The position numbers and the translations under genes were made by a program. A stretch of 64,000 nucleotides of DNA from IMG/VR virus record IMGVR_UViG_3300035210_000190. The stretch is one strand, 5' to 3'. How positions within the stretch are numbered: the stretch's first letter is position 1; every line of letters starts with the position of its first letter. The DNA comes from a virus. Its lineage: Duplodnaviria; Heunggongvirae; Uroviricota; Caudoviricetes. This document shows, in pieces, positions 1 through 64,000 of the stretch. Under the pieces are notes generated by a model, which was given only the letters and a program-made list of their open reading frames with translations, ran no database searches and was not told the origin of the DNA.

Positions 1-86
1 GAGATCTTTTTGAAACCGTTGATCTCAATGCGTTGAAAGAAGATATCATGGATCAGAACCTCAAAAGCTTCAATTACGACTGGTGA
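1..86 (+). CDS. 3' end of a hypothetical protein (partial)
   Basis: Frame-3 ORF ...DLNALKEDIMDQNLKSFNYDW* followed by a hairpin/T-run terminator at ~107-137. Confidence 0.6.
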   Translation, partial: DLFETVDLNALKEDIMDQNLKSFNYDW

Positions 87-197
87 TTCGTTTTATTGTT
101 ACACAAGAACCGCTTTCTTTCGTCAGGAGCGGTTTTTCTTGTTTTTGGCTGTTCAATCTAGTATAATGAACTTCTTTAAAGTCAGTAGAGATAAGCG

Positions 198-665
198 ATG
201 GAACTCATTGAAGATTTGACCGAAGAACAAATTATTGCACAAGCTGAGTTGAATAGTCGGCCAGATGATGCACCTTACTATTATATGTATTCCATTCTTC
301 GCACCGATATTCAGATGCTTGAAGGAAAAATGCTGTCTCAATCAGGACATGCGTTTACAGACGCTTTGAAGGCGGCACAGAAGAAGAAGCCAGAAGTTTG
401 TGAACAGTATCGAGCTTGGTGTAATGAACACAGTGATGCGTTTAATGGTGGTGCTAAGGTCAATATGAAAGCTAAAAACAGCTCTCAACTGGTCAAAGCC
501 TATAACTTGGCTCGCCGTGCTGGCCTTCCTTGTGCAATTGTTGTTGATCGTGGTCATATTCACCCACCACATTTCAATGGACAGTTGATTATCACTGCGT
601 TGGGCATTGGCCCTTGCACACAAGATGAAGCTCAGCACATTACTAAACGTTTTACTTGTTTTTAA
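198..665 (+). CDS. pth2: peptidyl-tRNA hydrolase, Pth2 family
   Basis: GKMLSQSGHA (cf. GKxAAQxxHA), IVVDRG and TALGIGP motifs; 155 aa. Confidence 0.85.
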   Translation: MELIEDLTEEQIIAQAELNSRPDDAPYYYMYSILRTDIQMLEGKMLSQSGHAFTDALKAAQKKKPEVCEQYRAWCNEHSDAFNGGAKVNMKAKNSSQLVKAYNLARRAGLPCAIVVDRGHIHPPHFNGQLIITALGIGPCTQDEAQHITKRFTCF

Positions 666-678
666 ACTGAGGTCTATT

Positions 679-1152
679 ATGTCTAATACTGCATTAGTTT
701 GTCAATCCATGCGGGAACAACTGCTTAATCTGGGTGTTTCTGCTCATATTGATAGTATTCCAGCGATTATGCAAATGGCCGTCAATCTTAGCCATATTCG
801 TTGGTTTTTGGATACTTTCGACAATCAACATCCACCACAGCGGCTAACAGAAAAGGGTTTAAAATTTATCAATGAATTGAAAGTTGTTTTTATCAAAAAC
901 CTTGAACATTATGATATTGTTGAAATGGATGATCCAGATCATGAGTGGATGCCATCAATAACATTTTCTAATTCTTCCAACGATGATATTAAGACTTATT
1001 GTATTTCTTATGATATTTTCCAGATTTATAAAGGATCAAAAAATGATACTTTTGATTTAGACTATAATGACCCTTCACAATTTAAAGAGTATGATCGCAC
1101 TGACTTTTCGCATGGGTTCGTCTCTCATTTTAAGAAAGTATTTAAAAATTGA
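679..1152 (+). CDS. hypothetical protein, paralog of 1215..1649
   Basis: RBS gagg before ATG 679; shares DxxHPxxxLTExG, IKNLxxYDxV and FKEYDR with the next ORF. Confidence 0.8.
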   Translation: MSNTALVCQSMREQLLNLGVSAHIDSIPAIMQMAVNLSHIRWFLDTFDNQHPPQRLTEKGLKFINELKVVFIKNLEHYDIVEMDDPDHEWMPSITFSNSSNDDIKTYCISYDIFQIYKGSKNDTFDLDYNDPSQFKEYDRTDFSHGFVSHFKKVFKN

Positions 1153-1214
1153 TAAATACTTGATGTTAATGTTTAACATGATATACTTCAAATACTGTTA
1201 TTTGAGGTATTAAA

Positions 1215-1649
1215 ATGTCCAATGATTTAATTAATAAAGTCATACAAGAAAAACTTTTTCAATCAGGAATATCCATTGAGATTGAACAAGTTCCATCCGT
1301 TATTCAAATAGTCAATAATCTTACAGCCATTCAACAGTTTATTGTTGATATTGATGATAATCATCCTGCCCATGAATTGACTGAGGCTGGTGATAATTTT
1401 TTCACTTCATTAAAAGATATTCTCATTAAAAATTTGGACACTTACGATAAGGTTAGCTATCATGATGTCCATTATGATTTTCAGGCTACTCTCAGTTTTT
1501 ATAATTCGAAGACGAATGAAATTAAATCGTATTCTATGAATTGTACAGTTTTTACAATTTCTCAATATATTAATGGAGATTACCAAAATGGGAAGTTTAA
1601 AGAATATGATCGATCTTTATTTGTAGAAAATTTTGACAGCGGCGATTAA
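1215..1649 (+). CDS. hypothetical protein, paralog of 679..1152
   Basis: RBS gaggt; shared motifs with upstream ORF. Confidence 0.8.
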   Translation: MSNDLINKVIQEKLFQSGISIEIEQVPSVIQIVNNLTAIQQFIVDIDDNHPAHELTEAGDNFFTSLKDILIKNLDTYDKVSYHDVHYDFQATLSFYNSKTNEIKSYSMNCTVFTISQYINGDYQNGKFKEYDRSLFVENFDSGD

Positions 1650-1683
1650 ATAGACAAACAGTGTTATTTTTGAAGCGATATTC

Positions 1684-1712
1684 TTGATTTTTGTCTTAAT
1701 AAGTGTTATTAT
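1684..1712 (+). promoter_or_regulatory. sigma70-like promoter of the SRP RNA
   Basis: TTGATT-17 nt-TATTAT with extended TGn. Confidence 0.65.
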
Positions 1713-1729
1713 CCAAATATTGTCATAAT

Positions 1730-1838
1730 GGGAAACCTCTTCGGCCCTTATAACATTGCATCGAAAACCGAGTCAGGACCGGAAGGTAGCAGCTCTATTG
1801 GTGTTAATGTGTGTAAGTCAGTTTGGAGAGGTTTTCCT
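1730..1838 (+). ncRNA. ffs: bacterial small SRP RNA (4.5S RNA)
   Basis: Domain IV signature GAGU-CAGG-ACC-GGAA-GGU-AGCA-GCUC (1770-1795), A/C-rich asymmetric loop, long rod closed by GGGAAACCUCU/AGAGGUUUUCC, then a T-run. Confidence 0.9.
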
Positions 1839-1964
1839 TTTTTTGCGTTCCGTCATTTTTTATGTAATTTGTGAGCTGTTCCTCTTGTAAGAAAGAATCT
1901 TTTTATTATACTATTTGTATAGAAGTTGAATACCTCAGCTTCTGATGACCTCTACATGGAGTAT

Positions 1965-2249
1965 ATGGATATGACGACATACAAAGAAGGCTCGCTTTAC
2001 AAACTTTCAGTTGACTATTACCACAATATCACACTGCAGTGTACCTATATCGCTGATGGCTTTGTCTACTTTATAGACAATAATAAAGACATCAACTACA
2101 AAAAAAATCTCAAAACTAAAAAACTTTACATGTTCAATGCTCAATACCAGAGTTGGGATACTATTGAAGATTCCATCAAACCTTTGGCTGAAAATGAAGC
2201 GGTAGACAGACCACTGCCACCTAACCATTTTCAATTTCGTGGTGATTGA
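1965..2249 (+). CDS. hypothetical protein
   Basis: ORF with ggag RBS. Confidence 0.6.
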   Translation: MDMTTYKEGSLYKLSVDYYHNITLQCTYIADGFVYFIDNNKDINYKKNLKTKKLYMFNAQYQSWDTIEDSIKPLAENEAVDRPLPPNHFQFRGD

Positions 2250-2347
2250 ATCTAGTTTTTAGGAAAATTTTATGCTATAATCATAAGATATTATTTGGCA
2301 GAGTATTGCTTTTTCTCTAACAGCAAGACGACTATTAAGGTTTTCTT

Positions 2348-3445
2348 ATGATTAACTCACTGCTTACTTTCTTCAAATTCTTGTTGTATAGTGAATCGAA
2401 TTTTTCCGTCAAAAAACTTTATTTAAACAATTATTTTGTATGTGCTAAGAATGGTCTAAACGCCGAAATTAGCATTACTGATCGCGTCATGTTCGTTAAA
2501 GCGTGGTCTACTGTTGATTATGTGGCTTTCTATTATTGCACACCTATGCTTTCAACTGATAATTCAGTTGACGATTTTGTGATTACAAACATTCAAAATT
2601 CCATTATGTTCGCCTTGCCTAAAAAACAATTGATTGAATATTTTGATAGTCATTCTTTATTTTTCAATCGGTTTAGCACCCGTGAATTTCCTGTTATTTT
2701 TGTAGGCGTTAGTTCATCAAATAAATCTGATGATACATACACTTATGATTTCATTCGGTTAAATAGTGTACGCTATCCAATTATTTATTTTACCAAGAAA
2801 AAAATCATTAGAAATGTATTCAAGTATCAATTGAATGCAATTAACAGAAAAGATAAATCCATTGTTAAAAACATTGCCTATTATGTTGGTGATGTATTAG
2901 TTTACCTTTCAGACATTGATTCTTTTTATAAGAGCAACGTCACAAAGGAATCTGCACAGAAGATGCGTTTTGGCTGGATGTCCGGGGCTTATTCAAATTA
3001 TGTCGATGATCAATCACAACAACCCGTAGTTGGCTTTCAAAACCAACTTTTTGAACATAATGAGATTGGAACCAAGCATCTTAATCTTAACAAAATTCAT
3101 ATGCTTAAAACAAAAAAAGATCAGTTCTGTCTTTTTACTAAAAATAAAAAACAATTACTGTTAAGTTACGTTGAGCTTTTTAATGTTAATGGTCAGACTA
3201 CTGTCAATTTAACGACATTAAGTTATTCAAAAGGCCGAGTGAATAAAAAGATTAAACCTGTTGATTTTGATATTGTAAAACAACATGAAATGGATATCAG
3301 TACAGGCGTGATGATGCATATTGACACATTTAAGTTAACACATCCTTCTGAGAACATTATTAATAGTCTGCATAAATTTGATATATCAACGAAACTACCA
3401 CTTAATCCTGATGACTTATTGATTCTAGATATGTGTCAGGTATGA
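2348..3445 (+). CDS. hypothetical protein, paralog family A (C-terminal MxxPhi tag)
   Basis: Shares YCTP, IYFTKKK and PLNPDDL with 4528..5673 and 5750..6820; ends LDMCQV. Confidence 0.85.
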   Translation: MINSLLTFFKFLLYSESNFSVKKLYLNNYFVCAKNGLNAEISITDRVMFVKAWSTVDYVAFYYCTPMLSTDNSVDDFVITNIQNSIMFALPKKQLIEYFDSHSLFFNRFSTREFPVIFVGVSSSNKSDDTYTYDFIRLNSVRYPIIYFTKKKIIRNVFKYQLNAINRKDKSIVKNIAYYVGDVLVYLSDIDSFYKSNVTKESAQKMRFGWMSGAYSNYVDDQSQQPVVGFQNQLFEHNEIGTKHLNLNKIHMLKTKKDQFCLFTKNKKQLLLSYVELFNVNGQTTVNLTTLSYSKGRVNKKIKPVDFDIVKQHEMDISTGVMMHIDTFKLTHPSENIINSLHKFDISTKLPLNPDDLLILDMCQV

Positions 3446-3516
3446 TAACGGTGTCATTTTGACAACATCATATTTTAAATGGTATAATAGTATTAACAAT
3501 AATAATAATAAAAATT

Positions 3517-4431
3517 ATGAAAAAATCACTATTGCCATTTTTAATGGTTTCTTTACTTCCCACTTTTGTCAATGCAGCCTATCAAGTTCAATATAGTCAA
3601 CAACAGATAAATGGCGAAAATATTAGGTTTGTGAGTCAATCAAAATGGTTAACAACTACCCCCCTTATTTCGGAATGGGGTAATGATGGTGATGTTTTTG
3701 GCTGCTCTGCTTGGTCACCATTACCCAATACTGTGAGCTATGGAACATCATTTCAACAATCAGCCAATGATTGTCAGCAAAAACAAAAAAGAACTATTCA
3801 ACAAAGAGAACAGAATGATACATCACATGCTTATAGAGATGTGGGTGTTGCCACTGTAGAGACAAAAACCTTAACTGGGCAATACGGTTCTCAGTCATCC
3901 GTAGGCACTTTGGTTAAATGGATACCAGCTTCCCCCATTGTTTCTGATTGGGTCAATAGTGGTGCTCCAACAGGATGTGTTAATTGGACACCTGATCCAT
4001 CAACAATTACTACTGGTGTAGTATTTACACAAAATGCTACTGACTGTAATCAGCTACAAACAAGAACAGTTCAGAATAGAGAACAAAATGATGTCACACA
4101 AGAATACAGAAATGTTGGCACACCTACAACAGAAAATAAAACATTAACGAATCAACCACATAGCCGTCAATCTACAGGTACAAAGACACTTGATGAATGT
4201 TCATATGTTTATGGAAGTACAACCGTAATGTCAGCATGGATTGATAATGATGCAAATAAAAACATTGAAATCTGGTGGAAAGGTACTAAAATTATTGCGA
4301 CTACATCTAATGTTACGACTTATACGACAGGTGGATTTAAGTATCAAAGAACGGGTGCTTATATGAGAAGAGATGCTATGAACTCTAGTAACTGGTATCG
4401 TTACTACCAAATATGTAGAAGCCCTATCTAA
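3517..4431 (+). CDS. secreted Cys/Trp repeat protein (adhesin-like)
   Basis: Signal peptide; two ~90 aa repeats (W..GC..W.P.P.T...G..F.Q....DC.Q.Q.RT.Q.REQND). Confidence 0.8.
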   Translation: MKKSLLPFLMVSLLPTFVNAAYQVQYSQQQINGENIRFVSQSKWLTTTPLISEWGNDGDVFGCSAWSPLPNTVSYGTSFQQSANDCQQKQKRTIQQREQNDTSHAYRDVGVATVETKTLTGQYGSQSSVGTLVKWIPASPIVSDWVNSGAPTGCVNWTPDPSTITTGVVFTQNATDCNQLQTRTVQNREQNDVTQEYRNVGTPTTENKTLTNQPHSRQSTGTKTLDECSYVYGSTTVMSAWIDNDANKNIEIWWKGTKIIATTSNVTTYTTGGFKYQRTGAYMRRDAMNSSNWYRYYQICRSPI

Positions 4432-4527
4432 TGTTAGTTAAGATAAAAAGAGATTTTAGGATCTCTTTTTTGTTGCCTAAAATTGGTCTATTTGGTATAA
4501 TCGAACAAATTTTGATGGGTGAAAATT

Positions 4528-5673
4528 ATGTTCTATACAATTCTCAAAGCCTTTGGTTTCGCCATCTACAGCGAAAAAGACTTTTTCATCTCTAAAAAAG
4601 ATGACACTCATTTCAAAGTTATTGCAAAAAGTGGTTTATCAGCGAATGTCGAAATTACTGACAATACTATGTTTGTTGACCTTTTCGATCAATCCAAAGA
4701 GAATGTAGGTTATTATTGTACGCCACGGACTGACGCAGTGCTTTCTGTTGAAAATTTCGTTATTAAAAATATTCAAGACAGCATATTATTTACATTATCT
4801 AAAAAGGATCTTGTGGACTATCTTCGAACCTATAACACGTTGTTTAAAGAGGTTCGCAATATTTATATGCTCGTGAGTTATCTTGAAACTGACAATGCTG
4901 ATCTGCATTCAAAACGACTTAATAATGGTTATTTGTATAAGCATACTGAACATAATAAAGTTCATTATTCACATGTTTATTTCACAAAGAAAAAAGTTAT
5001 CAAAAACATAGTGCGATATAGTTTTCATATGACATCATTGCAGTCATTTGATAAGCATGAAGCCTCTCACGCCTATCTCATTGGTGACACTTTTTTTGAT
5101 GTGTGTAATATGGAGCAATTTATTAAATCAACGGCTGACGCTTCATTGGCTCATTATAGTTTTGATTCGACACACATTTCATATGGTATTAACAATCAAT
5201 TGAATGACCATTACCAGACTTACAAAGCGAATATTGATTTGAACAAAGTGGCAATCCTTAAACGTAAAAATAAAGACTATTGTTTGATGACAAAAAATAA
5301 AAGAAAAATTACATTACGTTATCTCACTGATTTTAATGTTAGGTATGCAGTGCTTGAAAAAGATCCGAGCTACAGCTCTGAGCGTGCGGAATTTAAAGGC
5401 AACGAAGTTCCAGTGTATAGGTATAAAGATAAAAAAATGATCACCTATACTTATTTCAATGGTCAACTACAATCAACCTCTAAAAGTTTTTCAGTTGATG
5501 AAGCTATTGAGCATGAGATTTCCATTAGCAATAGGTTAATGAATAATTTAGATTCGCTACGATTAAAATATCCATCTGACCAACTTATTCGTAAACTTCA
5601 AGATTTGGGGTTATCTTACGAAGCACCTTTAAATCCAGATGATCTATGTGTTTTGGCTATGATTGATATTTAG
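4528..5673 (+). CDS. hypothetical protein, paralog family A
   Basis: Paralog motifs; ends LAMIDI. Confidence 0.85.
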   Translation: MFYTILKAFGFAIYSEKDFFISKKDDTHFKVIAKSGLSANVEITDNTMFVDLFDQSKENVGYYCTPRTDAVLSVENFVIKNIQDSILFTLSKKDLVDYLRTYNTLFKEVRNIYMLVSYLETDNADLHSKRLNNGYLYKHTEHNKVHYSHVYFTKKKVIKNIVRYSFHMTSLQSFDKHEASHAYLIGDTFFDVCNMEQFIKSTADASLAHYSFDSTHISYGINNQLNDHYQTYKANIDLNKVAILKRKNKDYCLMTKNKRKITLRYLTDFNVRYAVLEKDPSYSSERAEFKGNEVPVYRYKDKKMITYTYFNGQLQSTSKSFSVDEAIEHEISISNRLMNNLDSLRLKYPSDQLIRKLQDLGLSYEAPLNPDDLCVLAMIDI

Positions 5674-5695
5674 ACCACCTTTGGGTGGTTTTTTA
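5672..5695 (+). terminator. intrinsic terminator
   Basis: accacc-tttg-ggtggt plus T-run; near-identical copy at ~6821-6840. Confidence 0.75.
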
Positions 5696-5749
5696 TTGCC
5701 TAATTCGGCTGACTTTGCTATACTTATGAAAATTTAATGGGACTTTATA

Positions 5750-6820
5750 ATGTTCACTAAAATACTAGAAATGTTGAAGCCGACTGTCTATAAAGATAAA
5801 TATTTTATTATCAAGAAAGATGATGAATTTTCTTATTCAATTAAAGCTACAAATGGACTTTATGGCACTATTAGTGTTTCGAATAACATTATGTTTGTTG
5901 ATATTTTTGTAGAACCAAAGCAATTTTTGACAAGATATTCAACTTCATTGACTGATGCCACAGTGTCCCTTGAAGATGCCATGATTTTGCATATTGGGAA
6001 CAATATTCTTTTTAAAGTAAAAGAAGGCTATGTTGATTCAATTATTCGGAACAATTATTCTTTTTTTAGGAATGTTCTAATTTCTGAACATATTTTTTCA
6101 CCTGAGTTATGGTCTGGTTCTCGCTTTGAAAAGTTTTACTACCCACATATAGTTTTTTCGAAAAAGAAAGTGGTAAAAAGTATTTACAGATACAGCTTCA
6201 AAGCTGTAAATTTGAAGGATCTTGATACATCTATTTCTCAATATTACATGATTGGTGAATATTTTTTTGCTATTTCTAATTTAAAAAACTATCTTGATCT
6301 GGTTATTGATAGTTCAAAGTTTGGTGCTCTAGTTTCATTAGGGATTGACAATCAATTAACTGAGGAAATTCCACTTTATAAAAAATATTTAAATACCTCT
6401 AATGTGTTGATGTTGAGCCGAAGCAGTGTCAGCTATTGCCATATCAAAAGAGAACGTAGAAAACTGATGATAGTCTATTTTGATAATTTTCATGATCGAT
6501 CAGCAGAACGCAAAGTAGATTCGTCATTCATTAAATTTATAAACATTTTAAAGTATGGCAAACAGTTTTATAGAATTAGCCGTATGGTGTCAGTCACTTG
6601 GCATAAAGGCAAAGTAACAACAAAGCAATCTTTATTTGATCAAGTTCTTGCAAAAAAACATGAAAAAGATGTTAGCAATATGGTGAAAGATGAATTTGAT
6701 GTTTTGCAACTCAAACACCCATCAAAAACCATCTTAAACACTCTTTCTGAACTTGGCTTGCCGGATTCTTTGCCTTTGTCTCGTGAAACCCTTACAGTAG
6801 TGGATATGTATCAGATTTAA
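5750..6820 (+). CDS. hypothetical protein, paralog family A
   Basis: Paralog motifs; ends VDMYQI. Confidence 0.85.
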   Translation: MFTKILEMLKPTVYKDKYFIIKKDDEFSYSIKATNGLYGTISVSNNIMFVDIFVEPKQFLTRYSTSLTDATVSLEDAMILHIGNNILFKVKEGYVDSIIRNNYSFFRNVLISEHIFSPELWSGSRFEKFYYPHIVFSKKKVVKSIYRYSFKAVNLKDLDTSISQYYMIGEYFFAISNLKNYLDLVIDSSKFGALVSLGIDNQLTEEIPLYKKYLNTSNVLMLSRSSVSYCHIKRERRKLMIVYFDNFHDRSAERKVDSSFIKFINILKYGKQFYRISRMVSVTWHKGKVTTKQSLFDQVLAKKHEKDVSNMVKDEFDVLQLKHPSKTILNTLSELGLPDSLPLSRETLTVVDMYQI

Positions 6821-6897
6821 GACCACCTTCGGGTGGTTTTCTCATTGCCGTTGTTTGCTTAATATGATATAATACATGTCTTAACAGACAGCTTATT

Positions 6898-7326
6898 ATG
6901 AGGCATTCCATGATCCGTCTTGCCACTGAACATGATTTAACGGACATTAAACGTATCGCCAACCAGAACAGAGAGTTTATTGGCTTTGTGATGAAAGTTG
7001 CGTTGATGGAAGCTATTCAGAAAAAGTCTCTTTTTGTATTTGAAGATCTGTCTGGTGTGGTTGGTTTTGTTCACTACCATCCCCGTAAAGATGGCTGGCA
7101 TACTGTCCATGAGCTTGCTGTTGCGAAAAATCTTCATTCCAAAGGTGTCGGACAACAATTGTTTGATAGTGTCCCATTGCCTATTAGATTGAAAACCACC
7201 GAAGACAATGTAAAAGCATTACGTTTCTATGCTAAGAATGGCATGACCATTGTCGGTATAGAAAACGGAAAGAAGAGAAAGTTGACTGTTTTAGAAAAAT
7301 ACACTGGAGAAATTAAACATGAGTGA
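6898..7326 (+). CDS. GNAT family N-acetyltransferase
   Basis: IRLATEHDL start; LAVAKNLHSKGVGQQL acetyl-CoA motif; NVKALRFYAKNGM. Confidence 0.85.
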   Translation: MRHSMIRLATEHDLTDIKRIANQNREFIGFVMKVALMEAIQKKSLFVFEDLSGVVGFVHYHPRKDGWHTVHELAVAKNLHSKGVGQQLFDSVPLPIRLKTTEDNVKALRFYAKNGMTIVGIENGKKRKLTVLEKYTGEIKHE

Positions 7327-7531
7327 TATTCCTGATTTTGTTGTAGCTTGTTTATCTGAACTGGCTGATGACCAAATTGTTTACAAAACAACCGAAGCTC
7401 AATATACCAAACAGCAGTTGATGCAAGAAGTTGCACAAAAAACCACTGTTGGTAAGATTTATTGTTCCGAACTGTTTCGTGTTGCCCGTGACCTTATTGT
7501 CAGAAAGAAAGCAAAAGAAAACGTTGAATAA
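7319..7531 (+). CDS. hypothetical protein
   Basis: ggag RBS, coupled to upstream gene. Confidence 0.7.
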   Translation: MSDIPDFVVACLSELADDQIVYKTTEAQYTKQQLMQEVAQKTTVGKIYCSELFRVARDLIVRKKAKENVE

Positions 7532-7557
7532 CAAAACAACATATAGGAGAATTAACT

Positions 7558-7872
7558 ATGTTACTTTTTCATGGCACCAGTGCCACCAACCTTTCTGATA
7601 TTTTGTCTTCTGGCGTTAATGCTGAATCTTATTGGGGCACTTTGGAACAAGCTCGTAGTTTTTCGAACAGTTTTGATGATGGCATTATTCTTCAAGCTGA
7701 CATTGATGAAAATGATCTCAGAGCCAGTATTTTGATGGCTGAAAGTCTCTATGATTCAGGTGATCTTGATGAAATCCCTGATGAAGATGATATTGATTTT
7801 TCTATTGAGAATTTAGGCGGTTGTGTCTGTTTGATTGCCATTAATGACTTCTCAGTGGTTGTTCAAGAGTGA
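7558..7872 (+). CDS. small acidic protein, possible ADP-ribosyltransferase-like fold
   Basis: LFHGTS...I...G N-terminus typical of ART/Tpt1-like phage proteins. Confidence 0.5.
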   Translation: MLLFHGTSATNLSDILSSGVNAESYWGTLEQARSFSNSFDDGIILQADIDENDLRASILMAESLYDSGDLDEIPDEDDIDFSIENLGGCVCLIAINDFSVVVQE

Positions 7873-7918
7873 TGGTTGTGGTATAATCCTTCAACTTAAG
7901 TAAACAAAGGTATTTCTT

Positions 7919-8233
7919 ATGTCTTCTCGTGCGGCTTCTGATGTTATTCGTGGCAATAACAATATTATTCGAGCTTCTATTTTGATGCTGAAACTCGACC
8001 CTAAGTATCGGATGACGACTGCCATGATCGATTCTATTATCAGTGTTTTGCAAACTGCCGAGAATACTTTTAAGGAAGAACCCAGTATTGATCTGGTAGG
8101 GGCTTACGCTGAAACTGTTGATTTGGTGTCTCAGGTGTTGATTCGGCATGAAATGCACCATATGGCTCAAATGATTGTCGATAACAGTGAAATCATTAAA
8201 AAAGAAGGCTTGAAATCACTATTTAGTGCTTAA
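7919..8233 (+). CDS. hypothetical protein
   Basis: Promoter TGGTATAAT and RBS aagg. Confidence 0.7.
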   Translation: MSSRAASDVIRGNNNIIRASILMLKLDPKYRMTTAMIDSIISVLQTAENTFKEEPSIDLVGAYAETVDLVSQVLIRHEMHHMAQMIVDNSEIIKKEGLKSLFSA

Positions 8234-8288
8234 CTTCCAGCCATTTTATGCTATAATACACCTATCAAACACACACAGGAACGAATAG

Positions 8289-8723
8289 ATGAAAACTCCA
8301 ATTGACGCCCCACGCAGCAAAGTGATGGTTGGTTTGAACATTATTGGTGCTTGGCATCATCATATTGACATGTTCATCACAGGTCAGGCGGATCTTGAAC
8401 TTCGTTGTGCATTGTTCCACAGCCGCGAACAACGGGCACCCGAATATGAAGAAGAGCTTCAAACCCCAGAAGTAGATGCAGATTTGGAACGCTTGAAATC
8501 TCAAATCAAAGCCTACGCAGTTGAAGCCATTAACCGTGGGATTGAAGCTGAAAAACGTCAACTAAAATCAAACGTTGAAAAATCGTTTGTCGGCATGAAC
8601 CAAAAAGACCCAGCAGGTAGTGTGAAAGAGTTGGCTGCTCATTATGGTGTGACCATCAGCGAATATCGTAAGCTGAAACGTGAAGGTCGTTTGGATGAAC
8701 TGAAAAAACCTGTCACTGAATAA
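8289..8723 (+). CDS. hypothetical protein with possible C-terminal HTH
   Basis: SVKELAAHYGVTISEYRKLK. Confidence 0.7.
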   Translation: MKTPIDAPRSKVMVGLNIIGAWHHHIDMFITGQADLELRCALFHSREQRAPEYEEELQTPEVDADLERLKSQIKAYAVEAINRGIEAEKRQLKSNVEKSFVGMNQKDPAGSVKELAAHYGVTISEYRKLKREGRLDELKKPVTE

Positions 8724-8791
8724 TCTTCTTTTCTCTAATCAAAAAAACCAAGGACATCGAAATCCTTGGTTTTTCTACTTGAGTTTCTTGA

Positions 8792-9376
8792 TTATTCGTT
8801 ATATTTATATTTTTCAATATAATTGAATGAGAAATTTTGATCGTCCGCTTCTTTGGCTCGTTGAATTTCTTCTTTGATGTTTTCAATGAACTCACCAAAT
8901 GTTGGTTTTTGAAAGGCCAACTCTTCTTCATCCGACCAGATAACAAAAACGCCCTTTCCGTCTTCTCTTAAATCCATGACCACATAAGCATCATTGTCAG
9001 ATAGCAATGGAATGATGTGGTTACAATCTTCTTCTGATAATAAATCTGGTCTTTCTTCTATTATTTGAAAATTTATAATGTCAAAGTCTTTGGCGAGTGA
9101 AATATCTTCTAATTGAAACCATTCACCATCTACAACCTGCAGACCATCATACGCCTTAAAAAACTCAACAAAATCATCTGGTAGTTTATATCCAATCCTT
9201 TCTTCCAGTAACTTTATTCTGTTTTCAAAGATGAAATAATATTCAATGTCCAAATCAGGATTTTTTTGGAATTCTTCTAAAATGAACATTTTATATTCAT
9301 GCGAAACTATTATTCCAAGATCACGTCCTCTAGCTTCTAGATTTCTTAAAAAGGTGAAGTCTTCATTACTGGTCAT
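8792..9376 (-). CDS. SMI1/KNR4 (SUKH) family protein
   Basis: IKLLEERIGYKLPDDFVEFFKAYDG, YVVMDL, TFGEFIE; start at RBS gggag. Confidence 0.8.
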   Translation of the reverse strand: MTSNEDFTFLRNLEARGRDLGIIVSHEYKMFILEEFQKNPDLDIEYYFIFENRIKLLEERIGYKLPDDFVEFFKAYDGLQVVDGEWFQLEDISLAKDFDIINFQIIEERPDLLSEEDCNHIIPLLSDNDAYVVMDLREDGKGVFVIWSDEEELAFQKPTFGEFIENIKEEIQRAKEADDQNFSFNYIEKYKYNE

Positions 9377-9569
9377 ATGCACACTCCCATTAATTCTTTT
9401 AATTGCTTGCTTTATCATATCATAGATCTCTAATAATACAATGTCATCTATCATTTCAGCGTTTTTGTGTCAACCTTATTTACCTTAAAACATTTATAAA
9501 AAATAGAAAAATATTGACTTTTTTGTTGATTTATTCTATAATATATGATCGATAAAAACAGGAGATAAT

Positions 9570-9953
9570 ATGCTACCATACCGAAATAAACGAATTGTTT
9601 CTCTTTCAGATTGGGATAGTTTAGTGATAGAAACTTACGGAAAACCTTATTCTTTTCAGCAACAGGATGGTTGTCAATCAAGAGGTAGTTTCAAAATTAG
9701 TATACCAGATGGTGCTGATGATTACGAGAATGATACTGTTCCAGAAGAAGTCAATGGCGATGAAATGGGCGTTAGTTTTAAAGCATGGTTAGAGCGTCAT
9801 CCCAAAGAATGGAATGGCAATGAAGAAGATAAACGTTTTCTTAATATGTATTGGGAACGAAATTTTTATCCGAATATACAAATGATTGCCAATGATTTAC
9901 ATGAAAAAGGTTTGATTGAAGCCGGTGATTACGTCATTGAAATTGATTGGTAA
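9570..9953 (+). CDS. hypothetical protein, tandem paralog
   Basis: Highly similar to 9969..10346 (WD.LVIETYGKPY.FQQQDGC, WERNFYP, IDW*). Confidence 0.85.
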   Translation: MLPYRNKRIVSLSDWDSLVIETYGKPYSFQQQDGCQSRGSFKISIPDGADDYENDTVPEEVNGDEMGVSFKAWLERHPKEWNGNEEDKRFLNMYWERNFYPNIQMIANDLHEKGLIEAGDYVIEIDW

Positions 9954-9968
9954 CAATAGGAGTTAATT

Positions 9969-10346
9969 ATGTCAGCGGAACCAAAATACATTACCCTAGA
10001 AGAATGGGATGATTTAGTCATAGAAACTTATGGCAAACCGTATGCTTTCCAGCAACAGGATGGTTGTAAGTCAAGAGGAAAATGTAGGCTTCGAATCCCT
10101 TCACATGCTGAAGATTACGAAAATACCGCTATTCCTGAGAGGATTAATGGTTATGGGATGGGTGTTAGTTTTTCATCATGGTTAGATCGTCATCCGAAAG
10201 AATGGAATGGCAATGAGGAAAAAAAATATTTAATTGATATGTTTTGGGAGCGAAATTTTTACCCACATGTACAAATGCTTGCTAATGATTTACATGAGAA
10301 AGGATTGCTTGAAGCAGGTCAATATGTGATTGTAATTGATTGGTGA
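9969..10346 (+). CDS. hypothetical protein, tandem paralog
   Basis: Paralog of 9570..9953. Confidence 0.85.
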   Translation: MSAEPKYITLEEWDDLVIETYGKPYAFQQQDGCKSRGKCRLRIPSHAEDYENTAIPERINGYGMGVSFSSWLDRHPKEWNGNEEKKYLIDMFWERNFYPHVQMLANDLHEKGLLEAGQYVIVIDW

Positions 10347-10427
10347 TTTAAAATTGATATTTTTTTATAAAGCTTAATTTCGATTAAGCTTTTTTGTTTT
10401 TATCATGGAAAATGTTGAAAAAATAGC

Positions 10428-10456
10428 TTGACGGTACTGATGGTTTTCTTTATAAT
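10428..10456 (+). promoter_or_regulatory. strong sigma70-like promoter for the tRNA cluster
   Basis: TTGACG-17 nt-TATAAT. Confidence 0.75.
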
Positions 10457-10631
10457 TCTCACATCAAGACGAAACGGAGAAACACAATCTTGCAACAATG
10501 AACCAGCACTTCTTGCCAGTGGCTACTGTTAGGGTAAAGGTTTCGGCCTCCTGATATAACTTGTGAGTATGGATAACTACTCGGTGCGGATACAAATAGA
10601 GTAGGCCAATATGATATTATGCAACACCCAT

Positions 10632-10708
10632 GTCTGCGTAGCTCAGTTGGATAGAGCATCCGCCTTCTAAGCGGATGGTCGTTGGTTCGAATCCAACCGT
10701 AGACACCA
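10632..10708 (+). tRNA. tRNA-Arg(UCU)
   Basis: Cloverleaf; anticodon arm tccgc-ctTCTaa-gcgga; GGTTCGAATCC; encoded CCA. Confidence 0.95.
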
Positions 10709-10736
10709 ACTTTTCAAACAACATCCTCGGTGAACT

Positions 10737-11141
10737 ATGTCACTCTCAGCAGAAAAAACGAAAATTCTTCTTACTTTGGTCAATCAAAGCGTTGGTCGTT
10801 TGGCGGCAGAACGTGACAAGTTGTATGCCATTATCCCATCAGATAAAGATTTTGAAGTGGTTGCTCAATCTTTCAACATTAAGTTTGCTGCTTGTATTAA
10901 AATCCAAAAAATGGCTGAGAAATCAATTGATGAAGCTGCCATTGAAGGGATGGAAACTGATCATTTTAATCTGATGATTAAGTTGATTAACACTGAAATT
11001 GACTCTTTGGATGATTCCATTGACAGTCTGATTGTTACTGATGCGACTCTTGCTGTTCCTACCAAAGCGGCTATTCGCAAACACATTGATGTATTGCGTG
11101 AACTCAGTCGAGATTTGCTGGGTATGTTCAGTTACTCTTGA
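10737..11141 (+). CDS. hypothetical helical protein
   Basis: 134 aa ORF between tRNAs. Confidence 0.75.
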   Translation: MSLSAEKTKILLTLVNQSVGRLAAERDKLYAIIPSDKDFEVVAQSFNIKFAACIKIQKMAEKSIDEAAIEGMETDHFNLMIKLINTEIDSLDDSIDSLIVTDATLAVPTKAAIRKHIDVLRELSRDLLGMFSYS

Positions 11142-11147
11142 TACAAT

Positions 11148-11231
11148 GCCCGAGTGGTGGAATGGTAGACGCGGGGGACTTAAAATCCCCTTCCGTAAGG
11201 AGTGCCGGTTCGAGTCCGGCCTCGGGCACCA
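11148..11231 (+). tRNA. tRNA-Leu(UAA)
   Basis: gggga-ctTAAaa-tcccc arm, long variable arm, GGTTCGAGTCC, CCA. Confidence 0.95.
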
Positions 11232-11264
11232 ACTTTAAAAAACTTTATTATTGGAGATTGTATT

Positions 11265-11600
11265 ATGATTTGTGAATACAACCGATTCTTAATTTTTGGG
11301 CTTTCGATGTTATTTGGAGCATTAATCATCGGAAAGCTTTTGTCACTTATCCCTAAAACTCCAAAGTTTGGTTTTAAACCTGTTGTCCGTACAACTCGCT
11401 GGGGCAGTCGTAATTCCTATTCTTGCGACCCTTATACAGTGATGGCTCCGCCGATTTGGCATGAGGCTATTTTCATTTTAGTGTGTCTTGCTGGTTTCTT
11501 GGGCTTTTTTATATTCATGACAGGTATGTCAGGAAAAGATGATTTGAATTATAATTGCCGACCTTCAGATATTGTTCAATTTCTTAAAGCATTAGCTTAA
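11265..11600 (+). CDS. membrane protein (2 TM)
   Basis: ggag RBS; two hydrophobic segments. Confidence 0.7.
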   Translation: MICEYNRFLIFGLSMLFGALIIGKLLSLIPKTPKFGFKPVVRTTRWGSRNSYSCDPYTVMAPPIWHEAIFILVCLAGFLGFFIFMTGMSGKDDLNYNCRPSDIVQFLKALA

Positions 11601-11615
11601 TTGGTAGGAGTCATT

Positions 11616-11939
11616 ATGAGTTCTTTATATAAGTTTGAAAACAAAGTCATTGATAAAACCAATAAAGATGAATTGCGTAGCTATTTGGCAAATGCAAAAA
11701 AAGAGTTGGTTAAACTGCGTACAGCTTGTGGTTTTGATGAGAGTGTTGTTATCATTGAAGACCGTTCGCTGGTCAAGGTTTCGTTGGTTTGCAATGCTTT
11801 CTCTCTGGCTGTTCGTCATGGTGAGCAATCTTATAAGACTACTATCAAGCTGTTTAAGAATGGTAGTGTGATTCAAGAAATCAGTTTAGCAAATCTTTAC
11901 AATCCAAAGCTTATTGATCAATTGAAGGCTTTGGTGTAA
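11616..11939 (+). CDS. hypothetical protein
   Basis: aggag RBS. Confidence 0.7.
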   Translation: MSSLYKFENKVIDKTNKDELRSYLANAKKELVKLRTACGFDESVVIIEDRSLVKVSLVCNAFSLAVRHGEQSYKTTIKLFKNGSVIQEISLANLYNPKLIDQLKALV

Positions 11940-12144
11940 TCGCTGTTTTAAAGTTTTAACTTGTTGAAAAGAGATGCTGTTGTATTGCTGAAGCGGTGGT
12001 AGAAGTGCTGACGATTATTCTGCTACACAACAATACGATATGTCAGAAAGTCAGTATAGCAAGTTGAATGTGTTGACAGGTTTCCAATGTGAGTGCGTTT
12101 AAATCTCAATCGCATAATGTGTAGTTACTGTCAACACAACCTAT

Positions 12145-12229
12145 GCCCGAGTGGTGAAATGGTAGACACGGAAGACTTAAAATCTTCTTCTCTTCGAGAG
12201 TGCCGGTTCGAGTCCGGCCTCGGGCACCA
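12145..12229 (+). tRNA. tRNA-Leu(UAA), second copy
   Basis: gaaga-ctTAAaa-tcttc arm, variable arm, GGTTCGAGTCC, CCA. Confidence 0.95.
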
Positions 12230-12301
12230 AATTTTAATATTTTTCTTCTCAACACGCTCATTTTGTGTTATAATCTTTCAAATTCTTGAGATTATATTAC
12301 C

Positions 12302-13036
12302 ATGTCTACTTATATAACATTAGCCAACCGATTGGTTACATTAATCAAGTCTTATGAAGACCCAGAGATTTCAAACGTGGCATTACATGTGGATCAGGTT
12401 CGTGGAAGCGGATGTAACGGTAGTATTTATATCAGGAATCGCAATTTTGAACGTAGCCACCAGCTTTTTGTATGTTCGAAGCCAATAAGCAGTGACTATT
12501 TGTTTTCATTGCGATCTTCGGCTGGTCTATATACCATATTCCGATTATTGGCTCAACCAGAAACGTTTAGTCCAAGCAATGATGATGAGGAATTTATTTC
12601 CAACCTTGTCTGGTTTAAGGTTATGATTCGCACTATCAAAGATCAGATCGGTCAAAATCTCTTTCATGAGTTGACGTATTCTATCCTAATTGATATGTCT
12701 ATTACAATGAAAGATAACAATGGCATTATTAAGTTTAATTTTTCAAAACATTCAAATGTTTTAAATAAAAACGTTCATTATAATATTTCTTTTGATCTTT
12801 CTTTTAATTTCATTGAAGTTAATTTTGATTCTAAAACTTATGTAGATAATTATCAGAAAGAAACGCTTGTTAAATTTAAATCAGAAAACCAATTGGCGGC
12901 TTTTTATACATTATTTTCTTACTATTGCCATCCATCAGTTCATCAAAGTCTTGATACTGTTATGAACGTAGCTATTGATTTGAACGATGATAATTTGCAC
13001 GCTTATGAACATATGGTCAACATGATAAAGATCTGA
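12302..13036 (+). CDS. hypothetical protein (C-terminal MxxPhi tag)
   Basis: Own promoter; ends VNMIKI. Confidence 0.8.
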   Translation: MSTYITLANRLVTLIKSYEDPEISNVALHVDQVRGSGCNGSIYIRNRNFERSHQLFVCSKPISSDYLFSLRSSAGLYTIFRLLAQPETFSPSNDDEEFISNLVWFKVMIRTIKDQIGQNLFHELTYSILIDMSITMKDNNGIIKFNFSKHSNVLNKNVHYNISFDLSFNFIEVNFDSKTYVDNYQKETLVKFKSENQLAAFYTLFSYYCHPSVHQSLDTVMNVAIDLNDDNLHAYEHMVNMIKI

Positions 13037-13038
13037 CT

Positions 13039-13407
13039 TTATTTCTTTTTCTTTGAGGTCAGTTGATAACTCCAATCAATCATTTCATAGAGTTCTGATT
13101 TAGGAAAGTCGTAATCTAATAGAACAGTCACCCAGTGTTTCTTATTCATGTGATAGGCAGCTATAATATGTTTTTGACTTCTAATTATACTGTTGAACTC
13201 AGGATTTCCTTTTAAATTTATAACGTCCATGTAGCCGTCTTCGTTAATGCCTAGTTTGCGTTTCTCTATGTTCATTACAACACCATACCATTTATTTGTT
13301 TGAGCGTTCCTCAATACGGCAACGTCTGGATGTTTGAGAAACATGTGTTCTGGATTGGTTTTGTATTTTTCCTTTACATAGTCAAAAATTTCTGCTCTCG
13401 TTATCAT
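13039..13407 (-). CDS. MmcQ/YjbR family DNA-binding protein
   Basis: KWYG, NLKGNPE, AYHMNKKHWVTV, IDWSYQLT motifs. Confidence 0.9.
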   Translation of the reverse strand: MITRAEIFDYVKEKYKTNPEHMFLKHPDVAVLRNAQTNKWYGVVMNIEKRKLGINEDGYMDVINLKGNPEFNSIIRSQKHIIAAYHMNKKHWVTVLLDYDFPKSELYEMIDWSYQLTSKKKK

Positions 13408-13533
13408 GGTAATCACCTTTTCTATTGTGTATTAGAAGATTTTTTTACTCAGTTGTCAATAATGGATGACTTCAGCCGTGATTTTTGGTATACTGCTCAC
13501 CTATTAAATACATTTCCATTTTGAGGATTTATC

Positions 13534-13782
13534 ATGAAAAAACTTGAACAGTTGGCATTGGAGCAGATCAAAAAAAATGCAAGCACTATTAATATGAGCC
13601 TTTATGAAGCAAAATCCAACTTGATTGACATCAAAAACACGTTGATGCATTGTGATCCCAACATGAGTAAAGAAGCTGTTGGCGAGCTGATTAAGGCTGC
13701 ACAAAAAGCATTGGCTGGTGTTGAGACTGCATGTTCTTCGGCAACACATATTACATCGTGGGCTGAAGGTCTTTCTGAATAA
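13534..13782 (+). CDS. hypothetical protein
   Basis: gagg RBS; terminator follows. Confidence 0.7.
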   Translation: MKKLEQLALEQIKKNASTINMSLYEAKSNLIDIKNTLMHCDPNMSKEAVGELIKAAQKALAGVETACSSATHITSWAEGLSE

Positions 13783-13879
13783 CGCTATTTGTGTTTCAAT
13801 GAACCGCCTACGGGCGGTTTTTTATTGTTAATTATGTTCAAATGTGATATACTCAGCGAAATTTTATGAGATTTAAACA

Positions 13880-14794
13880 ATGCCCATTATTTCGCTGGAA
13901 GAACTGAAGACAAAACCTGTGCCAATCACTTACGGCAAAGTTTTCAGCTATTCTTATTTTTTTGAAAACAAAACAATTACCATTGATATTGTCAATGAGC
14001 ATGAGTTCATGATTAATTTCATTTTTGAGGACGAAAAAGGTAAACGCAAATACAGTTATCTTGATAAGTCTTTTGCTAAAAGTGATTATTTGGAATCTTT
14101 TAAAAAGGGTAATTATCCGAAAAAACACTTTAATATCGATCATGGGTATATTCTTTATAACTGTATTTTTTCTTATCTTGATGAAGCAAGTCTGATCAAT
14201 GTTTTGGATGATTTTGGTTATTATTCAGAAGTCCCTTGCTCTAATGAGTATCAAAAAGCAGTTTTTGTCGATAATATATATTTTTTTGCAGCTTCAACTC
14301 ATAGGGATTCAAAGGAACGAAAATTCTCTATTTCAACTAAAACACATAATAATAGCACTTTTTATGATGATCAGTTAAGAATTGATTATATTGTCTCAGA
14401 AGACACAGTATATAAAACGATTGTCAAGACAGAAGAATCCTTATTTCCTTCAATTTTTAATCTTTTGCATTATTCTGAAAGGCTTAATTTTCATTGTGAT
14501 GTCAATATTTTTAATGATGACTTTACCTATTGTTTTTGGCCTAGTCATGAGTTTATCATGGTTAAATATTGTTCTGGTGAACTTAATATCAATAGCAAAA
14601 CTCGATTTTGTGAAGGTAATAAAACCAGAGATTATGATGAAATACAAAGAATTTTGACAATTTTGGTTTTTTACATGGTAAAAGATAAGCCAACTTCAGA
14701 GTTTAAGGCACTGTTCAAAGATATGTATGGTGATAATAAAATTAGTGACATGACAATAGATGAATTTAAATGCCTTGAAATGTATCAAATTTAA
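13880..14794 (+). CDS. hypothetical protein (C-terminal MxxPhi tag)
   Basis: 304 aa; ends LEMYQI. Confidence 0.8.
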   Translation: MPIISLEELKTKPVPITYGKVFSYSYFFENKTITIDIVNEHEFMINFIFEDEKGKRKYSYLDKSFAKSDYLESFKKGNYPKKHFNIDHGYILYNCIFSYLDEASLINVLDDFGYYSEVPCSNEYQKAVFVDNIYFFAASTHRDSKERKFSISTKTHNNSTFYDDQLRIDYIVSEDTVYKTIVKTEESLFPSIFNLLHYSERLNFHCDVNIFNDDFTYCFWPSHEFIMVKYCSGELNINSKTRFCEGNKTRDYDEIQRILTILVFYMVKDKPTSEFKALFKDMYGDNKISDMTIDEFKCLEMYQI

Positions 14795-14862
14795 CACTAG
14801 CTATTTTTAAGTTTTTACCGTATAATTGGTTTCTAATCTAAAATTCGGTTCAGGAGGTTCTT

Positions 14863-15141
14863 ATGTTTGGTTGTTGCAGTGCCATGACTGTGAAATACAT
14901 TGATGAGGACAAAACTCTTAGTGTTGAGAAGTTGAAGCAATTTTTTGGTGAAACCACTACGGTTTTTCAAGGCCCGAAAGGTTTGATGATTAAAATTCAA
15001 CAAAAAGTTGACCCCAACAATCTGACCGACAATGAAATGGAAATGGTCTTTGCTCGGCAAGATTTGCCTGAAAAGACAGAGCGAACCTATCCACTCTGTC
15101 TTTGCCCTTGCCATATGGTAGGCACAATGGTTGAGTGCTAA
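14863..15141 (+). CDS. small Cys-containing hypothetical protein
   Basis: aggagg RBS; CC and CxCxCH motifs, possibly metal-binding. Confidence 0.7.
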   Translation: MFGCCSAMTVKYIDEDKTLSVEKLKQFFGETTTVFQGPKGLMIKIQQKVDPNNLTDNEMEMVFARQDLPEKTERTYPLCLCPCHMVGTMVEC

Positions 15142-15240
15142 TCAAAAATGGTTAGAAAATAAGGAGCTTCGGCTCCTTTTTTATTGATTTTTTTAATTAT
15201 TTATGTTATAGTCTTGTTCAACTAACTATAAGGAATATTT

Positions 15241-15555
15241 ATGACTACAGTAGCTCAAACCATTGCAAAATTTCAAGCCAACTTCAATCCACAGGCCGCT
15301 GCAGGTATGGATTATATCTTCCAGTTCAATGTCACTGACGCTGAAACTCATTGTTTGACCATTAAAGATGGCACTTGTGTCGCTTCCCAAGGTGTCAATG
15401 AAGACGCGAACGTTACTTTTGTCACTGATACCGCCACCCTCGTTGCGATTTCAGATGGTTCTCTGGATGGCATGCAAGCATTCATGAGTGGTAAACTTCG
15501 TATTGAAGGCGATATGATGTTGGCATTGAAACTTAACGAACTGTTTTCTAAATAA
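15241..15555 (+). CDS. SCP2 sterol/lipid-binding domain protein
   Basis: FNPQAAAG...DGMQAFMSGKLRIEGDMMLALKL, as in pseudomonad SCP2 proteins. Confidence 0.9.
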   Translation: MTTVAQTIAKFQANFNPQAAAGMDYIFQFNVTDAETHCLTIKDGTCVASQGVNEDANVTFVTDTATLVAISDGSLDGMQAFMSGKLRIEGDMMLALKLNELFSK

Positions 15556-15564
15556 GAGGTCTTT

Positions 15565-15975
15565 ATGCCTATCTCCTTAGTTCATGTGGTTGAAATTCAG
15601 CATCAGCATATTACAGCCTTTACGATTCAACAGCTTACAACGGCTTTGATTGCTAATCAGATTAGAGCCGTTACGAAACCAATAAGCAATTCATTCTATG
15701 AAATGTATAATGGATTTGGTAGTTTAATGGGTCGAACTAATCAGGAAGCACACACAAAAGCACTAGCTTTTGGCGTCCAAGAAAATATTATTGTTGATGC
15801 AACTAAACATGGTTATTCGGTTCCATCTTTTGATATTACCGTTACGTTAGCTGGAAAAGTTGAGGTCTTTTTGAAGTTTTTGAACCTTGATGATGCTGAA
15901 AAAGCCTATGTTGAGTTGCTTACTGCATCTTCGCTTTCACAGCAAGCACAAGAAACATCCATTGGAGATAATTAA
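15565..15975 (+). CDS. hypothetical protein
   Basis: gagg RBS; operonic. Confidence 0.7.
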   Translation: MPISLVHVVEIQHQHITAFTIQQLTTALIANQIRAVTKPISNSFYEMYNGFGSLMGRTNQEAHTKALAFGVQENIIVDATKHGYSVPSFDITVTLAGKVEVFLKFLNLDDAEKAYVELLTASSLSQQAQETSIGDN

Positions 15976-15977
15976 TC

Positions 15978-16259
15978 ATGAAAAAAAGGCTACCACTTCA
16001 TTTAGCTGTTCATACAGGTCGAACACTTCCAACAGATAAAGAACTAGCGGCTTTAAAAGCTGGAAATCTTGTCAAAGTGAGTGTTGGCGAAAAAGGTCAC
16101 GGTAGCGAAGGTTTCTGGATCGAGATTGAAAGCGTTTCTGGTGACCGTCTTTCTGGTCGCGTTGATAATGATCTTGTTTATGGTCATTACCACGGATACG
16201 CCTGTGATCAAAATGTTGTTTTCTTTACACGAAACGTCTTGCAAATCTACTACGATTAA
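15978..16259 (+). CDS. DUF2314/YegJ-like small protein
   Basis: EGFWIEI...GRVDND motif. Confidence 0.5.
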   Translation: MKKRLPLHLAVHTGRTLPTDKELAALKAGNLVKVSVGEKGHGSEGFWIEIESVSGDRLSGRVDNDLVYGHYHGYACDQNVVFFTRNVLQIYYD

Positions 16260-16268
16260 GGAGGTATC

Positions 16269-16616
16269 ATGAGCCGTCATGCAAATACTTTTTATATTTT
16301 CGCCGTTGAACTTACACATCAACAAGCCATGCAAATTAAAGATGATTCATTGTATGGCATTGATGAAGACGACAATGATGTTTTTTTGTTTACGAATAAT
16401 CAGAACTTTCATCATGACGTTGGCATGGAATATGATAAAGATCCATCAGTCCCACATTTCATTGGTGTTGAGGTTGATTCAAAAGGCTCAATTATTCCCA
16501 AAATCAGTAATCGAAGTCCAGAAGTGGAAAGCTTTAATAAGTATGCAAGGCCACTGTTGACCAAATATCAAATTGCTGATCAGCCTGTTCTCCGGTTCAT
16601 TCAGCAAGTGTGTTAA
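16269..16616 (+). CDS. hypothetical protein
   Basis: aaggagg RBS. Confidence 0.75.
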   Translation: MSRHANTFYIFAVELTHQQAMQIKDDSLYGIDEDDNDVFLFTNNQNFHHDVGMEYDKDPSVPHFIGVEVDSKGSIIPKISNRSPEVESFNKYARPLLTKYQIADQPVLRFIQQVC

Positions 16617-16718
16617 TCACGCCGCCTTCGGGCGGTTTTTCTTTTTCATTTTTTGAAAAAACTTGATTAAAAATCAATTTAATGTTATTATCAAACAATA
16701 ATTATTGAGGAATTTTCC

Positions 16719-17066
16719 ATGAATGTTAATAAAATGACGCCGCAGTGGTTTGTTCAAGGTGATGTGCTTCGACTGAGTATTCATTATTGGAAACGTAACG
16801 AAACATCAGATGGTCATTCTGGTTGTTCGTCAAACTGGATGCGGAAAATGGAAGATGGTGACTTTACCACAGCTTACAATTGGATTGTAGATGCCGCCAA
16901 AGAACAATTTCATTTGCCGAATATGAAAAAAATTAAAGTTGAAAAAAAAGAAGCTCCGACTATCAAATTCATTTACCGAGATAATAGTGATAATACTATT
17001 GCTATTGTTGGCATTGTTTTTGTTTGTTTGCTTGTTGGTGCTGTGATTGGTTCTGTCTTTTTCTAA
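16719..17066 (+). CDS. membrane-anchored hypothetical protein
   Basis: C-terminal TM helix. Confidence 0.7.
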   Translation: MNVNKMTPQWFVQGDVLRLSIHYWKRNETSDGHSGCSSNWMRKMEDGDFTTAYNWIVDAAKEQFHLPNMKKIKVEKKEAPTIKFIYRDNSDNTIAIVGIVFVCLLVGAVIGSVFF

Positions 17067-17093
17067 AATAAAAAAAATATATACGGAGAACTT

Positions 17094-17507
17094 ATGCCAC
17101 ATATTGCCTTCGCTGCCGCTTATCTTGATCCAGAATCGAATGATTTGATTACTTCGCTTGGCTTTCAAAGAGAAGACTTTCATTTGACCACATGCATTGA
17201 CATGTCTGGTATTATTACTGAAATGCCTGTTTATGGATTTCAGCCAAAAACTGCAGTGGTTAAATCCGTCACTGAATGGCCTGTGCGGGGTGGTATATTC
17301 CTTGTTGCGGAGCTTGTTGAGTGTGACTGGAGTGCTTATATCAATAAAGTCTTGAAAGCTTATGGTGCTGTTGAGGATGTTCCACACAACCCACACATCA
17401 CGTTGCTAAAAACGAATGCAGAAGGAACCAGTCATCTTTATCAAAGTTTGGTTGGTGTTACCTTCAAGTTTAATCGTCATGTGATTAAACGAAAAGACAT
17501 TCCCTAA
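17094..17507 (+). CDS. 2H phosphoesterase, Acb1-like
   Basis: Two HxT motifs (FHLTT, PHITL) in 137 aa. Confidence 0.75.
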   Translation: MPHIAFAAAYLDPESNDLITSLGFQREDFHLTTCIDMSGIITEMPVYGFQPKTAVVKSVTEWPVRGGIFLVAELVECDWSAYINKVLKAYGAVEDVPHNPHITLLKTNAEGTSHLYQSLVGVTFKFNRHVIKRKDIP

Positions 17508-17537
17508 CCATTAAATAAATTTAGAGATTGTAATTAC

Positions 17538-17729
17538 ATGTTATTAAAAGAACATCCAGAAGATGACACTATTCTCCATCAACGAGTATGGAACAAAGCA
17601 AAAACTCAGCAAGGTACGGTTGTCATTTTTGATCCAGAAGATCGTTATCCTAGTATTGATATTCAATGGGATGATGGGAAATTGTCTCAGCGTTGTTTCA
17701 TGATGTGTCTCGAAATCGAGATGGTCTAA
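17538..17729 (+). CDS. small hypothetical protein
   Basis: GTVV..IDIQWDDG, SH3-like pattern. Confidence 0.6.
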   Translation: MLLKEHPEDDTILHQRVWNKAKTQQGTVVIFDPEDRYPSIDIQWDDGKLSQRCFMMCLEIEMV

Positions 17730-17761
17730 CCACTATTTTGTCAACTTAAAGGTAATTAACC

Positions 17762-18118
17762 ATGCTGCTTAAATCTGATGCTGACACTATTACTCATGAT
17801 GTCGATGAAGATGGTACAAAAATTGACTTCTATTTCAAGGATGGCTTCATGTTTATGGAAGTCTTTCATGATGTTCAACGTCATGAGTATTTCTATGGTA
17901 CTAGCCCATTCCGTATTCATAGTATGGCTATCGGTGACAGTGGCGTTACCTTTGTTAATGTAGTGGCTAACAACCGTGTTCTGGATGGTTTCTTTATCGG
18001 ACAACTAGTCCCACGGTATTTTCAGTTCAGTTACGATGAAATTGTGAATATCGAAAACACATTGACCAGTGAAGAATTGGCGTTGGTTATCAAAGTGGCC
18101 GAAAATATCAATTTTTGA
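17762..18118 (+). CDS. hypothetical protein
   Basis: aagg RBS. Confidence 0.7.
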   Translation: MLLKSDADTITHDVDEDGTKIDFYFKDGFMFMEVFHDVQRHEYFYGTSPFRIHSMAIGDSGVTFVNVVANNRVLDGFFIGQLVPRYFQFSYDEIVNIENTLTSEELALVIKVAENINF

Positions 18119-18209
18119 TTAAATTGGAAGCTATAATTCAGTTTAATCTTGTATAAAGCCCTTATTTTTGGTATAATAGGGCCATATTCATTTATAGGTA
18201 GGAATTATT

Positions 18210-18674
18210 ATGAGCGAGATTAAAGTAACTCAGGAAGGTTTGGAAAAGCTGATGAACCTTCAATATAAGTTTCATTCTTTGGAGGCTAAATTGGAACATA
18301 TGTCTCCACAAGTAAAAGCTGAGTTTGCTGAGCTTCAGGGTGCGGTTAAGTATCTCTTTAAAGCCCATCGAGAAGAAGAAGATAAGGCTTACAGTTTGAA
18401 ATCTGAGTTGCTGGACAAGATTCAGGAAGAACATGGATTCCAATCTGTTTGGTCTATGTCAGAAGTCTCTGATATGAATGCGGTATTTGGCTATGTCGAA
18501 GCTGTGGAATACGAAGGCAATACTGAAGTGGTTGGCACCGAAGTCACTTGGCTGCAACTTTGGGCTATTGCTGACCGTCTTATCAAACAATCTGGTGACT
18601 TTCACCATATCTTTGTTGAAAACTTCCATAAGAAAACTGGTGATATTGTTCACCGTCTTGTGACTGGTAGTTAA
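18210..18674 (+). CDS. hypothetical protein, tandem family B
   Basis: IxVTQ N-terminus and W.xLW motif shared with the next two ORFs. Confidence 0.8.
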   Translation: MSEIKVTQEGLEKLMNLQYKFHSLEAKLEHMSPQVKAEFAELQGAVKYLFKAHREEEDKAYSLKSELLDKIQEEHGFQSVWSMSEVSDMNAVFGYVEAVEYEGNTEVVGTEVTWLQLWAIADRLIKQSGDFHHIFVENFHKKTGDIVHRLVTGS

Positions 18675-18731
18675 TTTCTATTCATGACCACCTTATCCTC
18701 TCAAGGTGGTTAATTCATTAAGAGGTTTAAT

Positions 18732-19226
18732 ATGACTATTGAAGTGACACAAAAAAAACTTAAAGAACTTGAAGAAGCCAGTCAGGTTATTGATCGTATT
18801 CGTGAGCAAATTGTTTACATGAATGATAATGTTGTGAAGGATTTCGATGTTCTTGCTAAGGCAGTTACTACACTTTTTGACGAACACAAGCATAATCAAA
18901 AATTGGCTTTGATGAGTCGGAATACTAATTTTGACAATTTTCGTGAACAGCTTGCTTTGACAACATATCTTTCAATTCAAGATCTTGTATCTGTTGAATT
19001 TCCAGATCCAAAAGAACAATCAATGGATAAACCTTTCGGGTTTGTTCGAACTCTTAAAATCAATAATCATACCATGTATCTTGAGCGTAATTTAAATTGG
19101 GGAGAAATTTGGACTTGTTCCAACGATCTCCTTACGAACATGTTTCCAGATAAAATTGTTTGTATTAATGATATTAAACTTTCTTCTGATAAACAAGATT
19201 ACACTCTTATTGTCAGTCTTTTTTAA
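18732..19226 (+). CDS. hypothetical protein, tandem family B
   Basis: IEVTQKKL, NWGEIW. Confidence 0.8.
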   Translation: MTIEVTQKKLKELEEASQVIDRIREQIVYMNDNVVKDFDVLAKAVTTLFDEHKHNQKLALMSRNTNFDNFREQLALTTYLSIQDLVSVEFPDPKEQSMDKPFGFVRTLKINNHTMYLERNLNWGEIWTCSNDLLTNMFPDKIVCINDIKLSSDKQDYTLIVSLF

Positions 19227-19246
19227 ATAATTTGGTGGTAACCTAT

Positions 19247-19852
19247 ATGTCTAAAATAGAAATATCAAGAGAAAGCCTTAATAAGTTGATTGAGGCGAGT
19301 ATTGTATTGATCAATCTTCGTATTAAACTTGAGATTCCTGAGAATCCTGAGAATCCTGAGAATCCTGAGAATCCTGAGAATCCTGAGAATCCTGAGAATC
19401 CTGAGAATCCTGAGAATCCTGAGAATCCTGAGAATCCTGAGAATCCTGAGAATTCTATTCTGGCCGATTTAGAGTTCATTGCACAGTCTATTGATGGATT
19501 AATTAATGATCAGATCGTTCAACATCAATTAGAAGAAGAACAAATTATTGATTTTTTTATTAATAGAACATCTAGATTTAAAAATATACGCGAAGAGTAT
19601 AATTTAAAGTCTTATTGGAATTCAGAAGAACCATTGGATTTGAATGATGTATGCAGTGATGGATTTTTGAAAGCTATAACATTAAATGGACGAACTTTTA
19701 ATTTTACTTGCAGTCATCTTATGAGGTGGAGTACCTTATGGAATCAAATTGATTGCTTAATTAGAGAACATATTGATTCAAGTATTATTTACATTGATGA
19801 TGTTCAAGAAAAAGAAGAAGGTTACTTTGAAGTCAGAATTAGCTATCTTTAA
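19247..19852 (+). CDS. hypothetical protein, family B, with (PEN)13 insertion
   Basis: IEISRESL, RWSTLW; in-frame tandem repeat. Confidence 0.75.
   Translation: MSKIEISRESLNKLIEASIVLINLRIKLEIPENPENPENPENPENPENPENPENPENPENPENPENPENSILADLEFIAQSIDGLINDQIVQHQLEEEQIIDFFINRTSRFKNIREEYNLKSYWNSEEPLDLNDVCSDGFLKAITLNGRTFNFTCSHLMRWSTLWNQIDCLIREHIDSSIIYIDDVQEKEEGYFEVRISYL
19337..19453 (+). repeat. perfect 9-bp tandem repeat (cctgagaat)x13
   Basis: 117 bp read directly. Confidence 0.95.
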
Positions 19853-19991
19853 TTTTGAGATTATTTTCAAAAAGTGATTGACGAAATGATTTAATATTGA
19901 TATGATTACTGTATTAAAGCCCTCGGCGGGTTTCCTTATTGGAGTATGTTGATTTTTTGACATATAATGTAAAAATTACTGCTGAACATTT

Positions 19992-20065
19992 GCGGAATTG
20001 GCATAATGGTTGTGCTCCAGCCTTCCAAGCTGGCTACACGAGTTCGATTCTCGTATTCCGCTCCA
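19992..20065 (+). tRNA. tRNA-Gly(UCC)
   Basis: ccagc-ctTCCaa-gctgg arm; AGTTCGATTC; acceptor gcggaat/attccgc; CCA. Confidence 0.92.
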
Positions 20066-20072
20066 AATTTGA

Positions 20073-20162
20073 AAGTTATGGTGCTAAGGTAGGCCCATGT
20101 AAAATAAAGAAAACCTGTTGATAAGCTGTGGTGCTAGGGTAGGCCCGCCTTAAAAAAAGAAA
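20073..20162 (+). repeat. two 50-nt-period hairpin + A-tail units downstream of tRNA-Gly
   Basis: aagYtRtggtgctaRggtaggccc...aaagaaa at 20073 and 20123. Confidence 0.8.
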
Positions 20163-20283
20163 TATTCAAACAGAATGTGAACCTCGAGAGAGGTTTTTTT
20201 TTCGTCTACAATTTATGTTATTTTTCCTATTTTGTGTTATACTGGCATATCGAATATTGGGCCAACCTAATCAGGAGTCTTAC

Positions 20284-21069
20284 ATGGGATTTTCATCATT
20301 TTCCAATAAGGAGCTAGAAAAATTTAATAAATATCTCGCTAATTCTTTGCTGACTAAGCAGATTACCCAAGTAGAAAAGGATCGATATTGTGAATTCTTA
20401 GCTATTCGAGAAGCTGAATTTAAGTCATGGATGTTGCCAGCATTGGTTCCTTATTTTAAAGAAACTCCGTTAGAGTTAAATATACTGTATATGGATGATA
20501 ATAATTTTCGATTCATTATTGTTTTTAGAGTGCCCAAAAAAGTCAAGACACTAGAAGCTCGCTTTAACATTCAGACGGATTCGATTGATTTCAGTCTTAA
20601 TAAGTCCAATGTTACTTTATTGCATTTTGAAAATGATTATCAGTCTTTGCTGGATGCAGTTAATCGTGTGACTAGCGACTATCGGCTTTGTTCAGAATTT
20701 AATTTAGGTAATCGTGCGGCTACCATGAGCAGTCTTGAAAAGTTCTTGAGGCAAACAACCTTCGTCAGTTTTCCTCATTTCAATAAAAGCGAAAAGCCTA
20801 CTTCGATTATGGAAACACGTTTAGATTTAAAATCAGGGGCTTCTTTAACGCTGCAGACAATTTATAATCATAAAACAAAAGAATCAGATATCTCACTTTC
20901 ATATAGTCGTCATAAGAAACGTAGTTTTCACATTGATATTGCTGTGAGGTTGAAAACTTCACTTTACGAAACATTTGAGAATCTTGCTTTTAAACTGTAT
21001 TTTAAAAGTTTGTATGATGTATCAAATACACCAAGGAATATTGATTTTGTTAAAATGGTTCGTTTCTAA
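20284..21069 (+). CDS. hypothetical protein (C-terminal MxxPhi tag)
   Basis: aggag RBS; ends VKMVRF. Confidence 0.8.
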   Translation: MGFSSFSNKELEKFNKYLANSLLTKQITQVEKDRYCEFLAIREAEFKSWMLPALVPYFKETPLELNILYMDDNNFRFIIVFRVPKKVKTLEARFNIQTDSIDFSLNKSNVTLLHFENDYQSLLDAVNRVTSDYRLCSEFNLGNRAATMSSLEKFLRQTTFVSFPHFNKSEKPTSIMETRLDLKSGASLTLQTIYNHKTKESDISLSYSRHKKRSFHIDIAVRLKTSLYETFENLAFKLYFKSLYDVSNTPRNIDFVKMVRF

Positions 21070-21133
21070 GGTATTTTGATTGAAAAAAAACCTCGAAAGA
21101 GGTTTTTTATTGTTTAAAATTATTTTGACCTAT

Positions 21134-21523
21134 TTATTCTATTTCAGTCTTAATTAATTTATCATTATTGTCTTCCATCCATTCAAACAATGAATCTTGT
21201 CCATAATGACCACCCGCTAGCATTGATGTTAAATATTTAAAGTCTTCTTTTAATTGTTCTACATCGGACACTCTGAAAACATGAACTTTATAACCGTACA
21301 TGAAATTGTCCAGATACTTGTCTTGAAAGGCTTTAATAGCTGTTTCATTGTCATCTATTAATTCAATATCTGTAATGCCTGAAAATTGATCTTGCATTTC
21401 CGCAAAACCAATAACTTTATTATTTTCAAATAAAGCATCTTCCATCAACTTTTTGAGCTTGTCTTTTTTATTCTCGATTGTCATTTCAAGTTCTCTAATT
21501 TCTGTTCTAAGTTGTTCAATCAT
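21134..21523 (-). CDS. hypothetical protein
   Basis: gagg RBS, coiled-coil N-terminus. Confidence 0.75.
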   Translation of the reverse strand: MIEQLRTEIRELEMTIENKKDKLKKLMEDALFENNKVIGFAEMQDQFSGITDIELIDDNETAIKAFQDKYLDNFMYGYKVHVFRVSDVEQLKEDFKYLTSMLAGGHYGQDSLFEWMEDNNDKLIKTEIE

Positions 21524-21695
21524 TTTTCAATCCTCAATAGAAAATCTTCCAACCAAATTATATCACAAAAAACCATCAATCACAATAATTGTTCATTTTT
21601 AAATTATCTCGTTTTGGCACTATAGTCCTCTATTTCTTGACGAAATCATCAATATTTGATATAATCTAGGTCTATTATCTCAAGGGTAATTATAT

Positions 21696-22178
21696 ATGAA
21701 AAATAAAACCTATTACACGATTGTTCAAAACTTTGATCAGAAAGATTTCGAATTGCGTCAATTCCGAGAGATTGTGAAGCCTAATGAGCTTTTGGCTGAC
21801 TTCCATTCTTTCGTGCCGTCAATGGGTATTTCCAGCCGAGTTATTGATACTCGTTTGGACTATGGATTTATTATCAGCGAATGTCTTTCCGAAGGCCATC
21901 AGAAAAGTCGTTTTGATTTCAACAGACTAGAATCTGCATTGGAGTTTACCTTTAAAGTGAATACAGCTCTCTATGATGGACTTAATAGTCGTCTGGTTAA
22001 AGCTCAGAAGCTTAATCTGAGGAAAGCTTTGTATTCAATGCCTTTCATGTCAGATGATAAGCAACAAAAATATCAGCATTACCTCGATACGATTGCAAAG
22101 CTGCAGGAAGTAGTAGCCAGCAAGCCTGAATTTTTTGACTTTCACAAATACGTTGAAGTTGAGTTTCTTAACCAATAA
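21696..22178 (+). CDS. hypothetical protein
   Basis: TTGACG...TATAAT promoter upstream. Confidence 0.75.
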   Translation: MKNKTYYTIVQNFDQKDFELRQFREIVKPNELLADFHSFVPSMGISSRVIDTRLDYGFIISECLSEGHQKSRFDFNRLESALEFTFKVNTALYDGLNSRLVKAQKLNLRKALYSMPFMSDDKQQKYQHYLDTIAKLQEVVASKPEFFDFHKYVEVEFLNQ

Positions 22179-22278
22179 TCAAGATCTTGCTTGTCCTATC
22201 AGCTCAATTAAGGTATAATCGATCATCGAAACGGCTCTTTTGAGCCTTAATTTATTTGTTTATCATAGGTGAAAAAAA

Positions 22279-22596
22279 ATGAACCAATTGACCGCAGAAC
22301 AAATCGCTATTATTCAACCAGTCTTGAATGACCTTGAAGATCGTTATTTTGATATTGTAGGCCGTCTTGATGAAAAAGAATATCTTGGTGAATTCAAGGT
22401 TGAAGCTTATAAAGCAGCGTTGTTTCTTCACCGTGATAACAATGTTCCACAATATCCAACTTACAAACATATTCGTCAGAATTCACTCAAATTGAATGAT
22501 TTGGATGTTGCAGAAGAATACAACATTATGAACAAGTCAGTGATGCTTGGGATGAATCTTGTCAAAGAAGCCCTTTCTAAACCAGTGAGTAATTAA
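22279..22596 (+). CDS. hypothetical protein
   Basis: aggtg RBS. Confidence 0.75.
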   Translation: MNQLTAEQIAIIQPVLNDLEDRYFDIVGRLDEKEYLGEFKVEAYKAALFLHRDNNVPQYPTYKHIRQNSLKLNDLDVAEEYNIMNKSVMLGMNLVKEALSKPVSN

Positions 22597-22598
22597 TA

Positions 22599-22991
22599 AT
22601 GAATATTACCAGAATGAATTTACAATATTGCTTCGAAGACGAAGCCATGCTTCAAGATCTTCTTGAAGAGGGGAGTCGTAACGGTCGCTATCTTCAAATT
22701 GAACCTATTGTAAATCGTGATGGTATTTTTAAACGTGGTACCGAATGCTGGTTTGAAGTCCGTGGTCGAGCTTTTACTTATGACCTTGCTATGTTCAAGT
22801 ATGAATTTAGCTTGCTTGACTATCCATCGCTTTCTGCACAGCAATTGAATGCTTTGCAGGCGATTATGAAAGCTAAATTAGCCAGTAAGCAACAGAAAAA
22901 GCTTTATGATGTCATTTGTTATCATGCCAAAGATTTCAATCGGCGTTTGGATGTTTACAAAGGCTATAAAAAATGTGGCATGTTTAAATAA
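22599..22991 (+). CDS. hypothetical protein, tandem paralog
   Basis: Near-identical core to 23043..23432 (QIEPIVNRDGIFKRGTECWFEVRG). Confidence 0.85.
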   Translation: MNITRMNLQYCFEDEAMLQDLLEEGSRNGRYLQIEPIVNRDGIFKRGTECWFEVRGRAFTYDLAMFKYEFSLLDYPSLSAQQLNALQAIMKAKLASKQQKKLYDVICYHAKDFNRRLDVYKGYKKCGMFK

Positions 22992-23042
22992 CTACTCTAT
23001 GTTTGTTTAAAAAACACTTCGTCAATAAGAGATTAAATCACC

Positions 23043-23432
23043 ATGAATATTACACGAATCAATTTGGAATTTTACATGGAAGATGAAGACATGCTTGAAG
23101 AGCTTGTCGAAGATGGTAAACGCAATGGGCGTTATATTCAAATTGAACCTATTGTGAATCGTGATGGTATTTTTAAACGTGGCACCGAATGCTGGTTTGA
23201 GGTTCGTGGTGAAGCTTTTACTTACGATATTGCAATGTTTAAATACAAATTTAGCCTTTTAGATGCCCCAACTCTTTCAGCCCAGCAAATGAATGCGTTG
23301 CATGCTATTGTGAAAGCTAAGCTAGCAAGTAAACAACAGAAAAAACTGTATAACACCGTTTGCTATAACGCCGAAGATTTATATCGCCGTCTAGAAATGT
23401 ATAAAGCTAATAAGAAATTTGACCTGCTTTAA
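23043..23432 (+). CDS. hypothetical protein, tandem paralog
   Basis: Paralog of 22599..22991. Confidence 0.85.
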   Translation: MNITRINLEFYMEDEDMLEELVEDGKRNGRYIQIEPIVNRDGIFKRGTECWFEVRGEAFTYDIAMFKYKFSLLDAPTLSAQQMNALHAIVKAKLASKQQKKLYNTVCYNAEDLYRRLEMYKANKKFDLL

Positions 23433-23498
23433 TTTAGAAGAGTCCATTTGACAAAAAAAGCATAGAACTTATACTTTCTTTGTTAAATGGAGATTATT

Positions 23499-23900
23499 AT
23501 GTATAAAGATCTAAGCAATAAAGTCCATCTTTGGATTGGTACTAATTTTGACAAAAATTATTATGACTATTTTGAGATTGATTATTCTACTGGTGGTGAC
23601 TTAGACCATCCCGATTACAAACTATGTGGTTTTTGCAAAGATACAGGCACTTTGTGGTATGATGAAGACTTCATAGGCATACTTGCACCATTTCCAGCGG
23701 GCTACTCTTTGGATGAAATCCTTTCTCAGTCAGCCGTCAATCCAGATGAGTTCGCATTAGTAAAATCTATTTGTTCTCGATTGGGCATTTTGACCGCCAA
23801 TGCTTTGTTTTGGCACCAAGAAAATGACTCAGAAATCAATGTCGATCAATCAAAATTATACAATGGTTTATACTATATAGGTCTTTTTGAGGGTGATTGA
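23499..23900 (+). CDS. immunity 22 (Imm22) family protein
   Basis: VHLWIG, YFEIDY, CGFCKD.G..WYDEDFIG, LYYIGLF. Confidence 0.75.
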   Translation: MYKDLSNKVHLWIGTNFDKNYYDYFEIDYSTGGDLDHPDYKLCGFCKDTGTLWYDEDFIGILAPFPAGYSLDEILSQSAVNPDEFALVKSICSRLGILTANALFWHQENDSEINVDQSKLYNGLYYIGLFEGD

Positions 23901-24056
23901 CCTTTGTTTATATTTTTGATATAATCATGACGCACAACATATATTATTCTATTTTTCTAAACAAAATATAGGTCTAAAAACAACTGCATGATTCTGATTC
24001 ACTTCAAAATCAACCTGTTTAATATCAATTTCATAATCGTATAGGAAATTTTTACT

Positions 24057-24608
24057 ATGACAAAAGAAAATACTGAAACAACCAATGTGTATGAGCGGGT
24101 AAATAAATCAGAGTTATTCGCATACATGAATTCCTCATTGCCCACCATACCAGAAAAAGAACTACTCCATATGGCATTCCTTCGAAATGTAGATCTCTTT
24201 AAAACCATTCGTTATGGTAAAACAATTGTTGTTGGTCGTGATGCGGCTAAAAAATATATTGAAGAAGAAAGAAAATCTAACCTATTCCAATTTATTGTGT
24301 GGGCTTTGTTGTTTTCGGTTGGTGCTGGTTTGATGATATTTATTGCCCACACTATTGATAAGCACCCGGTTCTTAGTTTTTCTGATATTATGATGCTCGT
24401 CGTTATGATGAGTGCGGAAGTGTTTGTAGTAATCCAGTTGATTCAAACCTTTAGTGACAAAAGGACGTTGAACACCTCAGAAGAACATGTTGAGCGTGGA
24501 ATTAATCCAGATTATTATGCAATTGATTTTGAAGTTGGAGATAAGGTGTCTTATAATTCATTTACAGATGACGATAGTATTGTTATAGTTCGCACTCAAA
24601 ACACATAA
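24057..24608 (+). CDS. membrane protein (2 TM)
   Basis: Two hydrophobic helices. Confidence 0.75.
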   Translation: MTKENTETTNVYERVNKSELFAYMNSSLPTIPEKELLHMAFLRNVDLFKTIRYGKTIVVGRDAAKKYIEEERKSNLFQFIVWALLFSVGAGLMIFIAHTIDKHPVLSFSDIMMLVVMMSAEVFVVIQLIQTFSDKRTLNTSEEHVERGINPDYYAIDFEVGDKVSYNSFTDDDSIVIVRTQNT

Positions 24609-24690
24609 ATAGAAAACAATGGTTATCTGTTGACGACAAACTCAAATTTTGCTATACTCCAATCTCAAATTACATAGAGGAATACCCTTC

Positions 24691-25197
24691 ATGAACGCTA
24701 AAAATATCCCGACTGTACAAGCTGACTTTCTTGACAAAATCAACCTGAATGTAAGCTTTATTGTTTGGGCTGGTGTAGGCACTGGCACGTTGGCGACGGT
24801 TATGGACCACTTCGACAAGCCAGAACATCATGTACAGCGTGTTATTATGCCGCGAGTGGATCATGAAACATTCATGGTGCTTCCAGTTATTGGTGAAAAC
24901 CAGAAAATCAGCCATTATGTTTCTGATGAAATGCAGGCTGTTGAAAAGGCACGAGAAGGTAAAAAACTTGTGTTGGTTTTTGATGATTTGTCGAGTTCTA
25001 CTGTTGCTGGTTCACGGGCTTTTTACGACGCTGTTGTTAATCGTAAATTTGGTATCATTGATTTGAAAGAAACTGATATTGTTATGGCTGTTGGTAAACT
25101 TGATAGTGAAGGCAACATGATTAATGATGTTGTCCCTATGCCTTTGATGAACAAGGTTGCTCATTACGTTCTTCATCATGAAAAAATGGCTGCATAA
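24691..25197 (+). CDS. truncated, degenerate AAA+ (MoxR-like) ATPase domain
   Basis: VWAGVGTGT (Walker A lacking Lys), LVFDDLS (Walker B-like). Confidence 0.6.
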   Translation: MNAKNIPTVQADFLDKINLNVSFIVWAGVGTGTLATVMDHFDKPEHHVQRVIMPRVDHETFMVLPVIGENQKISHYVSDEMQAVEKAREGKKLVLVFDDLSSSTVAGSRAFYDAVVNRKFGIIDLKETDIVMAVGKLDSEGNMINDVVPMPLMNKVAHYVLHHEKMAA

Positions 25198-25311
25198 AAA
25201 ATAGTTGTTATTACACAAAAGAGGCTTATCAGCCTCTTTTTTATTGTTTTCACTTTGATTTTTTCATTTTTTTTGCTATACTGTATATTCAATCGAATAG
25301 AGGACTTCACC

Positions 25312-25809
25312 ATGACCAAGCAAAAAATCCAAACTGTTAAAGACGGTTTTCTTGATAATGTAAATAAAGAAAAAGCTTTCATCGTTTGGTCACGTCCCGG
25401 TAATGGTTCTGTTACTTACCTGATGGATCATTTGGGTGCTCCTGTCTATTATGGGAATCGTATTGCAACTTCCCATCTTGACTATTCCGATCTCATTCAT
25501 CCTCAAATCAATGGCGAAGTGCTTTTGCCTAATTTTATCGAAGCTGCACGTCAAGCCCGTGAAATCAACGGTAAGAAATTGGCTTTCATTTTTGATGAGT
25601 TGTCTAATGCTTCGCCTGCTGGCATTGAAGCTTTCAGTAAAGCAGTGTTAGAACGCAATGTGCTGGGCTTGGCACTTGCCGAAGGTGATGTCGTCTTGGC
25701 AACGGGTATGCTTGATCCAAAAGGCAACCCTTTCATGGGCGACATTCCACGATCACTTTTCAACAGCATGTCCCACTACGTGATTGATTTTGAGCGACAA
25801 CACGCTTAA
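25312..25809 (+). CDS. truncated, degenerate AAA+ (MoxR-like) ATPase domain, paralog
   Basis: VWSRPGNGS (no Lys), FIFDELSNA, VLER. Confidence 0.65.
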   Translation: MTKQKIQTVKDGFLDNVNKEKAFIVWSRPGNGSVTYLMDHLGAPVYYGNRIATSHLDYSDLIHPQINGEVLLPNFIEAARQAREINGKKLAFIFDELSNASPAGIEAFSKAVLERNVLGLALAEGDVVLATGMLDPKGNPFMGDIPRSLFNSMSHYVIDFERQHA

Positions 25810-25914
25810 CCGTTACAAAAGGCTTCTTTTTTTTGTTCCATCATAAAGAATTTTGACCATTCGGCACCTTTATGGTATAATCTAGTTCTAAATTTGAAGA
25901 GAAGGATTTTTGCT

Positions 25915-26421
25915 ATGGATACTTATAATCGTAAAGTTTTTGCAATCATCAATGCCACCCGTGACAAAATTCTCACTAATGTTGCTTGGTCGGGCCTTTC
26001 TATGCAGGAAATTCCAAAAGGCACTGACCTTTTTACTAAATTGCCTTTGAGCGATTCAGATTATTGCTTTGAACAATCTTCGATGGATCGAGACTGCATC
26101 CAGTATTACAAAACGTTTCATAGTGCTGTTGAAACCATTGAAAAGGTTCAAAGCCGCGATAACTACCCCATCCTTGATCCTTTGATCATTGTGACGTTCA
26201 ATATTGCTATCGCCACCGAAGAAACTGAAATGTTTAGTAAGGATGCCTTGAAAAACATTCCAGTTCTCGTTAAGTTTGAAAGAGACGCAGCTAAACAGCT
26301 TAACGTGGAACCTGATGTCATTGCCAACTATCGTAAAGGTGATTTCAGTGGTTACACGTTTCCTAAGTTTCAAAAGGCTTATGAAGGCTGGCTGGTTTTC
26401 AATTCTATCACCACCGAATAA
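25915..26421 (+). CDS. hypothetical protein
   Basis: aagga RBS, own promoter. Confidence 0.75.
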   Translation: MDTYNRKVFAIINATRDKILTNVAWSGLSMQEIPKGTDLFTKLPLSDSDYCFEQSSMDRDCIQYYKTFHSAVETIEKVQSRDNYPILDPLIIVTFNIAIATEETEMFSKDALKNIPVLVKFERDAAKQLNVEPDVIANYRKGDFSGYTFPKFQKAYEGWLVFNSITTE

Positions 26422-26431
26422 TGGAGCTACC

Positions 26432-26716
26432 ATGAAAACAAATCATAAACGTGGTTTTAAAGATACCAAAGCTCCACGGGCTGTGTATAGTCGATACATT
26501 GTCTTCGGTCAATGTGTTAAACTGGAATTGGCTGACCGCAATGTAGCTGCCCATACGACTTGTGGCGATCACACTAATGGTAAACGTGGTATTGCCAAAG
26601 ATCGTCGTGGTGCCAAGAAATACATTCGTTCTCGTAGCCGTTTCCATGAAAAAGCAGCCCTTCAAAAAATGGTTTCATCCGTTGAAACTTTTGAAGCATC
26701 TGATATTGAAGCTTAA
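26432..26716 (+). CDS. basic hypothetical protein
   Basis: ggag RBS; Arg/Lys-rich. Confidence 0.7.
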   Translation: MKTNHKRGFKDTKAPRAVYSRYIVFGQCVKLELADRNVAAHTTCGDHTNGKRGIAKDRRGAKKYIRSRSRFHEKAALQKMVSSVETFEASDIEA

Positions 26717-26737
26717 TTACTATAAGAGGAATTTTTG

Positions 26738-27094
26738 ATGAATATTACGATTAAACGTCTATTGCTTGGCTGTCTTGTTCTTGTTGCTATTGTTGGTGGT
26801 TATTTTATTATGGTTGAAGATGGTCGTAGAGCTGAGCAACGTGCAGCATTTATTGAGCAGACACCAGAACGCAATAAAGAATCAATCAAAAACGAAGAAA
26901 TCATGGGTGTAACAAATGATGGTCAAGAAATTAAGCGGGTGACTGTTGAATACGTCAATGACCGTTGCAAGGGATGTGGCACATCAATAGAGACACATTA
27001 CATTTACTTTGTGGGTAAAGCAGTCACTGATAATGCGATTGTTCCTTCTGGAAAGTCCACACGGATTGAACCGCGAGTAACCATCAAGGAATAA
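26738..27094 (+). CDS. membrane-anchored hypothetical protein
   Basis: N-terminal TM; CxxC. Confidence 0.7.
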   Translation: MNITIKRLLLGCLVLVAIVGGYFIMVEDGRRAEQRAAFIEQTPERNKESIKNEEIMGVTNDGQEIKRVTVEYVNDRCKGCGTSIETHYIYFVGKAVTDNAIVPSGKSTRIEPRVTIKE

Positions 27095-27246
27095 AGGGGC
27101 TTCGGCCTCTTTTTTTGTTTCTTTAATTGTTGCTTTGTGTTATAATTAGTCATCATTTCTAATAGGTCGTTAGACACTTCCTTATTTAGAAGAAAATTTT
27201 CACAACTGGTTTAAAATTTACCGTGTTCAAGGTTGAGGGTTCTAAA

Positions 27247-27714
27247 ATGACTCGTAGCGAAGAAATGAAAAAAATTCAAAAACTGCCTTATAAAATTGCC
27301 AGTATTGATCAAAAGATGGATATGATCAAATCGGTTATTGCCGATGATAATTCATTGTATAAATGGTGGATACCCATGCAATTTTTTCAAGAAACTCGTT
27401 TGAGAGAATTGGTGGCTACTGAGAACGTTAGACATCAACTTTCCTTTCATTTTAATACCCTCGACATGACGTGGAGCTGCAAAGCGGATTTTGTTCAATC
27501 AATGGTTAGTGGTTATGCAGATATTATTGACGTTGACCCCATTGTCAGAGAGGTATTTGGCGATCAGTATCCAGCCCTTATGGAACAAATTTCACAGCAT
27601 AAGGTAGAACGTGAAGAATTCCATGAACGGCTTAAAACGATGAGTGAAAATTCAACAATGGATGATGTTCTTGCGGTTTTTAGCAAAGTTAAAGAAGATT
27701 TGAAAAAAAACTAA
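27247..27714 (+). CDS. hypothetical protein
   Basis: gaggg RBS. Confidence 0.75.
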   Translation: MTRSEEMKKIQKLPYKIASIDQKMDMIKSVIADDNSLYKWWIPMQFFQETRLRELVATENVRHQLSFHFNTLDMTWSCKADFVQSMVSGYADIIDVDPIVREVFGDQYPALMEQISQHKVEREEFHERLKTMSENSTMDDVLAVFSKVKEDLKKN

Positions 27715-27821
27715 AAAAATATTTGTCAAAAATATATTTTAATGCTATAATTCTTATTACTAAATAGCCGCTAATTCTAGTGGCTTCATTAAAGGCAACC
27801 CATTATTTGAGTACAACCATC

Positions 27822-28085
27822 ATGATTAAAAAAATTGTGGCTTTGTTTGATTCCGTCAAGCAGCAAATCCATCTCCATAAACTTGAAGTTAAAGCAAGAA
27901 AATGCGTCTCTCGCATTGGTGATTTTGCTGACCATCAGTTGTGTGGTGAACAATTGCATGAGTGGTTGGCTGTCTATAAAAAGAAGTCGATTGAATTGCG
28001 TGAGATCATGAATAATGCAACCAGTGATCGTCGTGAAAAACTGGAAGCTTTCATTGATAAAGTTCACAACAAATACAAATTTTGA
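27822..28085 (+). CDS. hypothetical protein
   Basis: ORF after TGCTATAAT promoter. Confidence 0.65.
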   Translation: MIKKIVALFDSVKQQIHLHKLEVKARKCVSRIGDFADHQLCGEQLHEWLAVYKKKSIELREIMNNATSDRREKLEAFIDKVHNKYKF

Positions 28086-28095
28086 AGGTGTACGC

Positions 28096-28284
28096 ATGAA
28101 AACTAGAATTGTAGAAGTCTTTAACCGCCAAGCTCAACGTCAACGGTATTTCTGCCAATATCGCTGGTTGTTTTTCTGGAAGACAATTAATAACCCGCTG
28201 GTTAAAGTGCCTACTTGCTCTTTCAGTGATGGTTATCTTACACGGAAAGCCGCTGAACAAGTGCTTAATTCTTTCGTCCGTTAA
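28096..28284 (+). CDS. small hypothetical protein
   Basis: aaggtg RBS; QYRWLFFWKT phage-type motif. Confidence 0.65.
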   Translation: MKTRIVEVFNRQAQRQRYFCQYRWLFFWKTINNPLVKVPTCSFSDGYLTRKAAEQVLNSFVR

Positions 28285-28415
28285 GGTTAAACTTAAAAAA
28301 CTTTAAACATTATAGATTAAAACTAAGCCACTCTTTGATGAGTGGTTTTTTACTGCAGTAGATTATTTATTTTTCTATGTTATATTTTCTAGTTAACTTA
28401 CTAGGAGATATATAT

Positions 28416-28958
28416 ATGAATAACAATAACTTTAATTCGTCTGTTGATAAAGATGTTACTCCAAACGATCAAAAATCCATGATTAACCTCTTTAAAAAGA
28501 ATGTTCATTTGACTAATCTTTATAAAAAAGTGGGTTCTGTTATGGCACGATTGGCTAAGGTTGGGGAAGAAATCATCACCACTATTGATGGCAAAATTGA
28601 AACTAAGAATACTGCCAAAGAAAATGATGTGGTCATCAAAGGCTTAAAAGGCGAAGAATATATCATAGGCCATGAAAAGTTTAAGGCTCGTTATACTGTA
28701 AATAAACCTGTTTCTGATGATTTTACCACTTATGAACCTAATGGCACTTGTATTGCTTATGAATATCAGGGTGAAAGCATGGTGTTTATGGCACCTTGGA
28801 ATGAGGAAATGATTGTTCATAATGGTGATTTCCTTGCTACAACAGATGCTTTCATACCAGAAGTCTATCGCATTGAAAGAGACGCCTTTTTTAAGACTTA
28901 TGAAAAGCTTTTAAACTTGAATAACGACGATGAACCTGCTATACTATCGACTAATTAA
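28416..28958 (+). CDS. PGDYG-like domain protein
   Basis: Duplicated motif: ENDVVIKGLKGEEY.I...F..RY and APWNEEMIVHNGDFL...YRI...F.KTY. Confidence 0.6.
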   Translation: MNNNNFNSSVDKDVTPNDQKSMINLFKKNVHLTNLYKKVGSVMARLAKVGEEIITTIDGKIETKNTAKENDVVIKGLKGEEYIIGHEKFKARYTVNKPVSDDFTTYEPNGTCIAYEYQGESMVFMAPWNEEMIVHNGDFLATTDAFIPEVYRIERDAFFKTYEKLLNLNNDDEPAILSTN

Positions 28959-28977
28959 TCAATAAACAGGTGTTACC

Positions 28978-29343
28978 ATGACTCGTAAAGCAAATGTTGA
29001 GCAACCAGTAATCATTGCCGAACTCATGATTAAACAAAAAATTGAAGACCGTCATTCTTTGGTTAAAGGCATTACTGATTGTCAGTCTCTTGGTGAAATG
29101 AAGCAACTGGTCGATTCGTTGGTTGATGATTACGGTGCCGAATCAAAAGTCAACTTTGATGCGGGTCATAACAACATCAGCGAAGAAGTCATTACTTTTC
29201 GAGACGAGACGCCTGCTGAAATGAACGCTCGTATCGACAAAGAAATTGAAAAATTGATTGCAAAAGAATTGAGTATTAAAAAACAAGGTTCGGCGGTTGC
29301 TACTGATATTCAGAACCTGATGAAGTTCAAAAATCAACAATAA
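28978..29343 (+). CDS. hypothetical protein
   Basis: aggtg RBS. Confidence 0.75.
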   Translation: MTRKANVEQPVIIAELMIKQKIEDRHSLVKGITDCQSLGEMKQLVDSLVDDYGAESKVNFDAGHNNISEEVITFRDETPAEMNARIDKEIEKLIAKELSIKKQGSAVATDIQNLMKFKNQQ

Positions 29344-29448
29344 AGATAATTACCATCTAACAAAACCGTCTTTCAGGCGGTTTTTTCTTGTCTAAAATAT
29401 CACTTTTGTGTATAATCGACCTACACTCCTATTGATAGAGCCTAAATA

Positions 29449-29823
29449 ATGAATGACATTGATGAGCTTATGGAAACTTTGACTGCTAATGCTGAGATGG
29501 TGAACGCTGTCCCTGCTTATGACACGCTTGGACATACCGATTCTCAAAACGTGACAACTGTTCAAATTGGTCAAACGTTGTCTCGATTGGCTCGTATTTC
29601 TATTCCGACTTTTGAGCGTATTGTCAGTGTCAAAGGTGAAGCTGCCTATGAACCGGATAGTTATCCACAAGAACATGTGATGAATCCAACATTGCTTGTC
29701 TGGGTGAAGTTTCGGTTTGACCAAGTGGGTGATAAAGTTAAGCTTGTTAATCTTTCAGAGAAAACAGAGTGCCTGTTGAACAGCATGACACAGGCCCGTC
29801 AATATATTCGAACATTCTACTAA
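29449..29823 (+). CDS. hypothetical protein
   Basis: Own promoter. Confidence 0.7.
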   Translation: MNDIDELMETLTANAEMVNAVPAYDTLGHTDSQNVTTVQIGQTLSRLARISIPTFERIVSVKGEAAYEPDSYPQEHVMNPTLLVWVKFRFDQVGDKVKLVNLSEKTECLLNSMTQARQYIRTFY

Positions 29824-29917
29824 TTTTCAGCAAACAGAGCATTTAGTGATCTTAATGATTGCTTAATTTTCTGTTTTTTGATAGAATAGCTTCATCAAAC
29901 ATCATAGGAAGACGATC

Positions 29918-30820
29918 ATGTATAAGGTTTTTACTCACTCCCAGCAGTTTCACATTGATGAGCTTATGGCAATTGCTATGTTGGACTACGCCCTCTTTAA
30001 CGGTCAATACACCGTAGTTCGCACCCGTGATGAAAAGATCCTTGCAGAAGCTCGCAAAGACCCAGAAGCCTTTGTTATTGACGTGGGTGGTGTCTATGAC
30101 CCAGCCATGCTGAACTTCGACCATCACCAGAATGACGACAAACTTCGTTGGGAAGACGGTCTGCCTTATTCCTCTTGTGGTTTGGTGTGGAAATGGTTGC
30201 GTGAAAATAAAAAGCTCAATGGTAAAATGAACGATGAAACCATGAACATCATTGAGAATGATTTGATTCGTCGGGTTGATAAACATGATAACGGTTTGGA
30301 AAAAATGTCTGAACTCATTCTGCTTATCATGTATAACCGTAAGCCAGACGATCCAAAAGCACAAGATCGCCAATTCAAAATGGCTTCTCGGGCTGCTAAA
30401 GATTATTTCGTGAACTACTTCACCTATGTTCGTGGCAATATGAAAGCTGAAAAAGAAATCGTTAAAGCGATTGAAAAAAGTCAACCATACAAAGATATCG
30501 TTGTGTGTGAAAGCAACATTAAAGACGCTTCCAAGCGTGTCGCTCAACTGACTGACAAAACACTGGTTATCTACCCACACAGCAACGGAATGTGGGCGAT
30601 TAAAACTGTGCCATCTGACCCACGCAACGACTTTTCTCAGAAATGTCCTGCACCGAAAGACTGGCTTGGTTTGAAAGAGAAAGAACTGGAACTCGCATCT
30701 GGTATTCCGGGGCTTTATTTCTGCCATAAAGGTGGTTTCTTGACCTTCTTCCGTGGTTCGCTTGAAGATGCTATCAAAGTCGCTCGGGTTATCATCTTAA
30801 AGCATGAAGGGTTGATGTAA
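29918..30820 (+). CDS. MYG1 (UPF0160) family exonuclease
   Basis: THSQQFHIDE, RTRD, DVGGVYDP, FDHHQ, SSCGLVW, FCHKGGF. Confidence 0.92.
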   Translation: MYKVFTHSQQFHIDELMAIAMLDYALFNGQYTVVRTRDEKILAEARKDPEAFVIDVGGVYDPAMLNFDHHQNDDKLRWEDGLPYSSCGLVWKWLRENKKLNGKMNDETMNIIENDLIRRVDKHDNGLEKMSELILLIMYNRKPDDPKAQDRQFKMASRAAKDYFVNYFTYVRGNMKAEKEIVKAIEKSQPYKDIVVCESNIKDASKRVAQLTDKTLVIYPHSNGMWAIKTVPSDPRNDFSQKCPAPKDWLGLKEKELELASGIPGLYFCHKGGFLTFFRGSLEDAIKVARVIILKHEGLM

Positions 30821-30946
30821 CAGACCTTAATCAGTAGACAAAAAGAAAGCACTCAATGAGTGCTTTTTTTATTGCAAAAAAATCAGTGCATGTATGTCAT
30901 GTTTATGCTATAATAACGGCTCAGTTTACTATTAAACAGGTGATGT

Positions 30947-31495
30947 ATGGACATGGTTCGGGATTTTGAAGCAGCCTTTAAAGCAATCAAAGACAATCCA
31001 GTTAAAGATATTACTCCTTTAATTGCAGTCTTGAAAAAACACAGCACAACTCCTGACAATCCTGTTAGCTGGCGTTGGGACGTGATGCGGTCTGTTGTTT
31101 CGGATGACTTGGAATATGTCAAGTTGGTAATTGCAGCAGAGCTTGAATCTATTTATGTTGGTGTTAAATCTGACATTGAAGAAGAACCTCTTGTTCTTAA
31201 AGTGTCTTCGATGTTGCTTCACACCCACATTAAACAATATAAATCACTTGTTGATGTTGTGGCTATTCAAAAACGTATTTTTGGTGAAGCTATGTTTTCT
31301 TCCATTGAAACGGCAACTATCAGTTTTATTGGTAAAATTTATACCGACTTACTCACAAAAAACATTCTTGATGGCATGACACCACTTAAATTTGCTCAAG
31401 TTATGTATTCCAGTTATGAACATGAATATAATGACACCTATTACTGGCCTCATATTAAGGCGACAATGGACAAAGTAATAACTAAGCTTAATTAA
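30947..31495 (+). CDS. hypothetical protein
   Basis: Own promoter, aggtg RBS. Confidence 0.75.
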   Translation: MDMVRDFEAAFKAIKDNPVKDITPLIAVLKKHSTTPDNPVSWRWDVMRSVVSDDLEYVKLVIAAELESIYVGVKSDIEEEPLVLKVSSMLLHTHIKQYKSLVDVVAIQKRIFGEAMFSSIETATISFIGKIYTDLLTKNILDGMTPLKFAQVMYSSYEHEYNDTYYWPHIKATMDKVITKLN

Positions 31496-31545
31496 TAATT
31501 TTTAGATGTAAAAAAGGCCACTTCGAGTGGCCTTTTGTTTATTTC

Positions 31546-32292
31546 TTATTTTGTGGCTATTTGATCATAATGATTATTTAATTTTTTAAACTCTTTGGCA
31601 TAAGCTATATATTTGTATATAAATTCTCGCTCACTCTTTCCAAATGTTTTTTTATCTTGTAATAGAACCCATATATTGTTTGAGTTGTTTTTAGTCACTG
31701 CTTTATTTACTTTTCCAACACCACTGTAATAAGACAATACCGCTAACTCTTCACTTTGAAAACGTTCCTTACTGTCGCCAAGGTGTTTTAAAGCAGCTTC
31801 AGTGGACTTTTTCCAATCTTTACGCTCATCTACTTTCTTATTCACAACTAAGCCCATATCGCGGCTTAATGCTGGCATTAACTGCCACATTCCGGTAGCA
31901 CTGTTCACGCTTGAACGTATTTTTGGATTGAAGTCTGATTCAATTGCAGCGAGTGCATAAATCTCTTCTGGTAAATCATGTTTTTCAGCGACACTTTCAA
32001 TGAAGCTTTTGTATTGAATGCCTTTATGGTAAGAATTAGAAGCTCTTTTTTCGATGGCCTTACCATTTTTGTCTACAAAGGTTTTGTATTCTATTGATAC
32101 GTGTGTATTCTCATTGGTGGGTACCGATTCAATTACAGCGACTTTATTAGGTTGTTTGACTGCTTGTTCCTTTTTTACAACTTCCTTTGGCATTGCTTCC
32201 TGTATCGGACTTGGCGGGGTGTGACTGCAAGCGGTGATTAAGGCAAAGCATGTTGATAGAGTTAATACTTTAAATCGTCGTAGGTGGTTCAT
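31546..32292 (-). CDS. lytic transglycosylase (SLT/MltD-like), lipoprotein
   Basis: Lipobox LITAC; IESDFNP, ATGMWQLMP, DERKD..KST.AA, SYYSG. Confidence 0.9.
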   Translation of the reverse strand: MNHLRRFKVLTLSTCFALITACSHTPPSPIQEAMPKEVVKKEQAVKQPNKVAVIESVPTNENTHVSIEYKTFVDKNGKAIEKRASNSYHKGIQYKSFIESVAEKHDLPEEIYALAAIESDFNPKIRSSVNSATGMWQLMPALSRDMGLVVNKKVDERKDWKKSTEAALKHLGDSKERFQSEELAVLSYYSGVGKVNKAVTKNNSNNIWVLLQDKKTFGKSEREFIYKYIAYAKEFKKLNNHYDQIATK

Positions 32293-32532
32293 TATATTTT
32301 TCTCCGAAGTTATTAATTTAACCGATTTTCAAAAAAAATCAAATCTTTGAAAATGAATGGCTCAATTAACGGCCACAAATTATACATGAATATGGTTATG
32401 AAATCAATTTTTTATTGATATCTTCAAGAAATAAATCATTTTTTGGCGTTCTATTTTTTTTATAACTTGTTGGTTTTTTTTATGTTTTGCTGTATAATAC
32501 CTTATCAAAACAAGTCTATTGAGGTTCTTTTC

Positions 32533-32901
32533 ATGATTAAGTCTTTTGACGAAATTCCAGCCAATGTACAGGTCTTTTTGGATCGTTACTTCTCTGAAAA
32601 AACAAAAGCTGCCATGCAAGAAAGCTTTGTCTATATGCTTCGTATGTTCTGGCAGTCGCGTTATGACAAAATGAACGCTGATCACAAAGTCTGCTTTGAT
32701 TGGATTAGCCTGCATTGTTTGCCACAGCATGTTGTTTATGGTGGTTTGCAATTCCAAACCAACCTTATTTCGAGCGATTTCGATCACACTCAACTGGCTA
32801 CTGATGTGTTTAAATTGCTATATGACCTTAAATTTCCAGTCGTTGTAAAGCCAAAGAAATCATTCATTGGCATGATTCGCTCACTTTTCAGCAAAGACTA
32901 A
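32533..32901 (+). CDS. hypothetical protein
   Basis: gagg RBS. Confidence 0.7.
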   Translation: MIKSFDEIPANVQVFLDRYFSEKTKAAMQESFVYMLRMFWQSRYDKMNADHKVCFDWISLHCLPQHVVYGGLQFQTNLISSDFDHTQLATDVFKLLYDLKFPVVVKPKKSFIGMIRSLFSKD

Positions 32902-32928
32902 ACAATTTATCTAAATTTGAGGTGCATT

Positions 32929-33456
32929 ATGACTATTGATTTGAAAGAACTCGTTAAACAAGTTGTCGTTGTTAACGCTGACAATACGGGTGTCGTTGTG
33001 GCACTCAAAAAAGTTCAGGATGGTGAATGGGCACTTGCTCGTAAGTCCGAATACAAACGTGATGTGTTCGCTATTCCACAAGAAGATGTGTTTCTTGAAG
33101 TTTGTTTTGCCCGTTCCGGCACTTATCACAGTGGTTATACCTATGACAAGCCAAAGTTCAATCTCGTTACGAAAACGACCGAACAAGTAGTGTCTTATCC
33201 AGCTATTGCTTCTTTGAAGTCCCAAGCTGAAGCGTTGAAAGCAGAACACTTCGATAAATATGATGATAGTCCATTGGAACCCGTCTATCAATCTGGTTGG
33301 GTGTATGCTGATAAGATTCACGTTTGCGAATGTGTTTTCGACATTGGCGGGGTATTGTTAAAGAAAACCCTTTATGGTAACTCTGATTGGACTGAGTTTG
33401 TTGAATATGACATTGTTGATAAACTTGAAGAAACAGTTATCACCTACAAAAAATAA
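32929..33456 (+). CDS. hypothetical protein
   Basis: gagg RBS; RSGTYHSGY phage-type motif. Confidence 0.75.
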   Translation: MTIDLKELVKQVVVVNADNTGVVVALKKVQDGEWALARKSEYKRDVFAIPQEDVFLEVCFARSGTYHSGYTYDKPKFNLVTKTTEQVVSYPAIASLKSQAEALKAEHFDKYDDSPLEPVYQSGWVYADKIHVCECVFDIGGVLLKKTLYGNSDWTEFVEYDIVDKLEETVITYKK

Positions 33457-33473
33457 GCATTTGGAGCAATTAA

Positions 33474-33866
33474 ATGTCTTTAAACTGGACTGCTTTAACA
33501 TCGGAACAACTGGCTTCAGAAGCTAGTTGTCATCTCAATGATCATGATGATGGCAGTTCAGATTTTTTTGACGTGGCTCTGGCTAACTGGTCAGTGGTTT
33601 CACTTCTACCAGAAATGCTTAATGCGTTTAAAGATGAGCAAGAGGCGTCTATTTGGATTAATGAGGAAATTACCTTTTTGAAAGCCGATGGAAATATTGG
33701 GCGAGCGAAAATGTATGAAGACATGTTGCTGAATGGTGTTCAAGATCCTATCATTGTTGGAAAACGATCAAATACCTTAGCTCTATGGGATGGTTTTCAT
33801 CGTGTGGCTATTTCTATGGTTAGAAAAGAGTCTGTTTTGACGATTCTTGGTGAATACAAGATGTAG
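33474..33866 (+). CDS. ParB/Srx-like N-terminal domain protein
   Basis: PIIV...LWDGFHRV. Confidence 0.6.
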   Translation: MSLNWTALTSEQLASEASCHLNDHDDGSSDFFDVALANWSVVSLLPEMLNAFKDEQEASIWINEEITFLKADGNIGRAKMYEDMLLNGVQDPIIVGKRSNTLALWDGFHRVAISMVRKESVLTILGEYKM

Positions 33867-33928
33867 ATTGGTCGTGATGATTGTGTTATAATTATGGTTT
33901 CTAGTGGTATAATTTTGAGGATATTAAA

Positions 33929-34279
33929 ATGTCAGAACCGTATGATTATTCCAGATTTTCTAATGACAGTACAGATTTGTATAAGGTGCTGCTCGAAGTT
34001 GAGAAATATAAAGCCTTCATTGTTAAGCAAGATAGTGTGGAATCGAACTTGAAACCAACCGATATGGTGTCAGGTAATAGTCTGAGTATGTTTGGGGCTG
34101 AAATCTTCCAATTTTGGCTGGCCGCACTTCGTGCTCAAAGCACTGATAAAGCCGTGTTTCTTGAATTCGCTGCAGCAGTAAAAATTCCCGTCCGAAATCG
34201 TGATCTTGGTCCTGATGGCCTATCATGGTTGGGCTGTGGAATTTATTCTGTTTGGTGTGAAGCTTTGAAGCAAGAATAG
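33929..34279 (+). CDS. hypothetical protein
   Basis: gagga RBS. Confidence 0.7.
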   Translation: MSEPYDYSRFSNDSTDLYKVLLEVEKYKAFIVKQDSVESNLKPTDMVSGNSLSMFGAEIFQFWLAALRAQSTDKAVFLEFAAAVKIPVRNRDLGPDGLSWLGCGIYSVWCEALKQE

Positions 34280-34353
34280 CTTTTATTGATTGTTAAGAAG
34301 GTGGATTCATGTTATAATGACCACCTTAATTTAGTGATCATTGAGGATTTAAC

Positions 34354-34800
34354 ATGTCTACTCAACCCAACGATGAAACCGTTAAAAAATCTAAACTTGA
34401 AGAAGTGCTTCGCACTGAAGTCGATTTTTATGACCGTTTGGGCAATCATGCTGTTCTTACCAAAGTCGTTTACCGAGACAAAAAAGGTAAATTCAGCGAA
34501 CAAGTTGTTAAAGTTGACTGGGTAAGCTTTATCGACATCAAAAAACTAACCTACATCACCAGCGTTTCGGTGGCGGTCAATAAATGCAGTAACGGTGTCT
34601 TTTTCTTGACGGCTGTTAAGAACAATCATGGCGAGCTTTCTTTTCCGTTTGAATCGGAATCGTTGGAGCAAGTGTTGTTTGATGCTCATGAAGTTGCCGC
34701 CTTCTACCACCAGAAGCCTATTCGTTTTACAGATGACAAATGGATTTCCAAGGATGAAATTAAAGAAGCGTATGCGAATGTGGAACGTCTTCTTGATTGA
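34354..34800 (+). CDS. hypothetical protein
   Basis: gagga RBS; terminator follows. Confidence 0.75.
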   Translation: MSTQPNDETVKKSKLEEVLRTEVDFYDRLGNHAVLTKVVYRDKKGKFSEQVVKVDWVSFIDIKKLTYITSVSVAVNKCSNGVFFLTAVKNNHGELSFPFESESLEQVLFDAHEVAAFYHQKPIRFTDDKWISKDEIKEAYANVERLLD

Positions 34801-34932
34801 TAATTGATTAATAAAAAAGCCTACTTCGGTAGGCTTTTTATTGTCTTTTATTTTTCAATTAGACCAATGGTGATGTTGTTTTTCTTGATTATATGATATT
34901 ATAAGGTTCAATTTTCTATAGGAGAAATCAAC

Positions 34933-35118
34933 ATGCGAAAAAATGTGCATTATGAATATGATATCGTGAGTGGTCTTGATCAATCAGTTGTTTTGGCCGA
35001 AGCTCCCACCCGAGAAAAAGCTCGCATTAAGAAACGCCGCCTAGACAACAAAAAGCCTCAAGAAACCCATCGAATTATTCAGCGTTGCTACACAGTGGTT
35101 ACTAAGCACGTTCGTTAA
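34933..35118 (+). CDS. small basic hypothetical protein
   Basis: aggag RBS. Confidence 0.65.
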   Translation: MRKNVHYEYDIVSGLDQSVVLAEAPTREKARIKKRRLDNKKPQETHRIIQRCYTVVTKHVR

Positions 35119-35221
35119 TTATTTCCTTCCTGTTGGTGGCGAGTACTCATTATTTCCTTGTGTAGACTAGGTTATTTTGCTATACTTGCCATCTATTAAT
35201 AAACTTATTTGGAGCACCACC

Positions 35222-35668
35222 ATGTCTAAAATCACTTTTTATGTGGGCTTGAACATTCAAGATCTAAAATTTCAATGTGGTGGTGGCCCCGCACTTGTTA
35301 AAGATGGTATTGTTCGTTATGGCATTGGAGAAACCCATCGTCATTTGATTGAAGCTGGTTTGCACCCTCGTAAAATCGTTGAAAAAGTCGTTCGTGAAAT
35401 CAATTACTGTTCTGACAATTGGGATCTACATATCTCTACTCACTCAGCAATCCCTATCCACATTGTGGGACTCATGATTCATGAATGTTTAATTCGTGCT
35501 TGTGATGTAAAAGTTGTTCAATTCTCTGATAACAACGCTGTCGTTGTTTCTGAATCAGAGTTTAATTCTGACGCTGACTTGGTTAAGTTCCCATCAGATT
35601 TTTGGCATTTTGATTATCTTGAAGCCAAACGTCTTGTTAATTTGCCGGGAACTTTGGTAGGGCATTAA
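35222..35668 (+). CDS. stand-alone C-terminal ABC-ATPase (AAA_21/DUF3696-like) fragment
   Basis: IEAGLHP (D-loop-like), ISTHS (H-loop); no Walker A. Confidence 0.6.
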   Translation: MSKITFYVGLNIQDLKFQCGGGPALVKDGIVRYGIGETHRHLIEAGLHPRKIVEKVVREINYCSDNWDLHISTHSAIPIHIVGLMIHECLIRACDVKVVQFSDNNAVVVSESEFNSDADLVKFPSDFWHFDYLEAKRLVNLPGTLVGH

Positions 35669-35770
35669 TTAATATTGAACATTTTTAGGTGCATGAATGC
35701 ACCTTTTCTTGATTGTTTTTTAAAATTTTGATATACTCACCATCTAAACAAAATTCTTTGGAGTAATACA

Positions 35771-36247
35771 ATGTCTAAAATCAATCTGTTTGTCGGTTTG
35801 AACATTCAAGACCTGAAATTCCAGTGTGGTGGTGGCCCACAAGGTTTTGAAGGGACTGAACACATCGCACCCGGTGTAGTCCACTATTGGGTTAATGCAA
35901 CCCATCGTCATTTGATTGAGAAAAATCTTCATCCACAAAAAATTGCTGAAAAGGTTTTGGAAGATATTAAATATTGTTCGGGTAGCTGGGATCTCAATAT
36001 CTCTACTCATTCCGAAGTGCCTCTCAACCTGATTGGTCATCTTATCCATTCCGGTTATATTAAGGCAGAAGATGTTCGGGTGTTTGTCATGTCTGACGAC
36101 AACCAGTCCATTCAGTTTGAATCGACTTATGATCCGAAAGGTTTTCTTGTAAACTGGCCGTATGGCTTCATGGACTTTGATACCACCAAAGCAAAAAAAG
36201 ACACAAAATTTTCTAACCCGAAATTTCCTGTGCCTTCGGAGGCTTAA
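35771..36247 (+). CDS. stand-alone C-terminal ABC-ATPase (DUF3696-like) fragment, paralog
   Basis: IEKNLHP, ISTHSE, DPKGFLVNWPYGFMD. Confidence 0.65.
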   Translation: MSKINLFVGLNIQDLKFQCGGGPQGFEGTEHIAPGVVHYWVNATHRHLIEKNLHPQKIAEKVLEDIKYCSGSWDLNISTHSEVPLNLIGHLIHSGYIKAEDVRVFVMSDDNQSIQFESTYDPKGFLVNWPYGFMDFDTTKAKKDTKFSNPKFPVPSEA

Positions 36248-36248
36248 A

Positions 36249-36581
36249 TTGCAAACAGACGCTGAAATGAAAGCACTCCATGCGTGCAAACAACCCAATG
36301 GTTCAGAACGAAAAGAAATTGAAGCTACTGGTGTGTTTCTGACCGGGCTTTACTACTACCATCATTGTGTGGCCCAGCAACCTAATGGTCAGTGGCAGGC
36401 TTTTGATGAAACCCCAGTGCTTACGGCTAATGGTTGGCAACGAGTGGGCGATCAACCCGATAATTTGACGGTTGAAGGTGATTTGGGCTTGTCTTGGGAC
36501 AAGACACTGTGCCATCATGAGCGTTACAAGGTTAAGTTGACCCGAGAACGCCGCACTTTTAAAGTTAGTGGCATGAAATAA
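36249..36581 (+). CDS. hypothetical protein
   Basis: ggagg RBS before TTG; AQQPNGQWQAFDETP phage-type motif. Confidence 0.6.
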   Translation: MQTDAEMKALHACKQPNGSERKEIEATGVFLTGLYYYHHCVAQQPNGQWQAFDETPVLTANGWQRVGDQPDNLTVEGDLGLSWDKTLCHHERYKVKLTRERRTFKVSGMK

Positions 36582-36725
36582 TCGTTTATTGAATAAGGAG
36601 ATTTTCCATGAATGAAGAATACGATGGTCTATAAACTGTTCTAAACTATAAAGGTCACTTCGGTGGCCTTTTTTTATCTACACTTTTCAAGTATATTCAA
36701 AAAGAAAGACTCTCTAAGAGTCTTC

Positions 36726-38585
36726 TTATAGTGTAAAGTTTTGTTTTTTGACTTTATCATTTTTAGCATCAGCTATCAATTTCACTTCGGCATTATTGAT
36801 GATTTCAATGTACTCTCTAAGGTCTGAATCGTTCGTATCAACTGGTTCATCATCTTTGTAATGGGCTGCAGAACATTCTCCATTATCTAGTGTAATACCA
36901 ATCATGCTCGATTCATCTTCAGCTTCTCTCAAAAAGTCATAAACGAAATACTGTTGCTTACCATCACCCGTATAGCTTTTAAAATATGACTCATCTCTGG
37001 CTATACACCAACTAGGGCTTCCCATTACCTTGCTTTGTTCAAAATCAATGACTTCAACAATAAGCAAATCGTCAGCTTCAACAAGAATTCTGACATTATT
37101 ATTTTCAGCTTTTAATGTAATCGCGTCCATAGTGAAATCATTCAATGAGCTATACAATTGTTTTAAGGCTGCGTTTAGATCATCAGGCGTTTTAAAGGCT
37201 GCAATTTTTTTACCTATATATTCCTGTAAAAATTCTTTTTTTGTCGTTTCATATAGCAGTCCTGCAATAGTATAAGTCTCTTCATTGTAAAGATGTTCAT
37301 ACTTATTGCTCGATATACTATGAGCATACTGTTTTATTTTATGTTCTTTCACTACTTTGTTTAAATAGTCGTCTACGACTTCAATGTCTCGAAACTTATT
37401 AGCTGTCGCTGACTTTTCTAAATAGGTTTCCAATGGATCGATTTTATACATTTTTAAAATGTCCATGTTGGATTTGTAAGTATTCATGGCTATTTCTAAA
37501 TCACGCACATTACTGAAATTGTTTCTAGTTGCAATTTCTATGAAATTTTTTGCAATTTGTGGATTTTTATTAAATTCAAGTCTGATTGAATCTTTTATTA
37601 TTTGATTATGGATATCTTGAACTTCTTTTATGTCATAAATAGGAACATAGGTGCCATCTTTCTTTCTGAACACTATTGAATCATCATGAAAACTTATCAC
37701 TCTGTCATAAGAACCGACTATCTCTTTATCAAACATGATATTGAAATCTTTATTTTCTAAGTTTTTTACGAAATCCTTAATAGTTGAATTTTTGTTGTTC
37801 TCATATCTTACGAAATTATCAGCCTGACAGAAGTTTAAACCATTTGCTATCATTTTTTTATACGCACTGATCGAGATAACTTCAAAATCTGAAATATATT
37901 TTTTTACGCCAGTTAAGTCCATAATTTCAGATTCTTTTTCTTTGTATTTCAAAAGTTCTGGAAATTGCTCTTTTAATTCAGTTAGTTTAATTTCCAAATT
38001 TTTTAAGCTAGGATTACTGGCTATTTCTCGGTTTATATACGTGTGGCTTGAACGATACAAATCCTTAAGTTCTCGACCGGCACGATCAGCCGCAAAATCT
38101 ACTTGGTTTAAGAAATCGCTTTCTTTCTTAAAGGATTCATTCATGTTTGGAATAAAGGGATCGGCACTAAAATTTTTAATTAGTTTTTCTAAGTTGCTTA
38201 TTTCTTCAGATATATAATCTTTTTGATCATGCTGTTTTAAGTCTTCAAGAATTTGCTTCATCATAGGTTGTATCATGTTTAGCTGTTTGATGACATCATT
38301 TTGTCTGCTTAACATCCAGTGAATGTCTGTTCCAATAGCCATAAGATCTGACACTTCTGATGTAATCTTTCCTGTTTCTGTTAGTTTGACTAATGAGTTT
38401 ATTGTATGCGAAACATTATTTAATGAGTTTAACTTTAATGAAATTGAATTCAAGTTAATTTGTAATCTATCTGATTTTTTTCTTGTGTTTTCTCCTTCTA
38501 CAATTATATTGTTTGGTCTTGGATAGTGTTGTCCCACTATAAAAGAGTGTAACATGCCAAAACCTAATATTTCCTTGTTTACCAT
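36726..38585 (-). CDS. large protein with C-terminal PcfJ-like domain
   Basis: GSPSWCIAR..YF..Y, QYFVYDF, IGIT; paralog at 62558..64000. Confidence 0.7.
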   Translation of the reverse strand: MVNKEILGFGMLHSFIVGQHYPRPNNIIVEGENTRKKSDRLQINLNSISLKLNSLNNVSHTINSLVKLTETGKITSEVSDLMAIGTDIHWMLSRQNDVIKQLNMIQPMMKQILEDLKQHDQKDYISEEISNLEKLIKNFSADPFIPNMNESFKKESDFLNQVDFAADRAGRELKDLYRSSHTYINREIASNPSLKNLEIKLTELKEQFPELLKYKEKESEIMDLTGVKKYISDFEVISISAYKKMIANGLNFCQADNFVRYENNKNSTIKDFVKNLENKDFNIMFDKEIVGSYDRVISFHDDSIVFRKKDGTYVPIYDIKEVQDIHNQIIKDSIRLEFNKNPQIAKNFIEIATRNNFSNVRDLEIAMNTYKSNMDILKMYKIDPLETYLEKSATANKFRDIEVVDDYLNKVVKEHKIKQYAHSISSNKYEHLYNEETYTIAGLLYETTKKEFLQEYIGKKIAAFKTPDDLNAALKQLYSSLNDFTMDAITLKAENNNVRILVEADDLLIVEVIDFEQSKVMGSPSWCIARDESYFKSYTGDGKQQYFVYDFLREAEDESSMIGITLDNGECSAAHYKDDEPVDTNDSDLREYIEIINNAEVKLIADAKNDKVKKQNFTL

Positions 38586-38780
38586 AATGTTCTCTGTATT
38601 TTTTATATATTTTATCATAAATACCAAAATAATAAAGTTTCAACATGAATTGGTTATTACAGTAAACTTCAATTTTTTTTAAATAATAACTGACAACTCC
38701 GATTACTTTGCCTATTTTTTTATTGCTTTATTTTTGTGTTTTTGCTATAATCACATTACTTTCAAAAAAGAGGTTTCCCT

Positions 38781-39227
38781 ATGGGCCAGTCAGTTTGCAC
38801 ACGCTACAACATTAAACTCAATGAAAACCACGTCTCTTATGTGCCTGTTACATCGGCTATCGAAGCGTATCTGGCTCAATGTCTCGACATCGAAGAAAAG
38901 TCTCATGAGCGTGGTGAATCTTACGGTGCTTCCAGTTGTAACTTTCATGGCGAGCTTGTGGTTTCTTTTCACTCTTCGAAGTATGGAAATCCTCTCAGCT
39001 TGTCGGCTGGTGTCCTTGACCTTATCAAGATCAACATCAACAGTTCTCCAGAAGATTGCTACTATTTCTTTGAAGAAGAACAAACCTATGGTTGGCATAT
39101 AGTCGAAGCCTTTGGTAAAGCACTGCCTATCTTTGAAAAACATGCTGAGCAACGCCGTGTCGCGGGTGCTGCCGCTTTTTCGAAATTTCACAATGAACTG
39201 TATCCTGACCAACCCATTGGAGCTTGA
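38781..39227 (+). CDS. hypothetical protein
   Basis: gagg RBS, own promoter. Confidence 0.75.
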   Translation: MGQSVCTRYNIKLNENHVSYVPVTSAIEAYLAQCLDIEEKSHERGESYGASSCNFHGELVVSFHSSKYGNPLSLSAGVLDLIKININSSPEDCYYFFEEEQTYGWHIVEAFGKALPIFEKHAEQRRVAGAAAFSKFHNELYPDQPIGA

Positions 39228-39229
39228 TT

Positions 39230-39493
39230 ATGGAACTTGTTAGCAATGAAGTGATGGAAGTCAAATGTAACCATTGTGGTAGCATTCATCGCACAGAGAA
39301 CATGAAAGATTTTAAAGAATCCAACACGTATCCGCCACACGCTTGCTTCATGTGTCTTGATTGCAAGCAATTGGCCCGTGTTGAAGGTTATGACATGCCG
39401 AAGCGTCTGTTTAGCTATCTAGTCAATAAAATCACTCAGGAACGATTTGGTAACATTGACCAGCGTGTTTTTGACCGAATGAATGACATTTAA
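39230..39493 (+). CDS. zinc-ribbon protein
   Basis: CNHC and CLDC pairs. Confidence 0.7.
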   Translation: MELVSNEVMEVKCNHCGSIHRTENMKDFKESNTYPPHACFMCLDCKQLARVEGYDMPKRLFSYLVNKITQERFGNIDQRVFDRMNDI

Positions 39494-39592
39494 ATTCATT
39501 TGTCATGAAGGCTACACGAAGTAGCCTTTTTATTTTTATTGAAAAAACCTTCTTATCATGCTATAATCGTTCAAATTTTATGGGAGTTGACA

Positions 39593-40420
39593 ATGGATAA
39601 CAAAGCGTTTGTGACTGAGTTTATCAATGGATATCGTGAGATCATGCTTAAGAAAAGCAGTCATGATACCGTCAAGCATTTCAATAACAACCTTAAAGAA
39701 TATCCATATCTTTTGGTGTATCCTTTTACTGTTGATGATGAAGAAACCGCAAAAACTCAATTGCTGGTTGGTTTTGCTGAAACGTTCAATATCCATCAGA
39801 AAGACGATAAGGCTACAATGCCCGAAGCTATGTCACAAATCATTCGTGGTCAAGATTACTTGAAAGTGGGCAAGGATGTTACAATTACTGAAACCATTGC
39901 CATTCCAACCAGTGAAATTGAACCCATTCCTGTTCGTAAAGTTTTGTGGGCAGAGTTGATTGAAGCTCCAAAATTGGGCGAAGATTCTTTTGGCGTTCTG
40001 TGTGACCCGTTCCTTGAATACTTCAATCTTGATTCTTACGCTTATCAAGAAGGCACTAACGAAAGTTTTGATTTCAGTCATTACTTCCATAAAGATAGCA
40101 ACAAGCCCGATGGTCTTGAATTGCGTGAAGTGTGGCATGACACCTGCGATGATGATAAACATGGTAATACGCAAACATTGGTATTTTGGAAAGATGAATT
40201 CGTTGGCTGGCTTACGTTTTCTGGTCGTTATTTGAGCACCTGCACAGCTTCCACTGTGAGTCTTGAAAAGTGGACTGACTTGATGGATACAATCTACAAA
40301 CAATCTGGTTATAAGCCGGGGCGTAATGTTAATGGTGTTTCTGTCTATAACATGGAAAAAGACGATGTTGATGATGTTGCCTATGTTCCCGGTGTTAGCA
40401 CTGTGAATTATGATGACTGA
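39593..40420 (+). CDS. hypothetical protein
   Basis: gggag RBS, own promoter and terminator. Confidence 0.8.
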   Translation: MDNKAFVTEFINGYREIMLKKSSHDTVKHFNNNLKEYPYLLVYPFTVDDEETAKTQLLVGFAETFNIHQKDDKATMPEAMSQIIRGQDYLKVGKDVTITETIAIPTSEIEPIPVRKVLWAELIEAPKLGEDSFGVLCDPFLEYFNLDSYAYQEGTNESFDFSHYFHKDSNKPDGLELREVWHDTCDDDKHGNTQTLVFWKDEFVGWLTFSGRYLSTCTASTVSLEKWTDLMDTIYKQSGYKPGRNVNGVSVYNMEKDDVDDVAYVPGVSTVNYDD

Positions 40421-40513
40421 TTTCATCAGATTTAACTAAGACCCGCACATGCGGGTTTTTTATTGAGTTTTTAAAAGTAATCTGCTATAATCCTTTTAAC
40501 TTAGGAGATCTTT

Positions 40514-41044
40514 ATGTTTAACATATTAAGTGAACTCAAACGCAATCATGAGATTAGAGCAGAATTAAAAGTTGTCTGCAACAGTATTGATTTTTCTGAT
40601 AGCCATAGTCATATGCCTAGCCTTGAATTTCAATATACATTGCATGATAATCTACTGACTATTGAAGGCCCATTTCAAAGTTTCCATTCAGTTGACCCAT
40701 ATGTCATAACCTATCTATCAACTACTGGTTTAGTGACCTTTAATGGTTCTATAATGGATGATGGTTCTTTCAAACATCTTCATAAAACAGTTAAGGAAGT
40801 TTACCGAAAACTTCTGAAACGAGAAAAGCTGATAAAAGATATTCAGACGGCTCGTAATACAATCGGCCCGATTGTTGTTCGTTCAGGTAGTGGAAGCGGT
40901 GGATCTTCCGATTATGATGGAACACGTTCTGGACACTCTGAACGCCGTAGAAACTATGATGTGAACACTGATATTGTTTATGGTTCATCTGACAGTTGTT
41001 CTTCGAGTTCATCGAGCAGAGATCGAGATCGGTGTGACGATTAA
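40514..41044 (+). CDS. hypothetical protein with Ser/Gly-rich tail
   Basis: aggag RBS; SGSGSGGSS and SSDSCSSSSSS tail. Confidence 0.75.
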   Translation: MFNILSELKRNHEIRAELKVVCNSIDFSDSHSHMPSLEFQYTLHDNLLTIEGPFQSFHSVDPYVITYLSTTGLVTFNGSIMDDGSFKHLHKTVKEVYRKLLKREKLIKDIQTARNTIGPIVVRSGSGSGGSSDYDGTRSGHSERRRNYDVNTDIVYGSSDSCSSSSSSRDRDRCDD

Positions 41045-41086
41045 GATAATTTGATTACAAAAAAAAGAGCCTACTGGCTCTTTTTC

Positions 41087-41638
41087 TTATTCGGCATTTA
41101 AGCGATCATCTTCTTCTCTTTCGAGATTATCGTAATAGTATTTGAAATCATCAACAGTTGGCAATTTGTCTAAATCATATTTATTCAACAATGCCACCGC
41201 TCGGTACCCAAGATTTTTTTCTGGTATGTATTGGGCGAAGTCTTTTTCTTCTTTGCTTTCATCTTTATTTTTGCCTTTGTAGACTTTGAATGAGTGGTCA
41301 TCTAAGTCAATCACATACACCCAATCACAAGAATATTCTCCCGCATATTCGATACTTGGATAAAATTTAATCGTTTTGTCCGTATTGTTGATTACGTTTA
41401 AGGCTGTATGGGCTGGTATGACAACTTGAACGCCTTCGTCATGGGGGCTTTCATCTTCGAACTGAACCAGTTGAACCCAATCCAGTTGACGTTTAAATCG
41501 TTCAACATCTACCAGTATTTCTTTAAGATGGTTTAAACAACCAACCCCAGCGGCTTGTGGTTGACCACCCATGCTTCCGTATTGTGAAACCTTATAGTCA
41601 CCATTTAATTTAACACACACCAGATGTCTTGTTCCCAT
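41087..41638 (-). CDS. hypothetical phage-type protein
   Basis: MGTR...QYG..G.P...G, W.YVIDLD motif. Confidence 0.8.
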   Translation of the reverse strand: MGTRHLVCVKLNGDYKVSQYGSMGGQPQAAGVGCLNHLKEILVDVERFKRQLDWVQLVQFEDESPHDEGVQVVIPAHTALNVINNTDKTIKFYPSIEYAGEYSCDWVYVIDLDDHSFKVYKGKNKDESKEEKDFAQYIPEKNLGYRAVALLNKYDLDKLPTVDDFKYYYDNLEREEDDRLNAE

Positions 41639-41769
41639 AACTCACCTCAATAGTCTTTTGGTAGTATATATTATTTTTAAAGATTAATCAATAAAATAAA
41701 AAGCTAGTCATCAACGATTAAATTTGTTATAATCAACTATCATAAATTATCAGTTGAGAGGTTTCTATT

Positions 41770-42084
41770 ATGTCTACTATTACTCTTGGTTCCTTTATTA
41801 AACTGCTGGAATCGGTTGATCAAAAAAAGGTCATTTCTCGCTCTTTGGGCAATTTGCACTCTTTCCGTGGTCATCCTACCCAACTGGCTATCAGTGCTCA
41901 ATCCACTAGCACTGTTCAAGAAATGCTGGCAGAAGCTCGTAATGCTGTTGGTCAAGAATTTACAGGTTACAAGGACGGTGAGTATGTTATGGGCTTGCAT
42001 ACTGAAATCCACTTTGCTTTTTATGGTACCACTGATGAGCATCCTGAGTGGTTTCCAAGCTTCGTTGATGAACTTTTTGCATAA
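41770..42084 (+). CDS. hypothetical phage-type protein
   Basis: HSFRG...LA, GQEFTGYKDGEY. Confidence 0.75.
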   Translation: MSTITLGSFIKLLESVDQKKVISRSLGNLHSFRGHPTQLAISAQSTSTVQEMLAEARNAVGQEFTGYKDGEYVMGLHTEIHFAFYGTTDEHPEWFPSFVDELFA

Positions 42085-42156
42085 TTTCTTGTTTGAAGAC
42101 CTGTGTTGTAATATAATAGCTGTTCAATCACTGCACTATCATTTTTGGAGAAATTC

Positions 42157-42294
42157 ATGAAAAATAAACGCAAACAAGACAAAATGGTTTTTGGCACTGC
42201 AGCAGTTGGCACCACTAAAGCTGTTGGTTCTGTTGATGCTGTATTGGTCATCGAAAATATTGATGCTCATTTGAGTAAACTGATTAAAAAATAA
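42157..42294 (+). CDS. 45-aa small protein (below ORF-track cutoff)
   Basis: ggag RBS, MKNKRKQDKMVFGTAAVG...LIKK*, then a terminator. Confidence 0.55.
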   Translation: MKNKRKQDKMVFGTAAVGTTKAVGSVDAVLVIENIDAHLSKLIKK

Positions 42295-42392
42295 GTTTAT
42301 TTGTTTTGAAAAGCCTCTTCGGGGGCTTTTTTCTTTTCTTTTTCCTGCTGTCATGATATAATTGGCTATCTTTTAGTAAATGAGGTTTTTTC

Positions 42393-43349
42393 ATGTACTA
42401 TCACATTGACAAAATTCGTGGTGTTACTTTAAATCGAATTTCTGCTGATCAAATTGATCGCAGGTGTGCCATCCAAAAATTTATGAACTCCAAAAATCTT
42501 ATTGAAATTGGCATTTTCCGAAAAATGTACACACATGATTCTGCTGTATACATTGATGAAGAAACCTTTATTAAATACCTGAATGAACTTCGCCAGCATT
42601 TTGGTTTGAAAGCAAAACCAGCCATTTACGCAAAATGCCATGTCCCTATTTGTGAAGATTCATTCTCTATTGAAAGTCTTGAACAGTTACGAGAATTTGA
42701 AGACCATGTAAAATATGCGAACATTGAAAAAAATAAACAGCGTTCTGCAAAAATGTCATTGTTAAATCAACCGTTGCCTACGAATTTTGTAAATAAGAAA
42801 CTGATGGCTATTGATTTTGAGTTTATTCCAATGGGTAATGATGTTGAGCCTGTCGAAATGGGGATCACTATTGAGATTAATGGCATGAGAGCCTGTTTCA
42901 ATTATTCTTTTGTCAACACTACAAAAGAAAACTTCAATTTTGGCAAAACTATTAATGTAGATAAATCTTCCATTTTAAGTATTTTTGAAGAACACTTTTC
43001 TGGCGTTGACTATTTAGTTGGTCATAATATTCAGAGTGAATTTAAAGTATTTAAACATCTTGGTCTTGATGAAAGTCTTTTTGACAATGTTAAATTTATC
43101 GACACAGCGAATGTGACGAAAAACGAATTTCATTTTTTGAACAGTGACCATATTAAAAATGAAACTGCGTCGCTTCGCACGTCACTCAGGACATTTTCTA
43201 TTCCGTATACCTATCTTCATGTGGCGGGTAATGACTCAGCTTATACAATGGATGTGCTTAATCACATGGTTGAACATAAATTAAATTTCAATCCAACAAA
43301 ACCTAAACAGAAAATTCAGGTAACAAGCACTTTTAAAAAACAATCGTAG
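42393..43349 (+). CDS. DEDDh-family 3'-5' exonuclease-like protein
   Basis: MAIDFEF (ExoI), LVGHNIQSE, FIDT, HVAGNDS (ExoIII). Confidence 0.8.
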   Translation: MYYHIDKIRGVTLNRISADQIDRRCAIQKFMNSKNLIEIGIFRKMYTHDSAVYIDEETFIKYLNELRQHFGLKAKPAIYAKCHVPICEDSFSIESLEQLREFEDHVKYANIEKNKQRSAKMSLLNQPLPTNFVNKKLMAIDFEFIPMGNDVEPVEMGITIEINGMRACFNYSFVNTTKENFNFGKTINVDKSSILSIFEEHFSGVDYLVGHNIQSEFKVFKHLGLDESLFDNVKFIDTANVTKNEFHFLNSDHIKNETASLRTSLRTFSIPYTYLHVAGNDSAYTMDVLNHMVEHKLNFNPTKPKQKIQVTSTFKKQS

Positions 43350-43427
43350 TCACCTACTTTTGTTTGTGTTCTTTTTTATTTTTTGATACAATGATGGCCT
43401 AAAATCTTTTACATAAGGAAATTTACT

Positions 43428-43968
43428 ATGAAAAAAATTATCGCTGCTTTGATTTCTGGCTTGGCTTGTGCTTCTTTTAACGCTAATGCTTTGGCTGAAA
43501 TTCATTCGCAAAAGGCTAAATAATCATTTGTCTGTTTGGGACGTTGATTCTTATCAACGGCAGTCACTTATAACTGAAAATAATAGAAAACGTGTTAACA
43601 GGGATAAGCAACAATATTATCAATTTCACAATGACCATATACCAGCAAGGGCACCTATTATAGTTTATTTGGAAAAGAGAGAACATCGAAAACTTAGTGA
43701 TATTGAAGCTAAAGATGTAAAAAAAAATGCAACTTCTGTGGCTATATTGGCAGATCGTCATAGAAAGGGTAGAACATATGGTGATTCAAATAAAGATAGC
43801 ATAGCTAAATCAGCAGAAAACCTTAAAGCTTCAATGTATTTTGATTTTATAGAATACTATTTTAATTATGCTAATGATGGGCTTAATGATGATACATTTA
43901 AGCATAAATGGCTTATTTCATTTGCAAAAACTTATTTACGCAATGAAAGTCTTTGTTTATTTATTTAG
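43428..43968 (+). pseudogene. frameshifted secreted polymorphic-toxin-like nuclease
   Basis: Signal peptide ORF 43428..43523 with RBS; the +1 frame encodes DVDSY...HNDHIPARA...NATSVAI...HRKGRTYG. Confidence 0.55.
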
Positions 43969-43979
43969 GAGTTTAAGGT

Positions 43980-44420
43980 ATGAATTTAAATATTTTTTTT
44001 GATGATGATTATTTTAATAAATTAGTTGATTTTATGAGTTTTGAAAAAATAGATAATGATTTCCCATTTTTAGAAATGAGGATAGATCCTGATAATCTTA
44101 TAAATGGTGATTACGACCAAACACCACTGTACACTTTTTTGAAATCTGTTCATTTTTTTTATTACTATGCACAATCCTATTACGGTTATGTACAACTTGA
44201 TGGTAAATATTATATTATTGAAGTTGGTGATGAACTTGACATGTTAATCCTTGGCGACAATGAAATTAACTGGACTAAGCTTTTATTTGATAAAGAATCT
44301 GAATATAATATTTTCAAATCATTTTGTTTAAATAAATATAAGATTAATTACAAAGAACCTGATCATGTAGAATTTAGAAAAATTAGAGAAAAATACATGA
44401 ATTTTTGGGGTTTCTTGTAA
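43980..44420 (+). CDS. putative cognate immunity protein
   Basis: aggag RBS, directly downstream of toxin-like domain; acidic and aromatic-rich. Confidence 0.5.
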   Translation: MNLNIFFDDDYFNKLVDFMSFEKIDNDFPFLEMRIDPDNLINGDYDQTPLYTFLKSVHFFYYYAQSYYGYVQLDGKYYIIEVGDELDMLILGDNEINWTKLLFDKESEYNIFKSFCLNKYKINYKEPDHVEFRKIREKYMNFWGFL

Positions 44421-44536
44421 TAAAAAAGGCTTGCCTCGGATGAGATATCTTGCTATAATCAATCCCGTAAACAAGCAACACCCTAGGCTGAGGCGGTTGG
44501 ATTCGAAAACTACTTAAATCATCTAGGAGAAATTCC

Positions 44537-45190
44537 ATGAAAAAAATTAAAACGTTGTTCGTTATTGACCGTAACACTGACATGGCTTCCGATGTGCTTA
44601 CTGCTGGTGCAGAGTGGGTTATTCGAGGCGAAGGTAAAGCAACCATTAAGTTCGACGGTTCTTCTGCCTACTTTGCTGATGGCAAGTTGTTCAAACGCTT
44701 TGACCGTAAATTGAAGTCTAACTTCTCTAAGATGGCTCGTAGCATGGGTGACAAGTTTGTGCCAGAAGATCACATGTTTAACGAAGTTCCAGAAGGTGCT
44801 ATCCCTTGCGAGGCGGCTCCTGCAGCTCACAGTCTTCACTTCCCTCACTGGGTTCCTATCGGTGACGGCCCAGAAGACAAGTTTCATCGTGAGGCTCTTG
44901 CAAATGCTGGTGAGCTTAAAGATGGTGCGACCTACGAATTGGTTGGCCCAAAGGTAAATGGTAATCCATACAACCTTGACCGCCACGAATTGTGGGCACA
45001 TGGGAGTGTTGAGTTTGAAGTGACCGATTTCACCTTTGAAGGCTTGAAAAAGACCCTTGAAGGCATGGTTCATGAAGAAGGCTTGGTGTTTCATCACCCT
45101 GACGGCCGCATGATTAAGCTTCGCCGGAAAGACTTCGGTTTTGATACATTCGGTAAATTTGACGAACGCAGCAAGAAAAAAATGATGTAA
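44537..45190 (+). CDS. RNA ligase, RLIG1/C12orf29 (DUF5565)-like
   Basis: Nucleotidyltransferase motifs KFDGS, YELVGPKVNGNP, EGLV, KLRRKDF. Confidence 0.8.
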   Translation: MKKIKTLFVIDRNTDMASDVLTAGAEWVIRGEGKATIKFDGSSAYFADGKLFKRFDRKLKSNFSKMARSMGDKFVPEDHMFNEVPEGAIPCEAAPAAHSLHFPHWVPIGDGPEDKFHREALANAGELKDGATYELVGPKVNGNPYNLDRHELWAHGSVEFEVTDFTFEGLKKTLEGMVHEEGLVFHHPDGRMIKLRRKDFGFDTFGKFDERSKKKMM

Positions 45191-45229
45191 TGTTGTAACA
45201 AAGAAGAGGCTTCGGCCTCTTTTTTATTC
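45126..45229 (+). repeat. direct repeat copy 1 (ligase 3' end + terminator)
   Basis: 76 bp identical to 47202-47277, about 104 bp similar. Confidence 0.95.
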
Positions 45230-45246
45230 ACATAAGTTATAATATA

Positions 45247-46458
45247 TTATTTTTTTAATCCCACTAATTTCAAAGTTTTTTCTAAAATATTTTCTTTTTT
45301 ATTATCTTTTTTGTCTTCTGCTTTGTCATTTATTGGTTGGGTTTTATTTGTATCTTTCAATTTCTTAGCTTTCTTATTAAGACTATCTTGAATTATATCC
45401 CCTATTTCTTTATTAGTTAAAAATATTCCATTTTTATTTTTTATTATGTTATTTAATGATCTTATTTTTCCGACTAAATCCATGCCTATTTTATTTCTAT
45501 TATTATCAAAATTATTTTTATTTGATTTGTCATTATCAATAGTATGTTTTACTATAGTTTCTACAAATTGTTTTATATCGAATGTTTGGTCTTCATCAAA
45601 TTTATTAATTCCAACCAATTGTTCAATATTTTTTATAACGTTAATGCAGTAATCTTTAACTTGTGTATCCTTCTTACTTATTTCTGGATATTCGACATCA
45701 AATTGTTCATGATAAAACCAATATATTTCATCTTGGCCTTTTTCATCATATATACCATTATTTTCTATTATATATTGTCCAATAGCTTCACCTATTATTT
45801 GTCTTGTATTTTCATTGTGATTTGGTTTTTCGATCTTCACTGGTATTTGTGCAGTTGCGTTTTGTGCAGTTGCGTTTTGTGCAGTTGCGTTTATTATATT
45901 TTTGTTGGTTTGTTTTTTCTCGTTTATATTTTTTAATACAGTTGTTTTCATTTCTTTGTATTGAGCTACTTTATTTTTAGTTCCATTGTATCTAGATATT
46001 GTTTCTAGACCAACTTTTACATAATCTTCTGCATTTGGAGTCAACATTGAGTCAAAAAAATTCATTGCGTTTTTAATTTTTCTTAATGGTATAGAATTAT
46101 CATTAGTTTCGCTATATATTTTTTTATGTATGTAATATAATGAATTCGTAAAATGAGTCATCAACATATTGGAATCTATTTTTTTTTCTTCCTCAGTTGT
46201 ATAATAATAACTCGTTATTTTATCTGACACTGCTGGGTAGTCAAATCCGGCTCTTTTCATTAAATATGCTATATTGCTATCTATTAGCTTATCATCTATT
46301 ATATAGTCAGCTATTATAAGATTTTTCAATTCGTTTATAACTACAATAGTGTCTTGTTTTGTTTTAAATAGGGTTATTGGCAAAATTGTAATTGACAATA
46401 AGTCTTCAACCGTAGATTTTTCGTCACTTGCATCTGTTAATATTTTTCTTATATCCAT
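45247..46458 (-). CDS. NATAQ-repeat protein, paralog of 48098..49441
   Basis: (NATAQ)3 then PVKIEKP.HNENTRQIIGE conserved domain. Confidence 0.8.
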   Translation of the reverse strand: MDIRKILTDASDEKSTVEDLLSITILPITLFKTKQDTIVVINELKNLIIADYIIDDKLIDSNIAYLMKRAGFDYPAVSDKITSYYYTTEEEKKIDSNMLMTHFTNSLYYIHKKIYSETNDNSIPLRKIKNAMNFFDSMLTPNAEDYVKVGLETISRYNGTKNKVAQYKEMKTTVLKNINEKKQTNKNIINATAQNATAQNATAQIPVKIEKPNHNENTRQIIGEAIGQYIIENNGIYDEKGQDEIYWFYHEQFDVEYPEISKKDTQVKDYCINVIKNIEQLVGINKFDEDQTFDIKQFVETIVKHTIDNDKSNKNNFDNNRNKIGMDLVGKIRSLNNIIKNKNGIFLTNKEIGDIIQDSLNKKAKKLKDTNKTQPINDKAEDKKDNKKENILEKTLKLVGLKK

Positions 46459-46597
46459 TTCTTTACCTTTGTCTTTATATAATACACTAATACCATATAA
46501 TGTTATCATTACAATACAAGAAAACTTCTATTATTTATTGATTTTATTTAGTGTTTTTGTTATAATCACCTTTCATTACATAATTTGGTGTCAAAAA

Positions 46598-47176
46598 ATG
46601 AGTTTGATTTCTTACGAAAATGGTAAATTGCATGAAGCTAAAATTCGAGAGTATCTATATGAAATTGGATGTATAGTTGATAATAACGCCTACTGGCATG
46701 ATATTGATCGTAAATATTTAGATCAAGATGAGATTGATAGTATTCCAAAACGCCTTGATATTTTTCCATTTAATTTCAAGTCTCAAAAATCTCTTAAAAA
46801 AGATTCGTCACAAACACCAATTGATAAAATCGCTGATTTTGCCTCATCTTCCTATATTATAGAAGTTAAATCTATTTCATCAAAAACTAAAAACTTTAAA
46901 CAAGCAACTGAGCAGTTGATTGGATCTATTTTAGTTGAATATAAAAAATATTATCATTATCTAAGTTATGATGATTTTAAAAGAAATAAAGAAGACATTT
47001 TTTATGTTATCAATAGTCCAAATGATGACAAAGTAATTAGATCTATTTATGAACATCTTGAAGATCAAAAAAGTTGGGATTTAATGAAAAATCGTTTTTT
47101 TGTATTTAATTCTTCTCAAGTTTATGATGTTATTTGTGAAAAATCAATTAAACATTTTAAGAAATATGAGAAATAA
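46598..47176 (+). CDS. putative PD-(D/E)XK nuclease
   Basis: G..HE N-terminal helix; IADF....IIEVKS motif; own promoter. Confidence 0.55.
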   Translation: MSLISYENGKLHEAKIREYLYEIGCIVDNNAYWHDIDRKYLDQDEIDSIPKRLDIFPFNFKSQKSLKKDSSQTPIDKIADFASSSYIIEVKSISSKTKNFKQATEQLIGSILVEYKKYYHYLSYDDFKRNKEDIFYVINSPNDDKVIRSIYEHLEDQKSWDLMKNRFFVFNSSQVYDVICEKSIKHFKKYEK

Positions 47177-47201
47177 ATCTTTACATTATCTTTCTATATA
47201 T

Positions 47202-47307
47202 GGAAAGACTTCGGTTTTGATACATTCGGTAAATTTGACGAACGCAGCAAGAAAAAAATGATGTAATGTTGTAACAAGAAAGAGGCTTCGCCCTCTTTTT
47301 TTTATTC
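47202..47307 (+). repeat. direct repeat copy 2 (orphan ligase 3' end + terminator)
   Basis: Duplicate of 45126-45229. Confidence 0.95.
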
Positions 47308-47374
47308 CTATAAAAAGATTGTTTTAATATGGTATTTTTGGTATAATACTTCAAATTATTTAAAGGTGATCATT

Positions 47375-48067
47375 ATGCGTAGCCTTCAAGAACGTGCTGT
47401 TCTGCTTTTAGAAACCATTTTGGGTAAAGAAGAACTTGAAACCATGTTGAGCAATGAGAGTGCAGCCATTCTTCAAGGTGGCTTGTATGTGTTATATCAT
47501 TCTGAAATGCAGAAGTGTGTTCATTTTGGCTATACTGACAATTCGTTAACGAACCGCAATCGTCCACGTTCCATGACACCTAGTAACGCTTTCAAAACGC
47601 CGTTGTCTAACATCGAGAATGATGAAAGCAAATATCTTCGAGTCTATATTGATTGGAAGACCAAAAGTTTTGATAAAAACAATTGGTTTGAAGACCATAA
47701 CGCTATGGCAACTGTCAACCATGATATTTTGAATTCAGTTTGTAAAATGTTTGAAGAAGATTCTGTCTTTGAAGTAAAGTATGATTTCGAAGAATTCGGC
47801 GGCATTGCTACTCGCTTTTATAAATTCGGCTTCCGTCTGCGAGGTGGTCGAGTAAAATTCCAGTTCATTTCAGCCAATATCGACCTTGAAGATGACCCCT
47901 ATTTCTGGACTACATTGTCTGACTTTATTGGTTCTCGTTATGCTGTTTATGTGCCTGCTGACCTGCTTAAAACGGACTATGCCAGCATTATTGATGGCTT
48001 GCCAGAACAAATTGCTTGGTCAGAGTTTGAAGCCCGTTATGTTGACCCACAATATGGTAAAAAATAA
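47375..48067 (+). CDS. hypothetical protein
   Basis: aaggtg RBS, own promoter. Confidence 0.8.
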   Translation: MRSLQERAVLLLETILGKEELETMLSNESAAILQGGLYVLYHSEMQKCVHFGYTDNSLTNRNRPRSMTPSNAFKTPLSNIENDESKYLRVYIDWKTKSFDKNNWFEDHNAMATVNHDILNSVCKMFEEDSVFEVKYDFEEFGGIATRFYKFGFRLRGGRVKFQFISANIDLEDDPYFWTTLSDFIGSRYAVYVPADLLKTDYASIIDGLPEQIAWSEFEARYVDPQYGKK

Positions 48068-48097
48068 AGAGGCGGGAGCCTCTTTATGATTTTTATT

Positions 48098-49441
48098 TTA
48101 TTTAAATCCAACAAAATTTAAAGCTTTTTTTATTCCTTTTTCTAATCTGCTTTCTTTTTTATTTTCGGTTACTATTTCTTCCGGTTTTACATCATTGGTT
48201 TTTGTATTTACTGCCTTGAACTCTTCAGCTTTGTTATCAAGCAAAATTTTAATTATAGATGCTAATTCATTTTTTGTTAAAAAATCACCATTTTTATTTT
48301 CTTGTATTATATTACTTAATGCTTGTAACTTTCCAAACACAGTCGTGCCTATTTTTTTCCTATTTTCATCAAAATAATTTTTGTCTTTTATATTATTATC
48401 TAAGATATGATTAACTACATTTTCTGCAAATTTAGTTAAATTTAACTTTTGTTTCATATCAAAAATTTTATCACCAAAAGATAATGTTGTATTATTTAAA
48501 ATATTTGTACAATAACTCATAACTGTTAATCCAGATGTTTTTATTTCTGGCATTTCTACACTGAATTTGTTAAAAAAATATGCCATAATATCTAGATTAC
48601 TATCCTCAGTATATAAAGCACCTTCCCGTATTATTTGATAAGCAACAAATTCTCCTATGATTTGTCTTGTATTTTCATTATGTGTTGGTTTTTCAATCTT
48701 TACTGGTGTTTGGGCCGTTGCGTTTTGGGCCGTTGCGTTTTGGGCCGTTGCGTTTTGGGCCGTTGCGTTTTGGGCCGTTGCGTTTTGGGCCGTTGCGTTT
48801 TGGGCCGTTGCGTTTTGGGCCGTTGCGTTTTGTGATTTCAATTTATTCTTTTTATTTATCTTGTTATATGCTGATATTAGATATTCTATTTTTTTACCTC
48901 TATCAGTTAGTGTTGAATCTTGCGTACTCATTTTTTTATCATAAGCAATCTCATTTCTCTCTGTAAATCCAGTTTTAATTTTATTATTATTGTCAAAATG
49001 AGTTATCATATTAAATAAATGTTCTTGCATTTTGTCTTTTAATGGTCCAGTTTTAAATATATATTCTTTTATAAATTCAATGGCTACAGTGATGCTGTGT
49101 AATGCTTGATAATTCTTTTGCGAATCACTGTAGCTTTCGTTTATTTTTTCTCCTGACCCATGTTTGTTTATTTTAGATGTTACCTTTAGACCATCTAATT
49201 CATTCCATGAATCAGTTATAATTTTAGATATTTCAACAGTATTTTTATCTTCTATGTTGTTAGCAAGTCTTTCTATTTCATTTTTTATAGCTTGTTTTGT
49301 ATAATATGGGACATACCTAAAGACAGATAATGCAATGTATACAGGGTATTGTGGTTCATTTCTATGAGATGTGCCATTGTTTTTATTTGTTTTACTATTT
49401 GGGTTCGCATCATCTCTTAAAGAATTATAACTATATGTCAT
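48098..49441 (-). CDS. NATAQ-repeat protein
   Basis: (NATAQ)8; C-terminal half homologous to 45247..46458. Confidence 0.8.
   Translation of the reverse strand: MTYSYNSLRDDANPNSKTNKNNGTSHRNEPQYPVYIALSVFRYVPYYTKQAIKNEIERLANNIEDKNTVEISKIITDSWNELDGLKVTSKINKHGSGEKINESYSDSQKNYQALHSITVAIEFIKEYIFKTGPLKDKMQEHLFNMITHFDNNNKIKTGFTERNEIAYDKKMSTQDSTLTDRGKKIEYLISAYNKINKKNKLKSQNATAQNATAQNATAQNATAQNATAQNATAQNATAQNATAQTPVKIEKPTHNENTRQIIGEFVAYQIIREGALYTEDSNLDIMAYFFNKFSVEMPEIKTSGLTVMSYCTNILNNTTLSFGDKIFDMKQKLNLTKFAENVVNHILDNNIKDKNYFDENRKKIGTTVFGKLQALSNIIQENKNGDFLTKNELASIIKILLDNKAEEFKAVNTKTNDVKPEEIVTENKKESRLEKGIKKALNFVGFK
48711..48830. repeat. perfect 15-bp tandem repeat (tgggccgttgcgttt)x8
   Basis: Read directly; related x3 array at ~45847-45891. 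Confidence 0.95.
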
Positions 49442-49609
49442 TTTCAAACTCCATTTTTAATTAAAATTATTATATAAACACTTTTCATAATTTATTCATT
49501 TATAATAAAATGTCAAACATATTGATTATTTTATATTTTTTTTATTTTGATAATTATTGATTAAAAAGTCATTTTATGCTATAATGATTCTACATTCAGG
49601 AGACTCGAA

Positions 49610-50311
49610 ATGACCGAATTTAAACAGTTTGACACATACGATGTAAAACTCTCAGAGATTGCTTCGGGTTCTTTCAAGGTTCCTGCAGAACACCAGCCAG
49701 CCGTGAACAACTTTGTTCAAACCCTGTTAGCTGAAATTTTACTGATGCGTAAGGATGTAACAGTTGAATTCGCTTTCAACTTGAACATGGGCCGACTTTA
49801 CTTTGGTCTTACCAAATCATTTCCTTTCCTTCAAAATGATTTTCATGAATTCATCTATCCGCTGGATGGTAGCAAAACGATTGCAGAAGTCATTGATGAA
49901 ACGATGGAAGATGCTACTTACCACAAAAGCACGCTCCCGCTTGTTGAATTCAAAGACATGTTTGAAAACATCAAGGCGTTTGATGATTTGTTTGAGTTTA
50001 ATGGCGAGTTTTATTCTCACATGAAAAAGTCTTCATTCTCCTACACCAACATGGGTCATAAAGATGTGTTCAATGGTATCGACATTGTTCGTATCTTTGG
50101 TCATACGCCCGGTGTTTCGTTGAAGATGAATGGTATGAAGGTCAATGTGAACAATGGCTACTGGAACTTTGATTTTGATGGTGTCACCATTAATGTCAAC
50201 AAAGAGCAAATCCAGAAAACTAACGGGGCAGACAGCATTAAAAGCTCTGTGCTGGGGTTGTTCAACCTTTCACAAGGCACTGACCACAAAACATTGGACT
50301 TTGCTAAATAA
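49610..50311 (+). CDS. hypothetical protein
   Basis: aggag RBS, own promoter. Confidence 0.8.
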   Translation: MTEFKQFDTYDVKLSEIASGSFKVPAEHQPAVNNFVQTLLAEILLMRKDVTVEFAFNLNMGRLYFGLTKSFPFLQNDFHEFIYPLDGSKTIAEVIDETMEDATYHKSTLPLVEFKDMFENIKAFDDLFEFNGEFYSHMKKSSFSYTNMGHKDVFNGIDIVRIFGHTPGVSLKMNGMKVNVNNGYWNFDFDGVTINVNKEQIQKTNGADSIKSSVLGLFNLSQGTDHKTLDFAK

Positions 50312-50369
50312 TCCACAACGCCACCTTATTTTATGCTATAATCAGTGTTCAATTTAAGAGGATTACACC

Positions 50370-50771
50370 ATGTCGAAGACGTTTACCATTAAGGCTATCC
50401 AAGTCTCAGCAGAAGATGCCGAAAAGGTTCGTGATTTCAAATTCAAATTCATTGACTATACCAATTCAATGGGTGTCTACTATGTGGCTAATGGCTTTGT
50501 TTCCTTCTGCCTTAACCGTATGCTGGCTGGTTTTAACCAACCCGAAGATATGGTCGTTGATACGGGTGAATGCGAAGCTCGCCAATGTGATCTGGAAACG
50601 TTCCGTGAACAAGGGGCGGTGTTCTTGAATATTTTGAAGAAGAAGCTTTCGGATGAATCTGTTTTTGAACACGTTCAAGAGGTGTTTGCTCGCACAATTG
50701 ACACATTGGAAGCATTGACGGCAGAGGCTCGTCTTGCTCGGGAAGAAGCGGACAAAGTAGAACAAGCTTAA
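50370..50771 (+). CDS. hypothetical protein
   Basis: gagga RBS. Confidence 0.75.
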   Translation: MSKTFTIKAIQVSAEDAEKVRDFKFKFIDYTNSMGVYYVANGFVSFCLNRMLAGFNQPEDMVVDTGECEARQCDLETFREQGAVFLNILKKKLSDESVFEHVQEVFARTIDTLEALTAEARLAREEADKVEQA

Positions 50772-50788
50772 ATACTAGTAGTTGACAG

Positions 50789-50812
50789 AAAGAGGCTTCG
50801 GCCTCTTTTTTT
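50789..50812 (+). terminator. recurrent intrinsic terminator aaagaggcttcggcctcttttt
   Basis: UUCG hairpin with A-run and T-run; similar copies near 27093, 45204, 47279, 51248, 53879, 60809, 61749. Confidence 0.85.
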
Positions 50813-50890
50813 GTTTTCGTAGTTTAATTCTTGATTAGTCATTGGTGATCTGCTATAATCCTACCACTAAACAGGATAGGGATACGACTA

Positions 50891-51241
50891 ATGAAGAAGC
50901 GAGCCAAGCTGGATAAATTGCCAAATGTTGAAGTTAAAATCGTCAAGATGCGTGAATCGTCTGGCAATGAGCAATTCTTTGTTCGTTTAGTTCGAACTGA
51001 TTTCGGTGATGATCCTTTCTTTCTTGATGGCATTCTTGAGCATAACTGCTGGCAAACTCAAAAAAGTGGATTGTCGAAAAAAGAATGTCTTGGCAGGGCT
51101 TGGTTCGACGCTGGTTTTCTCGCTCGCTTTGTTGGCCTGAAATCCATGAACGAAGTTCTTCTTGTTGGATTTGATGAAGAAGAAACGGCCATCTTGAAAA
51201 GTTCCATGACGTTGTTCAGAGAAGCAAAAGAAGACAAATGA
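50891..51241 (+). CDS. hypothetical protein
   Basis: Own promoter and terminator. Confidence 0.75.
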   Translation: MKKRAKLDKLPNVEVKIVKMRESSGNEQFFVRLVRTDFGDDPFFLDGILEHNCWQTQKSGLSKKECLGRAWFDAGFLARFVGLKSMNEVLLVGFDEEETAILKSSMTLFREAKEDK

Positions 51242-51287
51242 ATGTATAAAAAAGAGGCTTCGGCCTCTTTTTTTGTCTCTAATAAAT

Positions 51288-51662
51288 TTATGATGAAACT
51301 CTTAAATTTACATTGCATTCCCAATTCTCTAAATCTTTAAATGAATCATATTTAGAGTCTGCGATTGCTTTTTTTAATTCTTCTAAGGCATAGTCTCTAA
51401 AATCATCATCTATTTGAAAGGCTTCACCCATGTCTAAAAATTGACCACTATACACATTAAAGAAACTAAGTCCTGTTAAATAATGAAGATTTCCATTATC
51501 ATCATCAATCATGAAATTAAAGTCATCGTTCATTTCGTAATATTTTTCTTGATATTCTTCTACTTTCTCTGGGTTGTTATCGTGCCATTCATTGTATTCA
51601 GTATAATCTTTGTTTTTTGGTTTGAATGTAAATCCGTAACATGCTTTAATATATAATCCCAT
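51288..51662 (-). CDS. acidic hypothetical protein
   Basis: MGLYIKACYGF start; shares bidirectional terminator. Confidence 0.7.
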   Translation of the reverse strand: MGLYIKACYGFTFKPKNKDYTEYNEWHDNNPEKVEEYQEKYYEMNDDFNFMIDDDNGNLHYLTGLSFFNVYSGQFLDMGEAFQIDDDFRDYALEELKKAIADSKYDSFKDLENWECNVNLRVSS

Positions 51663-51813
51663 CTTAAACTCATTTGTTATTTATTTAATGATAATAACAT
51701 CTCTCATTTTGTCAATATAGTTGTACTATTTAAAATTTAAATCCTATTTTTTTTGTTTCATTATTTGTTTATTTGTGGTATAATTTATCAAGTTTAATTT
51801 AGGAGTATACTTA

Positions 51814-52203
51814 ATGAGTCATCTTAATCGTAAAGATTTTTTTCGAATAGACTATTCCGATGGTAAAAGCTATCTTGGTTTTGTTCGCAGTGGTCGAGAT
51901 CTCGTGACGATTGTTTTGCTTGATCCAGAAAGCAATACCTTGAAAACGGTGATAGGTATTTCAGCCGGTAGCAATAATTTTACCAAACTGTCAAAATCCG
52001 GTATGCCAGCCATTCTAAAAAAAGCTTACGATGAGTGCTTCACCACTATTAAAAAAGGATCAAAAGTAAAATTCACCTTTAATGACGAAGAGTATACTGG
52101 CATTGTGCTTCAGGGTGGTGCTAACCCCAAAGTATCAGTTTCTATTAACGACAAAAGCTTTTATACCACTGGCCCTGCTGTTTTATTTACAGTTATTGAA
52201 TAA
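51814..52203 (+). CDS. hypothetical protein
   Basis: aggag RBS. Confidence 0.75.
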   Translation: MSHLNRKDFFRIDYSDGKSYLGFVRSGRDLVTIVLLDPESNTLKTVIGISAGSNNFTKLSKSGMPAILKKAYDECFTTIKKGSKVKFTFNDEEYTGIVLQGGANPKVSVSINDKSFYTTGPAVLFTVIE

Positions 52204-52274
52204 CAGGTTTATAGCTCTTTTTCTATCATTTTCACTTAATTTGTGGTATAATCCATCAATATATTTAAAGGGCT

Positions 52275-53060
52275 ATGATAATGACTGACACTCAAAACAT
52301 GATGGTGACTTTGATCGAAAAGTTCTTGGATGAACATTTTCCGAATGACCCACGCAGTATTCGTCCAGTTGGTAGTGAATTTGCCGTAGACGTGGGTGTA
52401 GAACGCAATTTTAAATTGTCTTTTCGTCTGTTAAGTAACAGTGTCTACAATGTTGTTATTCATGAAGATCATTTTGACGCCATTGCTCCCCTTTTTGGTT
52501 TGAATGAATTTCAGCCGGAATCGACAAACATTCTCAATGACTTTATCCAAAGTCTCAATAAAAATGAAGCCTTCAAGCAAGTATTTAAACCTGTTCCGAT
52601 GGTTGACTTCAGTAAACATATGACGACTTATTCTAAGTTTGAAGACAGCTACAAAGACATTTATGATGCTGACGAAAGGGTTTCATTGATTACGAAAACA
52701 GGTAGCGTTAAACGCCAAGGTGTTGCTCAGTTTGCTTTTCGGTTCACCAAAACCAATAGACTGAAATGTTTGCCTGCTATTGCCTTGTTTTATGGCGAAG
52801 TGGCTTATTATCGAATCGGTGTGGGTTTTGACCTCGATAATCAAACCGTTCATAGCATTACTGAGACTGTTGATACCTATGAGGACTTTTTTGTTAGTAA
52901 CAAAGCGTTCAATTTTGAAACTGAAATCAATGCGTTTGTTGTTAACTTTTTGAATGACTGGATTACATGTTTTCATAAAGATCGCCCCGAAGAGTCATTT
53001 ATTTCAGATGATATGTCGTTTAAAGACAAATTGGAACTTTTTAAAATGAGTGCGATTTAA
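52275..53060 (+). CDS. hypothetical protein, paralog family C (MxxPhi tag)
   Basis: Paralog of 53962..54735 (KFLD.HFPND, DFSK, AQF..RFT); ends FKMSAI. Confidence 0.85.
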   Translation: MIMTDTQNMMVTLIEKFLDEHFPNDPRSIRPVGSEFAVDVGVERNFKLSFRLLSNSVYNVVIHEDHFDAIAPLFGLNEFQPESTNILNDFIQSLNKNEAFKQVFKPVPMVDFSKHMTTYSKFEDSYKDIYDADERVSLITKTGSVKRQGVAQFAFRFTKTNRLKCLPAIALFYGEVAYYRIGVGFDLDNQTVHSITETVDTYEDFFVSNKAFNFETEINAFVVNFLNDWITCFHKDRPEESFISDDMSFKDKLELFKMSAI

Positions 53061-53093
53061 AATACTTAATACTTTGATAGTGGAGACTCTTTC

Positions 53094-53636
53094 ATGCAAA
53101 CATATGAGATTTTAAGAAATAGGGGAACAGCCACAATTGTTAACGTGTTGTTGGCTGTCTTTTTATGTTTGAGTTTTTGGGCAAGCTTTGCCATTATTTC
53201 TGAGGGTGCCCATCGAACAGCACCACATGAGCGACAAGTCACATTAGTTGATACCAGTCTCGACAAGACTTTTAAAGTTAGTCGTAAAGGAGATCGCACC
53301 TATAACGACCTCGATCAATGGATTGTTAGCCTTAAAGGTCATTTTATTGATCAGAAAACTGGGAAATCTTTTACAACGACTATTAATAATAAGCTCTCCT
53401 ACGAGTTTGAAGCAGGTGTGGGAAAGCCAATCCCAATGAGACTCAGTATTCGTGGTGATATGCTAGACGGTGATTTCTGGGGTGGGGCTTATCCATTTCT
53501 TGGATCTATGCTGTTTTTCGTTACACTTTTTGCTTCTATTTGTTATTTAGTTTATCTCTTTACAATGCAGCATGTTTGGGATAAAGTTCGCTATACCCCA
53601 ACCAATAATTATTTTGAAAATAAAAGAGTCTATTAG
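53094..53636 (+). CDS. membrane protein (2 TM)
   Basis: N- and C-terminal hydrophobic helices. Confidence 0.75.
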   Translation: MQTYEILRNRGTATIVNVLLAVFLCLSFWASFAIISEGAHRTAPHERQVTLVDTSLDKTFKVSRKGDRTYNDLDQWIVSLKGHFIDQKTGKSFTTTINNKLSYEFEAGVGKPIPMRLSIRGDMLDGDFWGGAYPFLGSMLFFVTLFASICYLVYLFTMQHVWDKVRYTPTNNYFENKRVY

Positions 53637-53647
53637 GAGATTTAAAC

Positions 53648-53863
53648 ATGGTAATGGTTTTTGATAATGATTTTGATGAACGAGCAGAAAAACAATATGA
53701 TTCCGGCCCCACTTCGGATGGCTATATTGAAATCGGTGGTAAGGTTTATCATTTGGATGACAAACCAGAACCATCCAAGGCGTCTCCTGCAGCTTCCTTT
53801 CCAAAATTCAATGGAAATAAAATAGAAAGCATTGAGATTGGCGGAAAAGTCTACGACCTATAA
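53648..53863 (+). CDS. small protein with duplicated IEIGGKVYxL motif
   Basis: aggag RBS; internal repeat. Confidence 0.7.
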   Translation: MVMVFDNDFDERAEKQYDSGPTSDGYIEIGGKVYHLDDKPEPSKASPAASFPKFNGNKIESIEIGGKVYDL

Positions 53864-53961
53864 CAAAAAAAACAGGTTAAAGAAGCTTCGGCTTCTTTTT
53901 TTGTTTCAAAAAACGCTAAGTTGTGGTATAATAATGCCATATATTTTAGAGATTATCATTC

Positions 53962-54735
53962 ATGACAGATGTCAATAATCAAATGGTTGAGCTAGTCCAC
54001 AAGTTTTTGGATAAGCATTTTCCAAATGACACACATAGAGTGAGTGAAGGTGGCTCAACAATTTTTGTGTCTGTTGGTGATGATGACATGAAATTGTTTT
54101 TCAATATCTGTGACAACAGTATTTACAGTGTGTCCATCCACAACGATCATCTAGAAGATATTTGTCCACTTTTTGGATTAGACACTTATTACACTGAAGC
54201 TGCTCTTGTTTTGAACACCTTTATAGATGCAGTAAATGATAATAAACTGTTCAACGAAGTCTTTCATCCTATCCAACCGATGGATTTTAGCAAATACTTC
54301 ACTAAATCTTTTTCTGATGATTTTATGGATTTTTATGACGCGGATACCCGTTTCAATCTTATGTCGAAAGTAGGCAGCAAAGAGTATCCCTGTATTGCTC
54401 AGTTTTCCTATCGTTTCACAGAAGACAATACATTGAAACCGATTGCGGCTATTTCTTTGTTGAACAATACAGAAAGCGATTTTCGTGTAGGTTTTAACCT
54501 TGATGAGCAAAGTATTCATCTTATTACAGAAAGAGTTAATATTTATGAAGGTTTTTTCATTGAAAATAAGATTTTCAATGTGAATGAAGACATTGATAAT
54601 TTTGTTCACAAGTTTGTAGATAATGTAATTACAAAATTCCATGAAGTCCAGTCAGACGCTACGTCTCCATTTCATGCAGATGATGTAGATTTTGTTGATA
54701 AACTTCCAATTTTCGAAATGATCCATATTCAATAA
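53962..54735 (+). CDS. hypothetical protein, paralog family C (MxxPhi tag)
   Basis: Ends FEMIHIQ. Confidence 0.85.
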   Translation: MTDVNNQMVELVHKFLDKHFPNDTHRVSEGGSTIFVSVGDDDMKLFFNICDNSIYSVSIHNDHLEDICPLFGLDTYYTEAALVLNTFIDAVNDNKLFNEVFHPIQPMDFSKYFTKSFSDDFMDFYDADTRFNLMSKVGSKEYPCIAQFSYRFTEDNTLKPIAAISLLNNTESDFRVGFNLDEQSIHLITERVNIYEGFFIENKIFNVNEDIDNFVHKFVDNVITKFHEVQSDATSPFHADDVDFVDKLPIFEMIHIQ

Positions 54736-54748
54736 CGAGGTGTTTATA

Positions 54749-55099
54749 ATGAAAAAAATTATTGGTATTTGTCTTTTGGCACTGGCTCTCGTTGGCTGTG
54801 ATAGCCCTGTGGTCAAAGAAGTTTCGGTAGCGAATAAAAGCTACAAGATTACAGAAATTGTATTGCCTATCCATCCGGCCATGTTCACTGCGTCTGTCTC
54901 TATTCTAGACGCCACATCAGATCGAGTGTATACAGAGCGTGTAGCGAAATCCTGTCTGAAAAATTATCGTGTTGGTGATCATATTGACCTGACGGAAGGG
55001 CTATTTTCATCCGTTAACAAAATGGGTGAAGCAACCTATTCGTATGGTCTTGTAGAGGCTAATCGATCATTCTGCAAAGCGGCCCCATTGCACGGATAA
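54749..55099 (+). CDS. putative lipoprotein
   Basis: MKKIIGICLLALALVGC lipobox. Confidence 0.75.
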   Translation: MKKIIGICLLALALVGCDSPVVKEVSVANKSYKITEIVLPIHPAMFTASVSILDATSDRVYTERVAKSCLKNYRVGDHIDLTEGLFSSVNKMGEATYSYGLVEANRSFCKAAPLHG

Positions 55100-55130
55100 T
55101 TAATTTTAGTTATTTTTAGGAGACTTTATT

Positions 55131-55367
55131 ATGGTTGGATTGTTTACTCAGAAATTCAAATTGAATGGTTATTTTGATAACCTCACTGAAGAAGAGTTCG
55201 TCAAAAGCCTTGCTGATAAGTTTGAGCTTGATTTGAGTATGGCTCAGTTGCTGTTTGATGGTGTCTTTTCGTATAAAAAAGAATTCTTGTTTTCTGACTT
55301 TGAGAATTATCTTTCTAAGGATGAAAGGACAACATTTTTTGCTAATCCATTAATTGTTGAAAAATAG
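55131..55367 (+). CDS. hypothetical protein
   Basis: aggag RBS. Confidence 0.7.
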   Translation: MVGLFTQKFKLNGYFDNLTEEEFVKSLADKFELDLSMAQLLFDGVFSYKKEFLFSDFENYLSKDERTTFFANPLIVEK

Positions 55368-55465
55368 ATAAAGATAAATTACTTAATACTTTGTCATTAA
55401 TACCATGTTGTGATTGTTTTCGTTAATAAATATGTTAACATAATAGGCTCTTGCGGGAGCTTCTT

Positions 55466-55753
55466 ATGTCTAACTATTTTGTTGAATTGTTTAAGTATCA
55501 CTCAAAGCTGATTAACCAGAAAGTAGTGGTTGTTTCAGATAAACATGTTGTTTTCGGAAAGCTTAAAAGTTTCAAACAAGTCATTCATGGTTCAAAACCA
55601 GTCTTTAACATAGAATTTGAAAATAAATATTCTGCTATTTTTACTGTTTCTGGTGTTATCATTCCTTATTATGATGGCGTTGAAGCAGATTTGAAAACAT
55701 CTCTTCAATCTGTTTGCGATAAATATCGGTTCCGACCTTACTCATCAGAATAA
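55466..55753 (+). CDS. hypothetical protein
   Basis: gggag RBS. Confidence 0.65.
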   Translation: MSNYFVELFKYHSKLINQKVVVVSDKHVVFGKLKSFKQVIHGSKPVFNIEFENKYSAIFTVSGVIIPYYDGVEADLKTSLQSVCDKYRFRPYSSE

Positions 55754-56383
55754 TAAAATATCAATCATTGTATTGGCATCTTTACCTTCTAGATGTGATA
55801 ACTCTTCATAGTTGCTTAAGTAATATTGAATGTCTTTCTCACTTTCAAAGTGTATGTTTTTATTAAAAAGGTCATTATCGGATTCCGCACTTATTATTGT
55901 CCAATCAAAATCCAGTATGTTTAATGAGTTTGATTCTATGTGTATGTATCTATTCTTACTTATCAACGTAAAACAATTTAACTCTTTAAAACCTAACTTA
56001 TAATCATATTCATTCGTTATACTTTTTTCGTAATCTTCATGTCCACAATTGAACATTAACTCCATCCAACTATGGTTTTGAACCGCTAATGGATTTAGTT
56101 TTTCATCGTTATTTAAGTTTCGGTTTATTCCCGGCAAGTGTTCAATATATTCTTTTAGTTCAGGTGAATTTGTAGACAAAACATGAGCAACAAGTTCTTC
56201 CAGTGACACACCATCAGGTAAATCTTTGTTTGTAAGTATCGCTTTAAGAAAGTATAGATATCGACGCATCCAAATTTGTTCAGTAGTTCCAACCTGTATT
56301 CTTTTGTTGATACTAATAATAAAATACATTATGGCCGATGTTTCTAATTTGTTTCTAAACTCTTCTTTTGTTAAATGTTGCAT
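55745..56383 (-). CDS. hypothetical protein with a segment reminiscent of the IcmO/TrbC helical domain
   Basis: IWMRR...F..A, YIEHLPG, QNHSWM.L pattern; no ATPase motifs. Confidence 0.45.
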   Translation of the reverse strand: MQHLTKEEFRNKLETSAIMYFIISINKRIQVGTTEQIWMRRYLYFLKAILTNKDLPDGVSLEELVAHVLSTNSPELKEYIEHLPGINRNLNNDEKLNPLAVQNHSWMELMFNCGHEDYEKSITNEYDYKLGFKELNCFTLISKNRYIHIESNSLNILDFDWTIISAESDNDLFNKNIHFESEKDIQYYLSNYEELSHLEGKDANTMIDILLF

Positions 56384-56401
56384 TATAATTCCTGATGTTG
56401 T

Positions 56402-56968
56402 TTAGTAATGATACTCGTAGATTTTGTTATTTACAATATTACCATTGCTGGGATCGAATGAATAATAAGTATAGATATAATCATTATTGGATACTTCTTT
56501 TTTAGCAAAGGCTAAGTTAGGAATTGATGAATTGTTTGTTAATGTGGATATGACATTCTCTTGGCCTTTTAAGTTAACTTTTATGGTTTTTATGTCTTTG
56601 TTCTTTATTTTTTCTTTGATGACTTTGAAGTCTGCAAACTGTAATTGACCTAAACCCTTAGCCAATTCTTTACCTGTTTCATTCAAACAGACGTGATTGG
56701 TATCAGGAGCCATTCTGAGGTAGTTGTTCGAATCCTTTTTCTTTCTATCAAAACAGTGCATTAGATAGGGATCAGTTTCTTTTCTAGCTTGTGTCTCATA
56801 TTGAATAGATCCAGCCTCAAATGAACCACCAAACGTTGCCACCTTTACACTTTGGTCAGCAGGTATGTTGATTAATTGAATGCCATTATCGGCAGTGAAC
56901 ACTTTTGATTCGTCTGCGATTGCAATTGATGACATTGCACACAGCAACATTATAAGACTTACTTTCAT
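56402..56968 (-). CDS. secreted hypothetical protein
   Basis: Signal peptide MKVSLIMLLCAMSSIAIA; aaggag RBS. Confidence 0.8.
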   Translation of the reverse strand: MKVSLIMLLCAMSSIAIADESKVFTADNGIQLINIPADQSVKVATFGGSFEAGSIQYETQARKETDPYLMHCFDRKKKDSNNYLRMAPDTNHVCLNETGKELAKGLGQLQFADFKVIKEKIKNKDIKTIKVNLKGQENVISTLTNNSSIPNLAFAKKEVSNNDYIYTYYSFDPSNGNIVNNKIYEYHY

Positions 56969-57095
56969 AACAAAACTCCTTTAAAATATAAAAAATTGTA
57001 TCACTGTGCCACATGTTGTCAATGTTATTGATGTGTTGTTCGATTAACGGAGTTGTTTTTTAAGTAGCTATGAAAAAAGAGGCCGTAGCCTCTTT

Positions 57096-57716
57096 TCATT
57101 TTGGTGTATGTCTTCTAGGTTTTATGAGACGTTCAGCCATTGTTATTTCATTTTCTAACGGTTCTTTGTACTCTTCTAACAGTCTTTTGACATAGGTTTC
57201 TGTTTTTTGTTTAAGTTCGTCATCGACATTTTTTGATGTTTCCCATAAGTCTCTCATTTCTGCAAATTCCATATAGTCAGAGACGTGTCTATATTCTACT
57301 GGGACACCAGCAGCGTTCAAGTCCATTACTAATTTCTTTTCAAACTGAGAGTACGTTTCAAGATCCTGTAATGGGCCTTTGTTAAAGCTGTCTAAATATT
57401 CACGCCTTAATGCAGTAATACCTTTGTATATGTTTGTACTGATGGTTGCCATTGCAAGAGAAGCAACACCTGCTATATGTAAGGTTTCTGCACTTACTTT
57501 GTAGATCTCATAGTTGTTTGAAATCGCCATGCCAATTGTGACTAATCCAACGCTACCACTTAAAACTCCAAATCCGATATGCAGTTTAGTTCTATCTTTT
57601 ATTTTCTTTTTTAATGTTTCAACCGATCTTTTTTCATCGTGCAAGTTTTTAAAATAACCTAACACATCTTTGTAAAGGTTTTCGCTTATCTTTTCTTTGA
57701 ATAAATTATTTTCCAT
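57096..57716 (-). CDS. 2-TM protein, tandem paralog with basic tail
   Basis: Paralog of 57738..58346 (MEN..LF.E.IS..LYK, FEK.LV.DL, EF..MRD). Confidence 0.8.
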   Translation of the reverse strand: MENNLFKEKISENLYKDVLGYFKNLHDEKRSVETLKKKIKDRTKLHIGFGVLSGSVGLVTIGMAISNNYEIYKVSAETLHIAGVASLAMATISTNIYKGITALRREYLDSFNKGPLQDLETYSQFEKKLVMDLNAAGVPVEYRHVSDYMEFAEMRDLWETSKNVDDELKQKTETYVKRLLEEYKEPLENEITMAERLIKPRRHTPK

Positions 57717-57737
57717 TTTGTGCCTCTTTGTCGTTAT

Positions 57738-58346
57738 TTAAGGTGTGTTCTTTTTTATTTTTTTAACCACTTCTGGTTTGGTGTATTCTTCCATTATTGA
57801 TTTAACAAACTCTGTTGTTTTTGCTTTAAGTTCATTATCATAATCTGGATTTTTAACATCCATATCACGCATTTTAACAAATTCTTCGGATGTCATAATA
57901 TTTTTATGTTTGACATCAATACCTATATTTCTTAAATCAGACACTAATGTTTTTTCAAAACCAATATACATTACAACATCATTCATATTATTTCTATAAC
58001 TAGCATCATAATAGTCACTATCTAGTTTGCCCACTTTATTGTTTAAACGAAGTGATAATGTTATTGCTGCCATCGAAGCTATTCCACCACATAGCATAGT
58101 GTTAACAGCTACTCTGTAGATATCTGGACTATTTGTGTAGTAATTGACAGCAATAGTTGCTATTGTTCCCAATGTTAAACCGATACTTGTGAAAGCGGAT
58201 GCTTTAGATAATTTGTCTATAGTATTCATTTTATCTTTAATCTTGTCAGAGCTTATTTTTTGATCATGGATTTCCTTGGCAAAATTTATAATATTTTTAT
58301 ACAATTTGTCACTTATAGCTTCTTGGAATAATTTAGTGTTTTCCAT
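57738..58346 (-). CDS. 2-TM protein, tandem paralog with basic tail
   Basis: Paralog of 57096..57716; ends KKIKKNTP. Confidence 0.8.
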   Translation of the reverse strand: MENTKLFQEAISDKLYKNIINFAKEIHDQKISSDKIKDKMNTIDKLSKASAFTSIGLTLGTIATIAVNYYTNSPDIYRVAVNTMLCGGIASMAAITLSLRLNNKVGKLDSDYYDASYRNNMNDVVMYIGFEKTLVSDLRNIGIDVKHKNIMTSEEFVKMRDMDVKNPDYDNELKAKTTEFVKSIMEEYTKPEVVKKIKKNTP

Positions 58347-58420
58347 TTGTTATCTCATGTTTTATATTTGATATACATATTATAGCATAATATTTAAAAA
58401 TTGTATTATTCTTTGGAACA

Positions 58421-60283
58421 TGAACTACCCCGCCCTGAAGGACGAAGTTTCTTGGGTGTTTGAAACCTTTCCCAATCGCTGACGTTCATTGTCAACTTCA
58501 AACAAAGCTGTCAGCTTCATTCGCACGGTTTCTCTTTTCATTTTGGACGGGCAATACTGCCCATCTTTCAACAGGTGAAAAGTGAACCGAAGAACTTCTT
58601 CGGTTATTCTGTTCCTTACATTTTTTGCTGCATTCTGATCAGCGTCTTCTTTATGACCACATGCATTACAATGAAAACTTCTTCCTTGTCTTACAGTGTG
58701 TTCCACACACTGACACTTTGAACAGGTTTTCGATGTATAGCTTGGCGTGGTCAAATGCACTCGAATGCCTTTATTGTTCGCTTGCTCTTGAAACCAATCT
58801 TTAATGCTCGACAATCTTAACAATCGAATAAGCTTTGAATATTTTATATTTAATGTTTCATCTTTGATGAAAGAGGCTTTACATTGTGAAAGATTGAGAT
58901 CTTCTAATACAATATCGGTTATTCCATCATCTATTAAGTTTTTTAAAGTCTTAGATATAAGTTCTTTAAAATGGAATTCTACACCGCCTAATAGCTTATT
59001 AAATTGAGCTTGTTCGTGTTGCGTTAATTGTTTAAACCCTTTCTTCTCAAAAGATTGTAGAGACTCTACAACCTTTTGAACATACTCACGATTATAATCA
59101 ATGGCTATTTCTCGATCATGAAAAGCAATGGTACAGAAGTTTGAAGCAACGTTTATATCAATGCCACATACAGCTTTTTTATCAATGATGCTGTCTTTTT
59201 CAAGAGGTTTAAAATATTCTGTTTCATCTTCATAAGTTAAACCAATTTCAATACGATTTTTTCGATTTAGTCGAACTGTATGAATCGCTTCAAGGTTAAA
59301 ATCATTAATGTCATTGTGATATTTAGGATTAAAGGCCAAAGGAACATGAATATGTTCCTTCCCAATCCTAAAATTATACCAATATTTGTACTCATTTGTT
59401 TCATCAACATGAATATAAGAATGTTTAGTTTGTCCGATTCTAGGTATTTTCATGTAAGACCCAGTAGAAAACACAATCGGTGATTTCATGGATTTTAACA
59501 TTCTCATTTGTTTTCGAAGCAACAGTGCTTTAACTCTGTCCCAAAGAAAAACTTCGACACCTTCGGTAGTATAATGTCTTTTATCTCTTAATGCATTAAG
59601 CCTTGCGTTAAAGTCTTCAATGTCTTGAATTTTTTTGGGATTATTTTCACCTTCTTTATGAGCTTTTAAAACAGAATCAAGCATTGAATGATCAACATAG
59701 ATTAACCAATTCATCAAATTGGTTAATGACGTATTTTTATGAATGACTTCTATTTTTTTTACATCACCTTTAGATGCGATAGTATTTCCCAACTTACCTG
59801 TTACTTTTCGTTTGTATTTAGTCACTTTATACTCTTTTTGAAGAACAAACTTTTGATTATCAGTAAGCTTATCGACCCAATTTGAATAAAAATCTACAAC
59901 TTGTTGGTATATTTTTTGAACTTCCCAAGAATATAATTCGGAACAATTGAATTGTTTCGCATGGGAAATAAGTGTATGTTTAGAAGTCGAAGAAAGAAGT
60001 GAAAGTTTATGTTCAAAGATATATTGAGAAATTTCGTTTTTAAGGGATTTAACAAAAGCAAAATGCTCAACAAAACGATCTGTCTTCTTCGAATTAATAA
60101 TTGAAGAAGCAGAAATGCGTTTAGCTTTAATTTTTTGTTTGCCTGAGCTACCGTAAGCCATTAGTTTTCCTATAAAAAGTCTTGCTAAATTATACAATGT
60201 ATTCGATAACAAAGCAAGCTAAAAAGTAAAGAAAACAAAAAAGAAAGAAAATACTTATCCCCCACCTGAAGGAAGGGGTTTTG
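58421..60283 (-). mobile_element. non-autonomous IS200/IS605-family element (tnpB only, IS1341-like)
   Basis: Subterminal hairpins on the minus strand: LE aaaccccttccttcaggtggggga (~60257-60282), RE aaacttcgtccttcagggcggggtagttca (to 58421); no tnpA; boundaries approximate. Confidence 0.75.
58425..60161 (-). CDS. tnpB: RNA-guided endonuclease TnpB (large, ~578 aa)
   Basis: RuvC I GIDIN, RuvC II VLEDL, YTSKTCSKC...CNACGH zinc ribbon, RuvC III ADQNAAKN. Confidence 0.9.
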   Translation of the reverse strand: MAYGSSGKQKIKAKRISASSIINSKKTDRFVEHFAFVKSLKNEISQYIFEHKLSLLSSTSKHTLISHAKQFNCSELYSWEVQKIYQQVVDFYSNWVDKLTDNQKFVLQKEYKVTKYKRKVTGKLGNTIASKGDVKKIEVIHKNTSLTNLMNWLIYVDHSMLDSVLKAHKEGENNPKKIQDIEDFNARLNALRDKRHYTTEGVEVFLWDRVKALLLRKQMRMLKSMKSPIVFSTGSYMKIPRIGQTKHSYIHVDETNEYKYWYNFRIGKEHIHVPLAFNPKYHNDINDFNLEAIHTVRLNRKNRIEIGLTYEDETEYFKPLEKDSIIDKKAVCGIDINVASNFCTIAFHDREIAIDYNREYVQKVVESLQSFEKKGFKQLTQHEQAQFNKLLGGVEFHFKELISKTLKNLIDDGITDIVLEDLNLSQCKASFIKDETLNIKYSKLIRLLRLSSIKDWFQEQANNKGIRVHLTTPSYTSKTCSKCQCVEHTVRQGRSFHCNACGHKEDADQNAAKNVRNRITEEVLRFTFHLLKDGQYCPSKMKRETVRMKLTALFEVDNERQRLGKVSNTQETSSFRAG

Positions 60284-60371
60284 TATTTTTTAGATTGATT
60301 TCTATATGATAAAATTGACTTTTTATTCAAATATAGTAATATTAACTTATTAACCAATGTATTAAATTATT

Positions 60372-60794
60372 ATGAACTTTAAACAAAAATCATTATTTCT
60401 ATTACTTATTATTCCTTTTACATCTTTTGCAGGATACTCAGTTAACATGCCATTAGAAAATGGTATTGGTGGAAATGGTGGAAACTTACCAAGCAACAGT
60501 ATTATTTTTTCAGATACTAATGGTGGGCCATCTATTCCGCCACCGAATCCAAATGATCCGAATAACCCAACAGACCCTAATGAAGATCCTAGAATGCAAG
60601 CTTGTCGTGACAAAGAACCACAAGTAATTGCCATAATAAATAATTATGGAACTCTTTTCCGTGAACTTCGTCCATATCATGATGAAGAAGAAAATATTGT
60701 TTATTGTACGGCGGATTATGATATCCCTGATGATCCACAACGTGATATGATTATTCAAGATTTGCTTAATATTGGTGTTGGCACAGCAATGTAA
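60372..60794 (+). CDS. secreted protein with Pro/Asn-rich linker
   Basis: Signal peptide; YSVNMPLE..GG.L..I.F; PPPNPNDP linker; Cys pair. Confidence 0.75.
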   Translation: MNFKQKSLFLLLIIPFTSFAGYSVNMPLENGIGGNGGNLPSNSIIFSDTNGGPSIPPPNPNDPNNPTDPNEDPRMQACRDKEPQVIAIINNYGTLFRELRPYHDEEENIVYCTADYDIPDDPQRDMIIQDLLNIGVGTAM

Positions 60795-60894
60795 TTATTT
60801 GTTTTATTAAAAAGGGGCTTCGGCCTCTTTTTTGTTTACACCAATCTTTAAATTTGGTACAATAGCTAACTGATTACTACAAAGGTGGTGCGAT

Positions 60895-61437
60895 TTGACA
60901 CGACAAGAACATTTAACTTTTTTCCTAAGACTTCATATTCTAGGTAGTCTTGTCGATGGTTATCATACAATTGACCTGACAGGTCTTTACGTTGATTTGA
61001 TAAAGCTTTATGCTCTTTTACTTGAAAATGATTTTGATTTTGACATTGAAACAGTGACTTATGAAGAACTTATTATGTTTGAAAACAACTTATCAAAAAA
61101 AGTAGTGAAGCCATTACATAAACGTTCAGTTGTAGGTTTATTGATTTGGCTTAAAAAGATCTATGCCTTTAATCATACAGTTGAATCGGTCTATAAAGGA
61201 AAGGCAGTCATCTTTTCTAATGCTGATAACTCTTTAATTGTAAACCATAACAACATTTCAGCGACATTTGTTATTGATGGTAACTTGTTACGTTATATTT
61301 CTTATAGTGTTGATGAAGAAGACTATGAAGTAAAAGAAACTATTCTCTTTAAACTTTCCACATTTGATCGTTTTCTTGCAAATATTGATGAGTATTATGC
61401 TTGTCAAAAATCTATTTTAGAAATGGCCCTCTATTGA
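60895..61437 (+). CDS. hypothetical protein (C-terminal MxxPhi tag)
   Basis: aaggtgg RBS before TTG; ends LEMALY. Confidence 0.75.
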   Translation: MTRQEHLTFFLRLHILGSLVDGYHTIDLTGLYVDLIKLYALLLENDFDFDIETVTYEELIMFENNLSKKVVKPLHKRSVVGLLIWLKKIYAFNHTVESVYKGKAVIFSNADNSLIVNHNNISATFVIDGNLLRYISYSVDEEDYEVKETILFKLSTFDRFLANIDEYYACQKSILEMALY

Positions 61438-61520
61438 TTTTTCTTTACACAAAAGCTTAATTTTGTTATAATTGACGAATCAAAACAAGCAACCTACCAA
61501 TATCAGAGAGAGAAATCATT

Positions 61521-61721
61521 ATGGCTGTTGCAGATTGGAAACCAGTTTATCAAGAACCAGAAGACTATGGTGTCTATTTGGTAAAAATTAAAGGCCGTGA
61601 AGGTTCTACTACGGCTCACTTTGATCATCCTAACGGCGAACGTGAATCGGGCTGGTTTGAAATGACTGCTCGTGGCTTGGTTCGAGTGGAAGCTACTCAC
61701 TGGGATTATATGCCTTCGTAA
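61521..61721 (+). CDS. small DUF551-like phage protein
   Basis: W.PV...P...G.YLV ... ATHW..MP. Confidence 0.65.
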   Translation: MAVADWKPVYQEPEDYGVYLVKIKGREGSTTAHFDHPNGERESGWFEMTARGLVRVEATHWDYMPS

Positions 61722-61841
61722 CTTGATTTATTGATGACATAGAAAGATAAAGAGGCTTCGGCCTCTTTTTTATTAAGTTGAATTTATAAACAAATAATAT
61801 ACAATACTATTATATTAACATGATTTTTTTGAAGGCTTAAA

Positions 61842-62477
61842 ATGACATTGATTGTAACAGGAATGATTGGAGAATATGCTTTTATAGCTGCTAATCGAAA
61901 TAGAAACTATGTTTATGACATGGAAAAGAAATGCATGGTGCTTACACCTTTAACAAAGAAAGAATCTAAAATATTGATTGTTAATGATGTTGTACTTGTG
62001 GGATCTTGTAATGTTGTTTTATTGAAAAAATATAACAAATATTTTTTAAGCATTGCAAAAAAAAATCCAGAAGATTTAAAAAAATATGAAAAACACTTAG
62101 ACTATTTTGGCGATAATTCAAATTTTGACCGCGTAAACTATTATATAATGTTTAGGTCTAAGACTAATAAAATTTATCAGAATTTATACTGTCAAACTGA
62201 TGATCTTTCACATGAGGCTCATCAGTTGCAACTGGTTAAAGGGGATGATTATGGTTTTTACATTGTGCCTCCTTTTGATTTGGACGGACAAGAAGTTTTT
62301 GATAGATTAGATTATCTTTTTTCTATAATGCCTGATAAATCATTACATTTTATTACCAATGCACTTAAACAGTTATATACTGAATGTAGTGATGTATCTC
62401 CATTTGTTACCTCTGGGTTTCATTTAGCAGTAATGCATAAAAAAGAGCAAGACATATTCACATTTATTGATAATTAA
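61842..62477 (+). CDS. hypothetical protein, possible Ntn-hydrolase (proteasome beta/HslV-like) fold
   Basis: MTLIV....FIAANR start, SKILIV.DVVLVG pattern. Confidence 0.5.
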   Translation: MTLIVTGMIGEYAFIAANRNRNYVYDMEKKCMVLTPLTKKESKILIVNDVVLVGSCNVVLLKKYNKYFLSIAKKNPEDLKKYEKHLDYFGDNSNFDRVNYYIMFRSKTNKIYQNLYCQTDDLSHEAHQLQLVKGDDYGFYIVPPFDLDGQEVFDRLDYLFSIMPDKSLHFITNALKQLYTECSDVSPFVTSGFHLAVMHKKEQDIFTFIDN

Positions 62478-62557
62478 GTCAATATTTAAAATCAACTAAC
62501 TTTAAATAAGTTTGCTTTATGTTATAATGATAATATCTAATAATATTATAAAAAATC

Positions 62558-64000
62558 ATGACATTAAGAGACAACTTAAGAACAGTTTCGTTATTAAAAC
62601 ATTTAAGATTTACTGATACTGTAAGGGATAATACGTTTGGAAACACTTACTTAAACTATAACGAGATGACTTTTATACCCTATTTACATAATAATAAAGC
62701 CAATAGAGTTGTTAATAAAGGTCCATCTATCAAAGATGCCATTGATAAAGTTGCTAAATTTATAAAAACTATACAAGAAACTGATCTTAACTCATTAACG
62801 ACGCCGTTCGAAGTTAATAGGTATTCAGCCAGTATTGCCATCAATGTCAATGATAATAAAAATATTAATTTGCACACATCATTACAAGCTGAAATCAATG
62901 GTGCTTGGATTGACTTCTACTGTTATGGTCAAGACAAATCAGTCAAAAAAGATCCATCTGCGATTAACCACTTTGAAGACCAACGTGAACTCATCAATCA
63001 AGTGGCAAAAGATTTAGACGCCAAACACAATGAAATTAATCGTTTTCTTTTGTTTTACTATACTTTGTCTGAACAATTACCTAAATCAATGTTACATGAA
63101 GAAGACCGATTGTATGTTGTGGCTTCGATCAATAAGTATGCGGAGCAAATGCCTGATATTAACGAATTGACATCCTTATATGATAAATACAATGATTTAA
63201 ATGCAGCCTTATTGAAAGACATCAAAGAAGCCTTGATAGCAATTAACCCAGAGACTTTCGTAACAAAGGCTGACGCTTTCATTGCAAAAGAATTACAACA
63301 GCAAGCTAATAATTCAGTTGAGAATTTCTTGGCTACCAAAATGTTTTCAGATCAGTTACTTGCCACCGTTGAATTCACAGCAGCTCAAAAAATAGAGAAA
63401 GCCTTCGTATTTGATGACAACAGTATAGCCTTCAAACGAAACAACCAGTATCATACCATCAAGGACAATGACGGACTCGCCGCTTTCATCAGTGATATTC
63501 ACCATGAAGGATTAGCCTTCATTCTCAGAAAGAAGCCTAAAACAATTAGCTTCTTCCAGAATAAATTGAAAGAAGATTTTGAGTATGGTAACTCTATCAA
63601 AGCGGCGATATCTTTCCTAGAACATTCTCAAATATTAAAACAATACAACTTTGATTTAAATAACTTTGATGATAAGAGTTTTGAATTGATTGATGACACC
63701 ATTAATAACTTGGTCTACAAAAACAAAATTAAACAGTTCGCTTACAGTATTTTGAGTGCTAAATCTAAACACCACTTCAATGAAGAGACTGAACCTTATT
63801 TTAAAGCACTTTTTGATAACGATGTGACCACTTCACAATTACAAACATTTGTGGGTAAAAAATTAGCAGCCCTTAATTCAAACGAAGATGTAATTTCTAT
63901 GTTGAATGGCATTCTTAATCATGTGGATGGCTTTACCCAAGAGGCATTAACTGAGAAGTTGGAATCGTTAGGTATACAAAAAATTCATGATGCTAATAAT
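62558..64000 (+). CDS. large protein, paralog of 36726..38585 (runs off window end)
   Basis: Open frame from ATG 62558; FDDNSIAF, KIKQFAYSILS, NEET, VGKKLAA match the PcfJ-domain protein. Confidence 0.8.
   Translation, partial: MTLRDNLRTVSLLKHLRFTDTVRDNTFGNTYLNYNEMTFIPYLHNNKANRVVNKGPSIKDAIDKVAKFIKTIQETDLNSLTTPFEVNRYSASIAINVNDNKNINLHTSLQAEINGAWIDFYCYGQDKSVKKDPSAINHFEDQRELINQVAKDLDAKHNEINRFLLFYYTLSEQLPKSMLHEEDRLYVVASINKYAEQMPDINELTSLYDKYNDLNAALLKDIKEALIAINPETFVTKADAFIAKELQQQANNSVENFLATKMFSDQLLATVEFTAAQKIEKAFVFDDNSIAFKRNNQYHTIKDNDGLAAFISDIHHEGLAFILRKKPKTISFFQNKLKEDFEYGNSIKAAISFLEHSQILKQYNFDLNNFDDKSFELIDDTINNLVYKNKIKQFAYSILSAKSKHHFNEETEPYFKALFDNDVTTSQLQTFVGKKLAALNSNEDVISMLNGILNHVDGFTQEALTEKLESLGIQKIHDANN

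Follow-up and report, generated by a model that had tools for sequence, protein, structure and literature searches.

The SRP RNA gene is treated as an essential, single-copy gene of the chromosome. Jumbo and huge phages are known to carry cargo that supports translation, in the form of tRNA arrays, tmRNA, bS21, HPF, Pth2 and RNA ligases. tRNAs and translation genes occur on large plasmids as well (PMC8628078), and the Pseudomonas megaplasmids pMPPla107 and pBASL58, ~1 Mb in size with a GC content of 53-55%, carry dozens of tRNAs together with efflux pumps (PMC6482414). A literature search at the level of titles and the starts of abstracts gave no description of an SRP RNA gene encoded by a phage or a plasmid.

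The DNA analyzed here is a stretch of 64,000 nucleotides from an IMG/VR virus record (IMGVR_UViG_3300035210_000190), termed the window below. A preliminary description made from the sequence had proposed that it encodes an SRP (4.5S) RNA carried by a mobile element, with its own promoter and terminator. We have analyzed this RNA, its relatives and the DNA in which they are found.

A full-length SRP RNA gene

The covariance model of the small bacterial SRP RNA (RF00169, Bacteria_small_SRP) matched the plus strand of the window at 1737-1833 with a score of 60.1 bits (cut-off 40, E 1e-10), and the match extends over the full length of the model, i.e. positions 1-97 of 97. The sequence folds into a single rod of 108 nt (1730-1837) with a predicted stability of -40.3 kcal/mol (z -4.52); in 200 shuffled sequences no fold was as stable. 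The helix-8 pattern occurs once, where 0.01 occurrences would be expected by chance. The helix-8 signature, the segments of the paired rod and the closing stem followed by a T-run, on which the preliminary description had based its assignment, are all found where it had placed them, in both the sequence and the predicted fold, and the match to the family model bears the assignment out. By every sequence feature examined the RNA is a member of RF00169, with a rod of ~108 nt that lacks an Alu domain. The elements of the gene and other features of the window are collected in Table 1.

Table 1. Positions of the SRP RNA, its elements and other features in the window.
Feature	Position	Strand	Basis or remark
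Predicted sigma-70 promoter, -35 TTGATT (1684-1689) and -10 TATTAT (1707-1712)	1684-1712	+	predicted start ~1719
Second extended -10-like box TG-T-CATAAT, abutting the rod	1721-1729	+	similar in 4/5 copies (alignment)
Predicted mature SRP (4.5S) RNA	1730-1837	+	ends inferred from closing stem
Closing stem	1730-1744 with 1823-1837	+	sequence and fold
Helix 8, Ffh M-domain and FtsY-recruiting tip	1765-1797	+	invariant in 5/5 copies
Asymmetric loop AAACC/UA (5x2)	1765-1769 / 1796-1797	+	sequence and fold
Symmetric loop CAGG/AGCA	1774-1777 / 1788-1791	+	sequence and fold
GGAA tetraloop	1781-1784	+	sequence and fold
C-loop position, single slipping U bulge	1804-1805	+	predicted fold
Distal bulged G (G1811) in motif GUGUA, 27 nt past tetraloop	1811-1815	+	predicted fold
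T7 run after closing stem, possible intrinsic termination	1838-1844	+	sequence
92-aa gene, most stable downstream neighbor	1971-2249	+	3' of RNA in window, L018, L019 and L021; not L020
Peptidyl-tRNA hydrolase Pth2 gene	198-665	+	Pfam PF01981, E 1e-18
tRNA-Arg(TCT) and two tRNA-Leu(TAA)	10632-12229	+	element's own
tRNA-Gly(TCC)	19992-20065		element's own

In a control set of Actinomycetota exactly one copy was found in 37 of 41 genomes (35 of 39 when the unpublished G009 and G026 are left out), with scores of 49-82 bits, so that of the window lies within this range. Two other candidates were rejected as SRP RNAs. L001 is a chance match in coding sequence and fails Rfam. L010, at 2982-3041 of a 46-kb IMG/VR record, is an SRP-like hairpin of ~60 nt that corresponds to the tip only; it lies between tRNAs and near a tmRNA, and its score is below the Rfam cut-off.

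Conservation and covariation

Scans with exact patterns gave four distinct relatives, L018 (which has the same sequence as IMG/VR record G002), L019, L020 and L021. Over the 108 nt of the RNA, their identity to the window copy is 91, 96, 74 and 93%, respectively, whereas the 60-nt flanks on either side of the window copy are 23-63% identical to those of the four relatives. We analyzed covariation in the five related sequences using the structure of the window copy. 99% of cells are paired, and there is double-sided change at 11 of the 40 pairs, most of it contributed by L020. None of 500 shuffles gave a value as high, and controls in which the alignment was slid were 38-46% paired. Both helices of the tip are without variation in all five copies. 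These comparisons support the view that this is an authentic SRP RNA gene of the small bacterial type, under structural selection.

The same data bear on whether the sequence could be a captured host gene or the remnant of an integration site, now without function. Prophages are known to use the ffs gene for attachment (PMC12540744), and several IMG/VR matches are host ffs genes lying beside integrase-like genes. Yet the gene in the window is complete, adapted to AT-rich DNA, covarying and far better conserved than its flanks, and this largely refutes a remnant, which we find scarcely credible. An attachment site was also rejected directly, as a search of the window, G001 and G002 gave no second occurrence of any 14-mer from the gene, and there is no adjacent integrase.

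Close copies of the RNA are found in other samples. Contigs in four further runs, probably of DNA, contain it with 2-6 differences, with both flanks either replaced or not covered, and two of these four runs also contain a second, more distant form. At least half of the sampled words are present in seven peat-metagenome runs, one of which may be the source; the other six are of the same year, and may come from one campaign. With the RNA as the query, BLASTN gave no match in 72,556 plasmid or 50,697 GenBank phage records. A query with the Pseudomonas ffs gave none in the same phage records and matched only six records of the plasmid collection, all of which resemble chromosomes or pieces of chromosomes. 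Among 185,579 GTDB genomes, a set that may lack very close records, the invariant 29-nt core is found in just 10 records, all Acidimicrobiales. These were considered as a donor and rejected; the tip is common to both, but the distal G of the Acidimicrobiales copies is in the +29 register (see below). L003, L007 and L013, from IMG/VR records, are the 3' halves of Pseudomonas-type ffs genes that adjoin integrase-like genes, consistent with an integration site in ffs.

The upstream neighbors of the RNA vary among the five copies. In L019 the Pth2 gene lies directly upstream of it, but in G002 it is ~16 kb away, and a Pth2 search of viral contigs gave no match. The downstream 92-aa gene belongs with 15 homologous clusters at 65-99% identity.

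Promoter and 3' end

The predicted promoter upstream of the rod has a spacer of 17 nt that ends in TG-T, and it agrees with the consensus at 9 of 12 positions with the extended TG present. A scan found three such sites where 2.1 +/- 1.4 were expected, so that the site at 1684-1712 is not above chance when taken by itself. However, the layout TTG-(16 or 17)-TGtTAT(T/C)(A/C)T recurs in four of the five copies, being absent from L020. The promoter claimed in the preliminary description thus survives as a recurrent pattern rather than as a site significant in its own right. The second box at 1721-1729 may be leader sequence or an alternative promoter. It is less likely to be the main one, because transcription starting from this box would begin within the closing stem, which covaries, and the upstream site is therefore the probable main promoter.

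The claim of a terminator holds for the closing stem and the T7 run that follows it, but a terminator scan found no classical terminator at the 3' end of the SRP RNA. A separate terminator hairpin was rejected, and the 3' signal is the closing stem of the RNA itself together with T7. Note that the T-run is weak evidence for termination because the DNA is AT-rich.

The distal end of the RNA

We compared the end of the rod distal to the tetraloop with that of reference copies. Of 35 that were folded, 27 fitted the search pattern and the remaining 8 were dropped; the 27 comprise 3 enterobacterial or Aeromonas copies, the Pseudomonas copy L003 (named from its LigA neighbor), 3 others from prophage flanks and 20 from Actinomycetota. 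An unpaired G at +27 from the tetraloop is present in all five element copies and in all four gammaproteobacterial copies, while it is at +28 or +29 in most other references. We take this to be the equivalent of E. coli G83, the base that is inserted into the GTPase site. Insertion of an RNA base of the distal region to induce hydrolysis is described in PMC5454536.

The surroundings of this G differ from those in the references. The motif GUGUA is found in all five element copies and in none of the 27 references, 21 of which have GUGCC. A bulge three bases past the distal G is predicted in 4/4 gammaproteobacterial copies but is absent from 5/5 element copies, although it is missing also from two low-GC references, L008 and L017. 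The predicted C-loop is a one-base U bulge in the window and three relatives (0/27 references), and a 2x3 loop in L020. The distal stem is predicted to be ~2 bp shorter than in gammaproteobacterial copies. All these loops are minimum-energy predictions in a segment that is rich in AU and GU pairs and may breathe, and the gammaproteobacterial references are four in number. When a model of the family was scored against outside copies the Pseudomonas ffs was at the top with 69.9 bits, followed by the next at 56.6 bits. The predicted folds suggest that of the gammaproteobacterial distal site the unpaired G at +27 has been kept, and that GUGCC with its bulged C has not. They also make it doubtful that the C-loop is open in the window and three relatives.

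In E. coli RNA with a closed C-loop, translocon-stimulated GTPase activation was abolished while assembly was unchanged (PMC5454536, section 7). This, the altered motif, the missing second bulge and the one-base C-loop, together with the invariance of the tip, raise the possibility that the RNA binds Ffh and recruits FtsY but acts as a slow-cycling or stalling modulator, or as a decoy, that reshapes the targeting of host membrane proteins. Slow cycling would follow from the alteration of the distal site of GTPase activation. However, compensatory changes preserve the whole rod, and the G remains at +27, neither of which a pure decoy would need; the C-loop of L020 is an ordinary 2x3, two references also lack the second bulge, and the comparison is with four gammaproteobacterial copies only. 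We regard such a modulator as a minority possibility, and as the main rival of the explanation preferred below. The change at the distal end also makes titration of Ffh, which the preliminary description had mentioned, somewhat more plausible.

Carrier of the gene

The window has 30-38% GC, and Pfam matches were obtained for 12 of its 94 proteins; none of these is a core chromosomal protein except Pth2, which is common in phages. It is identical to IMG/VR record G001 over 14,413 bases. The SRP RNA is present on metagenome contigs of 1,539,155 (L018) and 1,859,102 bases (L019), and the neighboring small gene and the DnaK clade of the family are found on contigs of 1.84-1.92 Mb. The sequence read comprises the window, G001 (85 kb), G002 (290 kb), G008 (437 kb; a relative of the family whose fragment has no SRP RNA) and four loci. 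In total this is 915,920 bases, with some redundancy, and covers less than half of a single replicon of 1.5-1.9 Mb.

Contigs of this length are of chromosomal size, and the unread part could encode an Ffh and FtsY. The RNA would then be either the ordinary ffs of an AT-rich cell's chromosome or part of a private SRP of the element. There is one copy of the RNA per fragment, as on a chromosome, and the relatives have host-like genes as singletons: TyrRS, SerRS, TrpRS, a short ThrRS, GatA/B, TilS, DnaK, PyrH, LigA and Adk, and further HPF, signal peptidase I, HtpX, HflK-like, SohB-like, Bax1-I (YccA-like) and SspB-like proteins, Pth2 and several RNA ligases. One PyrH relative carries the source label 'archaeon'.

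The remaining gene content is unlike that of a chromosome. The core-like genes are scattered singly among orphan genes, with DnaK lacking dnaJ or grpE and pyrH lying outside its usual operon. NCBIfam matches were obtained for 35 of 750 small ORFs (those with an ATG start and 55-230 aa, excluding ORFs with the common C-terminal motif of the family), so that ~95% have none, and bS21 is the sole ribosomal protein among them. The larger ORFs were scanned for 141 of 177 in G001/G002 and 114 of 162 in G008. A tblastn search of the 915,920 bases with the str-S10-spc-alpha region, Ffh and FtsY gave adk as the sole match, and EF-G, EF-Tu, RpoA and the main ribosomal-protein operon were not found there. 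SecY, YidC and 16S gave no match in the element fragments read, which are less than half of the replicon, and G001, G002 and G008 contain neither an SRP54 domain nor a tmRNA above cut-off. The six Ffh- or FtsY-like loci found in IMG/VR by a search of low sensitivity are all unlike element DNA, and the GTDB genomes contain the invariant core only in the Acidimicrobiales records noted above. Given these observations we regard an ffh and ftsY on the same replicon as unlikely.

The preliminary description had called the carrier a mobile element, had named ffh and ftsY as genes to seek in the rest of the replicon, and had recognized an ordinary chromosome as the counter-case. Neither gene is in the related fragments read, which cover less than half of the replicon, and the surroundings are not those of a chromosome; that the carrier is mobile is a deduction from these surroundings rather than an observation. 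Because the fragments in IMG/VR were chosen for their virus-like content and more than half of the 1.5-1.9 Mb is unread, ffh or ribosomal operons could lie elsewhere, and a chromosome retains some probability. We conclude that the carrier is very probably a giant extrachromosomal element.

The cargo includes a PilV-like shufflon domain as well as efflux pumps and a chemoreceptor, all of a kind found on plasmids. They tell against a megabase-scale phage in which the RNA would replace host 4.5S RNA destroyed in infection, as does the lack of any clear head or tail gene among the 94 proteins of the window, where the one exception is a protein with an SLT domain. Terminase_6N is absent from G001 and G002, although these are fragments and it is absent also from the phage-like G003. 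G001, G002 and G008 are nevertheless classed as viral by IMG/VR, several window proteins match PHROGs, and one matches jumbo phages of the GAP32/CBB type with 25-31% identity. Moreover, in the unrelated IMG/VR records G003 (497 kb) and G004 (372 kb) a small SRP RNA is surrounded by tRNAs and SRP54 gave no match, and the larger has a baseplate-like gene. A search for gp23 was uninformative, as the controls also gave no match. To our knowledge 1.5-1.9 Mb is well above the size of known phage genomes, and we consider a phage whose RNA replaces that of the host distinctly improbable. The element as such may be either a plasmid or a phage.

Protein searches for a named plasmid related to the element gave distant matches or none. 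The closest named relatives of the family DnaK, among the best 120 of 8,000 scored, are those of Pseudomonas and Azotobacter at 73%. The host of the carrier is perhaps a member of the Pseudomonadaceae, a suggestion based on this DnaK match and the layout of the RNA only. The carrier family has contigs of 1.5-1.9 Mb, ~30-35% GC and its own DnaK and PyrH clades. Its similarity to named plasmids and phages is distant at best, and it may represent a type of giant element that has not been described before.

Several other features of this family were observed. A C-terminal motif D-L-x-(L/V)-(L/I)-(E/D)-M-x-x-(I/V/Y) is common to many otherwise unrelated orphan proteins. It is present in the window in the ORFs at 2348-3445, 4519-5673, 5750-6820, 13880-14794 and 52275-53060, and in many ORFs of G001, G002 and G008; the counts in element sequences are 8/55, 39/244 and 12/66 ORFs, against 0/125 in G003. 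It is possibly a sorting or secretion signal. Secreted-looking proteins with an N-terminal Y-x-x-K-I/M-P-L-E and internal repeats, often in tandem, are encoded in the window (3517-4431), L018, L019, L021 and L079. A 595-aa TnpB/Cas12f-like protein (58425-60212, minus strand) is conserved in G002. The intergenic sequences at 10420-10622 and 17532-17719 are 72-81% conserved in G002, where the first is multicopy, and have no Rfam match; they are candidates for novel structured RNAs or repeats.

tRNAs and translation cargo

The window encodes tRNAs of its own (Table 1), and G002 has 35 tRNAs in its 290 kb, including 10 Leu(TAA) and 4 Arg(TCT). TTA accounts for 25% of leucine codons in the window and AGA for 24% of arginine codons, and this usage together with the repetition of the corresponding tRNAs would fit an AT-rich replicon in a host richer in GC. 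In G002, where the tRNAs noted here lie in L033, L040, L041 and L045, there are also tRNAs with AAC and AGA anticodons, which are unusual in bacteria. tRNAs with a CTA anticodon, resembling amber suppressors, are found in L018 (1468-1542 and 2477-2551), L021 (818-891), G002 and G008, while TAG is the rarest stop codon. In G008 bS21 adjoins the hibernation factor HPF, with TilS near (L071, 1506-1688 and 1995-2315). In G003 and G004 a large array of tRNAs encloses the SRP RNA (L002 and L005), a gene resembling an elongation factor is close by, and the baseplate-like gene of G003 is elsewhere in that record.

The SRP RNA would be one item of a kit supporting translation and membrane biogenesis, whose other members may include the extra tRNAs, synthetases, bS21, HPF, Pth2, RNA ligases, signal peptidase I, HtpX and the YccA-like protein. 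Most of the genes of this kit were found in the relative G008, the fragment without SRP RNA.

E. coli 4.5S RNA binds EF-G, and the cargo near the RNA is centered on translation (Pth2, tRNAs, bS21 and HPF). The main role of the RNA could therefore lie in binding EF-G, or in another translational function, instead of targeting. However, invariance extends over the entire tip that binds Ffh, and the length of the rod is kept, with nothing specific to EF-G, and we consider this role very improbable.

Probable function

The tip of SRP RNA binds Ffh at its M-domain and recruits FtsY, as is established and described in PMC5454536. Our preferred explanation, held with moderate confidence, is that the element carries a complete SRP RNA gene that acts as a spare 4.5S RNA on host Ffh, the carrier being a likely giant, AT-rich replicon. 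Of the roles named in the preliminary description, supplementing or replacing the 4.5S RNA of the host stays the most plausible. Host sigma-70 polymerase would transcribe the gene from the promoter at 1684-1712, a short leader would be trimmed, and the transcript would end at the T-run. The RNA would load onto host Ffh by its invariant tip and recruit FtsY at the tetraloop, creating a hybrid SRP. The benefit to the element might be insurance for when the stable RNA of the host is cut or limiting, or when Ffh is destabilized.

Known properties of 4.5S RNA bear on the form of this benefit. It stabilizes Ffh, and the level of LacY in E. coli changed little or not at all when 4.5S RNA alone was supplied in excess (PMC2921155). 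Free 4.5S RNA already exists in the cell, amounting to 16% of tracked molecules (PMC9499511). Since extra RNA has little or no effect and free RNA is present, a spare copy should help only if the host RNA is depleted. Insurance is therefore more plausible than a simple boost, and would agree with the number of RNA ligases and the repetition of tRNAs in the element.

The signal sequence of the substrate is read by Ffh. ORFs with hydrophobic segments number 7/97 in the window, 55/406 in G002 and 18/115 in G001, so that the element is not rich in them. This argues against a supplement driven by demand, and demand from an element rich in membrane proteins was rejected on these counts. Nor do we find support for the earlier suggestion that the RNA biases targeting toward proteins of the element, given that it is Ffh that reads the signal sequence and that the ORFs are not rich in hydrophobic segments. 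A more radical proposal would be that an undescribed family of 1.5-1.9 Mb replicons, without Ffh or FtsY, with the Ffh-binding tip intact and with a re-engineered distal site (GUGUA and a collapsed C-loop), retunes or throttles host targeting by RNA alone; we regard this as speculative, with a low but appreciable probability.

The element copy provides a direct test of why a spare 4.5S RNA should be needed, for example whether defense nucleases cut the host copy. The natural variant with GUGUA and a collapsed C-loop likewise provides a test of the model of GTPase activation at the distal site that was derived from E. coli.

Comparison with known systems

A phage is known that has ffs sequence on a mobile element, as here, in connection with attachment at ffs. 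In that case, reported in PMC12540744, the phage has a core of 27 nt and interrupts the gene of its host, whereas here the whole gene is present, as an independent one, with no att repeat.

The megaplasmids pMPPla107 and pBASL58 resemble the element in having tRNA genes, tRNA ligases and efflux pumps, and their translation genes have been proposed to offset the cost of translation. They differ in being smaller and in their GC content, 53-55% against about 30-38% here, and the main text of PMC6482414 mentions neither ffs nor signal recognition. Membership of this family is ruled out by the GC mismatch, and five proteins of the element family have no close plasmid match.

Jumbo and huge phages carry the same kind of host-support cargo. 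No SRP RNA was found in the 50,697 GenBank phage records, however, and no virion genes were seen in the element fragments. Since an SRP RNA lies among the tRNAs of G003 and G004, this cargo is not unique to the element. With a selected, full-length copy on what is likely a giant mobile replicon, protein targeting would be added to the translation cargo (tRNA, tmRNA and bS21) known from phages and megaplasmids.

The closest comparison is with the ffs of Pseudomonas and RF00169 itself. In common are the match to the full length of the model, GGAA, CAGG/AGCA, the 5x2 loop, the rod of ~108 nt and the G at +27. By contrast with the Pseudomonas gene, the element copy is AT-rich, has GUGUA in place of GUGCC, a one-base predicted C-loop in 4/5 copies and a shorter distal stem, and it lies among orphan genes on a replicon that is likely to be extrachromosomal, where the fragments read contain neither ffh nor ftsY. 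The SRP RNA gene is real and under selection, and both its setting and its distal end are unusual.

Follow-up and report, generated by a model that had tools for sequence, protein, structure and literature searches.

A motif shared by nine unrelated-looking ORFs

Why should proteins that otherwise look unrelated end in the same few residues? The question is raised by the window, the whole stretch of 64,000 nucleotides analysed here. An earlier note, made from the letters alone, had pointed to nine plus-strand ORFs whose products carry methionine at position -4, counted from the C-terminus, and hydrophobic residues at -1 and -6, and had proposed a portable peptide that is read by one receptor. 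All nine ORFs are present with the terminal residues that it quoted, their division into family A (three members), family C (two members) and four singletons is borne out (Table 1), and so is the lack of recognisable domains, with no Pfam and no PHROG match for any of the nine proteins. Positions 4528 and 20284 are in-frame ATGs within frames that a mechanical ORF caller begins at 4519 and 20215; these two starts are favoured because promoter-like words lie directly upstream of them.

Table 1. Carriers of the C-terminal motif in the window
Feature	Coordinates	Strand	Likely start	Tail codons	Matrix score	Model pLDDT
Family A carrier, 365 aa	2348..3445	+		3404-3442	16.8	
Family A carrier, 384 aa	4519..5673	+	4528	5632-5670	16.6	
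Family A carrier, 356 aa	5750..6820	+		6779-6817	18.3	80.9
Singleton carrier, 244 aa, weak tail	12302..13036	+		12995-13033	2.9	
Singleton carrier, 304 aa, strongest tail	13880..14794	+		14753-14791	18.9	
Singleton carrier, 284 aa, moderate tail	20215..21069	+	20284	21028-21066	10.0	
Family C carrier, 261 aa	52275..53060	+	52281	53019-53057	16.0	93.3
Family C carrier, 257 aa, Met at -5	53962..54735	+		54691-54732	15.4 (offset 1)	
Singleton carrier, 180 aa, weak tail	60895..61437	+		61396-61434	5.5	

The promoters that had been assigned to most of these genes are real, but not distinctive of them. In G001, TA[TC]AAT is found ahead of 8 of 13 tail genes and likewise of 48 of the 91 others, and in G002-G005 it shows no excess upstream of tail genes. 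A carrier-specific promoter was also considered and rejected, as the best words (p ~2e-5 among thousands tested) differ between elements and consist in part of upstream tails.

Enrichment and shape of the motif

Met is found at -4 in 10 of 102 curated window genes (2.5 expected), and is accompanied by hydrophobic residues at -1 and -6 in 8 of the 102 (0.31 expected). Since the pattern had been defined on window genes, the independent test was placed in four independent relatives (G002-G005; ORFs of at least 100 aa). The enrichment in the termini of these relatives, proposed earlier as a check, is far beyond chance: 247 of 1,284 proteins have Met at -4, against about 30 expected. It is seen in each element separately, with 45/183 ORFs in G002 (4.4 expected, binomial p 1e-31), 102/495 in G003 (11.3 expected, p 4e-64), 58/247 in G004 (6.2 expected, p 3e-38) and 42/359 in G005 (7.6 expected, p 7e-19). 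The remaining positions from -1 to -10 have 1-16 Met each, near background. Controls gave 2/104 in G006, 0/145 in distant loci (L009-L025) and 13/680 in cellular loci. Carriers make up about a fifth of the proteins in those parts of a giant, AT-rich element that were sampled.

Both flanking positions are hydrophobic as described, but the strongest position after Met is -7 (L/V/I in 84%), followed by -1 (I in 52%), -9 and -6. Position -11 is D or E in 41%, and the region from -25 to -5 is mildly acidic, with a mean net charge of -1.8 compared with -0.2 in the bodies. A scoring matrix was trained on 136 families of other elements. Six window tails score 15.4-18.9, a level reached by no more than 0.02% of the 4,981 Met windows taken from protein interiors; the corresponding fractions are 0.4% for 20215, 2.9% for 60895 and 6.8% for 12302. 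Six of the nine window members are therefore strong, 20215 is moderate, and 12302 and 60895 are weak. The one-residue-longer tail of 53962 recurs in its homologue P0159, and the G005 homologue of 12302 has Met at -5.

The matrix is passed by 175 of 1,388 proteins in the training register (offset 0), by 8 at offset +1, 0 at +2, 1 at +3 and 0 at +4 to +7, and by about 4 of 189,942 internal windows. The information is confined mainly to the last 13 residues. The motif is a predicted helix of 13 residues that is fixed relative to the free C-terminus.

The constraint acts on the protein

Synonymous codon usage in the tail is near background (p >=0.03 at 8 of 10 tested sites, lowest p 0.007), no codon is fixed, and a Shine-Dalgarno sequence precedes the internal ATG in only 1 of 230 cases. 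On these counts a cause at the DNA level, such as a recombination site or a mini-gene, was rejected. In the family C alignment, whose 46 rows have a mean column identity of 23%, the sole nearly invariant column is that of Met; it is retained at -4 in 41 rows and shifted by one residue in 2 full-length rows, and three of the four best-conserved columns are those of Met, Lys(-10) and Ile(-1). Terminal register, free synonymous codons and the family C Met together support the earlier proposal of a protein-level signal that is read with the free carboxyl end.

The tail is also the best-conserved portion of the carriers. When three window proteins are set against their close strain variants, changes relative to the window copy are seen at 393 of 8,900 positions in the bodies (3.4-5.4%), at 2 of 403 in the tails and at none of the 155 key positions, although these rows are related and do not represent independent events.

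The carrier bodies

None of 145 family representatives of carriers has a Pfam match at E 0.001, whereas 109 of 248 large non-carriers have one at E 1e-5. Carriers are narrowly sized (interquartile range 216-285 aa, compared with 140-257 for other proteins). Among 454 proteins with lengths of 200-300 aa, 176 have Met(-4). They diverge faster between elements (median best identity 30.6% versus 39.5%), have paralogues more often (90/223 versus 145/777) and form tandem arrays of about a dozen genes. According to a crude hydrophobicity rule, signal-like N-termini are present in 6 of 230 carriers and in 143 of 1,158 other proteins.

Across 143 family representatives, strand periodicity at -104 to -56 is followed by helix periodicity at -46 to -26, a contrast with p 2e-9 against other proteins and 3e-9 against shuffled bodies. 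The segment directly upstream of the tail, from -50 to -17, has an order-dependent signal (AUC 0.65-0.71 versus shuffled), so that the tail belongs to a longer module. Over -110 to -31, a profile performs no better than on reversed sequences (AUC 0.49-0.55). When iterated profiles were built from bodies trimmed of the final 30 residues, several clusters merged, mostly with other carriers, and family C was joined to clusters 3, 5 and 97. Families A and C did not match by profile (probability 0.2%). A comparison that covered 221 pairs of a 405-pair set included 91 tail-family pairs, of which 1 reached 50% probability.

Portability on unrelated proteins, which had been suggested, is not supported: the tail travels with families that lack Pfam domains and share length and layout. 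Homologues nearly always retain the tail or a one-step variant. Recent tail swapping was looked for and not seen, as unrelated tails agree at a mean of 3.04 of 15 within one element and 3.06 between elements; tail flavours specific to an element are not evident in those compared.

A second, lysine-rich class of tails ends ART-PolyVal, DEDDh, GNAT and PNKP proteins of the carriers' element. It is 4.4-fold enriched compared with 3.4-fold in cellular loci, and is thus largely generic. No carrier passes the basic-tail rule; among the basic-tailed proteins of G003, 22 were scanned and 12 of these matched Pfam.

Structure models

The model of 5750 has three strand-meander units, helices at 298-334 and a tail helix at 345-355. 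That of 52275 has a helix, a four-strand meander, helices, a second sheet, a helix at 212-233, a loop and a tail helix at 247-258. Both finish in helix, loop and tail helix (pLDDT 82-92), and the predicted common layout of the carriers is beta-sheet, helix, loop and tail. The confident folding of the tail in either model is compatible with a structural role as well.

For family C, Foldseek searches of PDB and BFVD gave no match at E 0.001. The best result of a wide search (Z 5.4, rmsd 6.0, 70 residues aligned) is tied with generic rows, and a MotA DNA-binding domain (Z 5.0, rmsd 3.9, 86 aligned) is tied with unrelated ones. The best E in a PDB sequence search with family C was 0.026. A BFVD row for family A at E 7e-4 is not credible (TM 0.12, rmsd 27.6).

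The element

Proteins that share a 90% cluster with a window protein lie on contigs of 834,842, 1,851,360 and 1,917,244 bases. Relatives reach 1.84-1.92 Mb, with 31-35% GC; GC in the window is 30-38%. The terminase family PF03237 is absent from all five fragments, none of which covers more than a quarter of a replicon, and no portal or capsid family was found among 106 large unannotated proteins. A "virion structural protein" family domain, spanning 100-200 aa only, occurs in four proteins, at least one of which has a signal-like N-terminus. Related fragments encode a chemoreceptor, efflux pumps and tRNA synthetases, as well as a ClpA/B-type ATPase, Band 7 proteins and S49, M48, M3 and M17 peptidases. 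Protease genes are ordinary cargo of such elements and are silent on binding; the pMEGA megaplasmids encode ClpP, three FtsH and HflK/C (10.1101/2025.09.30.679422). The element is megaplasmid-like, and likely a bacterial element of plasmid type.

A hint to the host comes from the best SCP2 matches in species genomes, which are in Pseudomonas (59% identical). L096 was considered as a possible cellular home and rejected, being chromosome-like with 61% GC and without the A2 family. No relatives were found with two queries in 50,697 phage records, in 72,556 plasmids (except for the distant MYG1 at ~30%) or with the A2 profile in species genomes. Single-protein scans of viral contigs gave no matches, and Atlas look-alikes scored below 0.9 or did not match. 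The sequencing runs listed as matches included none of RNA. In the fragments, which are accessory regions, no gene is consistently linked to carriers, and none of the 37 shared non-carrier families listed is an obvious hub.

What the tail may do

We favour, with a probability of about 0.35, the reading that the carriers are variable cytoplasmic adaptors that plug into a single hub by the constant Met(-4) helix. Each variable beta-sheet-rich body would bind its own target, perhaps a phage, rival-plasmid or host defence protein. The tail helix would insert its Met face and the free carboxyl end into one pocket of the hub, with -1, -4 and -7 presented to the partner and the opposite face (-6, -9, -13) packed on the protein's own preceding helix. 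The hub would most plausibly be an element-encoded protease-unfoldase of Clp or FtsH type. There is precedent for such tethering in the SspB tail on ClpX and in the substrate-receptor logic of F-box proteins. Points against this reading are the confident folding of the tail in the models, the longer module to which it belongs and the failure to find, in the fragments covered, a gene consistently linked to carriers. A single binding partner for all tails is probable, but that this partner is a protease is, taken alone, doubtful. Similarly speculative is the idea that a fifth of the genes of a 1.9-Mb plasmid, which extrapolates to several hundred, encode a diversifying recognition library that is plugged by one Met-helix into one machine and lets the element destroy or disarm chosen proteins of phages, rival plasmids or the host.

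Alternatively, and possible on a tentative footing, the tail may be the translocation signal of a Dot/Icm-type (type IVB) system of the element, recognised by the coupling complex or an adaptor, with the carriers as effectors for recipient or neighbour cells. The tail is short, C-terminal, mildly acidic upstream and hydrophobic at its end, and the carriers lack signal peptides. Dot/Icm effectors number in the hundreds, with C-terminal signals that include an acidic E-block and adaptor-bound motifs (PMC10025392). DotB is encoded by all 20 pMEGAs (10.1101/2025.09.30.679422, supplement Table S9), and the element family has the unusual PTH2 and PilS/shufflon genes of the pMEGAs. However, Dot/Icm signals are described as lacking a consensus (PMC10025392), in contrast to the strict register here. 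No carrier has an enzyme domain, and it is the enzyme-type proteins of the element that have lysine-rich tails, the other described type of Dot/Icm signal. No DotB-type ATPase (PF00437) exceeds the cut-off in the five incomplete fragments.

It is rather unlikely that the carriers form one or a few ancient, extremely diverged superfamilies, with the tail as the last helix for folding or self-assembly. The narrow lengths, the strand-then-helix periodicity, the merging body profiles and the inheritance of tails along with families would fit such an origin, and the layout is shared. Yet most families cannot be linked by profile, as illustrated by A and C and by the tail-family pairs, and the -110 to -31 profile fails against reversed sequences. 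A buried helix, moreover, would need neither an invariant Met in preference to Leu or Ile nor a fixed distance from the end.

That the tail is a degron, sending the carriers to FtsH, Prc or Lon so that they are short-lived like antitoxins or sensors, is improbable. C-terminal degrons are established, and the free C-terminus is non-polar. However, known degrons are short, unstructured and tolerant, whereas this is a helix of 13 residues with two hydrophobic faces, kept at strain level and predicted to be folded.

Docking on the sliding clamp, RNA polymerase or another hub of replication or transcription appears slightly less probable still. We know of no clamp-binding motif with a Met(-4) helix, and a beta-clamp domain (PF02767) is absent from the five fragments. 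The T4 proteins gp43, gp55 and gp33 share short hydrophobic-acidic C-terminal epitopes, and MotA is a weak fold row of family C, but in T4 the epitope is found on three nucleic-acid proteins (PMC2988020) and not on hundreds of orphans. Finally, a virion-packaging signal of a giant phage, one option of the earlier note, is very improbable because the element looks like a megaplasmid, with homologues on megabase contigs, genes for a chemoreceptor, efflux pumps and tRNA synthetases, and no terminase, portal or capsid found as detailed above, even though the related fragments are virus records with phage-like tRNAs and RNA ligases.

Significance

Most genes of megabase plasmids are unexplained. 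Here one motif groups a fifth of them, in about 150 sequence families, as a single functional class, and one question then covers the whole class, namely what binds a 13-residue peptide. Our literature search, thin on subscription journals, found no description of the motif. With a protease or another hub as the partner, the carriers would form a receptor-library system so far undescribed in bacteria; with the coupling complex as the partner, the tail would be the first strict signal, with hundreds of substrates, for a plasmid Dot/Icm system. A purely structural tail would still mark a very large new protein class. Should the library reading be true, it would describe the prokaryotic equivalent of repertoires such as those of F-box proteins or immune receptors, and programmable targeting in bacteria could make use of the 13-residue plug.

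Comparison with known systems

Like SspB and F-box proteins, the carriers combine a variable body, here a putative recognition module, with a constant docking piece. Bacterial AAA+ protease adaptors of the SspB type are few per genome, whereas carriers make up about a fifth of the sampled proteins, and their hub and substrates are putative.

The T4 epitopes are similar in being hydrophobic-acidic extreme C-termini on unrelated proteins that meet at one hub. They are interchangeable tails on flexible linkers of three nucleic-acid proteins (PMC2988020), whereas the present tails are predicted helices on hundreds of orphans and show no sign of exchange. Nor did any carrier match a DNA polymerase or transcription factor in Pfam (145 representatives and nine window proteins) or PHROG (nine window proteins).

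With Dot/Icm signals (PMC10025392), the tail shares short length, C-terminal position, acidity upstream, a hydrophobic end and a large share of the proteome, and its 13 residues comply with a placement within the last 20-50. The Dot/Icm signals have an E-block or basic cluster and no consensus; here acidity is mild, the helix is strict, Met is invariant and enzyme cargo is missing.

The closest parallel at the level of the element is provided by the pMEGAs of Enterobacteriaceae (10.1101/2025.09.30.679422 = PMC12633466). The word "C-terminal" is absent from the main text of that paper. Both kinds of element are of megabase size and low in GC, and most of their genes are unknown; both have many tRNAs and synthetases, TnpB, shufflon/pilin genes, PTH2, efflux pumps and tandem multicopy families. 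Further pMEGA traits are a Dot/Icm-type T4SS, a MOB-F relaxase and Rep proteins; in the five fragments here, PF00437 had no match over the cut-off. pMEGA4 has 26% GC, compared with 31-35% for the 1.84-1.92 Mb relatives here, and the host hint here is Pseudomonas rather than Enterobacteriaceae. The large multicopy class is alpha-solenoid in the pMEGAs, and predicted to be alpha/beta in the present element.

The C-terminal tail

The earlier note had quoted nine plus-strand ORFs of the window that share an ending, with Met at position -4 from the chain end (one residue further in for 53962), and all nine endings were confirmed. Met(-4) combined with hydrophobic residues at -1 and -6 occurs in 8 of 102 window genes, versus 0.31 expected. 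Related viral-catalogue records were examined as near-complete sequences (G001, 84.6 kb; G002, 181 kb; G003, 437 kb; G004, 191/193 kb; G005, 286/290 kb) or as five 20-kb samples (G006); G001 duplicates the window from 49610 onward and is not independent. The enrichment was borne out beyond the window, with Met(-4) in 247 of 1,284 ORFs of G002-G005 (about 30 expected) and other positions near background. In the controls, the counts are 2/104 for G006, 0/145 for distant loci and 13/680 for cellular loci.

Among the 263 proteins with Met(-4) in G001-G005, the tail, a predicted 13-residue helix, has Ile (52%) or Tyr (12%) at -1, E/K/D (66%) at -5, L/I/V/F (63%) at -6, L/V/I (84%) at -7, L/I/F (60%) at -9, Asp (29%) at -11, and Leu, Thr or Phe at -13. 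A rule on -7 plus either -6 or -9 was passed by 230 of them, and addition of the nine window proteins gave a set of 239 carriers. A matrix trained on families from other elements scores six of the window tails as strong, the one at 20215 as moderate, and those at 60895 and 12302 as weak.

The tail signal is tied to the free C-terminal end. In 1,388 proteins, the matrix is passed 175 times in its training register at the chain end, 8 times at offset +1, never at +2, once at +3 and never at +4 to +7; about 4 of 189,942 internal windows pass. Codons within the tail vary freely, neither the stop codons nor the bases downstream stand out, and a Shine-Dalgarno word precedes the internal tail ATG in 1 of 230 carriers. 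Therefore, the constraint acts on the protein. Promoter-like words are no more frequent upstream of carriers than of other genes. For family C (carriers at 52275 and 53962), a profile search of 1.84 billion representatives returned only 40 matches, and Met is the sole nearly invariant column of a 46-row alignment with 23% mean identity. Close strain variants of three window proteins, which are related rows, differ at 3.4-5.4% of body positions versus 2 of 403 tail positions.

The carrier proteins

Carriers are mainly 200-300 aa long, and 176 of 454 proteins in this size range have Met(-4). BLAST clustering of the 239 bodies, each trimmed of its last 30 residues, gives 148-167 clusters. Compared with other proteins, carriers diverge faster and are duplicated more often, with tandem arrays of up to a dozen genes. 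None of 145 carrier representatives matches Pfam, versus 109 of 248 large non-carriers by our own count, the non-carriers being longer; the nine window proteins match neither Pfam nor PHROGs. Signal-like N-termini are found in 6 of 230 carriers versus 143 of 1,158 other proteins. The predicted family C model (pLDDT 93) opens with a helix and a four-strand meander; more helices and a second sheet follow, and a long helix then leads over a loop to the tail helix. The family A model (carriers at 2348, 4519 and 5750; pLDDT 81) has three meander units followed by three helices, which a loop connects to the tail helix. For neither model was a clear structural counterpart found.

Lysine-rich C-termini mark a second class (75 of 710 proteins with at least 200 aa in G003 and others, versus 17 expected). 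It includes ART-PolyVal, DEDDh, GNAT and PNKP proteins and never coincides with the Met tail; cellular loci are also 3.4-fold biased to such ends, so that the excess is modest. The signal-peptide family of the family A cluster has 17 members in five elements, one of which matches a domain of a PHROG "virion structural protein", and is possibly a family of surface adhesins.

Coordinates of features in the window and of tail-gene arrays in related records
Feature	Location	Strand	Remarks
Lysine-rich-tailed proteins	36726-38627, 45247-46509, 57096-57716, 57738-58346	all -	
Multicopy family, ~620 aa	36726-38627, 62558-64000	-, +	No Pfam match; conserved GKK and WCI motifs
Signal-peptide protein with internal repeat	3517-4431	+	Within family A cluster
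DEDDh-type exonuclease family	42393-43349	+	16 members, nine in G003 alone
Perfect three-residue repeat	19232-19852	+	Many copies in ORF
Perfect five-residue repeat, two paralogues	45247-46509, 48098-49447	both -	Three and about eight copies
Orphan immunity-type genes (SMI1/KNR4; Immunity protein 22)	8792-9454, 23487-23900	-, +	No toxin adjoining
TnpB/Cas12f-like protein	58425-60212	-	595 aa, unusually long; relative in G005
tRNA/RNA repair cargo: PTH2, 2H-like protein, MYG1 exonuclease, RNA ligase	198-665, 17094-17507, 29918-30820, 44537-45190		
Four tRNAs	10632, 11148, 12145, 19992		Two are Leu(TAA)
Protein with lost Met tail	49610-50311	+	Homologous to tail-bearing family (E 5e-12); natural tail-less control
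Tandem tail-gene array, about twelve	L063 (G004) 383-9847		One non-carrier gene breaks array
Tandem tail-gene array, about seven	L089 (G002) 8613-14381		

The element and its relatives

The window (GC 30-38%) contains four tRNAs and is packed with short orphan genes, most of them on one strand; few of 95 scanned proteins match Pfam or PHROGs. Partners of window proteins in 90% clusters sit on contigs of 834,842, 1,851,360 and 1,917,244 bases, and a further window gene has relatives on contigs of 1,843,594 and 1,859,102 bases. Besides the possible source, seven sequencing runs, all of them peat metagenomes from one year that may represent one campaign, contain at least half of the sampled words. 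The ~620-aa family, with up to six copies in G003, is a good marker for the element group, and its profile finds at least 24 loci in viral contigs.

Large non-carrier proteins of the related records include tRNA synthetases, a chemoreceptor, efflux pumps, DnaK, a ClpA/B-type ATPase, TnpB, PilS, shufflon proteins, RNA ligases and many DEDDh nucleases. Searches of five fragments found no terminase, no DotB-type ATPase over the cut-off and no clamp domain. The best species-genome matches of SCP2 are to Pseudomonas (59%). The gene content of the window and its relatives resembles that of the pMEGA megaplasmids of Enterobacteriaceae; all 20 pMEGAs encode PTH2 (10.1101/2025.09.30.679422), which is also present in the window, G002 and G005. 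We infer a probable megaplasmid-like element of Gammaproteobacteria. G002-G005 are catalogued as virus records, two of them rated 96-98% complete, yet they resemble pieces of megabase plasmid-like elements. Such records probably give rise to "huge phage" entries that are mislabelled.

Possible roles of the tail

Our preferred reading, with a probability of only about 0.35, is that the tail docks adaptors on one hub in the cytoplasm, for which a Clp- or FtsH-type machine is the most plausible candidate. A Dot/Icm-type (type IVB) secretion signal is a more doubtful explanation. It would agree with the scale of the tail set and with the pMEGA kinship, but Dot/Icm translocation signals are described as lacking a consensus (PMC10025392), and enzymes typical of transferred cargo here carry lysine-rich ends instead of the Met tail; the lysine-rich class itself goes only modestly beyond the generic bias.

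The earlier note regarded the tail as a portable tag on unrelated proteins, and this view was not supported. The tail is never found on a recognisable enzyme, unrelated tails inside one element resemble each other no more than tails of separate elements do, and 17 non-strict homologues of carriers mostly end in a tail variant one step away; the one at 49610 has lost the tail, and a few of the 17 indicate false members of the carrier set. At the other extreme, it is rather unlikely that all carriers form one superfamily with the tail as its structural helix. Iterated body profiles link clusters, chiefly to other carriers, and 143 representatives share a layout with strand periodicity from -104 to -56 and helix periodicity from -46 to -26 (p 2e-9). 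However, the profiles of families A and C do not match, only one of 91 tail-family pairs does (from runs of 221 of 405 pairs), and beyond -31 real and reversed sequence score alike with a profile. Partial merging of clusters and a common layout, set against unmatched families, thus describe one architectural class that is partly homologous, and the last helix is its most constant part. Packing alone hardly explains why Met should be invariant rather than replaced by Leu or Ile, or why the spacing to the chain end is fixed; a fit into a partner's pocket is favoured.

A degron is improbable, docking on a clamp or polymerase (PMC2988020) is no less so, and a virion-loading signal is very improbable.

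In the literature searched, no description of the Met(-4) motif was found. The present analysis contributes the register test and the constraint at strain level; it also finds neither tail swapping nor known domains, describes a shared layout upstream of the tail, and contrasts the Met tail with basic tails.

For docking on a hub, residue spacing would place -1, -4 and -7 on one face of the helix and -6, -9 and -13 on the opposite one. The latter may pack against the carrier's own preceding helix, and the former, together with the free carboxyl group, may occupy a single pocket of the partner. Variable, sheet-rich and fast-diverging bodies on a constant plug would then have the layout of an adaptor library, for which F-box proteins and SspB are precedents.
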